Part shown: positions 1 to 64,000 of the stretch, one piece after another | How positions within the stretch are numbered: position 1 is the first letter of the stretch | How the letters are laid out: every line of letters starts with the position of its first letter | NCBI GenBank assembly: GCA_965204495.1 | Contig: OZ241989.1 | Coordinates: forward strand, 2,342,605-2,406,604 | Origin: Candidatus Hopanoidivoransaceae bacterium | GTDB taxonomy: Bacteria > Actinomycetota > Acidimicrobiia > Acidimicrobiales > Hopanoidiivorantaceae | Direction: 5' to 3' | Length of the DNA: 64,000 bases | The notes under the pieces: generated by a model | Told to the model about the DNA's origin: nothing | Database searches by the model: none | What the model saw: the letters and a program-made list of their open reading frames with translations, nothing else | Position numbers and translations under genes: made by a program

Positions 1-1367
1 GCAATAGCCCAGACAATCAAACTCTGCCCCCGCCCCATATCGCCGCAGACAAAAACCCCTTCCACGCTCGCCATCCAATCCTCCCCACGAGCCACATTCC
101 CCCGCTCGCTAAACTCAACCCCCAGATCCTCCAGCAGCCTCCCCCGCTCCGGCCCCACAAACCCCATCGCCAGCAGAACGATATCAGCTTCGTAAGTCTC
201 CTCTGTCCCAGCAATCGCCGGAAACGACATCCGCCCGTCTTCAAAAACCTGCTCCACCTGCACTGTCTGCAAACCCCGCAAGTTCCCTTCTTCGTCGCCC
301 AAGAATTCCGAGGTGTTGATGGCATACACCCGCTCGCCGCCTTCTTCGTGGGCAGAGGAAGTGCGATAGATGAACGGCCAGGTAGGCCAAGGATTAGCAT
401 CGGGCCGGTCGTCGGGCGGGCACGGCATGATCTCAAACTGATGCACCGAAGCGCAGCCGTGACGATGGACTGTGCCTAAGCAGTCGGCACCCGTATCGCC
501 GCCGCCGATGATGATCACATGCTTGCCTTCGGCAGAAAAAGGATGCTCGGCGATGTCGCCTTCTTGCACTTTGTTGGCCCAAGGCAGAAACTCCATCGCT
601 TGATAGATGCCTTTGAACTCGCGCCCAGGAATAGGCAGATCGCGCCACGCGGTAGCCCCGCCCGCCAAAACCACAGCGTCAAAGCCCTCACGCAGCTCGG
701 CTGCTGTGACATCCACCCCCACATCCACATTCGTTTCAAACTTCGTGCCCTCTGCTTCCATCTGCTCAAGACGGCGATCCAGCACTCGCTTCTCCATCTT
801 GAACTCTGGAATGCCGTAGCGCAGCAGCCCGCCTATCCGGTCGGCCCGCTCATAGCAGACCACATCGTGGCCGGCTCTGGTGAGCTGCTGAGCGGCTGCC
901 AAGCCTGCCGGCCCCGAACCGACCACCGCCACTTTTTTGCCTGTGAAGTGTTCGGGAATCTGCGGCACGACCCAGCCTTCTTTCCAAGCCCGATCTATGA
1001 TTTCCACTTCAACTTGCTTGATGGTTACCGGGTCTTCGTTGATGCCCAGCACGCAGGCGGCTTCGCACGGAGCCGGGCATAGGCGGCCTGTGAATTCCGG
1101 GAAATTGTTGGTGGCGTGGAGACGGTCTATGGCTTCGCGAAAATGCTCGCGATACACCAAGTCGTTCCATTCGGGGATGAGGTTGCCTAGCGGGCAGCCG
1201 TTGTTGCAGAAGGGAATGCCGCAGTCCATGCAGCGCGAGGCTTGCTTGCGGAGCTTGTTCTCAGGGAACGGCTCATACACCTCGCTCCAGTCGCGCAAGC
1301 GCACCGGCACCGAACGGCGATGAGGCAGCTCCCGCCCGTGCTTCATAAAGCCCTTGATGTCGCCCAT
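1..1367 (-). CDS. gltD: Glutamate synthase small (beta) subunit, NAD(P)H-dependent; its C-terminal end runs off the window
   Basis: Absent from the ORF track because it has no stop in the window. My reverse-strand translation from ATG 1367 reads MGDIKGFMKHGRELPHRRSVPVRLRDWSEVYEP...CMDCGIPFCNNGCPLGNLIPEWNDLV (Cys clusters), KKVAVVGSGPAGLAAAQQL (GxGxxG) and HVIIIGGGDTGADC. It lies 119 nt downstream of gltB. Confidence 0.9.
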   Translation of the reverse strand, partial: MGDIKGFMKHGRELPHRRSVPVRLRDWSEVYEPFPENKLRKQASRCMDCGIPFCNNGCPLGNLIPEWNDLVYREHFREAIDRLHATNNFPEFTGRLCPAPCEAACVLGINEDPVTIKQVEVEIIDRAWKEGWVVPQIPEHFTGKKVAVVGSGPAGLAAAQQLTRAGHDVVCYERADRIGGLLRYGIPEFKMEKRVLDRRLEQMEAEGTKFETNVDVGVDVTAAELREGFDAVVLAGGATAWRDLPIPGREFKGIYQAMEFLPWANKVQEGDIAEHPFSAEGKHVIIIGGGDTGADCLGTVHRHGCASVHQFEIMPCPPDDRPDANPWPTWPFIYRTSSAHEEGGERVYAINTSEFLGDEEGNLRGLQTVQVEQVFEDGRMSFPAIAGTEETYEADIVLLAMGFVGPERGRLLEDLGVEFSERGNVARGEDWMASVEGVFVCGDMGRGQSLIVWAI

Positions 1368-1486
1368 TAGTGTGTCTGCCTTTCGCCTATTCTGTTTCTG
1401 CTGGGTCTGCTTCTGTCTGCTTCTTGCTTCTGTGCGCGTTTGCTTTCAGCTTCCTCTGCCAGCTTCCAATTACAGCTTCCAAAGCC

Positions 1487-6361
<4,875 letters not shown>

Positions 6362-6585
6362 CCTTTTAGGATACCCGCCCTTCCCCCCAAGCCAACCGCC
6401 TGCGATGCCGCAGAGATTTTTCGCCCTGACAACACTCAGCAGCGAGATAAGCGTATAATTTGAGATATGACAAGCGCAGAGCGACAGCTATATGAGACCC
6501 CCCCCGCTGTTCAGCTGATGCCGGCGCGGAAACCGCTCTCAATGCCAAAACCGAGGTCGGCTTCACGCTTCAGACGCTCATCGTC

Positions 6586-7440
6586 ATGGCAGTATTCGTG
6601 CTCGCAGCCGTAGGAGCAGGCATAGGCCTGATTGCAGTCACCACCTCCTCCAGCGACGACTTTGAAGATGCAGGCAAAACAGGAGTAGAAGAACGCTGCG
6701 CGCCCAACGAGGTGAAAGACCCCGAGCTTGAAGCCAGAGGCGTGGCCGGCGTCAATCAGACATACAGAAGACCGGCATACAGTGAAAGCGACGAAATCGT
6801 AGCTGACGAAATCGGCTGCAACCCAATCTGCGGCACTTGGGAATATTACGACCCGGGCCTAGCAGCCGGAGGAATTGGCGGCCCAGAAGGCAACGGCGGA
6901 ATATACAGCACCGACGAAGGCTGCTTCGCCCCCTGCTACTGGTCAATTGGGTACGCCCGTACTGGTGGTTCAAATAGGCGTCCTGGAGCCGCGCATGTAA
7001 GAGGATCATATGGACTTAGTCGCTTGCTCTATTTTGACGACAACCGCGCTCCAGTGGTGGATCAAGTCCGTTTGGGCGTCAACTATAGAAGATCCGCTAT
7101 GCCGAATGATCCCCTTCCCCTCCCCAGTGCAGCGAATCTTTTTGCACAACATAACGATCTGGATTTTCCTGGTAGAGGACGCGACACTACCGGCAAGCAT
7201 TTCTTTTGGACAAATTTTAGTCCAACTACAGCAGGAATCAGAAATGTAGCCGGAACTCTTCCGCTTCACCCTGACCATATCGCAGCAGGCTTTCCAACAG
7301 TCTTCAAACCCAACTGGCACAGATCTGACGACGAGAACTGGGAAGTGCGAGCCGATCCCTCTGAGGGGATATGCTCAATAGTCGACATAACTAACGACCA
7401 AGTCATCTGCTCCTCCGAACAGGACAGCTGCCGCCCCTAA
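6586..7440 (+). CDS. Cys-rich secreted/pilin-like protein, paralog 1; the 5' leader is out of frame, so possibly phase-OFF or decaying
   Basis: 284-aa ORF starting inside the hydrophobic segment (MAVFVLAAVGAGIGLIAV). The upstream in-frame sequence encodes ...RCSADAGAETALNAKTEVGFTLQTLIV without a start codon. ATG 6492 is one frame off across the C8 tract at 6498-6505. It shares the motifs CAPNE, GC(N/E)P(I/Y)C.TWEY, GGPEGNGG, CFAPCYW and C-terminal VCSSE..C with the other three paralogs. Confidence 0.6.
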   Translation: MAVFVLAAVGAGIGLIAVTTSSSDDFEDAGKTGVEERCAPNEVKDPELEARGVAGVNQTYRRPAYSESDEIVADEIGCNPICGTWEYYDPGLAAGGIGGPEGNGGIYSTDEGCFAPCYWSIGYARTGGSNRRPGAAHVRGSYGLSRLLYFDDNRAPVVDQVRLGVNYRRSAMPNDPLPLPSAANLFAQHNDLDFPGRGRDTTGKHFFWTNFSPTTAGIRNVAGTLPLHPDHIAAGFPTVFKPNWHRSDDENWEVRADPSEGICSIVDITNDQVICSSEQDSCRP

Positions 7441-7525
7441 ACCGCTAGCCCCAACCGCTAGCCCCCAAAACCCTCCAGCCCGCTCTTTCTTCGGCGGCAC
7501 GACTCCCTCTGAGACTATCCGTCTG

Positions 7526-7574
7526 CCAGTCTGCCCACCAGCATCAGAGCCGTTAGCAGCAGGCGGGCTGGGCG
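7526..7574 (-). repeat. Fragment of the trkH 3' end (encodes RPARLLLTALMLVGRL)
   Basis: ccagtctgcccaccagcatcagagccgttagcagcaggcgggctgggcg aligns by eye with 22149-22197 of the intact trkH 3' end (caagcctgcctactagcatcagggcggatagcaggaggcgggctgggcg). The orientation is the same. Confidence 0.75.
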
Positions 7575-7612
7575 CAATGCTGATGCCGTAGTGTGGCGAG
7601 CGGATTGCGCTG

Positions 7613-7700
7613 GCGAAAAAATTTTATAATAAATGATGCAATGTGGCAAAAGTTGTATATAATGCATCAATAGCAGCTTTGCTCCGACAGCACAAGGAGA
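7613..7700 (+). promoter_or_regulatory. Conserved upstream block (putative promoter plus SD) of pilin-like paralog 2
   Basis: The block gaaaaaatttTATAATaaatgatgcaat...gTATAATgca...AAGGAGA is conserved upstream of paralogs 2, 3 and 4. TATAAT occurs at 7625-7630 and 7658-7663. The SD AAGGAGA at 7694-7700 lies 8 nt before ATG 7709. Confidence 0.4.
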
Positions 7701-7708
7701 TGCCAGCA

Positions 7709-8770
7709 ATGAAGATCGCCGAACCCAAGACCACCCCCCCCCGCTGTTCAGCTGACACCAGCGCAGCCGCAACCGCTCACGCAACCTCAGCCCCAGCCGC
7801 CTCCGCCCCCGCCGGCAAGACCGAACTCGGCTTCACGCTTCAGACGCTCATCGTCATGGCAGTCTTCACGCTCGCAGCCGTAGGAGTCGGCTTAGGCCTG
7901 CTAGCCGTCAACAGCGCATCCAGCAGCAGCTTTGAAGAAGCAGGCCAAACAGGAGTAGAAGCACGCTGCGCGCCCAACGAAATCTGGGACCCAGAACTTG
8001 AAAGCCGAGGCATAGGCGGCCCCGACAGCCAAGGCGGAATAAGAAGCAAACAGGTCGGCTGCGAGCCCTACTGCGGAACTTGGGAATACCTCTCAACAGG
8101 CACAAACGAAAACGGCGAATACGAACCAGCAGAATCCCCAGCATCCGCCAGACAATCAAGCATCGGCGGGCCAGAAGGCAACGGCGGTGTCTACAGCCAA
8201 AACATCGGCTGCTTCGCTCCCTGCTACTGGGAAATCTCTTACCCCACCGGGGTGTGGCGTCCTGCACCAGGAAATGTAAAGGGGACAACAAGTCTCCTGC
8301 GCTACTTTGACGACAACCGCGCTCCAGTGGCGGATCAACTCCGCTTGGGCGTCAACTACAGAAGATCCGCAGACTTGAGCGTTCCCATAGGCGACAATCC
8401 GGGCAACCTCCAGAAAAACAACGATCTGCAGCTTCAGCATGCAGTGCGAAACAAGGACGGCAAGCCTTACATTCTCACAAGACGGGATAACCTTCGGCGA
8501 TTCGGATCCAGGTATGTTACCGGCACACTTCCGCTGACCCCTGAACAGCTTGCTCTCGGACTTCCCACAGTTTTCACACCCAACTGGAGATCCATGGGAG
8601 ACGACCCCGGCGACACCGCCCGCAACGGCACCACCTGGGAAGACGAGAACTGGGAAATACGAGCCGACCCATACGAAAAGGAATGCACGATAGTCAACAT
8701 TAACCCGAGCCCCGGCTACCCCGAACTAGTCTGCTCCTCCGAATGGGACAACTGCGAACCCCGCCCCTAA
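7709..8770 (+). CDS. Cys-rich secreted protein with prepilin-like N-terminus, paralog 2
   Basis: The ORF track starts at GTG 7643. I prefer ATG 7709 because of the SD. The protein begins MKIAEPKTTPPRCSAD, has an Ala/Ser/Pro-rich ~40-aa leader, then ELG-FTLQTLIVMAVFTLAAVGVGLGLLAV (like prepilin G|FTLIE but with Thr at +5), then a Cys-rich ectodomain ending VCSSEWDNCEPRP. Confidence 0.75.
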   Translation: MKIAEPKTTPPRCSADTSAAATAHATSAPAASAPAGKTELGFTLQTLIVMAVFTLAAVGVGLGLLAVNSASSSSFEEAGQTGVEARCAPNEIWDPELESRGIGGPDSQGGIRSKQVGCEPYCGTWEYLSTGTNENGEYEPAESPASARQSSIGGPEGNGGVYSQNIGCFAPCYWEISYPTGVWRPAPGNVKGTTSLLRYFDDNRAPVADQLRLGVNYRRSADLSVPIGDNPGNLQKNNDLQLQHAVRNKDGKPYILTRRDNLRRFGSRYVTGTLPLTPEQLALGLPTVFTPNWRSMGDDPGDTARNGTTWEDENWEIRADPYEKECTIVNINPSPGYPELVCSSEWDNCEPRP

Positions 8771-8933
8771 ACCCTCCAGCTTCCAAAGCCCCCCCCCAGC
8801 ATCCAGACCCTCCAGCCCTCTGCATCAGACGGGCTGGGGGCTTCAACCCAGCCTCCCTGAAACCTCCAGCCTCTGATTTTGCCCCAGCCTGAGCTTGGGG
8901 AAACCAGCGGGCATTGCCTAGGATTTTGCTCCC

Positions 8934-9019
8934 GAAAAAATTCTATAATAAATGATGCAATATGATGGATGTCGTGTATAATGCAACTATTGCAGCTTTA
9001 TATAGAGAGCACGAGGAGA
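8934..9019 (+). promoter_or_regulatory. Conserved upstream block of pilin-like paralog 3
   Basis: Same block as 7613-7700. TATAAT occurs at 8944-8949 and 8977-8982. The SD GAGGAGA is at 9013-9019, ahead of ATG 9028. Confidence 0.4.
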
Positions 9020-9027
9020 CCGCCGCA

Positions 9028-10074
9028 ATGAAGATCGCCGAACCCAAGACCACCCCCCGCTGTTCAGCTGACGCCAGCGCAGCCGCAACCGCTCACGCAA
9101 CCTCAGCCCCTGCCGCCTCCGCCCCCGCCGGCAAGAGCGAAGTCGGCTTCACGCTTCAGACACTCATAGTAATGGCGGTATTCGTGCTCGCAGCCGTAGG
9201 AGTCGGAATAGGCCTGCTAGCCGTAAACAGCGCCACCAGCGACGACTTTGAAGAAGCAGGTCAAACAGGAGTAGAAGCACGCTGCGCGCCCAACGAAATC
9301 TGGGATCCAGAACTTGAAAGCCGAGGCATCGGCGGCCCCGACAGCCAAGGCGGTGTACGAAGCAAGCAGGTCGGCTGCGAGCCCTACTGCGGAACTTGGG
9401 AATTCCTATCAACAGGCACAAACGAAAACGGCGAATACGAACCAGCAGAATCCCCAGCCGCAGCCAGACAATCAAGCATCGGCGGCCCAGAAGGCAACGG
9501 CGGAGTGTTCAGCCAAAACATCGGCTGCTTCGCTCCCTGCTACTGGTCATACACTAACGGTGTAGGGCGGCCTACAGCAACTAATGGAGTTATAGCGAAT
9601 ACTACTAGCTTGCAATATCACGACGACAACCGCGCTCCTGCAGTAAAGCAAGTACGCTTGGGAGTCAACTACAAGAGGACCTCTTCCACTCATGTTAGAT
9701 GGCAGAGTGATATACAAATCGACAACATTTACAACAATCTAGACGTTGGTAAGCCCTTCATCATAGCCCGCAACGGTCGTGGAAGTGGTGTAGCACCGGG
9801 AACTCCACTTACTCCTGCATTAATAGCAGAACTGGCTCCTGCATTCCCGGGAGGAATAGTTCCCACAGTTTTTAAACCCAACTGGAGAACTAACAACCGA
9901 GATGCACGAAATCCAGTTACTGACCCTGGAGGCACTGCCCGCAACGGCAACGACTGGGAAGACAACAACTGGGAATACAGAGCCGACCCATACAACAAGG
10001 TATGCACGATAGTAAACATAACCCTTGACGATCAAGTCGTCTGCTCCTCCGAAGACGGCAGCTGCGACCCCTAA
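9028..10074 (+). CDS. Cys-rich secreted protein with prepilin-like N-terminus, paralog 3
   Basis: The ORF track starts at 8962; the SD supports ATG 9028. The N-terminal ~180 aa are almost identical to paralog 2. The middle region is divergent. The C-terminal motif EDNNWEYRADPYNKVCTIVNI...VCSSEDGSCDP is conserved. Confidence 0.75.
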   Translation: MKIAEPKTTPRCSADASAAATAHATSAPAASAPAGKSEVGFTLQTLIVMAVFVLAAVGVGIGLLAVNSATSDDFEEAGQTGVEARCAPNEIWDPELESRGIGGPDSQGGVRSKQVGCEPYCGTWEFLSTGTNENGEYEPAESPAAARQSSIGGPEGNGGVFSQNIGCFAPCYWSYTNGVGRPTATNGVIANTTSLQYHDDNRAPAVKQVRLGVNYKRTSSTHVRWQSDIQIDNIYNNLDVGKPFIIARNGRGSGVAPGTPLTPALIAELAPAFPGGIVPTVFKPNWRTNNRDARNPVTDPGGTARNGNDWEDNNWEYRADPYNKVCTIVNITLDDQVVCSSEDGSCDP

Positions 10075-10178
10075 ACCCTGAAACCTCAAAACCCCAACCA
10101 GCCAATGCCCGCCGGCATACCCGCCCACCCCAAAGCCACCCCACCAGCCTGCTCCCCCAAACAGGACACCTGCCCCCT

Positions 10179-10405
10179 CCTCATCAGAGCGGCTAGCAGC
10201 AGGCGGGCCGGGCGCAATGGTGCGGAAATGCGGCAAGGGCTGCGTCTGACATCACCCTTCACCCCCTGCCGAAGCAGCAGCAACCGCTAGCAGTGCCAGC
10301 ACTCGCAGTCGCAGCGAGGAGGCGGGATGCCGGCATTCACATGTCTGAGTAGAAACGAGACGCTTTCGGATGGGGTCTGAAGCTCACCGCAACATGATGT
10401 CCGAT
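10179..10405. repeat. Composite junction: trkH 3' fragment, pilin-gene 5' (TM-coding)-like fragment, and a copy of the AlbA_2 gene 3' end
   Basis: 10179-10213 (ctcatcagagcggctagcagcaggcgggccgggcg) is trkH-like. 10287-10405 (ctagcagtgccagcactcgcag...ggatgccggcattcacatgtctgagtagaaacgagacgctttcggatggggtctgaagctcaccgcaacatgatgtccgat) matches 16317-16435, which is the stop region of the intact AlbA_2 gene. Confidence 0.8.
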
Positions 10406-10533
10406 TTAGCCTGTGCTTGTTCCCGACAATTTTCTCTATGAGAAAAGAGACGAAGCCGATACGCTACGGGCAATGCTAGCCGAGGTACGCATTTCATGGT
10501 TTACTAATGATGCTATTCTGCTAGAGTTCCCCA

Positions 10534-11073
10534 CTAATCATGGAGAGCACGCTTGTCTTCCGCTATTGCTGAGGCAGAGACTTCTGATATAAATGCTGCG
10601 ATAACGCTGGTGAGCTTCAGCTTTGGATATGCCTCAGCAACCAGGGCATACAAGTTTTTTTCAGAAATTATGCCTGTCGTTCTTGCGAGAAATATGGCAT
10701 CTTTTTTGTCTACTTCCCGGGATGCCGCTATTTTCATCGCCAGAATGCCCCTCTCGTCTGGTGTTTCAACAATCAATTTTCGGCCTGAGAACACCCTTTG
10801 CAAATTCAAAGGTATCCCTGTCGGCAAATTGCCTGCTGCTGAATCGTTCACCCACCAATATGCCAGACCATTCCTTTTGGCAACACTAGCTACAGCTTCT
10901 TTCAAGTACGCTGGCAAAAGATCCGAAGCGACATCCACATCTTTAGTTCTTCTATCAACAGCCAAAAATGCCATAGAAGCTCCGCCGACTATCACCAACT
11001 CGGTGAAAGGGCAATCCAGCAGCTCCTTGTCCAATTCATCAAACAGAACCAGCAATCTGAGCCTATCCAGCAT
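10534..11073 (-). CDS. Nucleotidyltransferase-fold protein (candidate toxin/effector of a 2-gene module)
   Basis: 179 aa. ELVIVGGASMAFLAVDRRTKDVDVASD fits the NTase-fold hG[GS]...DxD signature. It is a clear paralog of 29794..30303, sharing YWW.ND.AAG, RRVFSGRKLIVETPDER and LAMKIAASR. Its start lies 3 nt downstream of the stop of its upstream partner. Confidence 0.65.
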   Translation of the reverse strand: MLDRLRLLVLFDELDKELLDCPFTELVIVGGASMAFLAVDRRTKDVDVASDLLPAYLKEAVASVAKRNGLAYWWVNDSAAGNLPTGIPLNLQRVFSGRKLIVETPDERGILAMKIAASREVDKKDAIFLARTTGIISEKNLYALVAEAYPKLKLTSVIAAFISEVSASAIAEDKRALHD

Positions 11074-11076
11074 TCT

Positions 11077-11598
11077 CTAACCAATCTGACGCATCTTCAG
11101 CGAAGTACGGTTAAGCAAGTCTTCTTCAAAATACACACCGTGCTTCTCGCATGGACTCGGAGCGACAGCCTTTACATGCTTGCCGAAGGGCGTAGCAACG
11201 GAGCCCCCCGAAAGTGTCGCTTCAGGCACCAGACTGACTTCAACTGCCCAATCTGGCAAGGGCAGCCCATCTCGGTCGCAAAGAGAATGAACCACAGACG
11301 CCAACGCCGCCAAAAGAAACCTGTCAGCATCATGGGGAGGCTCTCCAGCCAGCATGTCCATACGGCGATGCGGCATGTAATTCCAGTTGTCAATGAACAA
11401 CAGCAACGGGCGTGTTATCATCATCGAATCCGCCTCCACCATCTCAGCGATCATGTCACCAGCAGCAGTAAACGGCACATCCCAAGATTCCTCAGTCGCC
11501 GCTCTCAGATCGGAACTCGCCTCAGCAGCCTGCTTGAACTCCAGAACTTGGCTCTCGCCCTGCCCTGTCAGGTCATCTATCTCGGCGTTGCTGCTCAT
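11077..11598 (-). CDS. Partner of the NTase-fold protein; chimeric 5' end taken from the AlbA_2 gene
   Basis: 173 aa. The first 23 aa (MSSNAEIDDLTGQGESQVLEFKQ) and ~250 bp upstream match the AlbA_2 gene 16367..17527. The remainder (AAEASS...AAGDMIAEMVEADSMMITRPLLLFIDNWN...) is paralogous to 30278..30748. Confidence 0.65.
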   Translation of the reverse strand: MSSNAEIDDLTGQGESQVLEFKQAAEASSDLRAATEESWDVPFTAAGDMIAEMVEADSMMITRPLLLFIDNWNYMPHRRMDMLAGEPPHDADRFLLAALASVVHSLCDRDGLPLPDWAVEVSLVPEATLSGGSVATPFGKHVKAVAPSPCEKHGVYFEEDLLNRTSLKMRQIG

Positions 11599-11893
11599 AA
11601 TGCAATTTTAGCATGTTCGCCTGCTGATGCCCGCAATCTCGCCCATAAATTAGGCAGGCAATCAATCCCAATGGCAACCGGGCCTGGTAAACAGCCCCCG
11701 CCCTTGAAAACCAGCCTTGAAACCTGGAATCAGCCTCTGCCAAGCTTCGCCACGCGGGCTGCCCGCCTGCCTTATCTGCCACCACAGCCAAAGCAGCCAG
11801 CCTCTGCGAAGCTTCGCGGCTGCTGGGACGAACATCAACAGCACAGCCACTATCCCCAGTCGCCCCACCAACATCAGAGCGGCTAGCAAGAGC
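11531..11893 (-). repeat. Repeat: AlbA_2 5' end plus upstream region, which itself contains trkH stop-proximal and 3'-end fragments
   Basis: 11531-~11848 aligns with 17460-~17785 (tgcttgaactccagaacttggctctcgccctgccctgtcaggtcatctatctcggcgttgctgctcataatgcaattttagcatgt...). 11728-11752 and 11797-11893 resemble the trkH stop region and 3' end at 22085-22190. Confidence 0.8.
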
Positions 11894-11965
11894 TGTGTGG
11901 CATCTCCAAAAGCAACATAGGCAGCAGGTTGCTGTCTCTCAGAATCGGCACGGAAACAAATTGCT

Positions 11966-12442
11966 TTAGAGATACTGGAGAGCTTTCTTTCTCTGATCCC
12001 GCACGAACCGCATCGTTTCGGCTGGCGTTTCCACCATTGAAGGGTCTTCAGAAAACGGGCGAAAAGACTCAGGCAGATCGGCGCGCCTTTGCGGCAAGTC
12101 CATCACCGCCCACCTTATGTAGCCTTCGTGGGCTTCTCTGAGGTGCTTCATCCCAATCCCAGCCCAGTCCGCTATCTGCTGCATCTCGCTCCAGCAGACA
12201 GCCTGCTCGCTGCCTTCGAGAATGTCTCGGACAGCGCAACAAAAACTCCTTCCGTCCGCCAAGACAGGCATATCTTCGCTATCTATGCTGGCGCAGTCGC
12301 CGCATTTCGAATGCCTGGATGCCTCTAGCTCGGACATCAGCTTCAACCGCAGAGTTTCCTGCCAGCGCATACGCTCCAACAACGACATCTCATCAGGCCG
12401 TGTTTTCATCATGTCTCCCAGCATATCCCACACATGCAGCAT
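11966..12442 (-). CDS. Hypothetical protein (158 aa)
   Basis: An uninterrupted ORF in the dominant island orientation. I recognise no motif. Flanked by junction repeats. Confidence 0.45.
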   Translation of the reverse strand: MLHVWDMLGDMMKTRPDEMSLLERMRWQETLRLKLMSELEASRHSKCGDCASIDSEDMPVLADGRSFCCAVRDILEGSEQAVCWSEMQQIADWAGIGMKHLREAHEGYIRWAVMDLPQRRADLPESFRPFSEDPSMVETPAETMRFVRDQRKKALQYL

Positions 12443-12660
12443 TCGCCGACATCTGCAATATCAGACCAGCGACCTCACGCTTCAAGCCCTCATAGCCACA
12501 GCAGTCCTGGTGCTTGATGCCAAGTTCGGCGGGCCGGCAGGTTTTTACACGGACTCTGAAAATGTGAAGCTCTACAAACGGCAAAGCGAGCGGCTTGTCG
12601 CTGCCTGAAGAAAACATCGGCGATATCTGATGAACGCTGCGTTCAGATTATCTGAAATGT

Positions 12661-12969
12661 TTACTTCACCCATGCAACCTTGGTGAACTTGAGTCCGCTG
12701 ACTGCCTTGTCATGGGCGGCGTCTAGTTCGTCGAACTTGATCGTCACCCAGCGTTCTATATCTTTGGCGAATCTTTCGTCGCCTTCTTCGTCTACCTGGA
12801 CATTGATGAACCTTTCGCCCCTTTTGTCTGTTCCCCATTCCACCCGATACAAGGATGAGCCACGCCGTTCTATGTGCATATGGCGGGTGCTTTTCCCTGG
12901 CGGATGGCGCCTCTCTTTTATGACATATCCCCGAAGTCCGCGCGGGAGGGTATCGCAAACGCAAGGCAT
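12661..12969 (-). CDS. DUF4160-like small protein
   Basis: 102 aa. RRHPPGKSTRHMHIERRG and ERWVTIKFDELDAAHDKA resemble, from memory, the DUF4160 signature (..H.PHIHV.., ..AWI.I..DEL). It lies downstream of a DUF2442 gene, as in the 15.2-16.1 kb pair. Confidence 0.55.
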   Translation of the reverse strand: MPCVCDTLPRGLRGYVIKERRHPPGKSTRHMHIERRGSSLYRVEWGTDKRGERFINVQVDEEGDERFAKDIERWVTIKFDELDAAHDKAVSGLKFTKVAWVK

Positions 12970-12981
12970 CGTCAGATGCTG

Positions 12982-13287
12982 CTACGCAGGAACGGAAACC
13001 GTCTCAAAAGCCGAACGCCACTGCTCGTATGGCATTTCTACAAGCTCCTCGGCGCAGAGAACGGGTGAGATGTGGCTGTCTTCTCCCCAGCAGGCCATCC
13101 CGGCATCTACTTTCCATCGGTTGAACCCTTCGGTGTCCCATTTGTCGCAGGGATGCCCCGTCCAGTCGGACATGTCTACCACGCCCGAGCGTCCGTCTTT
13201 CATCCACACATACAACTGCCTGCCCGTGGGCGCGGCCTCCACCGCTTTCACAGAGGGCAATTTAACTCGTGTTATAGTCGTTTTCAT
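12982..13287 (-). CDS. DUF2442 family protein
   Basis: The ORF track extends to 13545 across a trkH fragment. I start at ATG 13287 (MKTTITRVKLPSVKAVEAAPTGRQLYVWMKDGRSGVVDMSDW...FNRWKVDAGMACWGEDSHISPVLC), which looks like a typical DUF2442 fold sequence. Confidence 0.65.
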   Translation of the reverse strand: MKTTITRVKLPSVKAVEAAPTGRQLYVWMKDGRSGVVDMSDWTGHPCDKWDTEGFNRWKVDAGMACWGEDSHISPVLCAEELVEMPYEQWRSAFETVSVPA

Positions 13288-13738
13288 GCTTCCACTATAG
13301 CAGAAACCGACAGGCTCGGCATCTCCTGCTCTGAAAAAAATACTTGACAGCATCTGAGACGGCGAACGAGCATTTGCCGCCTTCAGCCTCTGCGAAGCTT
13401 CGCGGCTGCTGGGACGAACATCAACAGCACAGCCTCTGTTTCCAGTCGGCCCACCAGCATCAGGGCGGCTAGCAGCAGTCGGGTAGATCGCCGGCTGAAC
13501 GCCCGTGCTGAAGTCATGGAATTCGTCCCTCAACTCCTTTGTCACAACCTGCCAGTTAGCGTTGCTATTCGTATCTGTTCCTTATGATAACAAATCCTTC
13601 ACACTCTTCTCGCAGAGTGGCTGCGTATTTGCCAGCCTGTCTGTCGTTCAAATATCTGGGTATGTAGGCAACAATATGACCTTAGTAGTTTTCGTTATCT
13701 GGTTCATCTGGAAGACACAAACCTGAGTTATCTTCATG

Positions 13739-14281
13739 TCAAGCAGCTTCGGCGAAAAACATTTCTATCTTTGCAGCTATATCTTGCCACGCATTTTTGC
13801 TGCCATCAGATATAGAAAGCCCTCCCTCCTCGTGTCTGTCATCGTCCAGATAATAGCCAACCCAAGAAGCCGCTTTTTTCGCCGGGCATACTTCAAGCCT
13901 GAAAGTTTTACGCGCTCCGCTCCACTCTGCAGCAAACCCGCCGTTCTCCTCCTGATCCAAGCACACGGACACACCGCCGAGTCGACAGGTTACGCCAAGC
14001 AGCCTCAATCCGCCTGTCCGCACAAACCATCCCATGTCAGAGTCGGACACCGGGGTGTAATATCTCCGCGGATCTGGGCTGCCCAGACTTTCCAGCGCGA
14101 CAAGCGTAGGCTTCGGCAAGGCAAAGATTTCGTAGCCCTCGCCCTCTCTGAGAGTATTTTTTGAGGAATCTATAACTGTCATCGGAAACGCTTTCTCCCT
14201 TGCGACCACTTGCTCCCCATTATACAGGATGCTTGTCACTTCTGCCGCACTTCGCAAAACACCAGAAAATGCCGCTCCCAA
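13739..14281 (-). CDS. Hypothetical protein (180 aa)
   Basis: A long ORF in the island orientation. No motif recognised. A pilin-gene 5' fragment (14293-14350) lies just upstream. Confidence 0.45.
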   Translation of the reverse strand: MGAAFSGVLRSAAEVTSILYNGEQVVAREKAFPMTVIDSSKNTLREGEGYEIFALPKPTLVALESLGSPDPRRYYTPVSDSDMGWFVRTGGLRLLGVTCRLGGVSVCLDQEENGGFAAEWSGARKTFRLEVCPAKKAASWVGYYLDDDRHEEGGLSISDGSKNAWQDIAAKIEMFFAEAA

Positions 14282-14321
14282 TGCGAAGACGAGGTTGGCT
14301 TCACACTGTTGGCTTCACACT

Positions 14322-14837
14322 TCAGACACTCATAGCCGCAGAAGCCGCCATGTCTCTCGCTCTGGCTTTCGCTTCTGATACCAACTCCATCATCTCTTCC
14401 ATCTTCTCGTACGCACCCTGCGCCAGCCGACCAGCGAGCTCTTTGTCTCCAGCATCCTCCGCAGCGTCTTCTGCAGCATTCAGATCGCACATGGACTTAC
14501 TGGCGGCCGCTATGTCATCCGATGCGTCCAGCAAGCACGCCTCACTGAGGTAATCCAGATACGCCTGCTTAGCGTCTTCTCCGCTGACACGAATCTCGTA
14601 GTGCGCCAGAGTGTCGCAGAAATGCCGCCACGACAGCGGGGCATCCACCGTAGGGTTCAAAATCTTGTGCGCCGAACAGCAATAGTGAGGCTCCGGTCGG
14701 CCGTTGTCGCAGCCTGAGGCATTGCTTCCGCAAGCCAAAACCGCAGGGGCTTGCCTAGCTAGCCTCTCACGGATGTCATCCGACACACCAAAAGGAGCGA
14801 CCATCGTCCGCGATGTCATACTGGCAGTATAACTCAA
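14322..14837 (-). CDS. Hypothetical protein (171 aa, Cys-rich N-half, acidic helical C-half)
   Basis: ORF whose last codons (...AASAAMSV*) are supplied by the antisense of a pilin-gene 5' fragment (ggcttcacacttcagacactcat). No motif recognised. Confidence 0.45.
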   Translation of the reverse strand: MSYTASMTSRTMVAPFGVSDDIRERLARQAPAVLACGSNASGCDNGRPEPHYCCSAHKILNPTVDAPLSWRHFCDTLAHYEIRVSGEDAKQAYLDYLSEACLLDASDDIAAASKSMCDLNAAEDAAEDAGDKELAGRLAQGAYEKMEEMMELVSEAKARARDMAASAAMSV

Positions 14838-14868
14838 ACCTGATTGAAAGCGGCATCACATACTATTC

Positions 14869-15178
14869 GCAGCCGAGGTCGCCTTCACCCTTCAGACCCT
14901 CATAGCCCTAGCAGTGCCAGCACTCCCAGCCGCAGCGAGGATGCGGGATGCCGGCATTCACATTTCTGTGTAGAAACGAGACGCTTTCGGATGGGGTCTG
15001 AAGGTCACCGCAACATGATGTTTACACGGACCCTGAAATGTGAAGCTCTACAAACGGCAAGGCGAGCGGCTTGTCGCTGCCTGAGGAAAACATCGCCGAT
15101 ATCTACGGCCCGTTCTCCATGTCGGCTGAACAGGAGGCGGGCCGGGCGGCTAAACTCCAAAAAATCGGCGTTGGTTCC
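14869..15178. repeat. Composite junction without cargo: pilin 5' fragment, AlbA_2 3' end copy, left arm of the 930-bp repeat, and a trkH fragment
   Basis: 14869-14935 is gcagccgaggtcgccttcacccttcagaccctcatagcc (the GFTLQTLI-coding type). 14908-15020 is an AlbA_2 3' copy. 15021-15104 matches 12544-12628 and 19911-19995. 15132-15178 (aggaggcgggccgggcggctaaactccaaaaaatcggcgttggttcc) is like trkH 22180-22226. Confidence 0.8.
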
Positions 15179-15234
15179 TGCGTCTGACATCACCCTTCGC
15201 CCCCTGCTGAAGCAGCACCGACTAGCAGCCTCAG

Positions 15235-15564
15235 CTACTTTTTCCTTTTTCTTCTGCGAAGCCGTTTTTGCTTAGCAGGCATAGGCGGACTTGGATTTTC
15301 GCCATGCGGAGGAATTCCAGTTATTTCCCTCCAGCGAACAAGAATTTCTTCTTTGTTTCTATATCCCCAAGCCTGAATATGGTTGTGCAACTGCTCATTA
15401 GTGCGTCCCTTGCGGTGTTTCAGCGTCTGAATGCTGTATTCACAGATTTCGCGATTGTGCTCCCACACATGGAAATGAGCAGTGCCGTGATCTATTCTGT
15501 TGATGTAAAACCTATATTCTCGCCATTCGTATATCAATACTTTGCCACCCTCATCAGACCGCAT
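15235..15564 (-). CDS. DUF4160 family protein
   Basis: 109 aa. YRFYINRIDHGTAHFHVWEHNRE and HIQAWGYRNKEEILVRWRE match my memory of the DUF4160 signature (H..PHIHV; AWI..H..EL...W). It overlaps the upstream DUF2442 gene by 11 nt. Confidence 0.75.
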   Translation of the reverse strand: MRSDEGGKVLIYEWREYRFYINRIDHGTAHFHVWEHNREICEYSIQTLKHRKGRTNEQLHNHIQAWGYRNKEEILVRWREITGIPPHGENPSPPMPAKQKRLRRRKRKK

Positions 15565-16132
15565 GTCTCCGCCCTATCAGAAACGATTTCACTTTTTCAG
15601 ATGACAGCTCAATGACATCACGCCAGATGATGTCGCCCCAAGGAGCTACTTTAGTAACTCCGTCTGACACCTTGCCGAAATCTTCAGCAGGGAACTCTCT
15701 GCCTGTCTTCATGTCCTCTGTCGGACGGAAATTCCCCTTTGTGCCGTCAGGATATTCCACATAAAGCTCGCCCTCCGGCTTGTCGGCGACAAGCGAGGGT
15801 GCATCTACTGCCTCTTCAGGCGGATACAGATCCTTCAAGGGAACGCCAGTTATTTCACAATACAGCAGGTCGGCACAGACGCTTACCTCCCAATCGCCCC
15901 ACATCACCGTTCCGCCCTGTACACGGACACCTCGGAAATAACGGCGCGAACGCCATTTTTCAAAACCCTTGAGGCCTCTCAGATGCGACAAGTTAACGAT
16001 GCCTTCTGTTCCGTCTGTAAACCGCACAGCGATAGACCACCGCCCCGCAACGGAAACGGCATCCACTACCGGAACATACATCTCGTCTGTCGTTGTCACG
16101 CTGAATAGCTTAGCAGCAATTTCGCCTTGCAT
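15554..16132 (-). CDS. Tandem DUF2442-domain protein
   Basis: The ORF track starts at 16279, inside a pilin-leader remnant. I start at M50 (ATG 16132). VVDAVSVAGRWSIAVRFTDGTEGIVNLSHLRGLKGFEKW...VRVQGGTVMWGDWEVSVCADLLYCEITG is DUF2442-like. The second half (ELYVEYPDGTKGNF...APWGDIIWRD) is similar. Confidence 0.65.
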   Translation of the reverse strand: MQGEIAAKLFSVTTTDEMYVPVVDAVSVAGRWSIAVRFTDGTEGIVNLSHLRGLKGFEKWRSRRYFRGVRVQGGTVMWGDWEVSVCADLLYCEITGVPLKDLYPPEEAVDAPSLVADKPEGELYVEYPDGTKGNFRPTEDMKTGREFPAEDFGKVSDGVTKVAPWGDIIWRDVIELSSEKVKSFLIGRRHAV

Positions 16133-16224
16133 CACTTTGCAGCAAAGAAATACTGCCTCCGTCTCAGGACTGCGCCACCCGCTCCTGAAAGCACCAGACT
16201 GACTCCATCTACCCAGTCTGGCAA

Positions 16225-16330
16225 GAGTGCCCCCCCCCCGCTTAGCTGACAGCAGCGCAGAAGCCGCTCGCAATTCCAAGAGTGATGTCGGCTTTTCCCT
16301 TCAGGCCTTAACAGCCCTAGCAGTGTCAGC
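16225..16330 (+). pseudogene. 5' remnant of a pilin-like paralog (poly-C tract, leader, start of TM) fused to the AlbA_2 downstream region
   Basis: gtgCCCCCCCCCCgcttagctgacagcagcgcagaagccgctcgc...gatgtcggcttttcccttcaggccttaacagccctagcagtg parallels accCCCCCCCCCgctgttcagctgacaccagcgcagccgcaaccgctcac...gaactcggcttcacgcttcagacgctcatcgtc of paralog 2. Confidence 0.6.
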
Positions 16331-16366
16331 ACTCGCAGCCGCAGCGAGGAGGCAGGATGCCGGCAT

Positions 16367-17527
16367 TCACATGTCTGAGTAGAAACGAGACGCTTTCGGA
16401 TGGGGTCTGAAGGTCACCGCAACATGATGTCCGATGTCGACTATCTCAGGCGGCGGAGTGCCATGCGCTTCGCATTCCTCTCTCATCCGAGTTATCCCTG
16501 TGCCTGCTTTTTCCATCAAGTCGCCCCGCTGCATCAGATCGGCTAGCAGTTCGTTCCTCCGGACGCAAACACGAGCTATGTTCTCTTCGTTGACGCCTAA
16601 AGGGAAACCGCCTGGGCTTTTCACGCAAAGCCTGTCGCTGTGAAGTTCGAAGAACACATTCGCACCGCGCAAATTCCAGTCTCTGTGCACAACGGCGTTC
16701 ACCAAAGCTTCTCTCACGGCGTTCAAGGGATATTCAGGGATGTTCTCGCGGCGAGGCTTCCCTGTCATCACATAGGCAGTGTTCATGTGCCGCTCAAAAA
16801 GCTCCATAACGGCGTCAAACAGCAAAGACGCTGGCATCGCAAAATCTTCCCGCTTCACGATTCGGGTTCCGCTTGATCCGTTGAACAGCAGATATGTGAT
16901 CTGGCAGTGAGGTACGAATCTGCTAGGTTCCTCCGCGAACATCAGCACAGCGGCATTCCGCAACAAAAGACCGCTGCTGTGCTCCTCGGCTGCTGACAAT
17001 TTCGGCAGCAACTCCTCAGGCGGCATCTTAGCGGAAGCTGCCCCCAGCGAACTACGCCATGTCTCATAAGCACCGCTATTCATATCATCGGGGAAACCGA
17101 ATTCCCGACAAATTTTAGAATCAAAAGACGAGGGATTATAAACCGAGTTCATCTCCCTGACCTCTTTCTTCGACATTCTCACATTTTGCGTGCCTCTGCG
17201 AATGAAAAAGCCCCATTTGCACACAACAGGCTTCTCCGAACTTTCTTCCACCTCAGCCAGCAGACACCCTCCCAGCCTTTTCACATTCAGATGCACTGGA
17301 GGATCACAGGATCTGCTGTGCCCCTCAACTTTGGCCACAGTTCTGTTGTCGGTGTTCACACCAACAACGCTCCCGTCATCAGCGACACCAAGCACTATCG
17401 TGCCGCCCGATGCGTTGGCCATCCCGCATATGGATTTGGCCAAGTCTTTCGGGATAGACTGCTTGAACTCCAGAACTTGGCTCTCGCCCTGCCCTGTCAG
17501 GTCATCTATCTCGGCGTTGCTGCTCAT
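16367..17527 (-). CDS. AlbA_2 (Schlafen-like) domain protein with C-terminal ATPase-like/wHTH region
   Basis: 386 aa. GESQVLEFKQSIPKDLAKSICGMANASGGTIVLGVADDGSVVGV is the AlbA_2 signature as I remember it. The C-terminal part (REALVNAVVHRDW...GTGITRMREECE) is typical of the RecG-like/ATP-dependent DNA helicase-annotated regulators. Confidence 0.75.
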   Translation of the reverse strand: MSSNAEIDDLTGQGESQVLEFKQSIPKDLAKSICGMANASGGTIVLGVADDGSVVGVNTDNRTVAKVEGHSRSCDPPVHLNVKRLGGCLLAEVEESSEKPVVCKWGFFIRRGTQNVRMSKKEVREMNSVYNPSSFDSKICREFGFPDDMNSGAYETWRSSLGAASAKMPPEELLPKLSAAEEHSSGLLLRNAAVLMFAEEPSRFVPHCQITYLLFNGSSGTRIVKREDFAMPASLLFDAVMELFERHMNTAYVMTGKPRRENIPEYPLNAVREALVNAVVHRDWNLRGANVFFELHSDRLCVKSPGGFPLGVNEENIARVCVRRNELLADLMQRGDLMEKAGTGITRMREECEAHGTPPPEIVDIGHHVAVTFRPHPKASRFYSDM

Positions 17528-17785
17528 AATGCAATTTTAGCATGTCCGCCCGCTGATGCCCGCAATCTCGCCCATAAATTAGGCAGGCAATCCAATCCCA
17601 ATAGCAACTGGGCCTGGTAAACAGCCCCCCCCCCCTTGAAAACCAGCCTTGAAACCTGCAATCAGCCTCTGCGAAGCTTCGCCGCGCAGACTGCCCTCCT
17701 TCCTTTATCCGCCGCCACAGCCAAAGCAGCCAGTCAACCCCAGCGAAGCTTCGCCACGACAGGTGCAAACATCAACAGCACAGCA
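17460..17785 (-). repeat. Second copy of the AlbA_2 5'/upstream repeat (here attached to the intact gene)
   Basis: Aligns with 11531-~11848. It contains a C11 tract (17625-17635) and trkH stop-proximal-like sequence (17660-17683, aatcagcctctgcgaagcttcgcc) preceded by ttgaaaaccagccttgaaacc, which resembles the true trkH downstream spacer at 22060-22088. Confidence 0.8.
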
Positions 17786-18010
17786 CGACTTCTCCGTTGC
17801 CCTCAACCGCGGCTGCTACAACAGCCTTGCCCGTAAAGCACACATAAACCCAGCCCACCAACGCCTAGAACACCCATGGCAAAAACCGCCATGAGCCTAC
17901 AGCACGAGGAATTCGCAACATCATCTCAGCCTTCATATATAATTCCCTAAAATACGACTTGCTCACTCAGCAATTCCAACCGACTGCACAAGAAACGGAT
18001 ATCCCCGTCT

Positions 18011-18499
18011 ATGAAAACCGTTGAATCCCGCATTGACGATTTCCTCTCAGACACCGAGGGGCGACCCCTGCGTGTAGCCGTAGGCTATACGAGCGTCTGG
18101 GGCATAGCTTGGCTAGCACGCCGCACACAAGGCAGGCGGGTTGATTTGCTGATAGGAAACTGCAGCCCGCTCTACTTTAAAAATGCCACAGCTGAAGACA
18201 GACAGATGGCCTCGAAATTCCTAGATCGCAGCGATGTGCAGGTGAAGAACTGGTACAAGAGACGCGGAGGGGCAAAAGATATGAATGCTAAGGTCTGGAT
18301 ATCTAGAGACTCACATGACAGACGGAGATTGCTTTCAGGTTCAGCTAATTTGACTCGCAAAGGTTTGCGTGAGAATATTGAAGCGATAGGCGAGTATCGC
18401 GGAGAAGACCTGCAAAGGACAAGGCAGAACATCAACGAGATTTGCGACGACAAAGCTTGGGACGCAAAAGACAGACTGCGTGAGTATATAAATCGTTAG
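18011..18499 (+). CDS. Single-domain PLD/Nuc-like protein with a variant HKD motif
   Basis: 162 aa. DMNAKVWISRDSHDRRRLLSGSANLTRKGL resembles HxK(x)4D(x)6GSxN but has Asn where the catalytic His is expected. This is the only plus-strand gene in the island. TATATAAT lies ~70 nt upstream. Confidence 0.55.
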   Translation: MKTVESRIDDFLSDTEGRPLRVAVGYTSVWGIAWLARRTQGRRVDLLIGNCSPLYFKNATAEDRQMASKFLDRSDVQVKNWYKRRGGAKDMNAKVWISRDSHDRRRLLSGSANLTRKGLRENIEAIGEYRGEDLQRTRQNINEICDDKAWDAKDRLREYINR

Positions 18500-18821
18500 C
18501 CCGTGCTTGCTCCCGATGATGTTGCCTATGAGAAAAGAGACACCACTTTCGCTCTGCCACGCTCGCTAAGGTATGCGCCCCCTAGGAAAAACGACTGTCT
18601 GCCCACAGCAGCTTTCATCATGGGCAACCCAGTCTGCGCCACCCGACCCTAGTTGCTAGAAGGCAGATGCGTGCAAATGGGAAATTTTGGCAGTCAGACA
18701 TTGCGGCCGAAGCGATCCCTTATTTTGCGAATTCCGTCTATGGTTCCTCTGTAAACTCCTTCTTCAAGCCCAGATATAATTTGTGGCACTACGCTATTGG
18801 CGATTATTTGCTTATGTCTCT

Positions 18822-19451
18822 CTAGTTCGTCCTCCCTGCGGTAAGAGTTTCGTCTGCGATGGCGGCGAGAGCGGCTACTGCTCTTTCTCGTTTCACCGAC
18901 GGGAACATCTTCACGAAATCGTCCACGGTCTCCCCCGACATCAAGGATGTCAGCAAAGACGAAACGAATACTCTACTGCACGGGAACGAAGGCGCGCCAT
19001 GCAAAATACGCGGGTTTCTCTGAATCGCCGGCTCAACGACAACAGACGAGGGCTTGACTGGGCCAGGCGAAAGAGACGGGAACTCCCACGGTATTGCAGC
19101 TGTCTCAGCTGGAAGCTCCAATTCTTCCCCGAACAAACTCATAACGCTGTTCAAAGATTGAACAGACAACTCGCACGCCAACATATCAGACGGAATGCAC
19201 TCGCCGTCATTCTGCCATTTAATTCTCGGATCCGGCGAAATCAACCTAGCATCCAAAGCAGTCTCTCCGTCCCATGCAAATTCACAGCACAGAGGAAAGA
19301 ACAACTCTCTTTCCGTATCTAGGATCGCCGAGTGATCCGTCACTGCGCATTTCACAAGCCCCTGAGCTTTTGAACTAGCCTCGCTCGGCAAAAAATATCC
19401 CGAATCTAGCCAGAGCTTCAGACATGGTTTCCCCCACCCAAGACCCGACAC
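18822..19451 (-). CDS. Protein with a C-terminal DUF433-like domain
   Basis: 209 aa. NPRILHGAPSFPCSRVFVSSLLTSLMSGETVDDFVKMFPSVKRERAVAALAAIAD resembles DUF433 (dP.i..G.P...GTR..v..vl..l..G.s.eei...yP.l....i.aAL). The overlapping ORF 19375..19674 may be a frameshifted 5' part. Confidence 0.5.
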   Translation of the reverse strand: MSGLGWGKPCLKLWLDSGYFLPSEASSKAQGLVKCAVTDHSAILDTERELFFPLCCEFAWDGETALDARLISPDPRIKWQNDGECIPSDMLACELSVQSLNSVMSLFGEELELPAETAAIPWEFPSLSPGPVKPSSVVVEPAIQRNPRILHGAPSFPCSRVFVSSLLTSLMSGETVDDFVKMFPSVKRERAVAALAAIADETLTAGRTN

Positions 19452-19697
19452 TCCCGTTTTGGCTCTCCAGAGGAGGCGCGACTCTGATTTCCAAAGACGA
19501 ACGAAAACCAGCCCCAGAGCTCGCGTCGCATGCGAAAGACACGCCTACCTCGCGTACCGCACCATCTTGGCAGACATGATCCGCCGTCAACTCAACGAAG
19601 CAAATACTGCTGTGCTGTCCCATGAAAATAATCATACCACAATCCCGCTTCACCCCCACAGGCACTTTCTTCAAAGTCGCTGCTGGAGGCTCTGTTG

Positions 19698-19910
19698 AAG
19701 GCTAGCGGCAGGCGGGCCGAGTGAACTCCAAGAAATCGGCGTTGGGTCCCGCGTCTGACATCACCCTTCACCCCCTGCCGAAGCAGTGGCGAAACCGCTA
19801 GCAGCGCCAGCACCCCCAGCCGCAGCGGGGAGGCAGGATGCCCGCATTCACATGTCTGAGTAGAAACGAGACGCTTTCGGATGGGCTCTGAAGGTCACCG
19901 CAACATGATG
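19698..19910. repeat. Composite junction: trkH fragment, pilin 5'-like fragment, AlbA_2 3' end copy
   Basis: 19698-19749 (gaaggctagcggcaggcgggccgagtgaactccaagaaatcggcgttgggtcc) is like trkH 22170-22226. 19798-19910 is the fourth copy of the AlbA_2 3' end block. Confidence 0.8.
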
Positions 19911-20027
19911 TTTACACTGACCCTGAAAATGTGAAGCTCTACAAACGGCAAGGCGAGCGGCTTGTCGCTGCCTGAGGAAAACATCAGCGATATCTGATGA
20001 ACGCTGCGTTCAGATTATCTGAAATGT

Positions 20028-20336
20028 TTACTTCACCCATGCAACCTTGGTGAACTTGAGTCCGCTGACTGCCTTGTCATGGGCGGCGTCTAGTTCGTCG
20101 AACTTGATCGTCACCCAGCGTTCTATATCTTTGGCGAATCTTTCGTCGCCTTCTTCGTCTACATGGACATTGATGAACCTTTCGCCCCTTTTGTCTGTTC
20201 CCCATTCCACCCGATACAAAGATGAGCCACGCCGTTCTATGTGCATATGGCGGGTGCTTTTCCCTGGCGGATGGCGCCTCTCTTTTATGACATATCCCCG
20301 AAGTCCGCGCGGGAGGGTATCGCAAACGCAAGGCAT
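20028..20336 (-). CDS. DUF4160-like small protein (duplicate of 12661..12969)
   Basis: 102 aa, one substitution (Q/H) relative to copy A. Confidence 0.55.
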   Translation of the reverse strand: MPCVCDTLPRGLRGYVIKERRHPPGKSTRHMHIERRGSSLYRVEWGTDKRGERFINVHVDEEGDERFAKDIERWVTIKFDELDAAHDKAVSGLKFTKVAWVK

Positions 20337-20348
20337 CGTCAGATGCTG

Positions 20349-20654
20349 CTACGCAGGAACGGAAACCGTCTCAAAAGCCGAACGCCACTGCTCGTATGGC
20401 ATTTCTACAAGCTCCTCGGCGCAGAGAACGGGTGAGATGTGGCTGTCTTCTCCCCAGCAGGCCATCCCGGCATCTACTTTCCATCGGTTGAACCCTTCGG
20501 TGTCCCATTTGTCGCAGGGATGCCCCGTCCAGTCGGACATGTCTACCACGCCCGAGCGTCCGTCTTTCATCCACACATACAACTGCCTGCCCGTGGGCGC
20601 GGCCTCCACCGCTTTCACAGAGGGCAATTTAACTCGTGTTATAGTCGTTTTCAT
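20349..20654 (-). CDS. DUF2442 family protein (duplicate of 12982..13287)
   Basis: Identical 101-aa product from ATG 20654. The ORF-track extension to 20894 reads through the trkH fragment. Confidence 0.65.
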   Translation of the reverse strand: MKTTITRVKLPSVKAVEAAPTGRQLYVWMKDGRSGVVDMSDWTGHPCDKWDTEGFNRWKVDAGMACWGEDSHISPVLCAEELVEMPYEQWRSAFETVSVPA

Positions 20655-20898
20655 GCTTCCACTATAGCAGAAACCGACAGGCTCGGCATCTCCTGCTCTG
20701 AAAAAAATACTTGACAGCATCTGAGACGGCGAACGAGCATTTGCCGCCTTCAGCCTCTGCGAAGCTTCGCGGCTGCTGGGACGAACATCAACAGCACAGC
20801 CTCTGTTTCCAGTCGGCCCACCAGCATCAGGGCGGCTAGCAGAAGGCGGGCCGGGCGCAATGCTGATGCCCGCAGTGTGGCGAGCGGATAACACTGGC

Positions 20899-20984
20899 GG
20901 AAAAATTTATAACAAATGCTGCAATATAGCAAGAGATGTATATAATATATCTATTGCAGCTTTATTCCGACAGCATAAGGAGAT
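20899..20984 (+). promoter_or_regulatory. Conserved upstream block of pilin-like paralog 4
   Basis: ggaaaaatttataacaaatgctgcaat...gtaTATAATat...AAGGAGA. TATAAT is at 20941-20946. The SD at 20978-20984 lies 7 nt before ATG 20992. Confidence 0.4.
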
Positions 20985-20991
20985 GTCCGCA

Positions 20992-22044
20992 ATGAAGATC
21001 GCCGAACCCAAGACCCCCCCCCACTGCTCATCTGATGCCAGCGTCGCAGCACCTGCCGTTGCCAGCACCGTTGCCGCAACCGCCCCTGCACCTGCCGCCG
21101 CAGCAGCCGCAACCCCTCCCACCAGCAAGACCGAACTCGGCTTCACCCTTCAGACGCTCATCGTCACAGCAGTGTTGGTGCTCGCAGCCACAGGAGTCAC
21201 CGTAGGTCTGCTAGCCGTCAACAGCGCATCCAGCGACGACTTTGAAGAAGCAGGCAAAACAGGGGTAGAAGCACGCTGCCCAGCCCCCAACGAAGTGCAA
21301 GACCCCGAGCTAATCGGCAGAGGCGTGGCAGGTGTCAACAAGACATTCAGAGACATCAAATCCGACAACATCGGATGCAACCCAATCTGCGCCACCTGGG
21401 AATACTACGACCCGGGCCGAGCAGCCGCAGGAATCGGCGGCCCAGAAGGCAACGGCGGCGTATTCAGCAGCAACGAAGGCTGCTTCGCCCCCTGCTACTG
21501 GCAAGCAAAGAAAGGCGCGAACACTTATCGCCCAGACCGTTCCCCCAGCGCTTATTATTTTGTGGCCAACGCAGGGTCTGCTCTGGTCTATGACGACAGC
21601 AACAGAGCACCGGGCAATGCAGAAGTGCGCTTCGGAGTCGTCTACTCAGAGACAACTGCTGCAGGCCAGCGAGATCAGATAAGAGTAAGCGGGGCTGGAA
21701 GAGAAGTAGTAATTTATCTTCCGCTTAACGACAACCAGCGAATACCCGTAGGGGCTTACACACACAAACCACTGCTTCCAACCGATGGAAGTTCTGATAG
21801 AACTACAGATCCTTATTACACCGATGGTTATCACGGCATGGGATCTCACGACATTTCTCACTTCTGGGAATGGCATGTAGATCCCAAAGAAGAGAAGTGC
21901 TATGTAATCGACACATCCTTCCCCGACAATCCCACCCGCATAGTATGCACATCAGAGCAGGATTGGTGCGTTGACTCTGGCTACTCTGGAGCTCCTAGCG
22001 ACGGCGGTCGTCCAACAGCCGGCGGCGGCAGATGGGGCTGGTAA
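20992..22044 (+). CDS. Cys-rich secreted protein with prepilin-like N-terminus, paralog 4 (most divergent)
   Basis: The ORF track starts at 20860; the SD supports ATG 20992. The protein reads MKIAEPKTPPHCSSD..., then KTELG-FTLQTLIVTAVLVLAATGV, and carries the shared CxxNE, GCNPIC.TWEY, GGPEGNGG and CFAPCYW motifs and C-terminal VCTSEQDWC. It converges on trkH with a 44-nt spacer. Confidence 0.75.
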   Translation: MKIAEPKTPPHCSSDASVAAPAVASTVAATAPAPAAAAAATPPTSKTELGFTLQTLIVTAVLVLAATGVTVGLLAVNSASSDDFEEAGKTGVEARCPAPNEVQDPELIGRGVAGVNKTFRDIKSDNIGCNPICATWEYYDPGRAAAGIGGPEGNGGVFSSNEGCFAPCYWQAKKGANTYRPDRSPSAYYFVANAGSALVYDDSNRAPGNAEVRFGVVYSETTAAGQRDQIRVSGAGREVVIYLPLNDNQRIPVGAYTHKPLLPTDGSSDRTTDPYYTDGYHGMGSHDISHFWEWHVDPKEEKCYVIDTSFPDNPTRIVCTSEQDWCVDSGYSGAPSDGGRPTAGGGRWGW

Positions 22045-22088
22045 GCACCCCCCACACACCGCCGAAAACCCGCCCTCAAAGCAGCTAA

Positions 22089-23768
22089 TCAGCCCCTGCG
22101 GAGCTTTGCAGCTACTGGGGCGAACATCAGCAGCACAGCTACTATTTCAAGCCTGCCTACTAGCATCAGGGCGGATAGCAGGAGGCGGGCTGGGCGGGTG
22201 AATTCCAAGAAATTGGATGTGGGTCCGGCTTCGCCTAGGGCAGGGCCCATGTTGGACATTGCGCTTATCACTCCGCTCAGGCTGGTGAGGATGTCTGCGC
22301 CCGAAGCGGCTATGAGCGTGGTGCCGGCGGCTATGAAAACCACGAAAAGGGTGGTGTAGCCCAGCACTCTGCGGACTGTCTCTTCGGGCACGATGTCGGT
22401 GCCGGAGCGTATGGGGATGACTGCGTGAGGCTGCAGAGTCTGGCGGATGTTGCGCCAGATGTGATTTGTGGCTATGCGGACACGATAAACCTTGAGACCG
22501 CCCGATGTTGAGCCCACATTGCCTCCCATCACCATCAGCCCTAGCAAGAGCATCTGGGTGGCCGGAATCCAAAGGGCGAAGTCGCCGATGCCGCCTTCAC
22601 GGGCATTAGCGAAACCGCCGCTCGTTCCCATGCTCACCACGCTGAAGAAGCTGTCTCTCAACGACACCGCCCAGCCCGCGCCGCCCCACCAGACATTCAG
22701 GCACCAAGCCAGCAGAAAAACCCCGCCCAGTGCCTTCAAGAAGAACCGCAAGTCGGCCGATTTCGCATAGGGTTTGAAGTCGCCCCGCACGGCTTGATGA
22801 TGAATGGCGAAGTTCACAGCGCACACGAGCAGCCCCGCCGCTATGACTAGCTCCACCCAGACCGAGCCGAAATATCCGATGGAGGAGTTGTAGGGCGAGA
22901 ACCCCCCGATAGCCGCCGTTGAGAAAGCGTGGGCGACCGAATCGTAAAGACTAGGCCCCGGCACCGCAAACAGCAACAGAGCGATGGCCCCGGTGAAACC
23001 GCAATAGAGATACCAGAGCCAGCGGGCAGTCTGCTTGACTCTCGGCTCCAGGCGGTCGGAATCTCCCGGGGCTTCGGCTCCAATGAGCTCCAAACCGCCC
23101 ACCCGCAGGCGGGGCAGCACGCTGACCGCCAGCACCACCATGCCCATCCCCCCGTACCATTGCGTGATCTGTCGCCACATGAGCATCCCCCGCCCGTGCT
23201 GTTCAATGTCGGCCAGCACGGTGGCGCCGGTGCATGAGAATCCAGAGACGGATTCGAACAGCGCGCTGTCCCAGCCAGACCAGCCGAACACCGAAGCGTC
23301 CAGTACATAGGGCAATGCGCCCACCACCGAGCAGATCAGCCAAGTCCAAGCCACTGTTGCGAAGACGGTGCTGCGAGCGGAAAACTCGGTGCCTGAATAT
23401 TCCTTCGGGGTGCTGGAGTAGAACCAAAGCCCCAGACCCAGCCCGCCGCATATTGCCGCCGATGCCAGCAGAGCCACCTCGCCGTGCGAAGTGCTGGATC
23501 CCCACTCCACGAGCGCGGCCAGCACCATCCCCGGGCACAAGAACAGCAGAGAGATGCCGAGCATCTTCATCTGCAAGCTGTCAATGCGCTTCTTGGAAGA
23601 ACCTAGAAGCTGGCCTCTCTCCAGTCGCAGAGACTTCATCAGATCGCGAAGAGGCGCCTTGACCCTGCTCGCCAGTCTGAAAGCTTCCGTCATGCCCCTG
23701 ATTTCGCTCGCCGGAGCCTCGGCTGGCCTTTCGTCCATCTCCTGCTCGCTCGTCTCATGCTCGCTCAT
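22089..23768 (-). CDS. trkH: Trk/Ktr-type K+ uptake membrane subunit TrkH (copy 1)
   Basis: Polytopic membrane protein with repeated pore-like GF..TG/SGGF segments (SGFSCTGATV, GGFSPYNSS, GTSGGFAN, GSTSGGLKV). C-terminus ...NMGPALGEAGPTSNFLEFTRPARLLLSALMLVGRLEIVAVLLMF. I start at ATG 23768 (MSEHETSE...), which makes an ATGA overlap with the upstream trkH stop. The ORF track extends to 23891. Confidence 0.9.
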   Translation of the reverse strand: MSEHETSEQEMDERPAEAPASEIRGMTEAFRLASRVKAPLRDLMKSLRLERGQLLGSSKKRIDSLQMKMLGISLLFLCPGMVLAALVEWGSSTSHGEVALLASAAICGGLGLGLWFYSSTPKEYSGTEFSARSTVFATVAWTWLICSVVGALPYVLDASVFGWSGWDSALFESVSGFSCTGATVLADIEQHGRGMLMWRQITQWYGGMGMVVLAVSVLPRLRVGGLELIGAEAPGDSDRLEPRVKQTARWLWYLYCGFTGAIALLLFAVPGPSLYDSVAHAFSTAAIGGFSPYNSSIGYFGSVWVELVIAAGLLVCAVNFAIHHQAVRGDFKPYAKSADLRFFLKALGGVFLLAWCLNVWWGGAGWAVSLRDSFFSVVSMGTSGGFANAREGGIGDFALWIPATQMLLLGLMVMGGNVGSTSGGLKVYRVRIATNHIWRNIRQTLQPHAVIPIRSGTDIVPEETVRRVLGYTTLFVVFIAAGTTLIAASGADILTSLSGVISAMSNMGPALGEAGPTSNFLEFTRPARLLLSALMLVGRLEIVAVLLMFAPVAAKLRRG

Positions 23769-25222
23769 CGCCGCAGCCACCTTATTTTCGTCATCAGAGT
23801 TCCGAAGATGATGAAGACGGGATAGACGAAAAGCCGCCCCACGAACATCAGCACGGCGAGCAAAACTTGTTCGGGCCGCGACAGCGACCATATATCCGTG
23901 GCGGGTGAAAGGTCTCCCAATGCTGGCCCCATCGTGGCGAGCGCGCTGACCGAAGCAGAGATGGAAGTAACCACATCTGTGCCGAAACAGGCCAGCCCGA
24001 AAGCCCCTAGCCCCACAGCGGCCAGATACAGAAACTGAAAAGCCTGCATCCTGGCCAGAGGCTCTTCGCCCAAGAAGTCGTGGCGAGATTGCGTGCGACT
24101 GGCCGAGGCAGCATAGCCTCGCACTTCCCTAGCCAAATAATGCGCCGCTTCTGTGGCTCGCAAAATCTGGAATCCCCCGCTGGCCGACCCCACCATCGCG
24201 CCTGTGGCGATGAGCAGCAGAATGAGCATCTGCAGCCCCACTCCCCAATCCCCCCAATCCGCCAATCGGAAGCCTGTGGTGCTGACGGCTGAAGCAACGC
24301 TGAAGAGGGCGTGGCGCAGACGCTCGCCGAAACCTGCCACATCAGCCCAGATCAAGCACACCGCAGAAGCCGCCACGACCAGCCCTGCATACACCTTGAA
24401 CTCCAGCGACCGCCAAAGCGATCCCGGCGAACCCCGCAGAGACTTGAACAGCAAAGCCCCGTTGATGCCAGCCAAGAACATCCCCGCTATTGCTACCCAC
24501 TGAACCGCCGAACTTCCGAAGAACCCCGCCGAGTAGTTGCTGAAGCCCCCGGTTGAGACAGTGGTGCCGGAGTGGGTTATTCCGTCAAAAATCCCCATGC
24601 CTGCCGCCCAATATGCCGCCGCCAAAACCGCAGTGAGCCCGCAATAGAGCTTCAGGAACGACATGAAATCGTCATCGCTGCGGTGCTTCTGGAACCGCGC
24701 GGCATTCAACGAAACCCTGCCATCGCCGCCGCCGCTCTTGAACATGGGAATAAGCAGCAGAGCGAAGCTGATCGCTCCCAAGCCGCCCAGCCACTGCGTG
24801 CCCGCCCGCCAGAACAGCACGGTTCTGCTTAAGTCTTCAGGGCGGGCGATCACGCTGAAGCCGGTGGTGCAGAACCCGGCCACCGACTCCACAATGGCTT
24901 TGTCTATCTGACGCAGAGTGCCCGAAAGCACATAGAACAGAGCAGACACGGCGATCATCACCAGCCAAGTCAGCCCTGCAGCCACAAACACTTCCCTCTT
25001 CGGCACAGCAGCAGGCAGCGCATACCACCAGCTGCCTGCGAGCCCCGCGATGCAAATCGCAATTCCCATGAGAAGCCCGAGCAGAGCGTCTCCCCCGTCG
25101 TCTGCGCTGCCGACTAGACCGGCCAGTACCATCATGGCCCCTGCGAAGATCATGCAGCGGCTTATGAGCGCCCGATAAAACTCAACCTTCGCCCGCCGAG
25201 ACGCAGGAAGCTTGATCAGCAA
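23765..25222 (-). CDS. trkH: Trk/Ktr-type K+ uptake membrane subunit TrkH (copy 2)
   Basis: 485 aa with the same architecture (AGFCTTGFSV, VSTGGFSNYS, AVSTTGFRL, GSASGGFQI; C-terminus ...ATMGPALGDLSP...LLAVLMFVGRL). Lies downstream of trkA. Confidence 0.9.
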   Translation of the reverse strand: MLIKLPASRRAKVEFYRALISRCMIFAGAMMVLAGLVGSADDGGDALLGLLMGIAICIAGLAGSWWYALPAAVPKREVFVAAGLTWLVMIAVSALFYVLSGTLRQIDKAIVESVAGFCTTGFSVIARPEDLSRTVLFWRAGTQWLGGLGAISFALLLIPMFKSGGGDGRVSLNAARFQKHRSDDDFMSFLKLYCGLTAVLAAAYWAAGMGIFDGITHSGTTVSTGGFSNYSAGFFGSSAVQWVAIAGMFLAGINGALLFKSLRGSPGSLWRSLEFKVYAGLVVAASAVCLIWADVAGFGERLRHALFSVASAVSTTGFRLADWGDWGVGLQMLILLLIATGAMVGSASGGFQILRATEAAHYLAREVRGYAASASRTQSRHDFLGEEPLARMQAFQFLYLAAVGLGAFGLACFGTDVVTSISASVSALATMGPALGDLSPATDIWSLSRPEQVLLAVLMFVGRLFVYPVFIIFGTLMTKIRWLRR

Positions 25223-25301
25223 AGAATGTCCTTCTTCAGGAGGCAGTTGACATTCGGGAGGGAGCGGGCGTTCAGACGGCGGGTATTCAGGCAGCTGGCA
25301 T

Positions 25302-26762
25302 TCAGGAGGCAGCAGGCGAGCAGAAGTACTTGGACACCGTGTCTATGTCGTCGTATTTGGCGAAGACCACCAGATGGTCGCCCTCGCGCAGCATGATTTC
25401 GCCCCTGGCGATGACGGCTTTCTGTCCGTTTCTGACCATCGCGCCCACTAGAAACTTCTTGCCGAATCCTATGTCTTTGATGAGCTGCCCGTCGGCTTTG
25501 CTGCCTTGCTCTACCGTGTATTCCAACACTTCCACATCCATCGTCAAAAAGGTGGCGACTTTGCTGATGCCTACGGAATTGGCTGCGTCGCTGGCTGCGT
25601 CATCGGCTGACCCGGCTTTGCTGGATGCGAATGCCGGCGTCTTTTCGCTGTCGGAACGGGAAAGCACGAATTTGAGCACTTCGTTGGCTGCTTCGGTGCG
25701 CGGCGAAAAAGCCACATCAATGTCTAGCTGTTCCGCCAGATTTCGCAACGCCACGCTGTGGAGCAAGGTGATCGTCTCTCGCACATCTTTGGACTTGGCG
25801 TAGAGACACGCCATGATGTTCGTTTCGTCTTGACCGGTGAGGGCCAGCACTGCGTCAAAGCGATCCATCGGGAGGGTGTCCAAGAAGTCCATCTCGGTCA
25901 CATCGCCTTGGAGCAGCATGACCTCTTTCGGCAGCGACTTGAGGAGTTGAGCGACGCGCTCTTCCTTTTTTTCCACGAGGCGCACCAGCAGGCCTTTTTC
26001 GGCCAGACGGGTCGCCAAGGATTCGCCGGTGCGTCCGCCGCCGATGATGAGGATGCGGCGGTGGCGAGTGTCTTCCAAGCCGAGATCGGCCATGAACTCG
26101 GGCACTCTGTCGGCGAGACAGACTGCTCTTACGATGTCGCCTGCCATGATGACGGCTTCCCGCCGAGGTATGTGGGTTTCATCGCCTCTGGAGATGGCGC
26201 CTACCAGATAGGGCCATTCGGGTTCGTAGTCTTCGGCGAGTTTGGAGAGTTCCAAATCTGCGAGGCGGGAGTTTTCGTTCACTTGCGCGCCGAGCATCAA
26301 AACCTCGCCGTCGCCCATGATGGCGTGTTCGGCCACGCCCGGATAGCCGAAGTCCAGCAGATCTTCTATGGCTGCGGCTACGGCTTGGTCGGGATCTACG
26401 ACTAGCTCTATGCCGACTTCTTCTATGAGCTTGCTGGCTGTGTTGTTGTTGGCAGGGTTGAGATTTTTCGCTTCTATGCGGGCGACTCGCTTCTCCACTC
26501 CTGCGAGCCGGGCGGCGAGGCAGGCGAGAATGTTGACTGAGTCAGATTTGGTGACTGCTATGAGCATGGAAGCTTTGCGCAACCCGGCTTGCTCCAAGAC
26601 TTCAGGGTGCGACCCGTTGCCTTGCACCACGAGCACATTGTGCTGATCCAGCCGCTTGCATCTGGCTGGGTCTAGCTCTATCACGGCCACATCGTGATCC
26701 TCGCTGAGGAGATTGGCGATGTGCGTGCCGACTTCGCCTGCGCCCACGATTATTATTCGCAT
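25302..26762 (-). CDS. trkA: Trk system NAD-binding peripheral subunit TrkA (two RCK N/C tandems)
   Basis: 486 aa. MRIIIVGAGEVGTHIANLL and RRILIIGGGRTGESLATRL are two Rossmann GxGxxG motifs, each followed by a TrkA-C-like segment. Adjacent to the trkH genes. Confidence 0.9.
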   Translation of the reverse strand: MRIIIVGAGEVGTHIANLLSEDHDVAVIELDPARCKRLDQHNVLVVQGNGSHPEVLEQAGLRKASMLIAVTKSDSVNILACLAARLAGVEKRVARIEAKNLNPANNNTASKLIEEVGIELVVDPDQAVAAAIEDLLDFGYPGVAEHAIMGDGEVLMLGAQVNENSRLADLELSKLAEDYEPEWPYLVGAISRGDETHIPRREAVIMAGDIVRAVCLADRVPEFMADLGLEDTRHRRILIIGGGRTGESLATRLAEKGLLVRLVEKKEERVAQLLKSLPKEVMLLQGDVTEMDFLDTLPMDRFDAVLALTGQDETNIMACLYAKSKDVRETITLLHSVALRNLAEQLDIDVAFSPRTEAANEVLKFVLSRSDSEKTPAFASSKAGSADDAASDAANSVGISKVATFLTMDVEVLEYTVEQGSKADGQLIKDIGFGKKFLVGAMVRNGQKAVIARGEIMLREGDHLVVFAKYDDIDTVSKYFCSPAAS

Positions 26763-26774
26763 GTTTCTGCCTCC

Positions 26775-27437
26775 TCAGCCGCGCCAACGAATTCCTGCAG
26801 GGGAGACGACAGCGTCCATAGGGATATCGCGGTCTTTGGCAGCTAAGGGCGAGTCCTGTAATGCGTCTGTTATCTGAAAGTCGTGACAGATGCCGAACAG
26901 CACGGGCGGGCGAGGGCGCGAACCTTCGGTCAGGAATGCCAAAGCTTTGTCGTAGTAGCCTTTGCCGCGCCCGATGCGACTGCCGTCTTTGCCGAATGCC
27001 ACTCCCGGCACTAAGGCTGCGTCGCAGTTTTCTATGGCGATTTCTTTTCCGCCTGCAGGCTCGGGGATGCCGAAGGCGCCTTTCGCCCAAGGAGTGTCCG
27101 GCAGCCATTCTACGAAAGCGATGCGAAGAGGGGTTCGGGCGGATGGCGCATCTTCCAGCATCACTGGGGAAAACACCCGCTTGCCAGCTTCCTGCGCCCA
27201 GCGTGCTACATCGCTCACATCAACCTCGCCATCGGTAGCAGCATAGACGGCCAGTGTCGCAGCCTCTTGGATCACAGGTTCTGCCAGCAGCAGATTTTTG
27301 ACAGCCAAAGCAGTCTCGCAAGCCTCACGGGTGTCGACCTCACGGCGCAGACCACGCATGAGCGAGCGGAATTCAGGATGCTGCGGATTAGGCGAATCCA
27401 GTCTCTCGTCCACAGCACAAGTCGCAACAGATGCCAC
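26775..27437 (-). CDS. 5-formyltetrahydrofolate cyclo-ligase family protein
   Basis: 220 aa. AVYAATDGEVDVSDV...ALVPGVAFGKDGSRIGRGKGYYDKAL matches the MTHFS G.G.GYYD motif. Confidence 0.75.
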   Translation of the reverse strand: MASVATCAVDERLDSPNPQHPEFRSLMRGLRREVDTREACETALAVKNLLLAEPVIQEAATLAVYAATDGEVDVSDVARWAQEAGKRVFSPVMLEDAPSARTPLRIAFVEWLPDTPWAKGAFGIPEPAGGKEIAIENCDAALVPGVAFGKDGSRIGRGKGYYDKALAFLTEGSRPRPPVLFGICHDFQITDALQDSPLAAKDRDIPMDAVVSPAGIRWRG

Positions 27438-27520
27438 TAATTCAGTAGCCTACCTTAACTGAGCCATAAACTTAGCAAGGTTGCATAACCCGAACGCAAA
27501 ACCCAACCGGAGGAAAACTC

Positions 27521-29638
27521 GTGAGCATCGTTCCCTATCTGTCAGGCGCCAGCGCGATATTCGCATTGCTGCTGGCTGTGTATTTCTACCGAGTCGTCAA
27601 AGCGGCCGATGTCGGCACGCCGCAGATGTCTCAGATCATGTCGGCCATTCAGCAAGGCAGCCGTGCGTTCTTGCGCCGTGAATACACCTGGGTCGCAGGC
27701 TTCGTGGTGATCATGGTCGTGCTGATCCTCATCTTCTTGGACTGGGGCCGCCCTTGGGGTGCATTGGCATATTTGGGCGGGGCCGTGCTGTCGGCCCTAG
27801 CTGGCTGGGCCGGGATGACGGTGGCGACAATGGCCAACGCCCGCACAGCCAACGCAGCCCGACATGGCCCGCAGAAAGCCCTGCCTCTGGCTTTCCGAGG
27901 CGGCGCGGTGATGGGCTTTTCGGTAGCCGGGCTGAGCCTGCTGGGGCTTTCGTTCGCTTATCTGCTGTTCGTGGAATGGCTGGAGGTTGACGATGCCATC
28001 CAAGTGGTGACAGCCTTCGGCTTGGGGGCCAGCTCCATCGCTCTGTTCAGCAGAGTGGGCGGCGGCATCTACACCAAAGCCGCCGATGTGGGGGCCGACC
28101 TAGTGGGCAAAGTGGAAGCAGGCATCCCCGAAGACGACCCCCGCAACCCCGCCACCATCGCCGACAATGTGGGCGACAATGTGGGCGATGTGGCAGGCAT
28201 GGGAGCGGATCTGTTTGAAAGCTACTCAGGCTCGCTGATTGCGCCGATGGCGTATCTGGTGTTCGCGGCTGTGTCGGTGGATGCCGGTTTTGACATAACA
28301 GCCAGCACAGATTTTCGCAATGTGCTGCTGTTCCCCTTCCTCGTGGCTTTCTGCGGCATGATCGCATCCGTCATCGGCGCGCTCATCGTGCGTAGCGGGC
28401 CGAGCTCGGATGTCCACAGTCTCTCGCGCGCTCTGCACCGAGGCACCAACTTGGCGATGTTCCTGACCATCGGCGGCGTGTTCTTGACTAGCGCGATAGT
28501 CTTTGACGGCAACGCTTCGTGGGCTTTGCCGCTCGCTGTCGTGTGCGGAATTCTGGCTGGCTACCACATCGGAAAAGTAGCAGAGTTCTGGACGAGCGAC
28601 CACTATAAACCCGTGCGCTCTATCGCCCAGCAAGCCGAAACAGGCCCCGCCACGACAGTGCTTTCAGGCATATCGGCGGGCATGTTTTCTGTGGCTGCTT
28701 CCGTGCTGCTGATAGCCACTGCTGTCGGGCTGGCATGGTGGGCCGGCGACACAGCATTGGGCGGCATGATTCCCGGCTTGCCCGGGGGCGAGTTCAGCGG
28801 CGGCATCTACGGCGTGGCTATCTCAGCCATCGGAATGCTCGCCACCACAGGTGTGATAGTGGCAGTGGATGCCTACGGGCCAATTGCCGACAACGCAGGC
28901 GGCATCGCAGAAATGGCGGACTTGCCTTCGGAAGTGCGAGAAGTCACCGACTCTTTGGATTCCCTAGGCAACACCACAGCAGCCGTGGCAAAAGGCTTCG
29001 CCGTTGGCTCCGCTGCTGTTACAGCTTTGGCTCTGTTCAGCGCATTTGAGCAAGCAGTTTTCAGGGAAGAGGGATTCTTAAACCTAGACCTCACCCAGCT
29101 TGATGTGTTCATCGGCCTGTTCTTAGGGGCGATGCTGCCGTTCTTGTTCGCCTCGCTCACCATAGATGCAGTAGGCCGCGCAGCCAACCGCATGATTGAA
29201 GAGGTGCGGCGGCAATTCCGAGAAATACCAGGCCTGCGAGAAGGCCAACCCGGCGTGCAGCCCGATTCCGCCCGCTGCGTAGACATCTCAACAAAAGCAT
29301 CTCTCCGCGAAATGCTGCTGCCCGGCGGTCTGGCAGTCTTCGTGCCCCTAATCATCGGCTTCATAGACGAAGACGCTCTAGGCGGTTTCCTAGCAGGCGC
29401 GCTAGTAACAGGCTTCGCCCTGGCGATCTACATGTCAAACGCAGGCGGCGCCTGGGACAACGCCAAGAAATACATAGAAGCAGGCCACCACGGAGGCAAA
29501 GGCTCAGAAGCCCACAAAGCAGCCGTAGTAGGCGACACCGTAGGCGACCCCTTCAAAGACACCGCCGGCCCCTCCATGAACATCCTAATCAAAGTAATGA
29601 CAATAGTATCCCTAATCTTCGCCTCAGCCTTCGTCTAG
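27521..29638 (+). CDS. hppA: Membrane-bound pyrophosphate-energised cation pump (H+/Na+-PPase)
   Basis: 705 aa with a GTG start preceded by GGAGGA. Carries the hallmark motifs [67 protein letters not shown] and [21 protein letters not shown]. Confidence 0.95.
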
Positions 29639-29793
29639 AAACTTCGGCTTTCGTCAAAAACTTACGCTGAGATCGGCCCTCAGCGGTCTTCGCCTAGGAG
29701 AGCACTCTCTGCTCCCAATCGGCCTAGGGATTTCTTCTATGAGTCCGCCTTTTCGTCCGCTAGTCTGTTTCCCGATTTCAAGGCTTTTTGGCG

Positions 29794-30303
29794 CTATACC
29801 GTGTCAGAGACATGGGATATGAAATCTTGGAAGAAGGCAGGCGGTTTCATAGTGGGATACGCCTCGGCGAACAATTCGGATAGTCCGGCTTTGGAAGTTA
29901 TGCCTGTTGCCCTGGCTAGCAGTATGGCATCTTTTTTGTCTCTGTCTCTTGATGCGGCTATCTTCATCGCCAGCAGCGACCTCTCATCTGGAGTCTCCAC
30001 GATCAGCTTCCTGCCTGAGAACACTCTTCGCAAATTCAAAGCTATTCCTGTAGGCAGACATCCTGCCGCGTTGTCGTTCATCCACCAATAGTCGAGCCCG
30101 TGCTTCTTGCCGACATTGGCTACGGCGACTTTGAGATATGCGGGGAGAATATCCGATACCACATCTACATCTTGCGTTCTTCTGTCGTGCCACAAAAACA
30201 TCAAAGAAGCCCCGCCGCCTATCACGATCTCTGTGAACGGCGCGTCTGCCAGTTCTTTGTCCAAATCTTCCAGCAGCTTATCTAGCTTGTTTTTGCCAAA
30301 CAT
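29794..30303 (-). CDS. Nucleotidyltransferase-fold protein, paralog of 10534..11073
   Basis: 169 aa. EIVIGGGASLMFLWHDRRTQDVDVVSD, YWWMNDNAAG, RRVFSGRKLIVETPDERSLLAMKIAASRDRDKKDA. Its 3' flank (~29700-29760) resembles the flank at 10413-10460. Confidence 0.65.
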   Translation of the reverse strand: MFGKNKLDKLLEDLDKELADAPFTEIVIGGGASLMFLWHDRRTQDVDVVSDILPAYLKVAVANVGKKHGLDYWWMNDNAAGCLPTGIALNLRRVFSGRKLIVETPDERSLLAMKIAASRDRDKKDAILLARATGITSKAGLSELFAEAYPTMKPPAFFQDFISHVSDTV

Positions 30304-30748
30304 CTCTGATGGCCTCCATTGTGCCCATTTTGCGGAAGGTGCTGTTGAGAAGCTCTGCTTCGAAATACACGCCGTGCTGTTCGCAAACGGGAGGTGCTGA
30401 ACTTTTGACAGCCTTGCCGAAAGCTGTGTCCAGGGAACATCCCGACAGTGTGGATTCAGGCGAGACTTTCACGCTTTTCGCCCATGACGGCAACTCCAGT
30501 CCGTCTCTGTCGCACAAAGCGTGAACCACCGACGCGGTGGCCGCCAGCAGAAACGGGTCTGCGTCTTGGGGCGGCTCGCCGGTAAGCATTTCCTCGCGGC
30601 AGAGCGGTTTGCTGTTCCAGTCGTCTACGAACTGAATCAAAGGTCGAGTGATCATCAGCGAATCCGCTGTCAGCATCTCGGCGATCATGTCGCCAGCGGC
30701 GACGAACTCCGGGTCGCAGGTTTCGGTCTCGGACGCTGCTTGTGCCAT
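30278..30748 (-). CDS. Partner protein of the NTase-fold protein, paralog of 11077..11598
   Basis: The ORF track starts at 30799. Alignment with the paralog suggests ATG 30748 (MAQAASETETCDPEFVAAGDMIAEMLTADSLMITRPLIQFVDDWN...). It overlaps the downstream gene by 26 nt. Confidence 0.6.
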   Translation of the reverse strand: MAQAASETETCDPEFVAAGDMIAEMLTADSLMITRPLIQFVDDWNSKPLCREEMLTGEPPQDADPFLLAATASVVHALCDRDGLELPSWAKSVKVSPESTLSGCSLDTAFGKAVKSSAPPVCEQHGVYFEAELLNSTFRKMGTMEAIRDVWQKQAR

Positions 30749-30913
30749 GTTTTCTAGTTTATCGCAGACACCAGACTTGACGAGCACAGCAAGCTCCAAA
30801 ATTTACCCCGCTGCTGGTGTTGCATTCTGGAAATTCGCTGGTATAGTAGTTTCCCCTGCGGGTGGTGTAGCCTGACTGCATCACCTGCCAAACAAATTAG
30901 AAAGGAGAAAAAT

Positions 30914-31219
30914 ATGAAAGAGAAGAGACAACAAGAAAATAAAGAAATAATGACAGATAAGAATAGAAAATGGAGTGACAGGAGACACTGGCCCGGAACA
31001 ATCCGCTGTCTTGGTCCAGATAGGCAGCACGGAAGGCTTGTGTATCTGTGTTTAGGGCCATATGGATATTTCGTGTCCAGCCGAAAGTCCTATGGACGAC
31101 TAACCAATAGGACTGCTTCATTGAAGCTAGCTGGAATCCGTCATTCCCAAATAACGCTCGACCTCGCGATCGACCTTATGGATGAGATTGACAAACGCTA
31201 TTTTAGAAATACTAAATAA
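30914..31219 (+). CDS. Hypothetical small basic protein (AT-rich)
   Basis: 101-aa ORF with a good SD (AAAGGAG, 7 nt before the ATG). The composition is AT-rich relative to the neighbours. No motif recognised. Confidence 0.4.
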   Translation: MKEKRQQENKEIMTDKNRKWSDRRHWPGTIRCLGPDRQHGRLVYLCLGPYGYFVSSRKSYGRLTNRTASLKLAGIRHSQITLDLAIDLMDEIDKRYFRNTK

Positions 31220-31264
31220 TACGCGAAGAAGAGCTATTGCCTAAAGGCTTATAGCAACCAAACT

Positions 31265-31290
31265 GGGCGGGCTAACCTTCTAGCCCGCCC
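31265..31290. terminator. GC-rich hairpin between convergent genes
   Basis: gggcgggct (31265-31273), loop aaccttct, agcccgccc (31282-31290): a perfect 9-bp stem. There is no clear U-tract, so the intrinsic-terminator call is tentative. Confidence 0.45.
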
Positions 31291-31344
31291 CACAAAATAT
31301 TCACATCAATGCGCTACCCTCCCAATAGAGAACTCGAGCTAGCC

Positions 31345-32205
31345 TTAACTGCTGGCTTCTTCTTGGGAGGCTGTTACGCTTTTGACGAAGGGGTCTAGGA
31401 GTTTGGTGAACTCCATGGGGAAGATGTATTTGGTGGATGCGCCTTCGCCGATTTTTTGGAGGGTGTCGAAATACTGCAGGCTCATCGTGTTGACATCCAC
31501 ATTTTGCGCTACGCCGTAGATGGTGTTCAGCGCTGTGCTGTAGCCTTCGGCTCGGAGGATGGCGGCTTGCTGGTCGCCTTCGGCAGACAGGATTTCTGAC
31601 TGCCGCAGACCTTCGGCTTGCAGGATGGCTGCTTGCTTGTCGCCTTCTGCAACTGTGATGGCAGCCTGCTTCGTTCCTTCGGCTTCCAGCACGGCCGCAC
31701 GGCGCACACGCTCGGCCGACATCTGCCGGTTCATCGCCTCTTGGATTTCTCTGGGCGGCTCGACTTCCCGGATTTCCACTTGGGTTACCTTGATGCCCCA
31801 GCGCACCGTCACCTCGTCTAGCTTCACGCGCAGCTCTTCGTTGACCCGCTCTCGCTGGGAGAGCACATCGTCTAGCATCATCTCGCCGATGACGGCTCGC
31901 AGGGTTGTGGTGGCGATGCCCACGACTGCCCTGCGGTAATTCACGACCTCCAGCACCGACTTGTCCGCTTGCTCGGACATGACCCTCATATAGACGAGGA
32001 AGTCAATGTCAAGGGGGGCGTTGTCGCTGGTGATGTTGGTCTGGCGAGGGATGTTGATGACCTCCTCGCGCAGGTCGATCGTGATGGTGCGATGGAACGG
32101 CCAGATGAAGAACCGCAAGCCTGCGTCCTTCAGCCCTACGAATTTGCCGAGCCAGAAAACTCCTAGAAGCTCATATTGCTGGACGACTCTGAAATACGGG
32201 ATCAT
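31345..32205 (-). CDS. SPFH/band-7 (stomatin/slipin-like) protein
   Basis: 286 aa. It has an N-terminal hydrophobic hairpin, an SPFH core (...IDLREEVINIPRQTNITSDNAPLDIDFLVYMRV...), and a coiled-coil with AEG repeats (EAEGTKQAAITVAEGDKQAAILQAEG). Lies downstream of NfeD. Confidence 0.9.
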   Translation of the reverse strand: MIPYFRVVQQYELLGVFWLGKFVGLKDAGLRFFIWPFHRTITIDLREEVINIPRQTNITSDNAPLDIDFLVYMRVMSEQADKSVLEVVNYRRAVVGIATTTLRAVIGEMMLDDVLSQRERVNEELRVKLDEVTVRWGIKVTQVEIREVEPPREIQEAMNRQMSAERVRRAAVLEAEGTKQAAITVAEGDKQAAILQAEGLRQSEILSAEGDQQAAILRAEGYSTALNTIYGVAQNVDVNTMSLQYFDTLQKIGEGASTKYIFPMEFTKLLDPFVKSVTASQEEASS

Positions 32206-32360
32206 TTTGCTATCTCCTTTTTATGTGATTTCTTGCTTGGTTTTTATTTGACGCTGGCTTCTGGGGTGGCTTCTGGTTGATTGCTAGAGTTTGCCTTGTG
32301 CTGTGCTGACTTATGTGGTGTTGCCGTCTTGTAAGTGTTTGCTCAAGTTTAGCTGTGGAT

Positions 32361-33848
32361 TCAGGCTGGAGTTTCGGCGTGCGCTTCTGCGGCTTCTGTT
32401 CGCTCCATCTCTTCGGCGTTTTCAGAATCTTCTTCGGCTTCTTCTGGAGCTTTTGAAACCTTCACGGTGAACCCCTCTATTTCTTCCACGAGAACACTCT
32501 CACCCTTGCTTATAGGCTGGGCGGCTTCTGCGCTCCAGTCTTCGTCTGCCACATGAACCGATCCCACCTCGCCTGGCACAAGATCACTTGCGGCTTTGCC
32601 TATCTTGCCCACGATTTCTGAAGTCGTTGAGGGCATGACATAGCGCGGTGCTTGCTTTGCTTCTCGCATGAACCAGAATGTGGCGGCAAGGCAGCCAAAC
32701 AGCACGGCCGAGACGCCGATGAACGCTGCCGTGTTTATCTCGGTCGTGCCGCCGCCCGGCAACGATCTCTCGCCAGATGTGATGCCGCCGAACAGCAGCA
32801 GCCCCCCGAAAACAAAACTGACGGCTCCTCCGAAGCCGAACAGCCCGAACCCCGGTGCTTGCGTCTCAAAATAGAACAACGCCATCGCCAGCAGGATCAG
32901 CCCCAGCCCTAGCCAGTTGGCTGGCAGATTCACGAGCGCGAGAATGGCGATGCCAAGAGCTACGAAGCCGATGATGGCGGGAATGAACAAGCCTGGATTC
33001 CATAGCTCAACGATGATGCCTGCCCCGCCTACCGCCAGCAGCAAGAAAGCCAAAGTCGGGCTGGCGATGAAATCCACGAAACGCTCAAAGAAGTTTGGGC
33101 TGATTTCATAGGTGGCGATGCCGTCCGTTTCCAACACGACGGTTTGCCCAGTGTTTAGGGTTACGCTCATGCCGTCCAGCTTGATGAGCAAGTCTGTAAT
33201 GTTGTCGGCTGTGATGTCTATGATGCCGATATCCAAAGCACCTTGATGGCTGAAAGCGGAAGCATCTCTGACGGTCTCAGCCAAAGCTTCAGGGTTGCGC
33301 ACCTGGCTGCCCGCCAAGCTGTTGCGCTCTTCGGCGATGCTTTGCATGAAGGCCACTGCGTCTTCGGTGACTTTGGCTTTGAGGGTGGTGTCCAGATCGC
33401 GCCCGTCAAAGCGCACTGGCGAAGCGGCCCCGATGGATGTGGCGGGAGACATGACGGCCACATGAGCCGCAGCTGCCACAAAAGTGCCGGCAGAAGCAGC
33501 CTGCGCTCCGGAAGGCGAAACGAACACGACCACAGGGATTTCTGACTCAAAAATCTCGCGCACGATATCTCGCGTGGCATCTAGGCTGCCGCCCGGGGTG
33601 TCCATGCGAATGATGAGAAACTGTGCTCCGTCATCGGCGGCATCGTCAATCCCCCGCCCCAAAAAGTTGGCGACAACGGAATCTATGCTGCTGTCCAAGT
33701 CAATGATGGCTGCTCTGCCCGATGCGCTGCCAGATGTTCCGCCTCCTGAATCGCCTTCAGATTGGGCACTCAGCGGGTTGAAGCTCGCCAGCAGGCTGGC
33801 AATGCCCAAAAGCAGCAGGACTATCGCCGCAAACAGTTTCTTGTTCAT
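32361..33848 (-). CDS. NfeD-family membrane-bound ClpP-class serine protease
   Basis: 495 aa. Signal peptide MNKKLFAAIVLLLLGIASLLA, ClpP-like LIIRMDTPGGSLDATRDIV...SPSGAQAASAGTF, several TM helices, and a C-terminal OB-like tail (GSVHVADEDWSAEA...VLVEEIEGFTVKV). This is the classical NfeD-stomatin operon arrangement. Confidence 0.85.
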   Translation of the reverse strand: MNKKLFAAIVLLLLGIASLLASFNPLSAQSEGDSGGGTSGSASGRAAIIDLDSSIDSVVANFLGRGIDDAADDGAQFLIIRMDTPGGSLDATRDIVREIFESEIPVVVFVSPSGAQAASAGTFVAAAAHVAVMSPATSIGAASPVRFDGRDLDTTLKAKVTEDAVAFMQSIAEERNSLAGSQVRNPEALAETVRDASAFSHQGALDIGIIDITADNITDLLIKLDGMSVTLNTGQTVVLETDGIATYEISPNFFERFVDFIASPTLAFLLLAVGGAGIIVELWNPGLFIPAIIGFVALGIAILALVNLPANWLGLGLILLAMALFYFETQAPGFGLFGFGGAVSFVFGGLLLFGGITSGERSLPGGGTTEINTAAFIGVSAVLFGCLAATFWFMREAKQAPRYVMPSTTSEIVGKIGKAASDLVPGEVGSVHVADEDWSAEAAQPISKGESVLVEEIEGFTVKVSKAPEEAEEDSENAEEMERTEAAEAHAETPA

Positions 33849-34034
33849 ATTCTCATTATCGCACAGGGTGTGACGCGTATTCTATTGTGGGCATGGCTTT
33901 GGGCTTTTCTGAACAAGTGAGTGCTAGGAGCAAGGCGGGCAACGGCGCATCTTTTTATGCTCAGACAAGAGAACTCGCCTAAAAAAGACACGCCGTCCCC
34001 CGCCTCACCTTGGAACTCATCAGACAAGGTTCGC

Positions 34035-34817
34035 TCAGATCCAACCTGAACCAGCCCCCCGCACCATTCCGAACGGGCCGGACGGCCAGCGGAAGCAGTC
34101 CATCATTATCTGGTCTACCTGCTCGTGGGTGGCGACACCTTCTGAAACCACTCTCTGAGCCTCTTGGATCATGGCGAAATACACCCGATTGGAGACATAC
34201 CCCCAAGCGTTCGCCACATCCTTCACGACCACTGGATTCTTGCCAGCCTGCTGTGCCAGACGGGTGACCGTCTCCACAGTCTCATCGCTGGTGGCATCGC
34301 AGCGGACTATCTCGGCCAGTTTCATCACAGGCGCAGGCGATGCCCAATGCCACCCCACCACCTTGTCGGGTCGGTCGGTGGCGGCGGCCAGAGCCTGAAT
34401 GGGATATCCGCTGGAGTTGGAAGCCAAAATCGTGTGCGGCGGGCATTCTGCGTCTAGCTCGCGAAAAATCCTCACCTTCAAGTCCAACCGCTCTGGCACA
34501 GCCTCAATCATCAAATCAGCATCCGCCGCCGCTGCTGCCCTGTCTTGCGAGAAACCCAGCCGACCGAGCGCAGCATCAGCCTCCTCAGCCGACACCTTCC
34601 CCCGCTCCACAGCCCCCCGCACCCCGAACCGCCCATCCTCCACATCCTCCCGAGACTTCTCCAACACCCCAGCATCAATGTCGCAAGCCACCACCCCGCA
34701 CCCCGCCAAAGCCATAACCTGCGCAATCCCCGCCCCCATAACCCCCGCCCCCACCACCACGACTTTCCCCACAGGCTTCCCCTCCACCTCCCCCGCCGCA
34801 TCGCTCGCTTCGTTCAT
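34035..34817 (-). CDS. 3-hydroxyacyl-CoA (3-hydroxybutyryl-CoA) dehydrogenase family protein
   Basis: 260 aa. VVVVGAGVMGAGIAQVMALAG is a Rossmann motif. IEAVPERLDLKVRIFRELD...ILASNSSGYPI is typical of the family. Confidence 0.8.
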   Translation of the reverse strand: MNEASDAAGEVEGKPVGKVVVVGAGVMGAGIAQVMALAGCGVVACDIDAGVLEKSREDVEDGRFGVRGAVERGKVSAEEADAALGRLGFSQDRAAAAADADLMIEAVPERLDLKVRIFRELDAECPPHTILASNSSGYPIQALAAATDRPDKVVGWHWASPAPVMKLAEIVRCDATSDETVETVTRLAQQAGKNPVVVKDVANAWGYVSNRVYFAMIQEAQRVVSEGVATHEQVDQIMMDCFRWPSGPFGMVRGAGSGWI

Positions 34818-34821
34818 ACCA

Positions 34822-35250
34822 CTAGTTTACCACATAGGCCCGAGCCGCATCCAGAATCAGCCCTGCCGAGACAAGAGCTTTTTCGGCTCTCGCCTCTGAG
34901 TATTTGTCGGCGGGCATCTCAATTTTGTCCTTCTCTTTCAATTTTGGATATCTGACATATTCGTTGTAATCGCTGAAGTTTTGGACTTCTCCAGAGATGC
35001 CAAGTGAATCAGATTCAGTGACCCTATTGTAGAGCGCTGAAATACGATGTGACTTGTATTCGTTTTCAGACAGACTGCGGCCAACTGCTTTCTTGAAAAT
35101 TGCCGCCTTTACCGCATTCTCAGCAACTCCCCATGCCAACTCGCAGGCAACAGGATAATTCTCCTTGTCGAACACTGCCCTGCAAGCATCTAGCTTGAGT
35201 TCAGCCGTCTGAAGCCATGCTCCTGGAAAACTAGGCGGAACAGTCGTCAC
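34822..35250 (-). CDS. HEPN-domain protein, module A
   Basis: 142 aa. Four-helix HEPN pattern: ...YPVACELAWGVAENAVKAAIF...YKSHRISALY...YVRYP...ARAEKALVSAGLILDAARAYV. ATGA start/stop overlap with the upstream MNT-like gene. Confidence 0.75.
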   Translation of the reverse strand: MTTVPPSFPGAWLQTAELKLDACRAVFDKENYPVACELAWGVAENAVKAAIFKKAVGRSLSENEYKSHRISALYNRVTESDSLGISGEVQNFSDYNEYVRYPKLKEKDKIEMPADKYSEARAEKALVSAGLILDAARAYVVN

Positions 35251-35672
35251 AGAGATATCACTTTCCAGTCTTCGTATCTGGAATATGCGAAGTCGTCCAG
35301 ACTCGACTCAGGCAGGATCGAATCTGTCTCCCATAGGTGAATTTGGATATACAGCTTGTGATTCCCCAAAATCTCACGAGAGATTTCATAGAACTCGTCA
35401 AATTCCCTGTCGGAGAACACAACAAGCCCCAACTCATCTGTCAAGCGGGCATCGCCCCACTTGGAAGCACGGACGAACTCTCCTTCTAACATCGCCCTTG
35501 TCACCCCCAGTGCCCGCAGCTTGGGAGCCACCCACTCCTCAATCTCCGCCAGGCTGGGAACACACTCGCCGACAGGCGCGCAGGTCTTCACACCCTGCGC
35601 AGTCTGAGTAGGCACAGACGCGCCTTGCTCGGTCACAGCGGTTGAGGCGGTCATTGCAGTCTGCGAGGCCAT
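35247..35672 (-). CDS. MNT-like (minimal nucleotidyltransferase-like) partner, module A
   Basis: 141 aa, immediately upstream of and overlapping the HEPN gene. ...FVRASKWGDARLTDELGLVVFSD resembles a degenerate GSxxRG...SDxDLxV. Leader type a: MASQTAMTASTAVTEQG..GVKTCAPVGECVPSL. Confidence 0.55.
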   Translation of the reverse strand: MASQTAMTASTAVTEQGASVPTQTAQGVKTCAPVGECVPSLAEIEEWVAPKLRALGVTRAMLEGEFVRASKWGDARLTDELGLVVFSDREFDEFYEISREILGNHKLYIQIHLWETDSILPESSLDDFAYSRYEDWKVISL

Positions 35673-35767
35673 GTCCTAATCCTAGCAGGCACGGCTGCAC
35701 GAGGAGAGGCAACTCTTTCGGACATTTTTAGGCAGCAGGCGGGCAAGCACTGCTGGACGCCGAGTAG

Positions 35768-35835
35768 CAGGCTGGACGCGCACTCATCGGCAGGCGCGCA
35801 TGCCTTCACACTCTGTGCGGTCTGAGTAGGCACAG
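35768..35835 (-). pseudogene. 5' remnant of an MNT-like gene (type-a leader)
   Basis: The reverse strand encodes VPTQTAQSVKACAPADECASSL, a degenerate copy of VPTQTAQGVKTCAPVGECVPSL. It ends at the GECVPSL breakpoint. Confidence 0.55.
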
Positions 35836-35893
35836 CCAAGCCAATCTAGGTAAAAGCTTGAAGCTGCTTGACTGCTGCGCCAATTGCGACCAC

Positions 35894-36325
35894 CTAGGCG
35901 ACATAAGCTCTGGCGGCATCCAGAATCAGTCCTGCCGAGACAAGAGCTTTCTCGGCTCTGGTCTCTGTGTATTTGTCGGCGGGCATTTCAATTTTGCCAG
36001 TTCTCTTCCATTCGGGATACCTGATGTTCTCGTCATAGTCGCCGAACTCTTGCACAGATTGGAATATGTTCAATGAGTCTTCAGCCTCATCAGACACCTT
36101 CTCATAGAGCTTCCTAATATTGTGATGCTTGTACTCCCTCTCCTGCATCTCGGCGGCACCTGCGTTATGGAATATTGTCGCTTTGACAGCGTTCTCTGCA
36201 GCTCCCCATGCCAGCTCGCAGGCAACCGGGAAGTTTTCTGAGATCAAAACCACTCTTGAAGCATCAAGGGTGTACTCGGCAATTTCCAACCACGCATCCG
36301 GCAAATCAATGGGGAGACTTCTCAT
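35894..36325 (-). CDS. HEPN-domain protein, module B
   Basis: The ORF track starts at 36343. ATG 36325 gives the same ATGA overlap with the MNT stop as in the other modules. The sequence reads MRSLPIDLPDAWLEIAEYTLDAS...YKHHNIRKLY...IRYP...ALVSAGLILDAARAYVA. Confidence 0.75.
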   Translation of the reverse strand: MRSLPIDLPDAWLEIAEYTLDASRVVLISENFPVACELAWGAAENAVKATIFHNAGAAEMQEREYKHHNIRKLYEKVSDEAEDSLNIFQSVQEFGDYDENIRYPEWKRTGKIEMPADKYTETRAEKALVSAGLILDAARAYVA

Positions 36326-36735
36326 ATTGCGAGCACCTTCCAATCCTCAAACCGAGGAAAAGCGAACTCATCCAAAGTCTCCTCTGGTGCGATGAAATCA
36401 CTCTCGTATAGACGAACCGGGATAAATATGCCGAACTCTTTCGAGGTAGCGTAGCTGATGTCCGTGAAATCGTTGTGCTCCCTGTCGGAGATGACCACCA
36501 GCAAGAGATCGTCCGAGAGGCGAGCATCGCCCCACTTGGAAGCACGCACGAACACCCCAGCCAACATCGCCTGAGTCACCCCCAGCTCCCGCAACATAGG
36601 CACCACAAACTCCTCAATCTCCACCAGGCTGGGAACGCACTCGCCCACAGTGTCGTAGGACGAGATGCCATTGGCATCTGAAGTCAAGACATACTTCTCT
36701 TGGAATTCAGTCGTCTGAGCGGTCATGTCACCCAC
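36322..36735 (-). CDS. MNT-like partner, module B
   Basis: 137 aa. Leader type b: MGDMTAQTTEFQEKYVLTSDANGISSYDTVGECVPSLVEIEEFV. Core FVRASKWGDARLSDDLLLVVISD. Confidence 0.55.
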   Translation of the reverse strand: MGDMTAQTTEFQEKYVLTSDANGISSYDTVGECVPSLVEIEEFVVPMLRELGVTQAMLAGVFVRASKWGDARLSDDLLLVVISDREHNDFTDISYATSKEFGIFIPVRLYESDFIAPEETLDEFAFPRFEDWKVLAI

Positions 36736-36857
36736 TCTAGCAGGCGAGGCTGCACGAGAGAAGACAGCTTTTTACAGGGACTTTCGGCAGCAGGCTGGCA
36801 AGCCCTGCTGGACGCTGGGTAGAAGCAGTATCAGCAGCACCGTGATAAGATGCAGGT

Positions 36858-37220
36858 ATGGCAACCGCAGTCAGTTCACTTGAGATCATCGGCGTGGATG
36901 AAATAGCAATTCGTCTAGCCCCTGTGCTAGAGGATTTGAACGCAGAGACTGCTTTCATAGGCGGCCCCTATGTGCGTGCATTGCGAAACAAGGATCCTCG
37001 TGAAGACGATGAGCTGGTAGTCCTTGTCGTGGCAGTTATCTCGGGCAGCTCCCTTGAACGCTCAAAAGCCATAAGACCTGCTGTGAAAGAAGCACTTGTG
37101 GGCACAAGCCTCCATCCGAGCATTGTGGCTATCACTCCAGACGAAGCGCAACAAGCTGGCGGAGCAGAAAAAGTAGCCTCTAATGTGCTAGTCGATTGGG
37201 AGCGAATTCATGGCGGCTGA
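36858..37220 (+). CDS. MNT-like partner, module C (different subtype, plus strand)
   Basis: 120 aa. AFIGGPYVRALRNKDPREDDELVVLVVA is NTase-like (GG...R...D(D/E)). It overlaps the downstream HEPN gene by 11 nt and is near-identical to 46432..46794. Confidence 0.55.
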   Translation: MATAVSSLEIIGVDEIAIRLAPVLEDLNAETAFIGGPYVRALRNKDPREDDELVVLVVAVISGSSLERSKAIRPAVKEALVGTSLHPSIVAITPDEAQQAGGAEKVASNVLVDWERIHGG

Positions 37221-37686
37221 TGCCAACCCAACCATGACTGAGTATTTTTTGGAGCGTTCTCAAAGAGCACTGGAGTTTGCAAAATATGCCTTCCAAGGTG
37301 CTTACTACCCAGAATGCTGTCAAAATGCCCATTTCTCGGCCGAACTCTCTATCAAAGCTCTGAGATTCCACTCAGGTGACCAGCACTCAGAAATCATACG
37401 CTCCCACAATATTCCCAGGTTGTATGAAGTTTTGCTGCAACGCTTGCCCAAATTGAGGCTTTTGCTCGACATAGCAAGGCATATAGATGTCTTTGAGGAG
37501 TATTCAGAGTATGTGGAATACATTGACCAGACAAAAGTTCCACCCGTTCGCCCCTCAGACAGATACCTGCGGGAAGATGCTGAGGAAGCTGTCAAAGCTG
37601 CCACTGTCATACTAGAAGCAGCAGAAAAAATAGTGCAGACCGTAGAGGCAATTGTGAGGGAAACAACCATTCCAGACACTAGGTAG
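37210..37686 (+). CDS. HEPN-domain protein, module C
   Basis: 158 aa. ...YYPECCQNAHFSAELSIKALRF...IIRSHNIPRLYEVL...YVEY...EDAEEAVKAATVILEAAEKIV fits the HEPN helix pattern. Confidence 0.7.
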   Translation: MAADANPTMTEYFLERSQRALEFAKYAFQGAYYPECCQNAHFSAELSIKALRFHSGDQHSEIIRSHNIPRLYEVLLQRLPKLRLLLDIARHIDVFEEYSEYVEYIDQTKVPPVRPSDRYLREDAEEAVKAATVILEAAEKIVQTVEAIVRETTIPDTR

Positions 37687-37723
37687 AAGCTGAAGACTAC
37701 TCGGCTAAAGCAGCAGCAACCGT

Positions 37724-37783
37724 CTAAGCGACATAAGCCCGAGCCGCGTCCAGAATCAGACCGGGCGGCTGGACTGTCGTCAT
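37724..37783 (-). pseudogene. Internally deleted HEPN gene, module D (19-codon in-frame remnant)
   Basis: The reverse strand reads atgacgacagtccagccgcccggtctgattctggacgcggctcgggcttatgtcgcttag = MTTVQPPGLILDAARAYVA*. This joins the first 8 and last 11 codons of a module-F-type HEPN gene. It keeps the ATGA overlap with MNT-D. Confidence 0.6.
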
Positions 37784-38205
37784 AGATTCAGCACCTTCCA
37801 ATCTGAGTAACGGGAGAATGCGAAGTCGTCCAAGCTCTCCTCTGGCAGGATGGAATCGGTCTCCCATATCTTGATTTTGATATAGACATTCAGAGCGGCA
37901 GCCAATTCGTCTCGGATATGAACCAAGTCTTTGAACTCTTTGTCTGAAAATACGACCAGTCTTAGCTCATCTGAGCGACGGGCATCGCCCCATTTGGAGG
38001 CACGCACGAACTCCCCAGCAAACATCGCCTGAGTCACGCCCAGCTCACGCAGCTTGGGTGCCACCCACTCCTCAATCTCGCCTAAGCTAGGCACACACTC
38101 GCCCACGGTGTCGTAGGACGAGATGCCGTTGGCATCAGAGGTCAAGACATACTTCTCTTGGAATTCAGTCGTCTGAGTGGTCATATCACCCACTCTAGCA
38201 AACAC
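37780..38205 (-). CDS. MNT-like partner, module D (orphan)
   Basis: 141-aa ORF (a likely start further in, at MTTQTTEFQEKY...). ...VGECVPSLGEIEEWV...FVRASKWGDARRSDELRLVVFSD. Its HEPN partner is reduced to a remnant. Confidence 0.55.
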   Translation of the reverse strand: MFARVGDMTTQTTEFQEKYVLTSDANGISSYDTVGECVPSLGEIEEWVAPKLRELGVTQAMFAGEFVRASKWGDARRSDELRLVVFSDKEFKDLVHIRDELAAALNVYIKIKIWETDSILPEESLDDFAFSRYSDWKVLNL

Positions 38206-38393
38206 GGCTGCACAAGAGAAGACAGCTTTTTCGGGAACTTCTAGGCAACAGACGGAAATACTGTGCCAGCCACTCGGGCACTGCCTATGTCATAGGGTGT
38301 GGTATCGGCTGCTGGTCTGTCCGTGCCAACGATCATCTCCAAATGATCCACCGTGTATGTCGCATCGCACCCTTGCTGTTCGGGTCTAGCATG

Positions 38394-38813
38394 TCAGTCG
38401 TCATGCGCTGCTTCTCGGCTGTCGGTGTGCCTATCGTAGTAAGCGGCTCTGTTGTCCGCTCGCTTAGACCATTGCCACCAGATCAGCACCCACATCCACG
38501 ACCAAGCGGCGAAGAACAGCCAAACTGCGTTGCCAGCGATGCCCATTATGGTCGCAACGATTGCCACGACCGCGCTCATACCACATAGAACGCTCAATCC
38601 GATGGTGCCTCTCTCGTCTACTCTAGGGCGCTTTGTTTTCATTTTCTTTCCCGTTTCTCGGTGAGAAATCACGAACTGCTCAATCTCGCCTAAGCTAGGC
38701 ACGCACTCGCCCACGGTGTCGTAGGTCGTTATGCCATTGGCGTCAGAGGTCAAGACATACCTCTCTTGGAATTCAGTCGTGGGAGTGGTCATGTCACTCA
38801 TTCTAGCAGACAC
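38394..38813 (-). CDS. Chimeric ORF: MNT-like 5' module fused to a 2-TM membrane protein
   Basis: 139 aa. The N-terminal ~46 aa (..DMTTPTTEFQERYVLTSDANGITTYDTVGECVPSLGEIEQFV) are MNT leader type b. The rest (..GLSVLCGMSAVVAIVATIMGIAGNAVWLFFAAWSWMWVLIWWQW..) is unrelated and hydrophobic. No HEPN gene lies downstream. Confidence 0.5.
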   Translation of the reverse strand: MSARMSDMTTPTTEFQERYVLTSDANGITTYDTVGECVPSLGEIEQFVISHRETGKKMKTKRPRVDERGTIGLSVLCGMSAVVAIVATIMGIAGNAVWLFFAAWSWMWVLIWWQWSKRADNRAAYYDRHTDSREAAHDD

Positions 38814-38886
38814 GGCTGCACGAGAAGGGCTAGCTTTTCACGGGAACTTTCGTCAGCAGGCGAGAAGCCCTGCTGGATGCCGAGCA

Positions 38887-38953
38887 GCAGGCTGGGCACG
38901 CACTCGCCGACAGGCGCGCATGTCTTCACACCTTGCGCGGTCTGAGTAGGCAT
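38887..38953 (-). pseudogene. 5' remnant of an MNT-like gene (type-a leader)
   Basis: gcaggctgggcacgcactcgccgacaggcgcgcatgtcttcacaccttgcgcggtctgagtaggcat parallels 35768-35835 and the 5' end of 39439..39864. Confidence 0.55.
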
Positions 38954-39013
38954 ATCCACGCCACTCTGGGTAAAAGCTTGAAGCTGCTTGACTACTGCGC
39001 CAATTGCAACCGC

Positions 39014-39442
39014 CTAAGCGACATAAGCCCGAGCCGCATCCAGAATCAGCCCTGCGGAGACAAGAGCTTTTTCGGCTCTCGCTTCTGTGTACTTATCGGC
39101 GGGCATTTTTATCTTGCCTGTGCTTCTCCATTCTGGGTATCTGATGTGCTCATCATAGTCGTTGAATTCTGTAACAGACTCCAGCACCCCAAGTGTGTCT
39201 TGAGTTGTCACCCATTTGTAAAGCATCTCCACATCATGTGTTTTATAATCCAGCATTGGCAACTCGTCGCCCTCTGCTTTATGGAACATTGCCGCTTTCA
39301 CAGCGTTCTCAGCAGATCCCCATGCCAACTCGCAGGCAACTGGATAGTTCTCTGAGCCGAACACCACCTTGGAAGCATCAAGCGTATATGCAGCGATCTC
39401 AACCCAGGCATCTGCCAGCCCGGGCGGCTGGACTGTGGTCAT
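39014..39442 (-). CDS. HEPN-domain protein, module F
   Basis: The ORF track starts at 39526. ATG 39442 (MTTVQPPGLADAWVEIAAY...) gives the ATGA overlap with the MNT-F stop. ...YKTHDVEMLY...IRYP...ALVSAGLILDAARAYVA. Confidence 0.75.
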   Translation of the reverse strand: MTTVQPPGLADAWVEIAAYTLDASKVVFGSENYPVACELAWGSAENAVKAAMFHKAEGDELPMLDYKTHDVEMLYKWVTTQDTLGVLESVTEFNDYDEHIRYPEWRSTGKIKMPADKYTEARAEKALVSAGLILDAARAYVA

Positions 39443-39864
39443 AGCTTCAGCACCTTCCAATCTGAGTAACGGGAAAATGCGAAGTCGTTCAAGCTCTCTT
39501 CTGGCAGGATTGAATCGATCTCCCATATCTTGATTTTGATATAAAAATTCAAAGCGGCAGCCAATTCGTCTCGGATATGAACCAAGTCTTTGAACTCCTC
39601 GTCTGAGAATACAACCAGTCTTAGCTCATCTGAGCGACGGGCATCGCCCCACTTGGAGGCACGGACGAACTCTCCCTCCAAAAATGCTCGGGTGATGCCA
39701 TGCTCCTTCAAACGAGGAATCACGAAGCTCTCAATCTCCTGCAGGCTGGGCACGCACTCGCCGACAGGCGCGCATGTCTTCACGCCCTGAGCGGTCGGAG
39801 TAGGCACAGACACGCCTTGCTCGGTCACAGCGGTTGAGGCGGTCATTGCGGTCTGCGAGGCCAT
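39439..39864 (-). CDS. MNT-like partner, module F
   Basis: 141 aa with a type-a leader. FVRASKWGDARRSDELRLVVFSDEEFKDLVHIRDELAAALN; the C-half is nearly identical to module D. Confidence 0.55.
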   Translation of the reverse strand: MASQTAMTASTAVTEQGVSVPTPTAQGVKTCAPVGECVPSLQEIESFVIPRLKEHGITRAFLEGEFVRASKWGDARRSDELRLVVFSDEEFKDLVHIRDELAAALNFYIKIKIWEIDSILPEESLNDFAFSRYSDWKVLKL

Positions 39865-39997
39865 GTCCTAATTCTAGCAGGCATGGCTGCACGGGCTTGG
39901 CAACATTTTACGAGACGACTGAGGTGTTCGTTCTGCAGGGGGAGGCGATCTTTGAAAACTGAAGCAAGGGTGTGAATGAGGGTGTATCGTTATTGAA

Positions 39998-42583
39998 ATG
40001 TCAACAACGGACCCCCCCCCCGCAGATTTTGGGGACTCCCCTGGTGTTGAGCATTATGAGCATCGGGGGGATACACGGCTCAACAATCCGGATGCTGGTT
40101 CGGTTCGGCCCGACACCGATCCCGACCGGGATTGGGAGTTTGGGGAGTGGGCGCGGGTGCCGCACGACCCTCATCTTGACCCGCATCTGGGGATGTCGTA
40201 TGCTGGGAAGACTTACGAGCCGATGCGGGTGGAGACTCGCAGCTTGCACATCCACGAGCACATCTCCCCTATCGCCTGCATAGAGAATGTCAAAAAGTCC
40301 CGCGCTCCCGGCGGGCAGCCATCGTTATTCGGCCCCGACAGACTCCCCGCCGAAAAAGCCATAGAGTTCTACCGCCACTCGGTCGGCTGGGAGAACAGGA
40401 TGATAGCCGGCGACAGCCTGCTGGTGATGAACAGCCTGCTAGAGCGCGAGCAGATGGCGGGCAAGGTTCAGACGATCTACTTTGATCCCCCCTACGGGAT
40501 GAACTACAACAGCAACTTCCAGCCGTTCGTCGACGACAAGAATGTGTCTGACAAAGACCGCTCGACTGAACCTGAGATGGTCAAAGCATACAGAGACACT
40601 TGGGAGCTAGGCATCCACAGCTATCTGACATACATGAGAGACAGACTTCATCTGTGCAGAGAGTTACTGACAGAAGAAGGCAGCATTTTCGTGCAAATGG
40701 GAGACGAGAATTTTATGAGAGTGGGGCTGTTGCTGGATGAGGTGTTTGGAGCGGAGAATAGGGTGACGGTGATTACCTACCAAACAACAGGTTCAAGTTC
40801 GTCAGCTGGAATACCAGATGTTTGCAGCTATTTGTTGTGGTATGCAAAGAACAAAAAAGAAATGAAATATGTCCAACTGTATGAGGAGTTAAATCGAAAA
40901 GAAATTATTGAGCTGTACAGTTGGCACGCAAAAATAGAGACTTCTAACGGTAAAACACGCAGTATCACAAAAGACGAAAGTGCTAATCCAGAGATAATAC
41001 CAAAGGGCGATAAAATTTTCTGTCGCCGCATTTTGACCTCGCAAGGCTGGTCTGAGACTGGACGTTCAGAACCTTACGAATACAAGGGCAGAGTGTTTAC
41101 ACCTCGAAGTTCTGAACAGTGGAGTGTGTCTCACGAAGGTTTAGATGCTCTTGTCAGAATGGGGCGGTTAGACGATATTGAGGGAACTGCGAAAACCATC
41201 GCTTGGAAAGAATATGAAACAGAAACGCCCGGGAAGGAGATTCATAACAACTGGTCACAACTCATGCGACCTAGCAATAAAAGATTTGTGGTTGAAACTG
41301 CTCCTTCTGTGATTGAACGCTGTCTCCTGATGACCTCAGACCCAGGCGACCTAGTTCTAGACCCCACCTGCGGCTCAGGCACAACCGCCTATGTCGCCGA
41401 GCAGTGGGGCCGTCGATGGATCACCTGCGACACATCCCGCGTAGCCCTCACATTAGCCCGCCAACGCCTCACCACCTCAGTCTTTCCCTACTACACCCTC
41501 GCCGACCCTGAAGGCGAAGACATCTCACAAGGTTTCAACTACAAAACCGTCCCCTATGTGTCTGCCAAGACTCTCGCTTATGACGAACCTCAAACCTTCA
41601 CCACCCTCTACGACCAGCCCGAAGAAGACAAAAAGCGACACCGCGTCTGCGGGCCATTCACAATAGAAGCCCTGCCACCTCCCCTCGGCCCGCCACAGGT
41701 TCGCCCGTTGGAGCAGCCTGATGAAAGCGAACCCGCAGGCGACAGCGACTGGCAGCAGATGCTCTTGGACAAGCTCGTCCGCACGGGCATCAGAGGTCAA
41801 AACAACGGCAACATCGTCTTTGCCGCTATTGAGAAGCACCCTTTGCCCAACCTGCACGCAGTCGGAGAATTGGCAGACGGCAAGCAGGCTGCACTCTGCC
41901 TCGGCCCCAAACACGCATCGCTTTCCAAAACTGCTGTGGAACTGGCTATTCAAGAAGCTCAGATGCTCGTGCCCGAACCTGAAGTGATGTTTTTCGTGGC
42001 TCAGCAGTTCGCTCCCGAAGCCCAGACTGCCATAGACACCAAGCACTGGGGCAGCAAAGACCTCCGCCGTGCCGTGATAGACCCCGACATCTTCATGCAA
42101 GACCTCAAAGGAGCCAAGACCGAAGGCGACACTCCTTTCTGGCTAGTAGGCCAGCCCGACATCACGCTTGAAACCAGCGATGACAGCAAGCACATCGTGG
42201 AGATCACCGGCTTTGACTACTTTGACCCCGCGCGAGGCACATGCCTCACAGGCGGGGCGGAAAAGGTTGCCGTCTGGCTGCTAGACACCGACTACGACGG
42301 CAGAACCTTGCGACCCTCCCAAATCTTCTTCCCCACCAACGACGGCTGGAGCAAGCTGGCAAAAGACCTGAAAGCTGTGATAGCCCTTGATCTCATCGCA
42401 TCCTATAAAGGTTCAAAGTCGCTCCCCTTTGCCGCCGGCGATTACAAGAGGGCTGCGGTGAAAGTCATTGACAAAAGAGGTGTGGAAAGCATGAGAATCG
42501 TGCCTTTGCCCTATACAGAACAGCAGACCGCCGAAAAGCAAGCCTCCGAACCAGCCGATTTGAGCCCCCAAAATGCCTCCTGA
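39998..42583 (+). CDS. mod: Type III restriction-modification methyltransferase (Mod), beta-class N6A/N4C MTase
   Basis: 861 aa. Motif IV IYFDPPYGMNY precedes motif I VLDPTCGSGTTAYVAEQWGRRWITCD, which is the beta-class order. An AT-rich central region lies between them (putative TRD). It overlaps res by 11 nt. A C10 tract lies at codons 5-8. Confidence 0.85.
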   Translation: MSTTDPPPADFGDSPGVEHYEHRGDTRLNNPDAGSVRPDTDPDRDWEFGEWARVPHDPHLDPHLGMSYAGKTYEPMRVETRSLHIHEHISPIACIENVKKSRAPGGQPSLFGPDRLPAEKAIEFYRHSVGWENRMIAGDSLLVMNSLLEREQMAGKVQTIYFDPPYGMNYNSNFQPFVDDKNVSDKDRSTEPEMVKAYRDTWELGIHSYLTYMRDRLHLCRELLTEEGSIFVQMGDENFMRVGLLLDEVFGAENRVTVITYQTTGSSSSAGIPDVCSYLLWYAKNKKEMKYVQLYEELNRKEIIELYSWHAKIETSNGKTRSITKDESANPEIIPKGDKIFCRRILTSQGWSETGRSEPYEYKGRVFTPRSSEQWSVSHEGLDALVRMGRLDDIEGTAKTIAWKEYETETPGKEIHNNWSQLMRPSNKRFVVETAPSVIERCLLMTSDPGDLVLDPTCGSGTTAYVAEQWGRRWITCDTSRVALTLARQRLTTSVFPYYTLADPEGEDISQGFNYKTVPYVSAKTLAYDEPQTFTTLYDQPEEDKKRHRVCGPFTIEALPPPLGPPQVRPLEQPDESEPAGDSDWQQMLLDKLVRTGIRGQNNGNIVFAAIEKHPLPNLHAVGELADGKQAALCLGPKHASLSKTAVELAIQEAQMLVPEPEVMFFVAQQFAPEAQTAIDTKHWGSKDLRRAVIDPDIFMQDLKGAKTEGDTPFWLVGQPDITLETSDDSKHIVEITGFDYFDPARGTCLTGGAEKVAVWLLDTDYDGRTLRPSQIFFPTNDGWSKLAKDLKAVIALDLIASYKGSKSLPFAAGDYKRAAVKVIDKRGVESMRIVPLPYTEQQTAEKQASEPADLSPQNAS

Positions 42584-45431
42584 ACAAAACAGCGAAGTCC
42601 GTCCCTCCGCTAACGGCGATATGGGCCTCGTGATCAATAAACCCTACGAATGCCCCGACAAGCATTGGGACATAGACAATGAAACCGGCTGGCCTGTGCA
42701 AGTTTCAGGAAGGCGAATTTCAGAATACAGAATTCTCCCGTCAGGGTCTGCTGCTAAATCGGCTAAATCTGGCAGCGGGCAGCTTGAGATGGAGCAAGGT
42801 CAGCAGATGCTGCCCGGTCAGGCTCACAGATTTGAATTGGTGGAGCAGCTCCGAAGCAAACTCACCGGCTGGAGGCGAGACGGCTATCCCGAAGCTACGC
42901 CTGTGTCAAAGAGGCTACTGCAGCACTGGACGGCTTCCGACCGCAACTTGCCTCTGTTTTTCTGTCAGGTAGAGGCGGCAGAAACCTTCATTTATCTTGC
43001 CGAAACCAGCGATGGGGCGAAAATCGCCAGAACCATCAGCGGCAAAGGCGACGGCGGGCCTTTTGAGAGATGGTGCGCGAAGATGGCAACCGGCACTGGC
43101 AAAACCGTGGTTATGGCGATGCTGATTGCTTGGCAGACATTGAACCATCACCACAACCCCAGCCACTCCGACTACTCCCGCAGTTTTCTGGCAGTCACCC
43201 CCGGGCTAACCGTGAAAGACAGGCTGTCGGTGCTCACCCCCGGCGCAGACGGCAACTATTACGACATGTTCAGTCTCCTGCCTCCCGGTCAATACAGAGA
43301 AATCTTGCAAGCCCACGCCAAAATTCTGGTGGTCAACTGGCACAAGCTGATGTGGCAGACAGACGAAGAAATCAAAAAACGCAAAGGCGTAGACAAGCGA
43401 GGCGCGCTGTCGGACAAAGCTTGGACGCACTTCCTCTTTGACGGCCGCCTGCCCGATAACGAACCTATTGCCGTCATCAACGACGAAGCCCATCACGCTT
43501 GGCGGCTGCCGTCCGACTTGACCGAAGACGCCTACCTCCAAAAAGACATAAAGGAAGCGACTCGATGGATACAAGGCTTGGACAGGCTTCACAAGTCGGT
43601 GGGCATTTCCAGATGCTACGATTTCACCGCTACTCCGTTCATCCCTGCTGGCAAGCGAGGGCAGACGGGCGAGCGGATGTTCGGTTGGGTAGTGTCGGAT
43701 TTCGGCTTGAACGACAGCATTGAGGCTGGCATAGTGAAAACCCCTCGCATTCCTCGCCGCGACAACACCACGCAAAACAGCAACGGCGACCCGCGTCTGC
43801 CCGATTCGTATCTGTATCACATCTACAGCGAAGAGGGGGTTCGTGAAGACCTTACGAAGAAAAGGGACGAAAATGTCCGACTGCCCGACAAGGTGGTTGA
43901 TGCCTACAGGCTGCTGTCGGATTCGTGGAAAGAAACTTTTGACAGCTGGCAGTCCCAAGGTGCGAAGAGCCCGCCTGTGATGGTGTCTATCTCCAATATC
44001 ACACACACTGCTGCTCGCATTCATCACTGGTTCACAGAACAGGGCGAGGTGGGCATCGCCGCGCTGGAAGACGCCGACACGACCCTGCACATAGACAGCA
44101 CAGTTCTGAAGAAAGCCGAGCAGAACGACCAGACGGGCAAAGCCAAAGAAACGGGCGAAGCTTTGCGAGAAAAGGTGAAGACTGTCGGCGTGGCTGGCGC
44201 GGCAGGCGGAGATGTGCGCCATGTGATCTCTGTGGAGATGCTGTCGGAAGGCTGGGATGCCAAGAATGTCACGCACATCATGGGGCTGCGAGCTTTCACT
44301 TCTCAGTTGCTCTGCGAGCAGGTGATCGGCAGAGGGCTGAGGCGAACAGACTATAAGACGAACGAAGAGGGAATGCTGGAGCCTGAATATGTGCGAGTGT
44401 TCGGCGTGCCGTTCGTGTTCATGCTGCAACAGGAAGACCCGCCCGACAAAAACCCGAAGCCTCCGGCCCCGCCCCCAGAGAGGATCCACGCCGACCACGC
44501 CAAGAAGTCGCGGGAGATTTGGTTCCCCGATATTGAGCGCGTTGATCATCTGGTGAATGAGACGATTGCTATTGGAGTCGAAGACATTGAGGCTTTGTAT
44601 CTGGACGGAGACGATGTGGTGCGAGAAGCTTCGGTGCATAATGCCATGTCGTGGCTGCAGACAGAAGACGGCGAACAGATCGAGAGCAAAGTCATAGAGG
44701 GAATGCGAACTCAGACTTTGGCTTTTCGCGCTGCTGCCCAGCTCTGCGCTGAGCAGCCTGTGTTTTCGCAGAACCTTTTGATGTCGTCTCAACTGGCAGA
44801 TTTGACTATGAAATTCGCGGCTAGCCCGAAGCTTCGCGTGAGAGGCGATTCTGATAAACGAGAGATAGTGATAAAGCATCGGATGCACAGGGTGGCAAGC
44901 CATGTTTCCACGGCGATAATGGAGCATCCGAAGCAGTTCAACAGCGAGACCGCTCTGAAACCTGTCTATCGCGACTCGCACAACCCTGTTCGCAGCACTT
45001 CAGAGATGATGCCCTGGGGCACGAGAGCCGACAAGAGTAAGCTCTACTCCGACCCGAAGAAATGCCATCTCAACATAGCCGTTTGCGACAGCGACCTAGA
45101 GCACAAAGTGGCAAGAACGCTAGATCGACATAGAAATGTTAAAGCGTGGGTGAAGAACGACCGAGAACACACAGGCTTCAGAGTGCGCTATGTGCACAAT
45201 GGCATAACCCGAGATTACATCCCAGATTTCATAGTCCACCTAGAAGACGGCAGAAAAGTGATAGTAGAAGCCAAAGGCGTAGCCGAAGACGAAGCCGTCA
45301 GCAAACAGCGACACTTAGACTGGTGGATTCAAGCAGTCAACAACGAACGCAGATGGGGCAACTGGCAAAACTTCGGCATGATCTTCGAAGAAGACATCCC
45401 CCGCCTAAAAGCCCTGCTGGATGATGGGTAG
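42573..45431 (+). CDS. res: Type III restriction enzyme Res subunit (SF2 helicase plus PD-(D/E)XK nuclease)
   Basis: 952 aa. Walker A ATGTGKTVVMAMLIAW, DEAH box VINDEAHHAW, motif VI SEGWDAKNVTHIMGLRAF..QVIGRGLRR, and C-terminal nuclease-like YIPDFIVHLEDGRKVIVEAKG. Confidence 0.9.
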   Translation: MPPEQNSEVRPSANGDMGLVINKPYECPDKHWDIDNETGWPVQVSGRRISEYRILPSGSAAKSAKSGSGQLEMEQGQQMLPGQAHRFELVEQLRSKLTGWRRDGYPEATPVSKRLLQHWTASDRNLPLFFCQVEAAETFIYLAETSDGAKIARTISGKGDGGPFERWCAKMATGTGKTVVMAMLIAWQTLNHHHNPSHSDYSRSFLAVTPGLTVKDRLSVLTPGADGNYYDMFSLLPPGQYREILQAHAKILVVNWHKLMWQTDEEIKKRKGVDKRGALSDKAWTHFLFDGRLPDNEPIAVINDEAHHAWRLPSDLTEDAYLQKDIKEATRWIQGLDRLHKSVGISRCYDFTATPFIPAGKRGQTGERMFGWVVSDFGLNDSIEAGIVKTPRIPRRDNTTQNSNGDPRLPDSYLYHIYSEEGVREDLTKKRDENVRLPDKVVDAYRLLSDSWKETFDSWQSQGAKSPPVMVSISNITHTAARIHHWFTEQGEVGIAALEDADTTLHIDSTVLKKAEQNDQTGKAKETGEALREKVKTVGVAGAAGGDVRHVISVEMLSEGWDAKNVTHIMGLRAFTSQLLCEQVIGRGLRRTDYKTNEEGMLEPEYVRVFGVPFVFMLQQEDPPDKNPKPPAPPPERIHADHAKKSREIWFPDIERVDHLVNETIAIGVEDIEALYLDGDDVVREASVHNAMSWLQTEDGEQIESKVIEGMRTQTLAFRAAAQLCAEQPVFSQNLLMSSQLADLTMKFAASPKLRVRGDSDKREIVIKHRMHRVASHVSTAIMEHPKQFNSETALKPVYRDSHNPVRSTSEMMPWGTRADKSKLYSDPKKCHLNIAVCDSDLEHKVARTLDRHRNVKAWVKNDREHTGFRVRYVHNGITRDYIPDFIVHLEDGRKVIVEAKGVAEDEAVSKQRHLDWWIQAVNNERRWGNWQNFGMIFEEDIPRLKALLDDG

Positions 45432-45471
45432 AAGCTGAAGGCTCTTGGGCTGCTGCGCCAGCAGCAACCAC

Positions 45472-45900
45472 CTAGGCGACATAGGCCCGAGCCGCATCCA
45501 GAATCAGACCTGCGGAGACAAGAGCTTTCTCGGCTCTCGCTTCTGTGTATTTGTCGGCGGGCATTCTTATCTCGCTTAAGTCTTCCCACTCGGGGTATCT
45601 CACATACTCGTTGTAATCAGCAAATTCAGCTACAGACTCGTTGATTTCAAAGGAGTCATCCCACGACACATTCCTGTAAAGCTCGGGAATACTGTGCGAT
45701 TTGTAATTCTTATCAGGCACTTTGCCACCCTCCGCCTTATGGAAAATAGTGGCTTTGACAGCGTTTTCGGCAGCACCCCAAGCTAGCTCACAGGCAACCG
45801 GATAGTTGTCCGAGCCGAACACCACCTTGGATGCACCAAGCGTATATTCGGCGATCTCAAGCCAAGCGTCTGGCAGACCGGGTGGCTGGATCGTATTCAT
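45472..45900 (-). CDS. HEPN-domain protein, module G
   Basis: The ORF track starts at 45918. ATG 45900 (MNTIQPPGLPDAWLEIAEY...) gives the ATGA overlap. ...YKSHSIPELY...YVRYP...ALVSAGLILDAARAYVA. Confidence 0.75.
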   Translation of the reverse strand: MNTIQPPGLPDAWLEIAEYTLGASKVVFGSDNYPVACELAWGAAENAVKATIFHKAEGGKVPDKNYKSHSIPELYRNVSWDDSFEINESVAEFADYNEYVRYPEWEDLSEIRMPADKYTEARAEKALVSAGLILDAARAYVA

Positions 45901-46301
45901 AGCTCCAGCACCTTCCAATCTGAGTAACGAGAAAAAGCGAAATCATCCAGGGTCGTCTCAGGCAAAATCGCTTCTTTCCTCCAGAGGCGAATATGGATCC
46001 ACAGCTTGCGGACTCTCAGAATTTCGCTCGTGAACTCGTAAAACTCGTTGAATTCCCTGTCGGAAAACACAACCAGCCCCAACTCATCCGACAAGCGGGC
46101 ATCCCCCCACTTGGAAGCACGGACGAACTCCCCCTCAAACATCGCCCTCGTCACCCCCAACGCCCGCAGCTTGGGAGCCACCCACTCCTCAATCTCCTGC
46201 AGGCTAGGCACGCACTCGCCCACAGTGTCGTAGTTCGTTATGCCGTTGGCATCAGAGGTCAAGACATACCTCTCTTGGAATTCAGCCGTCTGAGTGCTCA
46301 T
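45897..46301 (-). CDS. MNT-like partner, module G
   Basis: The ORF track runs to 46532, across the divergent promoter region and the 5' end of MNT-H. By analogy with modules B, D and E I start at ATG 46301 (MSTQTAEFQERYVLTSDANGITNYDTVGECVPSLQEIEEWV...). Confidence 0.55.
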   Translation of the reverse strand: MSTQTAEFQERYVLTSDANGITNYDTVGECVPSLQEIEEWVAPKLRALGVTRAMFEGEFVRASKWGDARLSDELGLVVFSDREFNEFYEFTSEILRVRKLWIHIRLWRKEAILPETTLDDFAFSRYSDWKVLEL

Positions 46302-46431
46302 ATCACCCACTCTAGCAGGCGAGGCTGCACGGGAGGAAGCAGCTTTTTCCGAAACCACTAGGCAACAGGCGGGAAACCCTGCTGGACGCTGGGTAGAAGC
46401 AGGATCAGCAGCACCGTGATAAGATGCAGGC

Positions 46432-46794
46432 ATGAAAACCGCAGTCAGTTCGCTTGAGATCATCGGCGTGGATGAAATAGCAATTCGTCTAACCCCTGTG
46501 CTAGAGGATTTGAACGCAGAGACTGCTTTCATAGGCGGCCCCTATGTGCGTGCATTGCGAAACAAGGATTCTCGTGAAGACGATGAACTGGCACTCCTTG
46601 TCGTGGCGCATATCTCGGGCAGTTCCCTTGAACGCTCAAAAGCCATAAGACCTGCTGTGAAAGAAGCACTTGTGGGCACAAGCCTCCATCCGAGCATTGT
46701 GGCTATCACTCCAGACGAAGCGCAACAAGCTGGCGGAGCAGAAAAAGTAGCCTCTAATGTGCTAGTTGATTGGGAGAAAATTCATGGCGGCTGA
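46432..46794 (+). CDS. MNT-like partner, module H (near-duplicate of module C)
   Basis: 120 aa with only a few substitutions relative to 36858..37220. The upstream region also duplicates 36737-36857. Confidence 0.55.
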   Translation: MKTAVSSLEIIGVDEIAIRLTPVLEDLNAETAFIGGPYVRALRNKDSREDDELALLVVAHISGSSLERSKAIRPAVKEALVGTSLHPSIVAITPDEAQQAGGAEKVASNVLVDWEKIHGG

Positions 46795-46843
46795 TGCCAA
46801 CCCAACCATGAAAGAGAACAACCATGACAGAATGGCAGGCTGA
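46784..46843 (+). pseudogene. Truncated HEPN gene, module H
   Basis: MAADANPTM is identical to the start of HEPN-C. Homology stops after 46811 (..ccaaccatga) and the frame ends after 19 codons (..KENNHDRMAG*). AT-rich foreign DNA follows. Confidence 0.65.
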
Positions 46844-46910
46844 CAAGCCAGTTTCCCATCAGTCCTGATATTATGGAATGTTAGAAGGCGAACTTGTAAG
46901 GAGGACAAAA

Positions 46911-47558
46911 ATGCCGCAGTATTTGAGAACCGACCCAGAAATAATGGGAGGGCGTCCTTGCTTCCCTGGTACACGCGTGGAGTTCTCCACGCTTATTGAC
47001 TACTTGGTGAAGGGTTATACTTTTGACGAATTCATGGCTGACTTTCCAAGCGTCAATCGGGATGACGCTGTAGCGGCACTTAAAGCTGCCACACCGCTGA
47101 ATGGTGATGCTGATGTCTCAGGCGACATATCTGACAATATTCGCCACCCACGTGCTAGTGAATCTCTCAATTCGGCATTTCAGAAGATTGAGTCTCAACT
47201 TGCGGAGTGGGATAATCCGAAGAGTTCAGAAATTCGAAGCGAGCTTGACTGGCTAAAGGAATCTTCATTGTGCGATTTGCTTCAAGAAAAGCTAGATTGC
47301 TCATCTGATGAAGTCATAACTTTGATGTATCTATCCGAAGACGACGAAGCCATAGAAATGGAGTGGCGTGGCAATAATAATATCTTCTCCGTAACTGTGG
47401 ATTTGATACAGAAAAAAGCACATTGGCATAATACTGATCTGGAGAAACAGAGTGCTGAGGATGGGACTTTACCTCCTCTTGACACAGTTGAGGCGATAAA
47501 TGAAATACGCTCTCTCGTAAGAGCTACCTTTGGGGAGACAAATCGTGTCCAAGGGTGA
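46911..47558 (+). CDS. DUF433-domain protein with an unknown ~140-aa C-terminal extension
   Basis: The ORF track starts at 46878. The SD AAGGAGG (46898-46904) supports ATG 46911. MPQYLRTDPEIMGGRPCFPGTRVEFSTLIDYLVKGYTFDEFMADFPSVNRDDAVAALKAA is DUF433-like. The C-terminal part is unrecognised. Confidence 0.6.
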   Translation: MPQYLRTDPEIMGGRPCFPGTRVEFSTLIDYLVKGYTFDEFMADFPSVNRDDAVAALKAATPLNGDADVSGDISDNIRHPRASESLNSAFQKIESQLAEWDNPKSSEIRSELDWLKESSLCDLLQEKLDCSSDEVITLMYLSEDDEAIEMEWRGNNNIFSVTVDLIQKKAHWHNTDLEKQSAEDGTLPPLDTVEAINEIRSLVRATFGETNRVQG

Positions 47559-47985
47559 ACCTTATTTCTGGATACTGATCCCTGAAAGCTGTATAGAATT
47601 TCCTATCAACCAACCCAACGGCCCTAATGTTCTCACCAATACAAGCCCATTTCGTCCTAGATACAATGGCATCAACAACAGAGAAGAAGTGTCAATGTGT
47701 GACGCTGAGTATGGCGATGTCTCACCTGAGGATACTGCCGAACGCTTGAGCAGCCATCAGAGAGACACAGGACAAAATCTTCAAAAATATGCTGCTACTG
47801 CAAAGTTAACTAAAACTGATTTAGAGCGGTGTGGATTTACTATTGAGAGGGATGATGTGCCATACAATGGGCATACTAACGCTTATATTGCAGGAAAGAT
47901 GAGCGACAGAGAAAACAAGTTAAAGAGGCATCTTCTAATGAATGCTGCCAATCAGAATATCATAATCAGGATTAACCAAACTTGA
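47545..47985 (+). CDS. Hypothetical protein, possibly co-translated with the DUF433 fusion
   Basis: The ORF track starts at TTG 47530. GTG 47545 has GGGGAG 6 nt upstream. It overlaps the stop of the upstream gene. AT-rich, with no motif recognised. Confidence 0.35.
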   Translation: MSKGEPYFWILIPESCIEFPINQPNGPNVLTNTSPFRPRYNGINNREEVSMCDAEYGDVSPEDTAERLSSHQRDTGQNLQKYAATAKLTKTDLERCGFTIERDDVPYNGHTNAYIAGKMSDRENKLKRHLLMNAANQNIIIRINQT

Positions 47986-48047
47986 CTATATCAAATTTCT
48001 TAAGGTGAAGCATACACTCTTTAAAATTATGATGCAGGTTTAGAAAC

Positions 48048-48971
48048 TTATTCTGAATTGGCTGAATCGTTGGGAGTTTGGTGGGGGTCGGGCTCGTCTG
48101 GCCAGATGCCGTCGTCTTCGCCCATTGTTAGTTTGAACATTTTTTTGAAGATTGGTAGGTGTTTGTTGAACTGATCCTCGGAATCTAGAAAAAACCCATA
48201 TCCATACGGATAAATTCCCTCAAAAATAGCTAAATTCTCAACTTTTGCCGTGACTTCTTCTGACCTACTTAGCATAAAGATTACATAAAGTTTGTTTTTG
48301 TAGTCAAAAAAACGCATTCTGTCATATTCTTCGCCATTAATTTGTGAAGCTATATATGTTTTAGTATAATAGAGTTTACTGTCAGTGATTTTCTTTAGAG
48401 CAGATTCAGCTAGTGTCAGCTGATCTTCAGATAAGTACTGCAGCCAATAGCACCTATCATATGTAGGAATATTTTTATGTTTCTTTGTAATAGCAAAATG
48501 ATCACGGGTATCTAAAATCTTCGTAAAACTCAGATATAAGCTGTCATTAATTATGTAAGCAGTGGCATCAATAGCAACTATCGGGATATTATGACTAAAA
48601 CGATATATAACATTGAAAAATCTGTTGCTTATTTCTTCAGCGACTAAGACAGCAGTGTGCTTGTAATTTGGATATAGTCTTTCCTCAACATCCCAGTATT
48701 CTATTGTCCGAAAGATACGCGACTCATCAGTTGTGCCTAACTGCAATTCAACTTCATACCTTTCAGCCTCATTGCCTAACAGCAGATCAAGTCTTCCACC
48801 ACTGGGTTGACGTCGCTGCCTTTGATATGGTCTTAAATCACCTAAACCAAGAATGCTTGGATTTTTAAAGATTGCATCCTCCAACCAACGCTCATTTATT
48901 CCCAGATCTCTCAACCACAGGGGCTTCAACAGGGTGAAGTCTTTGTCTTCGACTTCATTTGCGGCGTTCAT
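48048..48971 (-). CDS. PD-(D/E)XK-like nuclease-fold protein (NucS/DUF-type), AT-rich
   Basis: 307 aa. GGRLDLLLGNEAERYEVELQLGTTDESRIFRTIEYWD fits the G.(I/L)D(L/I)...E.ELK/Q core of PD-(D/E)XK nucleases. ATGA overlap with the rpsA stop. Confidence 0.55.
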   Translation of the reverse strand: MNAANEVEDKDFTLLKPLWLRDLGINERWLEDAIFKNPSILGLGDLRPYQRQRRQPSGGRLDLLLGNEAERYEVELQLGTTDESRIFRTIEYWDVEERLYPNYKHTAVLVAEEISNRFFNVIYRFSHNIPIVAIDATAYIINDSLYLSFTKILDTRDHFAITKKHKNIPTYDRCYWLQYLSEDQLTLAESALKKITDSKLYYTKTYIASQINGEEYDRMRFFDYKNKLYVIFMLSRSEEVTAKVENLAIFEGIYPYGYGFFLDSEDQFNKHLPIFKKMFKLTMGEDDGIWPDEPDPHQTPNDSANSE

Positions 48972-50908
48972 TTTGTTTCTTCGTTTTCCGCCATGGCAGG
49001 CTCGGCGGCCTCTGTTTCATTGGATTCTGTTGATGCCTCTGCTGTCGGTTCTGCTACTTCATCAGCTTCCATAGCCTCTTCGGCAGCTTCCCCAGCATCA
49101 TCAGCAGCATCCCCAGCCTCACCATCCGCAGGTTGGGCTTCGCGGACTGCGTAGGTGAACTCTGGTTTTGGATCTGGCTCGCCAGCGGCAACAGCGTCGC
49201 CAGCCGCGCTTGAGTCGGAACCCTCCGAAGCAGCACCGCTGAGTTGGTCGGCGTAGTATTCGGCCCAGGCTTCGTCTGAGTCTGAGGCTATGCTGGCTTC
49301 GGTGAAGCCTACATAGTTGCCTTCGTCGTCGTAGGCGTGTTCGCCGAAGTGTTCTTGGTATTCGGCTGCTACCACTCCGCCTTCGGCGGCTTGCTTGACT
49401 GAGAGGCTGATGCGGCGGCTGGGGAGGTCTATGGATACTATCTTCACCCAGAGTTCTTCGCCGGGGGTCACGACCTGCTCGGCTTTTTCCACATGGGTTG
49501 TCGCCAGCTCTGATATGTGCACCAGACCTTCCACCACATCGCCCACTTGCACGAATGCTCCGAAGGGCACCGTCTTGGTGATGCGACCGTAGACCAGCTC
49601 GCCGACTTGATGCGTCTCGGCGAACTCTTCCCACGGATCGCGCTGGGTGGCTTTCATGGAAAGGCTCACACGCTCCCTTTCGGTGTCCACTTCCAGCACT
49701 TTGACTTTTACTTCGTCTCCCACATTCACCACATCGGTGGGATGACTCACATGCTTCCACGACAGCTCCGAGACATGCACGAGGCCGTCCATGCCGCCCA
49801 TATCCACGAAAGCACCGAAATGCACTATGGATGCGACCACGCCCGTGCGTATCTCCCCCACCTTCAGGTCGCCGAGAATCTGCTCACGCTGCTCGCGCTG
49901 GCTTTCTTGCAGCCATTCACGCCTGGACAACACCACATTGTTGCGGATTCTGTCGATCTCCAAGATTTTGGCTTCAAGTGTCTGCCCTAGATACGGCTGA
50001 AGATCGCGCACCCTTCGCAGATCCACCAGCGAAGCCGGCAGAAAGCCGCGCAGTCCGACATCCATGATGAGACCGCCCTTGACGGCTTCTATGACGGTGC
50101 CTTTGACGATGCCGTCGCCTTCTTTGATGGCAATGATGCTGTCCCAAGCTCGTTCGTATTGGGCGCGCTTTTTGGAAAGAATTAGCCGGCCTTCACGGTC
50201 TTCGCGATGCAGCACGGAAGCTTCAATCACATCGCCGACTTTCACGATCTCGTGGGTCTCCACATCTCTGCGGATGGAAAGCTCTCTGGCGTAGATCACG
50301 CCTTCGGATTTGAATCCGATGTCCAGCAGCACCTCGTCTTCGTCTACTTGCACGACTGTGCCTGTGACGACATGCCCTTCGGTGACGGGTATCATCGTCT
50401 CCTCATAGGCGCTGGTGAGGTCTTCTTCAGGGTCGTAGGCGACTATCGGGGTGCCTTGAAGAGTTTCGGACGACTCTAAGGCAGCATCAAGAGACGCAAG
50501 ATCATCTGGCGAGGCTGCGTCTGGAGCGTCCGCATCTGGGGAGACTGAATAGGCTGAGACGCTCGGCTCTGGGTTGGCAGAAGTTGAATTTTCGCCGTTT
50601 GCTGAATCGCTGTTTGCTGAATCGCTGTTTGCTGAATTTTCGGCGGAGGTTGTGTCGTTATCAGCGGAAGCTGTGTCGGCAATTGGGTTGTCGGGTGAGG
50701 TGTCGGGGGAGGCAGATTCCGAAGCTGTTGTCGGATCTTGGGTTATTGTGTCGGTCACGGGTTGCTCTTGTGTCGGGGACAATGGACGCTTAATCCTACA
50801 GGAATTGTCAAGAATTGCCGCACTTGCCGATTTATCATGCTTGATTACCACCCTGCTTGCTTCAATTTGCTTCTGCTTGCTTACCGTACTGCTTGCTTCA
50901 ATGCCCAC
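48968..50908 (-). CDS. rpsA: 30S ribosomal protein S1 with long low-complexity N- and acidic C-terminal extensions
   Basis: 646-aa ORF with four or more S1 domains (GHVVTGTVVQVDEDEVLLDIGFKSEG, GIVKGTVIEAVKGGLIMDVG.RGFLPAS, GEIRTGVVASIVHFGAFVDMGGMDGLVHVSE, GELVYGRITKTVPFGAFVQV...GLVHISE). The true start may be internal, since the first ~165 aa are Ser/Asp/Ala/Asn-rich. Confidence 0.9.
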   Translation of the reverse strand: MGIEASSTVSKQKQIEASRVVIKHDKSASAAILDNSCRIKRPLSPTQEQPVTDTITQDPTTASESASPDTSPDNPIADTASADNDTTSAENSANSDSANSDSANGENSTSANPEPSVSAYSVSPDADAPDAASPDDLASLDAALESSETLQGTPIVAYDPEEDLTSAYEETMIPVTEGHVVTGTVVQVDEDEVLLDIGFKSEGVIYARELSIRRDVETHEIVKVGDVIEASVLHREDREGRLILSKKRAQYERAWDSIIAIKEGDGIVKGTVIEAVKGGLIMDVGLRGFLPASLVDLRRVRDLQPYLGQTLEAKILEIDRIRNNVVLSRREWLQESQREQREQILGDLKVGEIRTGVVASIVHFGAFVDMGGMDGLVHVSELSWKHVSHPTDVVNVGDEVKVKVLEVDTERERVSLSMKATQRDPWEEFAETHQVGELVYGRITKTVPFGAFVQVGDVVEGLVHISELATTHVEKAEQVVTPGEELWVKIVSIDLPSRRISLSVKQAAEGGVVAAEYQEHFGEHAYDDEGNYVGFTEASIASDSDEAWAEYYADQLSGAASEGSDSSAAGDAVAAGEPDPKPEFTYAVREAQPADGEAGDAADDAGEAAEEAMEADEVAEPTAEASTESNETEAAEPAMAENEETK

Positions 50909-50958
50909 AGCTTCGCTTCACCCCCCCCTGCTCGCTTCACCCCCCCCCTGCCCCCTCC

Positions 50959-53721
50959 TCAACCTTTAGCGTCAGCCCAGGTTTTGCCTGTCGCCACGCT
51001 CACCACGAGCGGCACGACCAATTCGTACGCACCAGCCATAGTTTCCCGCACCAGCTCTATGGCAGCCTCCTGCTCGGCGACAGGAACTTCCAAGATGATC
51101 TCGTCATGCACCTGCAACACGATGAACCCGGAAAGCCCACGGGCTGTGATCTCTTTATCCACCTTCACCAGAGCGTCTTTGAAAATGTCGGCGGCCAAGC
51201 CTTGAATGCCTGCGTTCATTGCTTGGCGGGCAGCGGCGTTGTAGCGAACCGCTGGCATATCGCGTGACAAATCCGGAAACAAGCGACGGCGTCCGTAAAG
51301 AGTTTCCGTGTAGCCTCGCTCTTCGGTTTCTGCCACCACATCATCCATGTATCCCTTCACCTTGTGAAACGCGCCGAAGTAGTTGTCCATTATCTCTTGG
51401 GCTTCTTCGTTGGGAATGTCCATGCGCTGCGCCAGACCGAAAGCCTCCATGCCGTAAACCAACCCGTAAGAGACGGCTTTCGCCCTTGAACGCTGCTCAA
51501 AGGTGACTTCCTCGGCGGGAGTTTCAAACACCCGCGAAGCCACAGCCACATGCACATCGTCTCCGGCGGTGAAAGCCGCTATCAGACCGGGATCGTTCGC
51601 CAGATGAGCTATGCAGCGCAGCTCAATCTGGTCGTAGTCGGCCACCACCAGCACCGATCCTTCGGGGGCCACGAAAGCTCGCCGAAACTGCCGCCCTTGT
51701 TCTGTGCGCACAGGAATGTTGTGAAGATTGGGAGACTCGGAACTCAGCCTGCCAGTGCGTGCGCCTATCTGGTTGAAGTCGGCGTGGATGCGCCCATCGT
51801 CTTTCACTTCTTTGAGCAGACCTTCGCCGTAGGTGGAGCGAAGTTTTTCCACTTCGCGGTATTCCAAAAGCAGCTCTATTATGGGATGCTGACCCCGCAA
51901 TTTCTGCAAAGTTCCGGCATCGGTGGAAGGTCCCCGCTTGGTCTGCTTCAGCGGAATCAAGCCTAAGTCCTCAAACAGAACCTTCTGAAGCTGCTTGGGC
52001 GAGTTAGGGTTGAAGTCGGCGTTTTCATCGCCTGCGGCTTTGTGGATTTCGCCTCGCAGCCGTTCGACTTCGGATTTCAAGTTTTCGTTCAAGCGTTCAA
52101 GCTCGGAACGATCCACCCCCACGCCGTGATGTTCCATCTTCGCCAAGACCGGCACCAGCGGCATTTCCACATTCGTGAAAAGATCCGACATGCCCTGCTC
52201 TGACAAGGCATTCGCGAGCGGTTCGCACAGCCACGCCACAGCCAAAGCCTCTTGGGTCGCCTTTTGCTTGGCCAGTTCAGCTTCGCACAAGGTCGTTTCG
52301 GCTTCTTCCAGCGAGAGCTGGCCGTTCGTCTGCTCGGAAGGGGCCAGAATTTTGCTGGTGTATTTGCGCAGAAGCCGCTCCAGCTTCAGCGAAGCACCCT
52401 CCAAGCCGAGCAGGTATCCGGCTATTTCGGTGTCCATGCCGAGCCGTTCTACTTTGACGCCGCGCTGAGACACCGCCTTCATCCAAGGCTTCGCTCGGTG
52501 CGATGCGATGCTGCGCTTTGAAAATACCTCGCCGAACAGAGGCTTAACTTTGCCATCGTGGGCGACATCGGCAGGGATCCAAGCCACCTTGCCGGCCTCT
52601 TTGTCCAGCACTAGGGCGACTCCTCCCTGGTTCATGCTCACGCAAAGACGCCCTGTGCCATCCCCCCCTGTGCCATCCCCCGCTGCGCCCTCTGTCTCAG
52701 CATCCGCCAGAGAACCCAGCAGCTCCGCCGCCTCGCCGGAAGTCTCGCAAACCGTAATATCAGGTTCCAGAGGGTCGCCCGTGTTCATCTGCTGCTTAGA
52801 AAATTCCTCTTCGGGCATCCCTAAAGCCGCAGCCAGACGCTGTGCCAGAGTGTGTCCGAACTCCAGAGCCAGAAACTGCTTGCGCACCTCAACATGGTCG
52901 GGCGTTTCCAGTCCGAACTGCTTGATGTCTTCAGGCAGCTCCACATCTTTGAGCAAAGTCATCATCTCCCGGTTGAGATACATCACCTCTGCGTTGCCTT
53001 CCAGGGACTCCTTCAGCTTCGGGCTTTGCTCGTGGGCGTTAGCCAGGATGCCTTCAATGTCGCCGTAGCTTTCAATGAGTTTCGCAGCAGTTTTCTCGCC
53101 CACCCCCGGCACGCCCGGCAAGTTATCCGAAGTGTCGCCTCGCATGGCAGCATAATCCACATACTTGCTGGGAGGAACGCCTGCTTTGTCCATAACTTCT
53201 GCTTCGTCCATCAGCACGGGGTCGGTCACGCCCCTGCCAGATGGATACAGCACACGAACATGAGGCTCTTCATCTTTAACAAGCTGGAAAGTGTCTCGGT
53301 CGCCGCTCACCACCATGGTTCTGATGCCGTTCTCAGTGGCTTGAGCCGCACAGGTTGCCAGCACATCATCGGCTTCCACCCTGGGTATCTCCAAGTCGGT
53401 TATCTGGCAGGCCGCAAGCAGTTCCCGCAGCCACCCCAACTGCACGATGAAATCCGGCGGAGTAGCAGCGCGAGTGGCCTTGTAGGTAGAAACCTTCTCA
53501 TCGCGGAATGTCGGCCCCGGTGGATCGAACGCAACAGCCAGATATTTGGGCTGATGATCGCGAACAAGCTTCACCAGCATAGACATGAAGTTGTGCACCG
53601 CACCTGTCGGCCTGCCGTCGCTCAAAGTCATCTGATCTTTGAGAGCGTGATAGGCGCGGTAGGCCATGGAATGCCCGTCAATGACCATGAGAGTTTCGGG
53701 CCTCGCGCCCGCTTCGCTCAT
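50959..53721 (-). CDS. polA: DNA polymerase I
   Basis: 920 aa. 5'-3' exonuclease N-terminus (LMVIDGHSMAYRAYHAL..., GDTSDNLPGVPGVGEKTAAKL) and pol domain motifs (DYDQIELRCIAHLANDPGL, RSRAKAVSYGLVYGM, QVHDEIILEV). Confidence 0.95.
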   Translation of the reverse strand: MSEAGARPETLMVIDGHSMAYRAYHALKDQMTLSDGRPTGAVHNFMSMLVKLVRDHQPKYLAVAFDPPGPTFRDEKVSTYKATRAATPPDFIVQLGWLRELLAACQITDLEIPRVEADDVLATCAAQATENGIRTMVVSGDRDTFQLVKDEEPHVRVLYPSGRGVTDPVLMDEAEVMDKAGVPPSKYVDYAAMRGDTSDNLPGVPGVGEKTAAKLIESYGDIEGILANAHEQSPKLKESLEGNAEVMYLNREMMTLLKDVELPEDIKQFGLETPDHVEVRKQFLALEFGHTLAQRLAAALGMPEEEFSKQQMNTGDPLEPDITVCETSGEAAELLGSLADAETEGAAGDGTGGDGTGRLCVSMNQGGVALVLDKEAGKVAWIPADVAHDGKVKPLFGEVFSKRSIASHRAKPWMKAVSQRGVKVERLGMDTEIAGYLLGLEGASLKLERLLRKYTSKILAPSEQTNGQLSLEEAETTLCEAELAKQKATQEALAVAWLCEPLANALSEQGMSDLFTNVEMPLVPVLAKMEHHGVGVDRSELERLNENLKSEVERLRGEIHKAAGDENADFNPNSPKQLQKVLFEDLGLIPLKQTKRGPSTDAGTLQKLRGQHPIIELLLEYREVEKLRSTYGEGLLKEVKDDGRIHADFNQIGARTGRLSSESPNLHNIPVRTEQGRQFRRAFVAPEGSVLVVADYDQIELRCIAHLANDPGLIAAFTAGDDVHVAVASRVFETPAEEVTFEQRSRAKAVSYGLVYGMEAFGLAQRMDIPNEEAQEIMDNYFGAFHKVKGYMDDVVAETEERGYTETLYGRRRLFPDLSRDMPAVRYNAAARQAMNAGIQGLAADIFKDALVKVDKEITARGLSGFIVLQVHDEIILEVPVAEQEAAIELVRETMAGAYELVVPLVVSVATGKTWADAKG

Positions 53722-53833
53722 TTTGCTAGCCGCGACAGACCGGCCGAGTCAAAGTTCCGTGGTTCACTCTCAGACTGACTCTTACCTGATTTATCGCAAC
53801 AAAAGATCATCGCTCCGAAACGACTGCCGCTCC

Positions 53834-55000
53834 TCAGCCCGCAGGGGTTTCAGTGATGTCGGCTTCCAAATCCAGCCCGAAAAAGTCTGCGGGGTTCTCC
53901 AGCAGCACCTGCGAACGGATGGAGTCGTCCACTCTTGCGAAAGCATCCTCAATGAACTCTTGCGAGTCGGGGAAAGACCCCACAGAGTGCGGGAAATCGG
54001 AACCCCACATGATGTTGTCCCAAGGGATGAGGTCGGGCATGTCAAAGATCACAGGGTCGCGGATGATCCCGAAATGGCAGTGCTGGAGGATCAGCTCGCT
54101 CGGTTTGGCCGGCAAGTCCGCCTTGAACCAGTCGTGGAAGAGGTCGTAGTTGTCGTCCATGAAATAGAGGCTGCTGGGAAGCCAGCTTGCGTTCGTCTCG
54201 GCGAAGTAGAACTGGATGTTCTCAAAGCGAGTGAAGACGCCCGAGGCTATGAGCTGCGCCATGCAATAGACGGGCGCATGCGAGCCTGCCCTCTGGGTCA
54301 AGGCGTTGGCGAACGGCTCGCCAGATGTGCCAGTGCCCGGATTGATGGCAGGCGGGCGGATCTCACCGAAGCCGAAGTGGGGCGAGAGGCGGATGTTGAG
54401 GTCTTGCGCCAGCTCCCAGAAGCGGTCGTCTTCGGGGGCGGCATAGCCTGTGCCGTTGGGGAACTGGTAGAACGAGACGCTTCGCAGCCCGCGCTCAGCC
54501 ACGAATTCAAGCTCTTCCACGGCGTGTTCCACTCCGCTCACGGGCACCACCGCGTTGCCGATGAGACGGTCGGGGGCCGCAGAGCAATAGTCGTCGGCGA
54601 GGAAAGTGTTGTAGGCCCGAATCATGGAGCGGTATATCTCTGGGTCGGGGATGCCTTCCAAGAAGCGTGTCACGAACACGGGCGGGAAAAGCACCTCGGC
54701 GTCTATGCCGTCAAGGTCTTGCTCTCGCAGGCGTTGGTCGGCCGGGCCTGCGCCTTCGGCGGGGCTGCCGTCTGAGTTGAAGTAGGTGCCGCCTGAGAAC
54801 TTCACCTTGTCGCGGCCAGCGATGTTCTGCCCGTTGCGCAGCATCGGCTTGCCTTCAATCAGCCAAGCTTCGCCGCCTTCCGGCAGGTGTATCAGACGGG
54901 GCGCCCGGTCTTGCCACTCCTCTGGCACATATTTGACGAAGCCTTCCGGCGGTATCTCTATGTGTCCGTCACCTGAGATGACTTGATATTTGCGGCCCAT
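53834..55000 (-). CDS. Amidohydrolase-2 (ACMSD-like metal-dependent hydrolase) family protein
   Basis: 388 aa. ISGDGHIEIPPE at the N-terminus, ...DAEVLFPP..., SVSFYQFPNG..., MWGSDFPHS near the C-terminus (typical TIM-barrel amidohydrolase_2 markers, from memory). Confidence 0.7.
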   Translation of the reverse strand: MGRKYQVISGDGHIEIPPEGFVKYVPEEWQDRAPRLIHLPEGGEAWLIEGKPMLRNGQNIAGRDKVKFSGGTYFNSDGSPAEGAGPADQRLREQDLDGIDAEVLFPPVFVTRFLEGIPDPEIYRSMIRAYNTFLADDYCSAAPDRLIGNAVVPVSGVEHAVEELEFVAERGLRSVSFYQFPNGTGYAAPEDDRFWELAQDLNIRLSPHFGFGEIRPPAINPGTGTSGEPFANALTQRAGSHAPVYCMAQLIASGVFTRFENIQFYFAETNASWLPSSLYFMDDNYDLFHDWFKADLPAKPSELILQHCHFGIIRDPVIFDMPDLIPWDNIMWGSDFPHSVGSFPDSQEFIEDAFARVDDSIRSQVLLENPADFFGLDLEADITETPAG

Positions 55001-55143
55001 GTCGCCTCCTTTGCGTCGACTTTGAGTCGACTTCGTGTCTAACTGCTTGCTTCTATCTTAGACAGAGCGCGCATCTCAGGTAGGGCGCACTCCGAGGCTA
55101 TGGGGAAAACTGCTGGAGACCGCTCAGTTGGACCAGATGGTGC

Positions 55144-56340
55144 TCAGTTGGCCCAGATGGTGGAAATGGGAGGCGGTTCTTTCTGCCAAGCGTCAAACTT
55201 GGGCTTGGCTTGCTGGCGGAAGCCGTCGGTGCGGAAGTCGGTCGGCGAGGAGTCGAACTCGGGGATGACTTTCTGCCCGAACAGCTCTATCATCTCCAAG
55301 CACTCTTCGTATTCCACATCGTTCGGCACGCCGAACACGAGCTGGTCAATGCCCGACTCGGCAAACGGCTTCATCTGCTCGCAGACCTCATCGGGCGTGC
55401 CTGCCAGCAGCAGACCGCCATTGATGAGCATTTCTACCGTGTCCAAATCAAGCTGATGCGGAGGGTTGGGCCACCTGATGGATTCGGGGCCTATCGGGAA
55501 AGTGTCGTGATAGAGGGTCACCAAGGTAACTAGATAGCCGCTGCCTTTGCGCACGATCTGCTCGCGGGCGCGCTGTCCGTCTTCGGTGCAGCGCACGGCA
55601 CTGGTGATCATGAGGTTGTCATTCACGAATTGGCCCACGGCGTTTTCGCTGCTGCAGTTGGCGATGCCTTCTTTGTAGGCATTGATCTGCGGGGCCATGT
55701 CATAGACGGACGAGAAGGTGAAGCCGAGCGCGCCGATGCCGTGCTCGCCGGCTTTCTGATAGGTAGCGGGGCTGCCGCAGGCGACCCAGATGGGCGGATG
55801 ACCGCTGCCTGTGTAGGGCTTGGGGAGGATGTTGTGGGGGGTGTCCAACTGGAAGTGCTTGCCTTGGAAGGTGTAGTCTTTCTGCTCCCACATGCGAGGG
55901 ATCTCCCAGATCACTTCGTCCCACTCCGAGCGTGTGGAGGAGGTGTCGTGGATGTTGAAGGTGGCGACTTCGTGGCTGCCTGCGCCTCGCCCAGTGCCGA
56001 ATTCAAAGCGGCCTTCCAAGAGGTGATCCAGCATGGCGACTTTTTCTGCGCTCTTCACGGGGTGATTCACGCGGGGGCTGAGGTTGAAGATGCCGGAGCC
56101 CACATGAATCCGTTCGGTCACGCCGCCGAGATAGCCCGCAAAGGCTTCGTTGCACGAAAGATGGCTGTATTCGGGCAGAGCGTGATGCTCGGTGAGCCAC
56201 ACATACTTCCAGTTGTTCTGGTCGGCGCACTTGACCATCTCTATTTCCTTCATGAAGGCGTTGTGCTCCGCCTCTGGGTCGTGCGCTTTCTGGCCGGGCA
56301 GATACCCTTGAATGAAAAGTCCGAATTCCATCTCTTGCAA
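55144..56340 (-). CDS. LLM-class (luciferase-like) flavin-dependent oxidoreductase
   Basis: 398 aa. MEFGLFIQGY...WLTEHHALPEYSHLSCNEAFAGYLGG.TERIHVGSGIFNL...LDHLLEGRFEFGTGRGAG is the characteristic LLM N-terminal pattern. Confidence 0.85.
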   Translation of the reverse strand: MQEMEFGLFIQGYLPGQKAHDPEAEHNAFMKEIEMVKCADQNNWKYVWLTEHHALPEYSHLSCNEAFAGYLGGVTERIHVGSGIFNLSPRVNHPVKSAEKVAMLDHLLEGRFEFGTGRGAGSHEVATFNIHDTSSTRSEWDEVIWEIPRMWEQKDYTFQGKHFQLDTPHNILPKPYTGSGHPPIWVACGSPATYQKAGEHGIGALGFTFSSVYDMAPQINAYKEGIANCSSENAVGQFVNDNLMITSAVRCTEDGQRAREQIVRKGSGYLVTLVTLYHDTFPIGPESIRWPNPPHQLDLDTVEMLINGGLLLAGTPDEVCEQMKPFAESGIDQLVFGVPNDVEYEECLEMIELFGQKVIPEFDSSPTDFRTDGFRQQAKPKFDAWQKEPPPISTIWAN

Positions 56341-56617
56341 CCTCCTCGGTGCGAATGTTGAATGCTCTTTAAGAGGCTAACCCTATTTGCCTCAAAGGTG
56401 GCATCAGTTTCTTAAGGTAAAGTCGCTGAGATTTTTGCTCACCTCGCATCTAGCCATTAGTGCCGCCACAAGTCTGCCTAGTTCAGCACTTGCAGTTGAC
56501 GAGACCGCACGGAGTTGAGCAAGCATCAAGGATGACTACTCTTAGACTTATGCCTGTGGACAAGAACCCCCCTGCTTCATAGTGCTTCCCTTGATCGCCA
56601 AGCTGTAGGGGCTGAGA

Positions 56618-58003
56618 ATGCTGCAAATTTCCCGTGTGCGGATTGACGGCTCAGAGGCTGACGACATCGCTCCGCTCGGTTTGTTCGCAGCGGCGGCTGA
56701 TGCCGATTTTCGCTGTTTCTGGCATTCGCCTGAAGAAGAGCGCACGCTCGTGGGGGCAGGCGTTGCCGCCGAGTGGATCGGAAGCAGGGACTCTGAGCTT
56801 TTTCAGGATGCCGGAGCTTTCGTAAGCGAGTTGGATTTTCGGGGAGACACGCCGCTGCTGTTCGGAGGCTTTGCGTTTCGCTCTAAAATCTTTTCGGGCT
56901 GCGACAGCATCTGGGGCGATTTCCCTCTGGGAAGGCTGGTCTTGCCTGAGGTTTTGACGATTTTTCCATGGGACGCATCCGAGGGGCATGTGGAAGCTGT
57001 CTTGTGCGGTGCGGAAGCTGAGAACCTGCTGGACTCTTTGATTTCAAATGCTGCCAAACTCGCAGAGCGCAAATCTCCCCCTGAGCATTCTTATCCTCCC
57101 CGGCTTTCTTCTCCCCCCCGGCATTCTCCTGCCAACCCTGAACCAACAGCTGCTGCAACTTCTGCCGACTCTGAGACTGCCTATCGCAGGCTGCTGCGCG
57201 AGGCTGTGGAAGCTGTGAATTCGGCTGAACTTGAAAAAGTAGTGGTGGCCACGCAAGTCAAGCACAGTATCGCTTCTGCCCCCGAAGATGTGATTCATCG
57301 CCTGTGCGAAAGAGGCAGGAACAGCACGGTCTTCGCATTCAGTTCGGTCGCAGCGGATGATGCCTCTTTCGGCGATACATCTAGCAACAATGCCCCACGC
57401 GGCAATCCCTCTGGCAGAAAAACACTGCAAAGCGTCTTCGCAGGGGCTTCGCCAGAACTGCTGGCGGCAAAATCAGGCGACTGCTTCACAAGCATGGCAT
57501 TGGCTGGATCAAAACCTTTGGATGAAGCTGATTTGCTGCTCAGCGACGAGAAAGAGCTAGCCGAGCATCAATTCGTGGTTGACCATCTGCGGAATCGCTT
57601 GGAGAAGGCTGGCGCAGAACTCGCTCCGACCGACCCTGCTGAAATTCTGCGTCTCGCCAACATCGCTCACCTCTCCAGCCGTGTTTCAGGCATCACCTCA
57701 GGCGGAATTCTCAAACTCGTGGAAAACTTACATCCCTCCCCCGCCGTTGCCGGCGTGCCGACCGATGCCGCCCTGGAATTCCTGAGCCAGAACGAACAGT
57801 TCGACAGAGGCTGGTACGCAGGGCCTGTGGGATGGCTCACCCCAGACGGCGACGGCAGATTTTATGTGGCTCTCAGAAGCGTTTTACTCAGCCCCGACGA
57901 AAGCCATCTGTTCGCAGGATCGGGCATAGTAGAAGGTTCGCTCCCCGAAAAAGAAGAACAAGAAACTCAGCTGAAGCTGCAAACTGCTATGAAAGCTCTT
58001 TAG
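56618..58003 (+). CDS. menF: Isochorismate synthase
   Basis: 461 aa. Chorismate-binding C-terminus: LHPSPAVAGVPTDAALEFL...FDRGWYAGPVGWL.PDGDGRFYVALRS...LFAGSGIVEGSLPEKEEQET. First gene of the menFDHC run. Confidence 0.85.
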   Translation: MLQISRVRIDGSEADDIAPLGLFAAAADADFRCFWHSPEEERTLVGAGVAAEWIGSRDSELFQDAGAFVSELDFRGDTPLLFGGFAFRSKIFSGCDSIWGDFPLGRLVLPEVLTIFPWDASEGHVEAVLCGAEAENLLDSLISNAAKLAERKSPPEHSYPPRLSSPPRHSPANPEPTAAATSADSETAYRRLLREAVEAVNSAELEKVVVATQVKHSIASAPEDVIHRLCERGRNSTVFAFSSVAADDASFGDTSSNNAPRGNPSGRKTLQSVFAGASPELLAAKSGDCFTSMALAGSKPLDEADLLLSDEKELAEHQFVVDHLRNRLEKAGAELAPTDPAEILRLANIAHLSSRVSGITSGGILKLVENLHPSPAVAGVPTDAALEFLSQNEQFDRGWYAGPVGWLTPDGDGRFYVALRSVLLSPDESHLFAGSGIVEGSLPEKEEQETQLKLQTAMKAL

Positions 58004-58005
58004 CG

Positions 58006-60105
58006 ATGGAACAAGCTGTTCTGCAATACGAATTCGCCGAGGCGTTTTTCGCTGAGCTGGCAGAGCATGTCGACTCTGTGGTTGTCTCGCCGGGTTCTCG
58101 CTCCACGCCTTTGGTGCTGAGCGCTGTCGGATATCCCGTGTTCGCCAAAGCCGCTGGAGAGCAGACATCTGCTTCCCGTTTGAAGCCGGTCGTGGTTCTA
58201 GACGAGCGCAGCGCGGGTTTCGTGGCATTGGGGCTCGCCAAAGCGTCTCGCCGGCCTGTGGCCCTTGTCTGCACTTCGGGCACGGCTGCGACCAACTATC
58301 TGCCCGCAGTCGTGGAGGCGTATCACTCCCGCTTGCCGCTGGTGGTCATCACGGCAGACCGCCCCGCCTCGTATCACGACTGGGGATCGCCTCAGACCAT
58401 CTTCCAAAACGGTCTCTATGCCAAGCATGTGAGGTGGGACACAGAAGTGGCTGTGCCCCGCCACAATCCCGCTGGCGGAGGACGTCTCACTGCTCTGCGC
58501 GCCATTCAGAATGCTTGCGGCCCGCCCGGCGGCCCAGTGCACATCAACTGGCCTTTGGAAAAGCCGCTGGAGCCGCCTGTCTCTGGTGCGTCAGACGCAG
58601 ATACTTCAAATCCCGTGTCGCTTGACGCTGAACCATTTGGCACAGAGCTGAACGCTGGATCGCCGAGCAGTGTGCCGTCCGAAACGGGTAGCAGCAATTC
58701 AGCAGAGGCAGACGAATTTGCGATCTCGGAAGGGGTGGCAGCTTCGGGAATCGGGCACCTACCTGAAAACCTCCCCTGGCGGCGTGGCAACCTGCGACAT
58801 CAAGAGGTGGCAGCTTCGGGAATCGGGCACCTACCTGAAAACCCAAGAGCCAGCATCAACCCTGAGCTGCTGCCTCCTGCTTATACAAAAGGGCTTGTAG
58901 TCGTAGGGCATGGCAATCTGAGTGCCTCGGAAGCCGAAGCTGTGGCGAGGTTTTCTGAAGCTGCGGGGTGGCCTATCGCTGCTGAGGCATCTTCTGGGAT
59001 GAGATTCGGAGAGTGGAATTCAAATGTTCTTTCGTGCGCTCATTTCTTGTTTTCCAATCCTTCTGCGGTGCCTCAGCCTGATGTGGCCATTCGTGTCGGC
59101 GGGCACCACATAGACAGATCGCTGCCCCGATTTTTGGACTCTGATTTTCCGCAGCACAGAGTTGTCGTGGCCCCGCCGGGCTGCTGGGATGATCCTGCCT
59201 TCTTAGCCACCGAATTCATCCACGGCGACATAGCTGCCATCTTCAACCGGGCTGCAGAGTCTATACCTGAAGGTGCTCCCGACCATTCGTGGATAGCTTG
59301 CTGGCGAGACGCTGACGACGCGGCTGCAAAAGCATTGGCTGAAGTTCTTGAAACCCCCGAAGCACCCCGCAACTCCCCCAGTTCTGACCGACCAGCTGAA
59401 TCCTCCGAATCTGCCTCTTCATCCGACAATGCCTCTCCATCCGCCTCCGAGAATCTCACCGAAGCCAAAGCCGTGCACATTCTCTGCGATTTTCTGGGGA
59501 ACGAAACTCAAGACATCCTTTACGCCAGCAGCAGCCTGCCAATTCGCCATCTGGAGTTCTTTGCCGCTCCTGCCAACAAGCCTTTGCGAGTGCTTGCCAA
59601 CCGGGGCGCGAACGGCATAGACGGAGTCATCTCCAGCGCGTGCGGGGCAGCCTCCGAAAACTCATCTCCCACGACAGTTCTGCTCGGAGATCTGGCTCTG
59701 CTCCACGACATAGGAGGTCTGCTCACGGCTATTCAACTAGGCGTCTCTTTGCGATTAGTGGTGCTAAACAACAACGGCGGGGCCATCTTCTCGCAGCTGC
59801 CGATAGCAGATGCTGTGGATGCCGACACCTTCAAAAAATTCTTTCAAACTCCCCATAATTTGGATCTGTCGTTTGTGAGGGATTTCCCCGGCGTGCGTCA
59901 TACCCGCGTTTCTACTGCCGATGAACTGATGAGCGCACTGCTTGAAACAAATGGAAAAGTCGGTGACACATCTGACATCTCGGATGGAGAACCTGAGAGA
60001 CAGTGCGAAATAGCAGTCATTGAAATCCAGACCGAAGCATCCGAACACGCTTCGGTGATGAACCGCTGCTACGAAGCTGTCGCGGCGGCCTTGGGCGCGC
60101 TATGA
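58006..60105 (+). CDS. menD: SEPHCHC synthase (2-succinyl-5-enolpyruvyl-6-hydroxy-3-cyclohexene-1-carboxylate synthase)
   Basis: The ORF track starts at 57832, inside menF. ATG 58006 lies 2 nt after the menF stop. ThDP-enzyme motifs: VVVSPGSRSTPL, CTSGTAATNYLPAVVEAYHSRLPLVVITADRP, GANGIDGVISSA, LGDLALLHD..GL. An atypical ~100-aa insertion carries a 38-nt direct repeat. Confidence 0.9.
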   Translation: MEQAVLQYEFAEAFFAELAEHVDSVVVSPGSRSTPLVLSAVGYPVFAKAAGEQTSASRLKPVVVLDERSAGFVALGLAKASRRPVALVCTSGTAATNYLPAVVEAYHSRLPLVVITADRPASYHDWGSPQTIFQNGLYAKHVRWDTEVAVPRHNPAGGGRLTALRAIQNACGPPGGPVHINWPLEKPLEPPVSGASDADTSNPVSLDAEPFGTELNAGSPSSVPSETGSSNSAEADEFAISEGVAASGIGHLPENLPWRRGNLRHQEVAASGIGHLPENPRASINPELLPPAYTKGLVVVGHGNLSASEAEAVARFSEAAGWPIAAEASSGMRFGEWNSNVLSCAHFLFSNPSAVPQPDVAIRVGGHHIDRSLPRFLDSDFPQHRVVVAPPGCWDDPAFLATEFIHGDIAAIFNRAAESIPEGAPDHSWIACWRDADDAAAKALAEVLETPEAPRNSPSSDRPAESSESASSSDNASPSASENLTEAKAVHILCDFLGNETQDILYASSSLPIRHLEFFAAPANKPLRVLANRGANGIDGVISSACGAASENSSPTTVLLGDLALLHDIGGLLTAIQLGVSLRLVVLNNNGGAIFSQLPIADAVDADTFKKFFQTPHNLDLSFVRDFPGVRHTRVSTADELMSALLETNGKVGDTSDISDGEPERQCEIAVIEIQTEASEHASVMNRCYEAVAAALGAL

Positions 60106-60173
60106 CATCTCTAAACAGGTCTTGACGCCGCCAAGCAAGCCATGACAGATCTAAACGCTATGACAAGCGCGCC

Positions 60174-60998
60174 ATGACGAAAACACCCGACCCTGTAGTG
60201 CTGCTTCACGGCTTCACAGGCTCAGCCGAGGCAATGAACAGATTGAGCGAAGGGCTGCGCGAAAAATTAAGCGAGGGCTTGAGCGATGGTTCGGACGAGG
60301 GGTTGATCGAAACTCTTCGCGTATTCGCCGTAGATCTCCCTGGTCACGGCAACGCCGCTACGCCGCACGCGATAGAACACTTTTCTATGGAAGCCACCGT
60401 GTCTTGCCTTTGGGATTCCTTGGATACTCTCGGCGTGGAGCGAGCCAGCTTGGTCGGCTATTCAATGGGCGGGCGTGTGGCATTGAGCGCAGCGGTGGCT
60501 TGCCTCGAGAGAGTCGCGAAGGTGGTCTGCATCGGAGCATCGCCAGGGATAGCCGACCCGATTGAACGAAACAAACGCAAGCTGGCAGACGAAGCTCTGG
60601 CAGATAGCATTCTCGCGGACGGCGTGGAACAATTCGTGGATTCGTGGCTGGCGCAGCCTCTTTTCGCGTCCCTAGCCGAGCGTCTCTCTCCAGCCGATTT
60701 TAAAACCACTCGCGAGCAGCGTCTGGCGAACTCTCCCGAAGGCTTGACGCTTTCGCTTCGCGGCATCGGCACAGGCACAATGGAGCCTCTGCACGAAGCA
60801 CTGGCAAATATGGATTTCCCGTGTCTTTGGATCGCAGGAGCAGAAGATGCCAAATTCGCTGCCATCGCCGAAGAGATGTCCAAAGCGATGCCCAATGGCA
60901 GCCACACTCTGATACCGGATGCCGGACACAGCGCGCACCTTGAAAACCCTGCTGCCACGCTGATGGCCATCGCCAGTTTTCTCGCCGAGCAGGATTGA
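60174..60998 (+). CDS. menH: SHCHC synthase-type alpha/beta hydrolase
   Basis: 274 aa. VVLLHGFTGSAE, nucleophile elbow GYSMGGRVAL, C-terminal DAGHSAHLENP. The position between menD and menC supports the call. Confidence 0.7.
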   Translation: MTKTPDPVVLLHGFTGSAEAMNRLSEGLREKLSEGLSDGSDEGLIETLRVFAVDLPGHGNAATPHAIEHFSMEATVSCLWDSLDTLGVERASLVGYSMGGRVALSAAVACLERVAKVVCIGASPGIADPIERNKRKLADEALADSILADGVEQFVDSWLAQPLFASLAERLSPADFKTTREQRLANSPEGLTLSLRGIGTGTMEPLHEALANMDFPCLWIAGAEDAKFAAIAEEMSKAMPNGSHTLIPDAGHSAHLENPAATLMAIASFLAEQD

Positions 60999-61002
60999 GT
61001 GC

Positions 61003-62091
61003 TTGCTACCGCTTCTGGAGATAGACAATGACATGAAAGATACTGACTGCCTCAAATATCGCTTTGCTGTTCTTTCCCGCCAAGGCATACTCATCCGTCT
61101 CCGTTCATCCGATGGCTTTGAGGGTTGGGGGCAGGCTATGCCGCACAACGGCATCCTCACCGGTGCCAATGAAGCTGAAGTCGCCGAAGTAGCTTTGGAT
61201 GCCGCCCGCTGTGATCTGGCTTCGCAGCAGGCAGACATGCCCCTCTGCGATTGGCTCAGGCGTGAGAGCGGCAATAATCTCCTTGTCGGTGCCGGAGATG
61301 CTTCCAATGCCAACGATGCTTCAGATATTGCCGATGCCACAAAGGTTCTGAACGCAGCAACCGCATTCCAAACTTCGCCCAAATCCATCCCGATAAACGC
61401 TCTAATATTCGGAGCAACCCCAGAAGAAGTCGCCGAGGCTGGCAACTTAGCAGCTAGCTCAAGGTTCCCTGCCGTCAAGCTCAAAGTCGGCGGAGGCGAA
61501 TTGGAAGGCGATATCGCCCGTGTGAGAGCTCTGCGAGAAGCAGTCGGCAGCAAAATCGCAATCCGCCTGGATGCCAATGGGGCGTGGCAGCCGCAGGAGG
61601 CATTGCAAGCTCTCCGCAGTCTTGCCTCATTTGACATTGAATACATAGAAGAACCAACAGCCGGGCTAGCCGCCATAGCAGAACTAACCAGCCAATCCCC
61701 TATCGCTGTGGCAGCAGACGAGAGCATAAAATCCGTGTCTGACCTGTCAAAATTGCCCCAACTCGGAATCCTCGTTGCCGTCGTAAAGCCGGCTGTGCTA
61801 GGAAACTTGAAACACTTGCTAGCCACCTGCCGACAACTCGTCTCAGAGGGCGTCAAAGTAACAGTCTCGTCCGCCCTAGACAGCTCAATCGGCATAGCCT
61901 GCGCCACCCACTTCGCCGCCGCATTGAACCTCGCCGACGCCCCCTGCGGATTAGCCACTGCCACACACCTCACCCAAGACCTCGCTCCTCCCCTGCTAAT
62001 TGCCAACGGGCGCATCCTCCTCCCCCACTCCCCAGGGCTTGGCATGACACCCACGCCAGAAGCTCTCAAAAATCTGCGCGCTGAAAGCTGA
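61003..62091 (+). CDS. menC: o-succinylbenzoate synthase (enolase superfamily)
   Basis: ORF from TTG 61003; ATG 61033 is an alternative start. AVKLKVGGG, IRLDANGAW, IEYIEEP and VAADES are enolase-superfamily metal/base positions. men-cluster context. Confidence 0.75.
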   Translation: MLPLLEIDNDMKDTDCLKYRFAVLSRQGILIRLRSSDGFEGWGQAMPHNGILTGANEAEVAEVALDAARCDLASQQADMPLCDWLRRESGNNLLVGAGDASNANDASDIADATKVLNAATAFQTSPKSIPINALIFGATPEEVAEAGNLAASSRFPAVKLKVGGGELEGDIARVRALREAVGSKIAIRLDANGAWQPQEALQALRSLASFDIEYIEEPTAGLAAIAELTSQSPIAVAADESIKSVSDLSKLPQLGILVAVVKPAVLGNLKHLLATCRQLVSEGVKVTVSSALDSSIGIACATHFAAALNLADAPCGLATATHLTQDLAPPLLIANGRILLPHSPGLGMTPTPEALKNLRAES

Positions 62092-62218
62092 AATAGCAAC
62101 AAAGTTCACAATTTATCACTATAATATATCTGAAAACCGAGAGGTCGTCGGTAGGAGATAGCTTTTGGCCTGCTAGCCATCACAAGCTCCGGCGACTTGA
62201 AAACAGAAAGGCAAGACC

Positions 62219-63988
62219 ATGAGAACTGTTGCTCACCAAAGAAACCTGCTAGTTGCGACCTTGACCACAGTGGCTCTATTGACTTCCGCTTTAGCGGCTT
62301 TGTCCCCAGCTTCACCGGCTCAGGGCCAAGGTGGTTTTATAATTTCTTGGCCTCTTACCGCCTTGGACATCGCTGGCTGCACCGACGGCACTTTCGTTCA
62401 TTCTGACTACACAAGAATCAATGGCTCAAACAACGATATATTTGACGACTGCGAGACCCTAGTTACCATGCAAAGAGCACTAGCTGCGCAGACATCCAAC
62501 AATTCCCTTGCTCACGACAATCCTCTTCGCCTTTGGGGAACGGCGACCCAACAAAAACTAACCCTGCCCAGTATTCTTTTCGGCGCAGGGATCTCGGGGT
62601 CGGCCTGGGGTGGTGTGACCGTCGGTCAAAGTGGCACCACTGCCAGGATTACCGGCCTCACGCTTTCAGGCATACAAAGCACTGCCATTCCATCACAGCT
62701 TGGCAACCTCACTGCCCTCACTACGCTAACGATAAGCGACTCTGAGATCACCAGCCTCCCAACACAAATCGGAAGCCTCACCGGCCTCACAAGGCTAGAC
62801 CTCAGCGAGAACAGACTCACCACCCTCCCAACACAAATCGGAAGCCTCACCGGCCTCACAAGGCTAGACCTCAGCGAGAACAGACTCACCAGCCTCCCAA
62901 CACAAATCGGAAGCCTCACCAACCTCACAAATCTCTTTCTCAGCGACAACAGCCTCACTAGCCTGCCAGCACAAATCGGAAGCCTCACCAACCTCCAACA
63001 ACTCTTACTCAGCAACAATAGCCTCACCACCCTGCCGACACAAATCGGAAGCCTCACCAACCTCGTGCAGCTCTGGCTCAACGGCAACAGCTTCACCACC
63101 CTGCCAGCACAAATCCTAAGCCTCGCAGGCCTCCGTGTTCTCCACAGCCAGAGCAATAGTCTCACCAGTCTGCCCGCAGAACTCGGCCAACTGGCAAGCC
63201 TTGATTACTTGGATATCTCTGATAACCAGTTGACTGAGTTTACGCCGCTGACTGAATTGCTGTCTGAAAACGGCGGCAGCTTGGATTGGCTCGAATTGTG
63301 CTCAAACAGCTTCAGCGGCACAATTCCGAAAGCTCTGTTCGAAGCCAAGGACGACTCTGATAATTATGTGCTGAAAGACCGCCCCCCAGACCACTGCTGG
63401 ACTCTTTCGCATGAAACTTCCTGGGATGTAGTCTCTGTCACCAGCACAATAGGTTCTCCTGGCGAGTTGGCTGGCAACCTAGGGCTGTCTCCCGACATCG
63501 GCTTATACAGATGGGACGCGGTTCATCAACTTTGGATAGACATAGACCTTGCTTCCTCGCTCGCCGAAGGCGAAGCAATCGCATATCGGGGACGCGGACT
63601 AGTAGCCGAAGACGATCTGACAGCTCAAAACCTTGGCATAGCCGATGAGAATGTGACAGTGACTCTGAATAGAGGCTGGAATATTCTCAAACCGCCTGAG
63701 GTCGCGGGCGGAACGCCCTCTGGCAGCCGCCTATCCGTGTTTGACGACAGCCTGCTCGACTGCTCGTCAATTAGCGGCAACATCATCACTGCTGCCCTTG
63801 ATGTAGACAGCCTCACCTGGAAATTCAGCCTGCCCTGCCATCCGAGCGTCCAAAGACGACTTTTAGCCAGCCCAAGAATAAGTGCCCTTACCGACATCAC
63901 AGAAAATGATGTCCTCTACACCTATTTCATCTCCGCACTGCCTATCAGTGTCACATGGAACACGACCATCAACAAATATCAACCATAA
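62219..63988 (+). CDS. Secreted leucine-rich-repeat protein
   Basis: 589 aa. Signal peptide (..LLVATLTTVALLTSALAALSPASPAQG), about eight 23-aa LRRs (LPTQIGSLT.LT.L.LS.N.LT.), and a C-terminal domain of unknown function. Confidence 0.85.
   Translation: MRTVAHQRNLLVATLTTVALLTSALAALSPASPAQGQGGFIISWPLTALDIAGCTDGTFVHSDYTRINGSNNDIFDDCETLVTMQRALAAQTSNNSLAHDNPLRLWGTATQQKLTLPSILFGAGISGSAWGGVTVGQSGTTARITGLTLSGIQSTAIPSQLGNLTALTTLTISDSEITSLPTQIGSLTGLTRLDLSENRLTTLPTQIGSLTGLTRLDLSENRLTSLPTQIGSLTNLTNLFLSDNSLTSLPAQIGSLTNLQQLLLSNNSLTTLPTQIGSLTNLVQLWLNGNSFTTLPAQILSLAGLRVLHSQSNSLTSLPAELGQLASLDYLDISDNQLTEFTPLTELLSENGGSLDWLELCSNSFSGTIPKALFEAKDDSDNYVLKDRPPDHCWTLSHETSWDVVSVTSTIGSPGELAGNLGLSPDIGLYRWDAVHQLWIDIDLASSLAEGEAIAYRGRGLVAEDDLTAQNLGIADENVTVTLNRGWNILKPPEVAGGTPSGSRLSVFDDSLLDCSSISGNIITAALDVDSLTWKFSLPCHPSVQRRLLASPRISALTDITENDVLYTYFISALPISVTWNTTINKYQP
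62756..63170 (+). repeat. 69-bp tandem repeats encoding the LRR units
   Basis: ctcccaacacaaatcggaagcctcacc... recurs at 62756, 62825 and 62894 (period 69 nt). The first two units are identical at the DNA level; later units diverge progressively. Confidence 0.85.
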
Positions 63989-64000
63989 AGCTATGGCCTG

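Follow-up and report, generated by a model that had tools for sequence, protein, structure and literature searches.

A hypervariable gene-cassette island at the 3′ end of trkH in a Candidatus Hopanoidivoransaceae bacterium

What is recorded by a series of partial copies of a gene's 3′ end, scattered downstream of the intact gene: repeated insertion into that gene end, or duplication in place? The question is raised by the window analyzed here, 64,000 nt of contig OZ241989.1 (GCA_965204495.1, positions 2,342,605-2,406,604) from Candidatus Hopanoidivoransaceae bacterium, an uncultured member of the Acidimicrobiales from a population that is probably sponge-associated. An earlier note on this DNA counted at least eight same-orientation copies of the trkH 3′ end over 15 kb and read them as scars of repeated site-specific integration, with tandem duplication as the alternative. 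The 15.7-kb interval between the trkH stop and gltB (6362-22088) is a true insertion, and we consider it probable that this gene-cassette island, which is hypervariable, arose through repeated insertions into the final ∼145 nt of trkH.

The trkH-gltB interval and its repeats

The genes upstream of the array are trkH, trkH, and trkA, the trkH gene at the array being the second of two tandem paralogues. Its longest open reading frame codes for 600 aa, but the start is likely at 23768, as called in sister contigs, giving a 559-aa form that is 99% identical to P0001. Of 80 Acidimicrobiia loci, 75 have trkH next to its downstream neighbor gltB. Comparison of positions 22000-22400 with the 64-kb window by BLASTN identifies 10 pieces of the trkH 3′ end between 7.5 and 20.9 kb, all on the trkH strand; there is no further trkH-end match with an E value below 0.01 in the 64 kb. 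No other part of trkH is repeated in the window, and no gltB 5′ fragments are present there. The gene, its repeated end (J), and the copies are as follows, with segments numbered relative to the trkH stop.

22089..23891, minus: trkH (Pfam TrkH, E 4e-52)
22089..22233, minus: resident J, comprising the final 145 nt of trkH (48 codons, stop counted), the sole repeated part of the gene
20750-20857, minus: A-type J copy, -107..0 (83%, E 6e-28; dN/dS 0.12)
19700-19755, minus: B-type J copy, -143..-84, ending just past CTGCCGCTAGCC (75%, E 1e-5)
17722-17784, minus: J copy, -50..+12 (79%, E 5e-10)
17609-17685, minus: J copy, -23..+56, with stop, spacer, and a pil gene 3′-end remnant (75%, E 8e-8)
15131-15184, minus: B-type J copy, -143..-90 (78%, E 9e-7)
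13383-13483, minus: A-type J copy, -100..0 (82%, E 4e-24; dN/dS 0.12)
11789-11892, minus: J copy, -95..+12 (78%, E 3e-19)
11680-11750, minus: J copy with the last codons, stop, and spacer (∼56 nt) (71%, E 2e-3)
10170-10222 (BLASTN 10182-10214), minus: short J copy, -107..-75 (88%, E 3e-6)
7526-7574 (BLASTN 7528-7574), minus: short J copy, -107..-61, between pil paralogues (85%, E 2e-9)

These coordinates agree within a few bases with those of the earlier note, which was also right that the fragments cover different subsegments and that some include the stop and the spacer; the copies at 11680-11750 and 17609-17685 reach ∼56 nt downstream. Homology to trkH sets in near -145 and runs to the stop or, at most, to +56, J being whole or truncated and usually preceded by a conserved non-trkH leader. 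Many copies are truncated at scattered positions and some contain stops or frameshifts, and the copy at 20750-20857 has an intact frame as far as and including the stop, with 11 codons differing only synonymously and 5 nonsynonymously. The number of fragments is not a count of events, however, and eight fragments are not eight insertions. The copies at 13383-13483 and 20750-20857 both lie within one 940-bp, 99% duplication; the pairs 11680-11892 and 17609-17784 form a single 329-bp repeat block (90%); and 7526-7574, 10170-10222, and 20809-20857 have a common left flank. The fragments thus do not all represent independent events, several being copies by descent. GGTGATGTCA is found at the left edge of every leader-bearing J copy, so that these copies go back to one or two founding junctions rather than to many independent captures.

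Between the J copies, the island is an array of small, mostly co-oriented cassettes, the order of which differs between strains. From trkH toward gltB, its parts are as follows.

20858..22088, plus: pil4 module, a convergent gene (20860-22044) and the D1 spacer
19911..20749, minus: cassette o187/o102 (ORFs 20349-20894 and 20028-20336) with R3 (19911-19995), a 99% duplicate of 12544-13382
19756..19911, minus: R2 (19798-19911), a copy of the SLFN/AlbA_2 gene 3′ end, and the non-trkH leader (...CTGCTTCGGCAGGGGGTGAAGGGTGATGTCA)
18011..19674, mixed strands: cassette with DUF433 (18822-19451, minus), a small ORF (19375-19674, minus), and a PLD-like nuclease (18011-18499, plus) (Pfam)
16317..17527, minus: Schlafen/AlbA_2 and HATPase_c_4 protein (16367-17527) (Pfam; pAgo-associated domains in PADLOC)
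15235..16279, minus: DUF2442 (15554-16279) and DUF4160 (15235-15564) pair (Pfam)
15131..15232, minus: leader (15185-15232) and B-type J (15131-15184)
13484..15104, minus: R3 (15021-15104), R2 (14908-15021), and cassette o171/o180 (14322-14837 and 13739-14281)
11966..13382, minus: second o187/o102 (12982-13545 and 12661-12969), R3 (12544-12628), and cassette o158 (11966-12442)
10534..11598, minus: cassette with a 173-aa ORF (11077-11598) and a DUF6036 nucleotidyltransferase (10534-11073) (Pfam)
10170..10405, minus: R2 (10287-10405), leader (∼10247-10286), and short J (10170-10222)
6586..10074, plus: three more pil paralogues (8962-10074, 7643-8770, and the 5′-truncated 6586-7440)
6362..6428, minus: conserved gltB leader
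1487..6361, minus: gltB, glutamate synthase large subunit, the conserved downstream neighbor of trkH

The pil4 product belongs to a lineage-restricted family and is membrane-anchored and Cys-rich, and the PLD protein has DrmC/ZacB-like matches in PADLOC. The source of R2 is the SLFN gene 3′ end together with its downstream sequence (16317-16435), and the N terminus of the 173-aa ORF product is a copy of the SLFN N terminus. Segment 13484..15104 sits between the left and right halves of one J. An identical DUF4160 protein is coded for on 14 contigs; all 10 of those among the matches listed lie in the island, 8 of them on contigs that show trkH and/or gltB. A pair paralogous to the 10534..11598 cassette (69%) is also present at 29794-30799.

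Empty and filled sites in related genomes

None of the five closest sister lineages (L001 and those of TrkH proteins P0002 to P0005) has anything inserted here, the trkH stop and the gltB start being only 40 to 157 bp apart. The site is filled in 14 other same-species assemblies, which draw on a shared pool of ∼10 small cassettes varying in order and number. Together with the window there are thus 15 arrays of the focal species from at least six ENA assembly accessions, with flanks ∼92 to 97% identical. Eight islands are bounded on both sides and span 8.6 to 15.7 kb; the same cassettes recur across arrays in permuted order, with 92 to 100% identity. Which cassette lies nearest to trkH depends on the strain: pil4 (confined to the window, L081, L093, L105, and probably L092, the contig of which begins inside pil4), o187 (in L082, o187/o102 follows the trkH stop directly), o158, or an o158 remnant followed by DUF2442/DUF4160. 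The comparison of related trkH loci proposed in the earlier note therefore reveals empty as well as differently filled sites, and not the invariant content that was to count against integration.

J copies are present in every array and lie on the trkH strand throughout, with one to seven internal copies in each of the other 14 by BLAST. The longest copies cover -143/-145..0, which is also the upstream limit of all trkH homology. In each of the 12 arrays with trkH included, the gene is full length, and the C-terminal 48 aa of TrkH are identical or one residue apart among the three ends translated. A decayed old trkH end (-59..+1, z 10 to 14) lies ∼65 nt upstream of gltB in six of nine arrays (L081, L087 to L089, L091, and L095), at the position of the stop in empty-site relatives. 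In the window, the old stop region is eroded, with a possible vestige (...CTCGCTGCTGA) at ∼6435-6445.

The region is repeat-rich and metagenome-derived, and the earlier note had raised the prospect of collapsed or chimeric repeats. Seven of nine window junctions tested are nonetheless spanned by other assemblies at 93 to 100% identity, six of them through other ENA assembly accessions (L092, L096, and L106), and the contigs from other samples or assemblies that carry the same junctions include some of 0.2 to 2.4 Mb; an assembly artifact is hardly credible. Junction 10222-10170 is approached by other assemblies only to within ∼100 nt.

How the island may have been built

The TrkH reading frame is retained in the J copies, most of whose differences from the resident end are synonymous. 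Twenty distinct copies have pS values of 0.27 to 0.67 and pN values of 0.03 to 0.17 relative to the resident end, with dN/dS ratios of 0.03 to 0.33 per copy; pooled values are 0.51 and 0.14, respectively, in a pool that includes one misregistered copy (L081:7840). The J copies thus bear the signature of past service as coding trkH ends. Divergence of trkH between strains is only ∼2 to 6%, and nucleotide diversity rises modestly in the resident end (0.057, versus 0.022 to 0.046 upstream). The longest exact run common to J and the resident end is 14 nt or shorter, making the pair a poor substrate for RecA-type recombination.

Right-hand breakpoints of J cluster at -87 ± 3 (four unrelated flanks) and at 0..+5 (at least four unrelated flanks), whereas left-hand breakpoints are scattered (-143, -107, -100, -95, -80, -59, -50, and -23). 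Counted from the TGA of resident trkH or of a J, the first base of at least four unrelated cargos, and of the original gltB leader, falls at 0 to +5 nt. Two recent events are resolvable: a ∼970-bp indel between L091 and L095, with a crossover inside the near-identical leader, and a ∼1-kb deletion between L089 and L088 at a 7-nt microhomology. Neither needs a site-specific enzyme. In L082, the resident trkH end is mosaic and continues into the post-stop flank of another cassette, and L011, a distant metagenome-assembled genome, has a 1.54-kb tandem duplication of the trkH end and a convergent lipoprotein gene, an independent case of tandem duplication.

Pfam was run on window ORFs of at least 100 aa judged likely to be genes, and for the genes of the 14 other arrays the precomputed Pfam hits were examined. 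Neither the 64-kb window nor any of the 15 arrays yielded a tyrosine or serine recombinase, transposase, or mobilization gene, and replication, capsid, conjugation, excisionase, and transfer genes were likewise not found in the arrays. No element with a trkH-like attP was recovered from IMG/VR or JGI metagenomes, so the mobilization genes sought by the earlier note did not come to light in any of these places. Searches of the same collections and the arrays recovered the J peptide from these arrays only, with no J beyond the locus and no circular or free cassette form. Xer-dependent modules (IMEX or pdif modules) are bordered by 28-bp dif-like XerC/XerD sites; in what is a weak test, matches to CATAAT-N6-TTATGT did not exceed chance, and none lay at a junction.

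Empty sites, polymorphism, frame-keeping J copies, the precise joints at the stop, the lack of gltB fragments, and the decayed old end all support repeated insertion into the gene end. The mobile unit would be a 0.5- to 2-kb module without a recombinase, in most cases co-oriented with trkH and mostly carrying toxin-antitoxin-like or defense-like genes, with a junction module in which the conserved non-trkH leader precedes J, whose 145 bp imitate the coding 3′ end of trkH. We infer that a circular intermediate would be inserted by one Campbell-type crossover of J with the resident gene end, rebuilding full-length trkH and leaving a hybrid J behind the cargo, such that new insertions would push older ends and cassettes toward gltB. 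This step may depend on a recombinase encoded elsewhere in the genome or on rare homology-driven recombination. Because part of the incoming J would become the working TrkH end, purifying selection on the C-terminal peptide of TrkH would act on J, leaving its synonymous sites to drift. Arrays in place are remodeled by microhomology deletions and by crossing-over within repeated sequence (leader, J, R2, and R3), and the pil-type copies probably derive in part from tandem duplication of a unit of trkH end and convergent pil gene. The earlier interpretation is thus partly supported: empty sites, polymorphism, the intact trkH, the old end, and the coding signature favor it, but no recombinase was found in the window or the arrays and no trkH-like attP in IMG/VR or JGI metagenomes, and the units are 0.5- to 2-kb cassettes with a common junction module rather than classical integrative elements. 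Points against repeated insertion are the lack of a recombinase and of a free cassette form, the left edge common to leader-bearing J copies, the J truncations, the short exact runs, the modest rise in diversity, and the two recent events, for which no site-specific enzyme is required. A further proposal, which we offer tentatively, is an integron-like system of Actinomycetota without IntI or attC, in which a recombinase encoded elsewhere would both insert small cassettes at the trkH coding 3′ end and excise them from it, the site being the 145-bp mimic of the last 48 codons, under purifying selection as a working TrkH end.

A purely local origin would dispense with incoming units: unequal crossing-over would have duplicated trkH-end segments, initially the trkH end with the convergent pil gene, cargo would have arrived by rare illegitimate recombination, and deletions and strain-to-strain homologous exchange would have done the rest, with occasional deletions between J and the resident end returning a J to service and so accounting for the coding signature. 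L011 has exactly such a duplication, the window has its 940-bp duplicate and pil-type J copies with one common flank, the two resolved events come down to crossing-over in a repeat and deletion at a microhomology, the L082 end is a mosaic, and the piling up of SLFN 3′-end fragments (R2) indicates that gene-end debris is not unique to trkH. However, duplication and deletion on one chromosome cannot permute cassette order, gltB-side fragments are absent, the precise joining of unrelated cargos and the gltB leader near the stop is not accounted for, and exact matches this short make homologous recombination between J and the resident end inefficient. Synonymous divergence of this extent at a dN/dS of ∼0.1 is far older than the strains and not expected of idle local copies. 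Contiguous, colinear, and neutral recent copies, as simple tandem duplication yields, describe the 940-bp duplicate and L011 but not most J copies, so the duplication alternative holds for these and for the paralogous pil units while a local origin of the whole island is unlikely. Decay of classical integrase-bearing elements (prophages, ICE/IME, or tycheposon-like) that accumulated in tandem at a trkH attB and were later reduced to cargo is less probable still. The layout fits published tandem accretion, with direct target-end repeats, an intact target gene, and empty sites, but 15 arrays without integrase, replication, capsid, or conjugation genes, units of 0.5 to 2 kb with a common leader, and no matching attP on viral (IMG/VR) or JGI contigs argue against it.

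A chromosomal integron or CALIN, in which IntI moves cassettes through folded attC sites, would explain the small, co-oriented, often toxin-antitoxin-like cassettes, the 100- to 300-bp repeats between them, and their permuted order. There is no intI beside the array or within the 64-kb window, though, and the DNA of leader and J, folded on both strands, has no attC-like hairpin (z of +1.0 and +1.1 relative to shuffles; -0.5 for the resident trkH end). The repeats imitate the coding sequence at the end of a gene, are not imperfect palindromes, and have no match in Rfam. The classical integron family is largely refuted by the missing intI and attC-type folding, and we regard this origin as very improbable.

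Relation to known systems

If the insertion reading is correct, an uncultured, probably sponge-associated actinobacterial population keeps private, rapidly reshuffled defense-like and toxin-antitoxin-like genes at one address, without visible mobile-element machinery there; in the integron-like version, this would amount to a strain-individual defense and toxin-antitoxin repertoire in a symbiont population. The end of a protein-coding gene, trkH, would join the accretion hot spots and provide a clean, testable case in which an attachment sequence has to double as the code for a functional protein tail. The recombination process is directly testable on existing reads, since order differs among the 15 arrays, many of which come from a single long-read metagenome.

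Tandem accretion at one attachment site is described for tycheposons at tRNA genes of Prochlorococcus, ssrA islands of Dehalococcoides, ICE/CIME at the fda 3′ end in streptococci, and SGI1-type elements at the trmE 3′ end (PMC8409611, PMC3146451, PMC7563491). Protein-gene 3′ ends, which the earlier note took to be much rarer targets, are not unusual in this light, as SGI1 at trmE illustrates (PMC8409611). The earlier note knew of no description of a trkH target, and no report of one was found in the literature searched. As in tandem accretion, insertion is in a conserved gene 3′ end restored by an element-borne copy, partial repeats in one orientation accumulate from the old ends, older material lies farther out, the site is empty in relatives, and the island varies between strains. 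The differences are the absence of integrase, excisionase, replication, and transfer genes from 15 arrays, units that are single cassettes of 0.5 to 2 kb, a long (145-nt), protein-coding repeat under clear purifying selection, and trkH itself as the target.

Tandem duplication with a neighboring gene end is seen cleanly in L011 and, in the window, in the 940-bp duplicate and the pil units, but this locus is set apart by a cassette order that is permuted, by joints of unrelated cargo placed precisely at the stop codon, and by old divergence biased toward synonymous sites. CIMEs are integrase-less, att-flanked elements that derive from and depend on a cognate ICE of the same species with the same att site. 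The modules here similarly lack genes for recombination and have att-like repeats of the target end at their borders, but no partner ICE was found for them in the window, the 15 arrays, IMG/VR, or JGI metagenomes. Sedentary chromosomal integrons, such as the Vibrio superintegron with its VCR repeats, and CALINs are long, co-oriented, toxin-antitoxin-rich cassette arrays of strain-variable order. Unlike these, the trkH array has no IntI or attC-type folded site and is anchored in the coding end of a housekeeping gene, which its repeats mimic, rather than at attI; like them, it consists of small, mostly co-oriented toxin-antitoxin-like cassettes with related repeats between them, in strain-specific order. 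We class the locus as gene-end accretion that is integron-like in layout.

An island at the trkH stop codon

The nearest public genomes of this uncultured Acidimicrobiales bacterium are MAGs, some of them named sponge symbionts, and gltB lies downstream of trkH in 75 of 80 related loci, either adjacent or with one aminopeptidase gene between. The closest genome (locus L001; 82% identity in the best TrkH segment) is colinear with ∼35 kb of the window and has ∼60 bp from the trkH stop to the gltB start, and four more sister lineages, with TrkH 83 to 88% identical to that of the window, have empty sites of 40 to 157 bp. The 15,727 bp between the trkH stop and gltB in the window (6362-22088) thus form an island restricted to a single species-level clade. 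There are two tandem trkH paralogues with overlapping frames (23765-25222 and 22089-23891), downstream of trkA (25302-26762), and the order trkA-trkH-trkH-gltB is kept in related loci with inspected gene calls; exact-sequence look-up gave no recorded match to either TrkH form (600 aa or 559 aa). Loci L025, L041, L068, L005, and L049, from other Acidimicrobiales lineages, have 3 to 6 kb or more inserted in the trkH-gltB interval or no longer have the two genes adjacent, and their inserts, compared as ORF lists only, differ in content from that of the window.

The repeat unit of the island, J, corresponds to the last 145 nt of trkH, with the resident copy at 22089-22233 (minus strand). BLASTN of the 400 nt at the trkH end (22000-22400) against the whole window returns ten same-strand matches (71 to 88% identity, E values of 2e-3 to 6e-28), at 7528-7574, 10182-10214, 11680-11750, 11789-11892, 13383-13483, 15131-15184, 17609-17685, 17722-17784, 19700-19755, and 20750-20857, and no other comparable match in the 64 kb; the fragment coordinates of the earlier note agree with these to within a few bases. 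Alignment in gene orientation, with positions numbered backward from the final base of the trkH stop codon, gives three kinds of fragment.

Fragments of the trkH end in the island (gene orientation)
20857-20750, 13483-13383, 11892-11789: A-type, from about -107 through the stop
10222-10170, 7574-7526: A-type, short versions
19755-19700, 15184-15131: B-type, from -143 to about -87
17685-17609, 11750-11680: C-type, last codons, stop, and ∼56 nt of spacer

No part of the rest of trkH, of the upstream trkH paralogue, or of gltB recurs in the island. The fragments are not all independent, because self-comparison of the window reveals a 940-bp duplicate (12544-13483 and 19911-20850, 99% identical), a 329-bp repeat (11527-11847 and 17456-17784, 90%), and common flanks around the three J copies associated with pil genes, a family of membrane-anchored, cysteine-rich proteins. 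Two further junction repeats are R2 (∼115 bp, four copies), which is the 3' end of a Schlafen-like gene with its downstream sequence, and R3 (∼85 bp, three copies).

Exact-protein look-ups recover 14 more copies of the locus (L081, L082, L087 to L096, L105, and L106), from at least six ENA assembly accessions, with flanks 92 to 97% identical to those of the window. Among islands with both borders visible, size ranges from 8.6 to 15.7 kb, and the arrays are built of the same ∼10 cassettes at 92 to 100% identity, with order and copy number differing; the gltB side always has two or three adjoining pil genes, and the trkH side varies.

First cassette after trkH
pil4, the pil paralogue nearest trkH (20860-22044, plus strand): window, L081, L093, L105
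o187, a small cassette of the island: L082
o158, another small cassette: L087 to L089, L091, L095
o158 remnant, then DUF2442/DUF4160: L090, L094

Seven of nine tested fragment junctions are spanned by contigs of other assemblies at 93 to 100% identity, six of them from other ENA assembly accessions (L092, L096, and L106), and the pattern is therefore not an assembly artefact, a concern that the earlier note had raised. Its reading of the locus as an integration hotspot also implied that relatives should be polymorphic here, and they do differ, both in their empty sites and in 15 differently ordered arrays.

Structure and coding history of the repeat

Copies of the trkH end are present in every array, the longest spanning -143/-145 to 0 (L087:7605-7748, L094:16043-16187, L091:12744-12907, and L105:10007-10150), and the window has J in truncated form as its A- and B-type pieces. 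That trkH homology continues upstream of -145 after a deletion was considered and rejected, as sensitive local alignment finds none. Nearly all copies reaching -143 have one common leader, i.e., conserved non-trkH sequence, upstream (...CTGCTTCGGCAGGGGGCGAAGGGTGATGTCA); a second leader type has only GGTGATGTCA in common with the main one, and one copy type (L081:9316, also in L105 and L106) runs on into true trkH sequence without a leader. The right edge of J is the stop codon, and at least four unrelated sequences, as well as the original gltB leader, directly follow the TGA, either that of the resident gene or that of an internal J. B-type copies stop within -84 to -90, right after CTGCTGCTAG, and run into four unrelated right flanks, and A-type copies start at -107, -100, or -95.

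J has no hairpin beyond chance on either strand, leaving attC-like folding unsupported; an Rfam search of 6 to 24 kb gave only two sub-threshold chance matches and no family for J, and no dif-like site was found. The leader as a degenerate right arm of J was dropped, with most pair alignments scoring no better than shuffles, and enrichment of the GAGGCTG/GGCTGA motif is uninformative. CTGCTAG coincides with frequent synteny breakpoints but is located inside repeats and is a lead only.

Two side observations concern J-like coding sequence. In some arrays an intact 49-aa ORF (MSDAGP...AKLRR.) with a putative product is called from full J plus leader (L105:10001-10150, protein P0198, and a second protein, P0199), starting at an ATG inside GGTGATGTCA with a G-rich stretch upstream. 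Within the Schlafen-like gene, at ∼16518-16549 (minus strand), 32 nt (CTGCTAGCCGATCTGATGCAGCGGGGCGACTT) are similar to the core and right arm of J and encode ELLADLMQRGDL, compared with LLLAALMLVGRLE in TrkH; this may be either chance or a trace of recombination.

The trkH frame is kept in the J copies, and most of the changes that set them apart from the resident end are synonymous. Copy 20750-20857 differs from the resident end in 11 codons with synonymous changes only and 5 with non-synonymous changes, and 20 distinct J copies from all arrays have pS of 0.27 to 0.67, pN of 0.03 to 0.17, and dN/dS of 0.03 to 0.33, ranges that leave out one misregistered gapped match. J copies are 71 to 89% identical to resident ends of the focal species and 61 to 74% identical to sister-species ends; resident and sister-species ends are 70 to 77% identical, about the same distance as that of J from resident ends, and strain divergence along trkH is only ∼2 to 6%. 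We infer that J sequences long formed the coding 3' terminus of a trkH gene, as would be expected if each insertion turned part of the incoming J into the working end. Some copies have an in-frame stop, frameshift, or truncation, and thus not all are maintained at their present positions. The diversity of the resident end is only modestly raised and was not accepted as proof that this end exchanges sequence with J.

The old gene end can be traced at the opposite border. L081 has a decayed trkH end (GCTGTGCTCTTGACGCTAGCACCAGTAGCGGCAAATCTTTCGGAGGCTGA) directly against the conserved gltB leader. In six of nine gltB-containing arrays, sensitive alignment places an old-end remnant (-59 to +1; z of 10 to 14 versus shuffles) ∼65 nt upstream of that gene, with erosion in the window, L092, and L093. 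The island therefore lies inside the old trkH end, and not merely in the spacer.

Cargo genes and neighboring loci

On the trkH strand the island codes for a DUF6036 nucleotidyltransferase and partner ORF, a DUF4160/DUF2442 pair, a DUF433 protein, a Schlafen/AlbA_2-HATPase_c_4 protein, and several orphan ORFs; on the opposite strand are a PLD-like nuclease and four pil paralogues (6586-7440, 7643-8770, 8962-10074, and 20860-22044). Pfam searches of all sizeable ORFs identify no integrase in the island or the rest of the window, and the window has no recombinase elsewhere and no tRNA gene. ORF 11077-11598 is a chimera, of which the first 23 residues and the upstream region copy the start of the Schlafen/AlbA_2 gene (16367-17527), the copied block being the 329-bp repeat, which includes two J pieces; the remainder is the partner of the DUF6036 protein.

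The pil family, named for its motif, has an invariant GxTLQTLIV followed by a membrane helix and a domain with conserved cysteines. It matches nothing in Pfam or NCBIfam, NCBIfam likewise has no match to the orphan cargo proteins, and an AlphaFold2 model of pil4 built with 41 homologues (pLDDT 48) is too poor for a fold search. Only 77 homologues (28 to 96% identity) occur among 5.8 billion proteins, nearly all in ENA assemblies and apparently from the same lineage. Arrays have two to four pil copies, and the L001 genome, in which the trkH-gltB site is empty, has four paralogues, one inspected copy adjoining a Fic gene.

Other loci in the window are also of note. Relative to L001, 29640-31345 is an insertion between two convergent core genes, holding a DUF6036 nucleotidyltransferase (29794-30303, minus strand) and a 173-aa partner ORF (30278-30799, minus strand); this pair is a paralogue (69% nt identity) of the island pair at 10534-11598, and a search for flanking gene-end repeats found none there. 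A second defense-like stretch (36000-49000) codes for two HEPN proteins (37210-37686 and 39014-39526), an N6/N4 DNA methylase (39998-42583) fused to or overlapping a ResIII helicase gene (42573-45431), and a DUF433 protein (46878-47558), and G+C falls to 0.38 to 0.43 at 47 to 49 kb. At 62219-63988 is a 589-aa leucine-rich-repeat protein of eukaryote-like repeat type; eukaryote-like repeat proteins are often reported from sponge symbionts.

Array changes and comparison with known systems

Two recent differences are resolved, both between near-identical arrays. L091 is ∼970 bp longer than L095, with the crossover in the leader that borders J on the left, where ∼30 nt are near-identical, and L089 is ∼1 kb longer than L088, the deletion falling within a cargo gene, at a 7-nt microhomology. 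When the window is compared with the other arrays, synteny breaks most often at the trkH stop and around the borders of J, R2, and R3, and breakpoints also occur elsewhere. L082 has a mosaic trkH end, mostly resident-type with J-type variants, joined at the stop to the o187 cassette; that it uses window copy 20750-20857 as its working end was rejected, only the post-stop flank being common.

Repeated insertion into the trkH end would restore the gene and shift old ends outward, and this core of the hotspot reading stands. The units, however, are tiny cassettes without a recombinase that have a common leader-J junction module, and not classical integrative elements. A search for a trkH-like site on mobile elements, as the earlier note suggested, gave no match to J (leader plus left-arm pattern) in IMG/VR or in JGI metagenomes, and among 5.8 billion proteins only three calls of the J peptide occur, the two inspected contigs being further island arrays. 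Tandem duplication, which the earlier note offered as an alternative, is a real contributor: L011, from a distant Acidimicrobiia MAG, has its own, independent tandem duplication (11478-14538), with a 1.54-kb unit that comprises the final 98 nt of trkH and a convergent lipoprotein gene, the copies being 80% identical over the whole unit, >90% in the trkH-derived coding part (∼94% by alignment count), and 70% at the protein level in the lipoproteins. The pil-type copies in the window may have begun in the same way. For repeated insertion, the cassettes could be moved by a recombinase encoded elsewhere or by rare homology-driven single crossovers; exact runs common to the J copies and the resident end reach at most 14 nt, which is short for efficient RecA-type homologous exchange. 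The interest of the locus lies in its fifteen differently ordered arrays, the coding-constrained attachment repeat, and the missing enzyme.

The array layout is similar to that of an integron, but the island has neither IntI nor a folded attC, both of which are defining integron features. Tycheposons, which grow by tandem accretion at tRNA genes, offer the closest described picture in the portion of the literature consulted, in which the elements carry integrases, whereas the trkH-island cassettes do not. We classify the island as gene-end accretion without local recombination genes and with an integron-like organization.

Follow-up and report, generated by a model that had tools for sequence, protein, structure and literature searches.

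Chromosomal hotspots are known that lack mobile genetic elements and diversify by homologous recombination (PMC5635113), and arrays of displaced gene 3′ ends have been attributed to homology-facilitated illegitimate recombination (HFIR) (PMC5361080). We analyzed a 64-kb stretch of DNA, hereafter the window, from an uncultured Acidimicrobiales-like actinobacterium and found a chromosomal hotspot of gene turnover between an array of pilin-like genes and the 3′ end of trkH. There, at 10.1–20.9 kb, ∼13 small genes, many of them toxin–antitoxin (TA)- or defense-like, are separated by composite junctions of repeated gene termini, namely the trkH 3′ end (block a), the 5′ transmembrane (TM) segment of a pilin-like gene (block b), the 3′ and 5′ ends of an AlbA_2 gene (blocks c and d), and others. 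Judged from sequence comparison, the island of TA- and defense-like genes is real and fast-changing, and its joints are the leftover ends of older genes. It carries no mobile-element genes of its own and probably took shape through nested insertions and deletions, tandem duplication, recombination among dispersed terminus repeats, and homologous exchange between co-occurring lineages. Ordinary recombination between leftovers, together with small sloppy deletions, is its most likely origin, with no new cassette machine.

We compared the window with nine contigs of relatives (58 kb to 2.0 Mb; ENA analyses ERZ25070167, ERZ25068388, ERZ25068389, and ERZ25068392), giving 10 haplotypes in all; what we inspected was the 64-kb window and, in each relative, no more than ∼21 kb surrounding the locus. 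All nine relatives share the layout gltB, pilin-like array, cassettes, pilin-like gene, trkH. The left flank, the glutamate synthase large-subunit gene gltB (1487–6361, minus strand; Pfam GATase_2, Glu_synthase, and GXGXG), is 94.3–94.9% identical to its counterparts in haplotypes L020–L025, and the right flank is trkH (22089–23891, minus strand; Pfam TrkH, E = 4e-52), the source of the 3′ fragments. Between the same flanks, cassette order was different in each of the 10 haplotypes, which draw on one pool of ∼20 cargo genes. This comparison bears out the cargo replacement and integron-like outcome that an initial annotation had proposed from the window alone. Its five block classes were recovered at, or within a few bases of, their reported positions (blastn self-comparison, E 1e-10 to 0; repeat search), its block orders a-b-c-e, a-b-c, and b-c-e-a were correct, and its description of the junctions as recycled gene termini was confirmed. 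Short repeats are indeed numerous in the window, which also has a 940-bp repeat at 99% identity, as might be expected if the mosaic were an assembly artefact of collapsed or chimeric repeats. However, these junction blocks, with the same nucleotide-sharp breakpoints, recur in differing arrangements in the nine other contigs, which come from several assemblies; mis-assembly is for that reason excluded for practical purposes and is the least credible explanation that we weighed.

The left array consists of pilin-like paralogs 1, 2, and 3 (6586–7440, 7643–8770, and 8962–10074, all plus strand), which alignment places in a family of Cys-rich surface proteins that share a conserved TM segment, GFTLQTLIV. 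Paralog 4 (20860–22044, plus strand) is convergent with trkH and is 92–98% identical at the orthologous position in other haplotypes. The label "pilin-like" is taken solely from this motif; the protein had no match in Pfam or NCBIfam. Eight fragments of the trkH 3′ end, all in direct orientation, are 74–90% identical to the real end at 22089–22232. One of them (7528–7574, minus strand; −107 to −61 relative to the stop codon, 85% identity) lies just upstream of paralog 2, and its junction to the pilin upstream region is the same as that at 20857/20858, beyond a −107 to 0 fragment (20750–20857, minus strand). As a first step, a unit comprising a pilin gene and the last ∼107 nt of trkH would have been duplicated in tandem; the paralog array and the trkH 3′ fragments lying upstream of its genes would both stem from this duplication. 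Inside the island, fragments lie at 10182–10272 (minus strand; core −107 to −75 plus a diverged upstream part), 11798–11892 (minus strand; −95 to −1), 13383–13483 (minus strand; −100 to 0), 15123–15228 (−143 to about −64), 17722–17784 (minus strand; −50 to +12), and 19700–19786 (−143 to −95). The first is 93% identical to L020:17247–17336 and L025:8191–8280, where cargo N comes next and not the AlbA_2 3′ end; the second is only 85% identical to its L020 counterpart, with flanks at 97–100%. Such fragment "alleles" are patchwork mixtures of paralogous copies.

The same fragments could mark a decayed stack of site-specific integrative elements targeting the trkH 3′ end, with the integrase lost or supplied in trans, each integration providing a replacement trkH end and pushing the old end and its cargo outward; the model here is that of islands targeting tRNA, tmRNA, or gene 3′ ends and of tycheposons. 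Four of the eight fragments include the stop codon and are followed by same-orientation cargo, fragment classes are few with 5′ limits common across loci (−143, −107, and −95), and the L023 array keeps one complete −143 to +1 copy. The fragments are, moreover, 74–90% identical to each sampled functional trkH end while those ends are 88–100% identical to one another, a divergence compatible with foreign origin. We nevertheless consider such a stack unlikely. The fragment limits (−143, −107, −100, −95, −88, −61, and −50) differ, so that no crossover core is common to them; fragments of the upstream and stop-proximal types do not form pairs around units, unlike attL and attR, and a 12-nt palindrome of the fragments is not where homology switches. 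Most junction blocks are not derived from trkH at all (AlbA_2, pilin, block e, H, and PLD flank), and Pfam searches found no integrase or transposase within 10 kb at any of the 10 loci.

The nested anatomy is clearest around the intact AlbA_2/HATPase_c_4 gene (16367–17527, minus strand; Pfam), which lies antisense in a pilin-gene shell. On one side, a pilin-like 5′ remnant with part of the leader and the TM segment (16257–16344, plus strand) abuts its 3′ end; on the other lies a remnant of the pilin–trkH intergenic spacer with ∼18 nt of the pilin 3′ end, followed by a trkH end. The AlbA_2 upstream region (17528–17784, minus strand) holds trkH −23 to +61 (17604–17685) as well as the −50 to +12 fragment. 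A copy of the AlbA_2 5′ end with its upstream region, block d (11527–11847, minus strand), is 90% identical to 17456–17784 and includes a trkH −20 to +62 remnant at 11673–11750. It runs into the gene N1 (11077–11598, minus strand), which opens with 24 codons of the AlbA_2 5′ end, fused in frame: residues 1–24 match 17527–17456 at 95.8% (tblastn), and an N1 paralog at 30278–30799 aligns only from residue 32. Its partner N2 (10534–11073, minus strand; DUF6036 nucleotidyltransferase fold, Pfam PF19502, E = 4.8e-6) is 99.3–99.5% identical in five other haplotypes. Beyond N2 lies an AlbA_2 3′ end (10287–10405, minus strand; the last 22 codons plus 50 nt downstream, by tblastn) that is 97% identical to 16317–16435 of the intact gene; further copies of block c stand at 14908–15021 and 19798–19911, at 94–97% identity. 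In a second step, foreign or relocated genes would have entered earlier occupants by illegitimate joins, AlbA_2 inserting antisense into a pilin shell and the DUF6036 pair into an AlbA_2 shell, where it would have taken over the AlbA_2 promoter and first 24 codons. With such nesting, the interrupted gene would survive as a 5′ stump on one side of each newcomer and a 3′ stump on the other. Deletions, several at 4–10-nt microhomologies, would then have trimmed these stumps to short blocks beside the surviving genes.

Stumps of this kind accompany the remaining cargo. A fragment of the downstream flank of a PLD-like gene (10406–10478, plus strand) is 85% identical to 18496–18541. Gene H (11966–12442, minus strand; 158 aa, no family match) is 97–100% identical in eight haplotypes, and its first 24 codons with the promoter region recur alone elsewhere; a pilin-like TM-coding remnant follows (12470–12522, plus strand). 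Module D1 comprises block e, a DUF4160-like gene, a DUF2442-like open reading frame (ORF), and a trkH fragment, and is present twice, at 12544–13483 (genes 12661–12969 and 12982–13545) and at 19911–20857 (genes 20028–20336 and 20349–20894), both on the minus strand and the latter closed by the −107 to 0 fragment. Block e (85 bp; 12544–12628, 15021–15104, and at 19911; 94–97% identity) is a gene end as well. It consists of the final ∼30 codons of a plus-strand gene of 136/170 aa, which other haplotypes carry intact. A 54-codon 3′ remnant (13568–13729, minus strand; tblastn, 94%) belongs to a 148-aa gene intact in L027. Between genes X2 (13739–14281, 180 aa) and X1 (14322–14837, 171 aa), both minus strand and of unknown family, lies a pilin-like TM remnant (14311–14344, plus strand) that is a recombination joint in L024. 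Then come the composite junction b-c-e-a (14873–15228), made of a pilin TM remnant (14873–14935), the AlbA_2 3′ end, block e, and a trkH fragment, and the D2 pair (15235–16279, minus strand; DUF4160 at 15235–15564, Pfam E = 1e-7; DUF2442 at 15554–16279, E = 1e-4). Of the three DUF4160/DUF2442 pairs named in the initial annotation, D2 alone reaches or comes close to the Pfam cut-off; for the duplicated pair, the DUF2442 match had E = 0.027 and DUF4160 had no match.

The sole plus-strand cargo is the PLD-like (DrmC-like) gene (18011–18499; Pfam PLDc_2 E = 7.6e-5, below cut-off), with PADLOC matches to DrmC/ZacB. What had been read as a DUF433 fusion is a DUF433 gene (18822–19674, minus strand; Pfam) that L001, L020, and L024 carry intact at 270 aa; here it is frameshifted near 19395 by one base extra relative to L020. 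Next to it is a 46-codon 3′ remnant (18697–18834, minus strand) of its 142-aa partner gene, truncated by a 295-bp deletion whose junction has CCTC at 18831–18834. An inverted 40-nt piece of pilin TM-proximal coding sequence (19667–19706, minus strand; inverted repeats) is joined to a trkH fragment at a shared GGCTAGC. The composite junction a-b′-c (19700–19911; trkH fragment, diverged pilin-like stretch, AlbA_2 3′ end) is 85% identical to 10191–10400; the block b copy assigned to 19750–19830 is a diverged variant visible only in a MAFFT alignment, and the other four remnants stand.

Three differences between haplotypes are bounded by direct repeats. The window is arranged as L020 is, save for an additional 7,367-bp unit with a 940-bp direct repeat on either side; these repeats are the D1 copies, of which 12544–13483 and 19911–20850 are 99.0% identical with mismatches at the ends only and none in the central 620 bp. 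X1 is absent from L024, lost between the pilin-TM remnants at 14311 and 14873 with a 23-nt overlap, and a 1.9-kb block that L021 has and L022 lacks is delimited by a pair of trkH-end repeats overlapping by 24 nt. Other joins lie at microhomologies of 4–10 nt: GCGGCT where L023 and L024 have lost the D1 module, GCCGA for the alternative left junctions of N, and the CCTC and GGCTAGC already described. Among 44 junction clusters, 21 overlap by ≥4 nt, and 19 show a 1–20-nt gap with no overlap, which may reflect unsampled parents. No known mechanism had seemed to fit; bounding by direct repeats (940 bp or 20–26 nt) or 4–10-nt microhomologies, however, is a signature of homologous recombination and of illegitimate (microhomology or homology-facilitated) recombination. 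An overlap of 20–26 nt is about the shortest on which RecA-dependent recombination can act. The stumps, as dispersed direct repeats of 25–940 bp, would have allowed RecA-type recombination or slippage to duplicate, delete, and reorder cassettes. We infer the event order, the enzymes (RecA, end-joining, or HFIR-type joining), and the route of DNA transfer between lineages.

Breakpoints are nonrandom but share no common core, and the idea of fixed recombination points was not supported: trkH fragments end at ≥8 positions over ∼90 bp, and AlbA_2 3′ copies break at q114, q119, and q157. The trkH-fragment ends and several other joints cluster in a ∼90-bp trkH stretch holding GCTAGC, a hexamer that recurs at the joints of pilin-TM, b/AlbA_2, and N. 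The pattern is suggestive of a favored site for breakage or pairing, which our best model leaves unexplained. Such a site would suit a programmed cassette system without a recombinase of its own, in which selection would retain the terminus blocks as portable adaptors for homology or because some nuclease or recombinase targets them; the population would use them, as functional analogues of attC, to shuffle its defense and TA cassettes at one fixed location. Breakpoints are almost all located in the junction blocks, about one-third of the sequence, and spare the cargo bodies; X1-type cassettes are bracketed singly by pilin-TM remnants and separate exactly there in other haplotypes; and GCTAGC is overrepresented at joints, 16 of its 29 sites in the window lying within 7.4–21.3 kb. 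Yet cargo sparing is predicted equally by purifying selection on cargo with neutral decay elsewhere, most junction recurrences are the same junction copied by descent and not independent reuse, and the GCTAGC sites are mostly one trkH core copied repeatedly. The blocks have no copies elsewhere in the 64-kb window, and folding of eight of them gave no structure better than shuffled sequence (z-scores −1.5 to +0.9). We find such a system improbable.

Small, co-oriented, TA-rich cassettes could also suggest an integron-like array (CALIN) or Xer/dif-module array with overlooked sites, and the trkH fragments do hold an 11-6-11 imperfect palindrome, CAGCCTCTGCG-AAGCTT-CGCGGCTGCTG. This palindrome, however, is confined to trkH-derived fragments, where its orientation is always direct, and not all modules are flanked by it. 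The points at which homology switches are its edges or places well beyond them, and not its spacer. A repeat search found no inverted-repeat family at cassette ends. As the initial annotation had reported, intI and attC-like structure are absent. Neither the Pfam tables of the nine related loci nor the ORFs scanned in the window gave an integrase or transposase; that scan took in the small ORFs of the array and every ORF of ≥150 aa that was taken for a gene. Such an array is largely refuted and very unlikely. The absence of recombinases applies to the 64-kb window and the compared loci; a trans-acting enzyme may be encoded elsewhere.

To return to ordinary recombination among leftovers, its last step would be homologous exchange between co-occurring lineages, spreading single cassettes. 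Between haplotypes, cargo is 97–100% identical, with unique cargo and unique spacers at 98–100%, whereas the core of the same lineages is 93.5–96.3% identical; this excess of cargo similarity over a core diverging by 4–6% would also suit the programmed alternative. The most divergent patches are the repeated junction blocks, at 80–95% identity.

Self-comparison of positions 6–24.5 kb together with a repeat search recovered every class of junction block that the initial annotation had described in the island (∼10.1–20.9 kb), at or a few bases off the positions first read, and a feature map reproduced its block orders. In the self-comparison, block copies share 76–99% identity over 40–940 bp (E-values 1e-10 to 0). 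They comprise eight trkH 3′ fragments (not counting the real gene end), four to five TM-coding remnants of the pilin-like gene plus one inverted piece, four copies of the AlbA_2 3′ end, two copies of the AlbA_2 5′ end with its upstream region, and three copies of an 85-bp block, block e. A further duplication (12544–13483 versus 19911–20850) spans 940 bp at 99% identity. Gene termini also account for the remaining junction pieces: block e consists of the final ∼30 codons of a plus-strand gene (136/170 aa) that other haplotypes carry intact, 10406–10478 is the flank downstream of the PLD-like gene, and 13568–13729 is the 3′ end of a 148-aa gene. Elsewhere in the 64-kb window the junction blocks are absent, and a dispersed MITE-like element was rejected on that ground. 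Exact-pattern scans of viral contigs and JGI metagenome contigs for the AlbA_2 3′ block gave zero matches, and a promoter and terminator scan of 10–22.2 kb returned counts at or under shuffle expectation.

Read along the minus strand, the direction of cargo transcription and the strand of 12 of the 13 island genes, the array is nested, and several of its units are gene pairs with captured promoter or 5′ stumps. Each pilin-like gene is preceded by a trkH fragment starting at −107 (relative to the trkH stop), a pattern indicating that the trkH end and a pilin-like gene were duplicated in tandem as one unit. The intact AlbA_2 gene lies antisense within a pilin shell: a pilin 5′ remnant adjoins its 3′ end, and upstream of it comes a remnant that matches the pilin–trkH intergenic spacer and includes ∼18 nt from the 3′ end of the pilin gene, followed by trkH ends spanning −23 to +61 and −50 to +12. 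An AlbA_2 shell encloses the DUF6036 pair, whose first gene opens in frame with the AlbA_2 promoter region and first 24 codons and which terminates against an AlbA_2 3′ stump. The D1 pair, a DUF4160-like/DUF2442-like module present in two copies, is preceded by a trkH end including the stop codon; then come block e and an AlbA_2 3′ stump. Downstream of stop-proximal trkH fragments we found D1 (twice), AlbA_2, and the unit formed by the AlbA_2 5′ end and the DUF6036 pair.

We searched for a dedicated recombination system using Pfam on window ORFs of at least 150 aa judged to be genes and on the smaller ORFs of the array. Neither a Phage_integrase nor any other recombinase match was found among these ORFs or in the Pfam tables of nine related loci. 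When eight junction blocks were folded as single-stranded DNA, they folded no better than shuffled sequences (z-scores −1.5 to +0.9), giving no sign of attC or other structured sites. The absence of intI and of attC-like structure was thus borne out for the scanned ORFs and the eight folded blocks. Only six inverted repeat pairs were present, none of them at cassette ends. The island resembles integrons and CALINs (clusters of attC sites without an integron integrase) in its small, mostly co-oriented, TA-rich cassettes and their strain-variable order. However, an integron has an adjacent IntI tyrosine recombinase gene and a CALIN at least two attC sites, each an imperfect inverted repeat folding into a hairpin at a cassette 3′ end, and the island has neither; it also lacks a common boundary motif, and its junctions are coding-sequence remnants with heterogeneous breakpoints. 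The co-oriented, mostly promoterless single-gene cassettes of integrons are matched in part: the island shares the orientation bias, but several of its units are gene pairs and carry captured promoter or 5′ stumps.

Recombinase islands at gene 3′ ends (tRNA/tmRNA islands, tycheposons) present another parallel, as direct repeats of the target 3′ end bound a tandem stack there as they do here. In contrast to such islands, where at least some units encode an integrase at one end and the repeats share one crossover core, ours shows no recombinase in any of ten loci, no constant crossover core, and no attL/attR pairing; upstream-type and stop-proximal trkH fragments are unpaired around units. Rfam and tRNA scans of the window returned nothing, and the window therefore offers no tRNA/tmRNA att site. 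The dif modules of Acinetobacter, in which 28-bp XerC/D sites alternate in orientation on plasmids (PMC6449649), likewise mobilize cassettes, often TA systems, that carry no recombinase of their own, but no XerC-spacer-XerD sites bound the cassettes of the island. The only 11-6-11 palindrome is restricted to trkH-derived fragments. We rejected a Xer-like site at this trkH-end palindrome, where homology switches at the edge or outside, never in the spacer. Where the stop codon used to be (11804–11817, 13390–13403, 17669–17682, and 20757–20770), the displaced trkH fragments contain GCGAAGCTTCGC, a perfect 12-nt palindrome; at the functional trkH end, in the window (22096–22109) as in seven relatives, the palindrome is imperfect, e.g., GCGGAGCTTTGC.

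We retrieved nine related contigs (L001 and L020–L027; 58 kb to 2.0 Mb) from four ENA analysis accessions (ERZ25070167, ERZ25068388, ERZ25068389, and ERZ25068392). In all of them, gltB(D) is followed by the pilin array, the cassettes, a pilin gene, and trkH, and the flanks are constant in every locus that reaches them: gltB with the pilin array to one side, a pilin gene with trkH-trkH-trkA to the other. Between these flanks, the ten haplotypes show ten different contents and orders, drawn from a single pool of ∼20 cargo genes, and the Pfam tables of the nine related loci contain no integrase or transposase family match. The same junctions, with identical nucleotide-sharp breakpoints, recur among these contigs; mis-assembly, which the initial annotation had named as one of the objections that would undo its reading, is therefore excluded. 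Core genes are 93.5–96.3% identical to those of the window and cargo 97–100%; the DUF6036 pair is 99.3–99.5% identical in five lineages. Where haplotypes are collinear, identity is 98–100% in unique cargo and in unique spacers and falls to 80–95% in the repeated junction blocks, whose variants are patchworks of paralogous copies. The excess of cargo over core identity, the mosaic identity profiles, and the repeat-bounded indels described below point to homologous exchange between lineages. Cargo that the window lacks includes a 415- to 496-aa AAA_14/DUF4143 ATPase, a 224-aa RNase_H-domain protein, and 130- to 184-aa proteins without assigned function; such genes lie at 6656–8146 of L001, 15613–16287 of L020, and 6557–7231 of L025.

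At the joints, homology switches within one nucleotide, but the positions are heterogeneous. The trkH fragments end at −143, −107, −100, −95, −88, −77/−75, −61, and −50, and the AlbA_2 3′ copies have three different break positions; the fixed recombination points first proposed are thus not supported. An automated three-way junction analysis of eight loci yielded 44 junction clusters, in which overlaps of 14–26 nt point to short repeats having recombined and those of 1–7 nt to microhomology, while gaps of 1–20 nt may reflect parents outside the sample. Among repeat-bounded changes, the window corresponds to the L020 arrangement with an additional 7,367-bp unit between the 940-bp D1 modules, which differ by nine mismatches, all at their ends, and are identical over the central 620 bp. 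Similarly, L024 has lost X1, a cargo gene of no assigned family, between two pilin-TM remnants (23-nt overlap), and L021 and L022 differ by a 1.9-kb block between two trkH-end repeats (24-nt overlap). Microhomology marks the loss of D1 in L023 and L024 (GCGGCT), a 295-bp deletion in the window (CCTC, 18831–18834), the joint of trkH to inverted pilin (GGCTAGC), and the left junction of the DUF6036 pair in its two alternative forms (GCCGA). Since these repeat-bounded and microhomology joins fit known processes, the earlier view that no known mechanism applies is not supported; the initial annotation was right in its description of the island and of an integron-like outcome. GCTAGC is enriched close to joints; we rejected it as a recombination signal because it is mostly one trkH core copied repeatedly, and it stays as an unexplained microhomology.

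Two kinds of described region work most like the island. In MGE-free horizontal-transfer hotspots, or flexible genomic islets (Oliveira et al. 2017, PMC5635113), and the “minimal mobile elements” (MMEs) of Neisseria (PMC3787668, PMC1797815), variable content occupies a fixed site between conserved core genes without integrases or transposases, related strains hold different cassettes at the same site, and turnover is ascribed to housekeeping homologous recombination. The island shows the corresponding conserved flanks with differing contents, absence of mobility genes from the Pfam tables of all loci, and evidence of exchange. It differs in that recombination extends beyond the flanking core genes, in that one flank is itself a duplicating paralog array, and in having its own dispersed short repeats, the stumps of disrupted genes, which subdivide it into separately exchangeable cassettes. 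Sequential-displacement arrays, i.e., Rhs/CDI orphan toxin-immunity strings and the orphan immunity arrays of Vibrio T6SS (Kirchberger et al. 2017, PMC5361080), pile up displaced 3′ ends of a conserved gene and its former downstream genes in one orientation downstream of the intact anchor gene, a pattern that the island matches in part; their cassettes, too, are highly similar between strains, and they have been attributed to homologous anchoring plus illegitimate joining (HFIR). In contrast to the anchor gene of those arrays, trkH encodes a housekeeping K+ transporter and no polymorphic toxin, and the cargo provides no immunity to it and has no functional tie with it. A convergent pilin-like gene also stands between trkH and the stack, and recycled termini come in addition from AlbA_2, the pilin-like gene, cargo gene H (of no assigned family), and the 136/170-aa gene.

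For the observed anatomy, junction classes, lack of recombinases and structured sites, and identity pattern, the best-supported account is one in which known processes alone suffice, its working being closest to MGE-free hotspots and MMEs (PMC5635113, PMC3787668) and to HFIR-attributed displacement arrays (PMC5361080). Given this closeness and the mismatch with integrons/CALINs, site-specific 3′-end islands, and dif modules, we assign the island to a known kind that requires no new mechanism. We infer which enzymes act, how DNA is transferred, and in what order the events took place. A unit of trkH end and pilin would have been duplicated in tandem, followed by illegitimate, nested insertion into earlier occupants that may sometimes have captured their expression signals. 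Microhomology-mediated deletion would then have eroded the stumps, the dispersed stumps could pair in homologous recombination or slippage, and cassettes would be swapped homologously between co-occurring lineages.

The joints concentrate in a ∼90-bp stretch of trkH, GCTAGC recurs at several of them, and some overlaps are short; these unexplained features would be compatible with a decayed site-specific stack or an unrecognized targeting activity. The stumps might be kept as portable homology adaptors, or be targets of a putative trans-acting nuclease or recombinase preferring the GCTAGC-containing TM-coding cores of trkH and pilin genes, so that co-occurring lineages exchange TA and defense cassettes in an integron-like manner via housekeeping recombination only. 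We regard such a distinct recombinase-less cassette system as unlikely; if true, it would provide a recombinase-independent route to integron-like diversity. Under the account by known processes, the island is an unusually clear natural case of a defense/TA island built and reshuffled without mobile-element machinery, and an unusually well-resolved new example, with ten long-contig haplotypes resolving it to single-nucleotide breakpoints. It illustrates how nesting can capture promoters and first codons (the AlbA_2 5′ end would thereby drive a gene of the DUF6036 pair), the turning of disrupted-gene stumps into repeats behind later cassette gain, loss, and reordering, and cassette-level gene flow across lineages ∼5% diverged. 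For annotation, the lesson is that lack of an integrase need not mean a static island, since such islands can still be highly dynamic, and that a short conserved “intergenic” block may be the relic of a gene.

Several gene identities had to be revised. Three DUF4160/DUF2442 pairs had been proposed; a convincing family match was obtained for the pair at 15235–16279 but only for that one, and the other calls are softened to “like.” What had been read as a DUF433 fusion corresponds in relatives to a 270-aa gene. In the window it is frameshifted near 19395, where one extra base relative to L020 disrupts the frame or might be a sequencing indel. The 295-bp CCTC deletion has removed the 5′ part of its 142-aa partner; both genes are degraded in the window haplotype and intact in L020, L023, and L024. 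PADLOC scored only AlbA_2 (pAgo-associated-type matches) and the PLD-like gene (DrmC/ZacB-like) among the cargo, and NCBIfam gave zero cargo matches.

The name “pilin-like” holds as far as the N-terminal G-F-T-L-Q-T-L-I-V motif, its sole basis, but no Pfam or NCBIfam match accompanies it. Type IV pilins and prepilins have a class III signal peptide (G/F-T-L-I-E) caught by N_methyl or TIGR02532 and a pilin fold. The paralogs fall outside this definition, their motif lacking Glu at +5 and following a 50- to 90-aa leader. The AlphaFold2 model of paralog 4 had a mean pLDDT of 47 and was therefore unusable for fold search, and an exact-sequence look-up of this paralog returned no record. In members of the family (6586–10074 and 20860–22044), the leader is long and variable, the TM segment (E-x-G-[FIY]-T-L-Q-T-L-I-V) is invariant, and the ectodomain is rich in Cys. 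The family is narrow, was found in metagenome assemblies only, and forms tandem arrays, with six copies within 11 kb of an Acidimicrobiales MAG (OY282367). The nearest named genomes are this MAG and that of a sponge symbiont, Ca. Hopanoidivorans cymbastelae. Their large tandem arrays are linked to neither trkH nor cassettes, and we therefore rejected them as the ancestral state of the island.

The window is chromosomal, with gltB, trkH-trkH-trkA, an H+-pyrophosphatase gene, polA, rpsA, and menaquinone-type genes. A 1.7-kb insertion between the convergent H+-pyrophosphatase and Band_7 genes (29647–31346) holds a second, paralogous DUF6036 pair (29794–30799; 69% nucleotide identity to 10664–11466) and a small low-GC ORF. 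This second cassette site between convergent genes, devoid of any junction block, is filled in L025 and L027 and empty in L001 and L024; comparison of filled and empty states at 29.6–31.3 kb revealed no target duplication and no informative joint. Farther along, 34800–47600 is dense in small ORFs and defense-type genes, among them HEPN proteins (37210–37686 and 39014–39526), a Type III-like restriction-modification pair (methylase, 39998–42583; ResIII helicase, 42573–45431), and a further DUF433 protein (46878–47558). The segment at 47000–49000, with a GC content of 38–43% versus 52–61% elsewhere, is probably recently acquired DNA and holds an ORF (48048–48971; 307 aa) with no Pfam match. Finally, 62219–63988 encodes a 589-aa leucine-rich-repeat protein of eukaryote-like type, in keeping with the affinity of the nearest named relatives to sponge symbionts.
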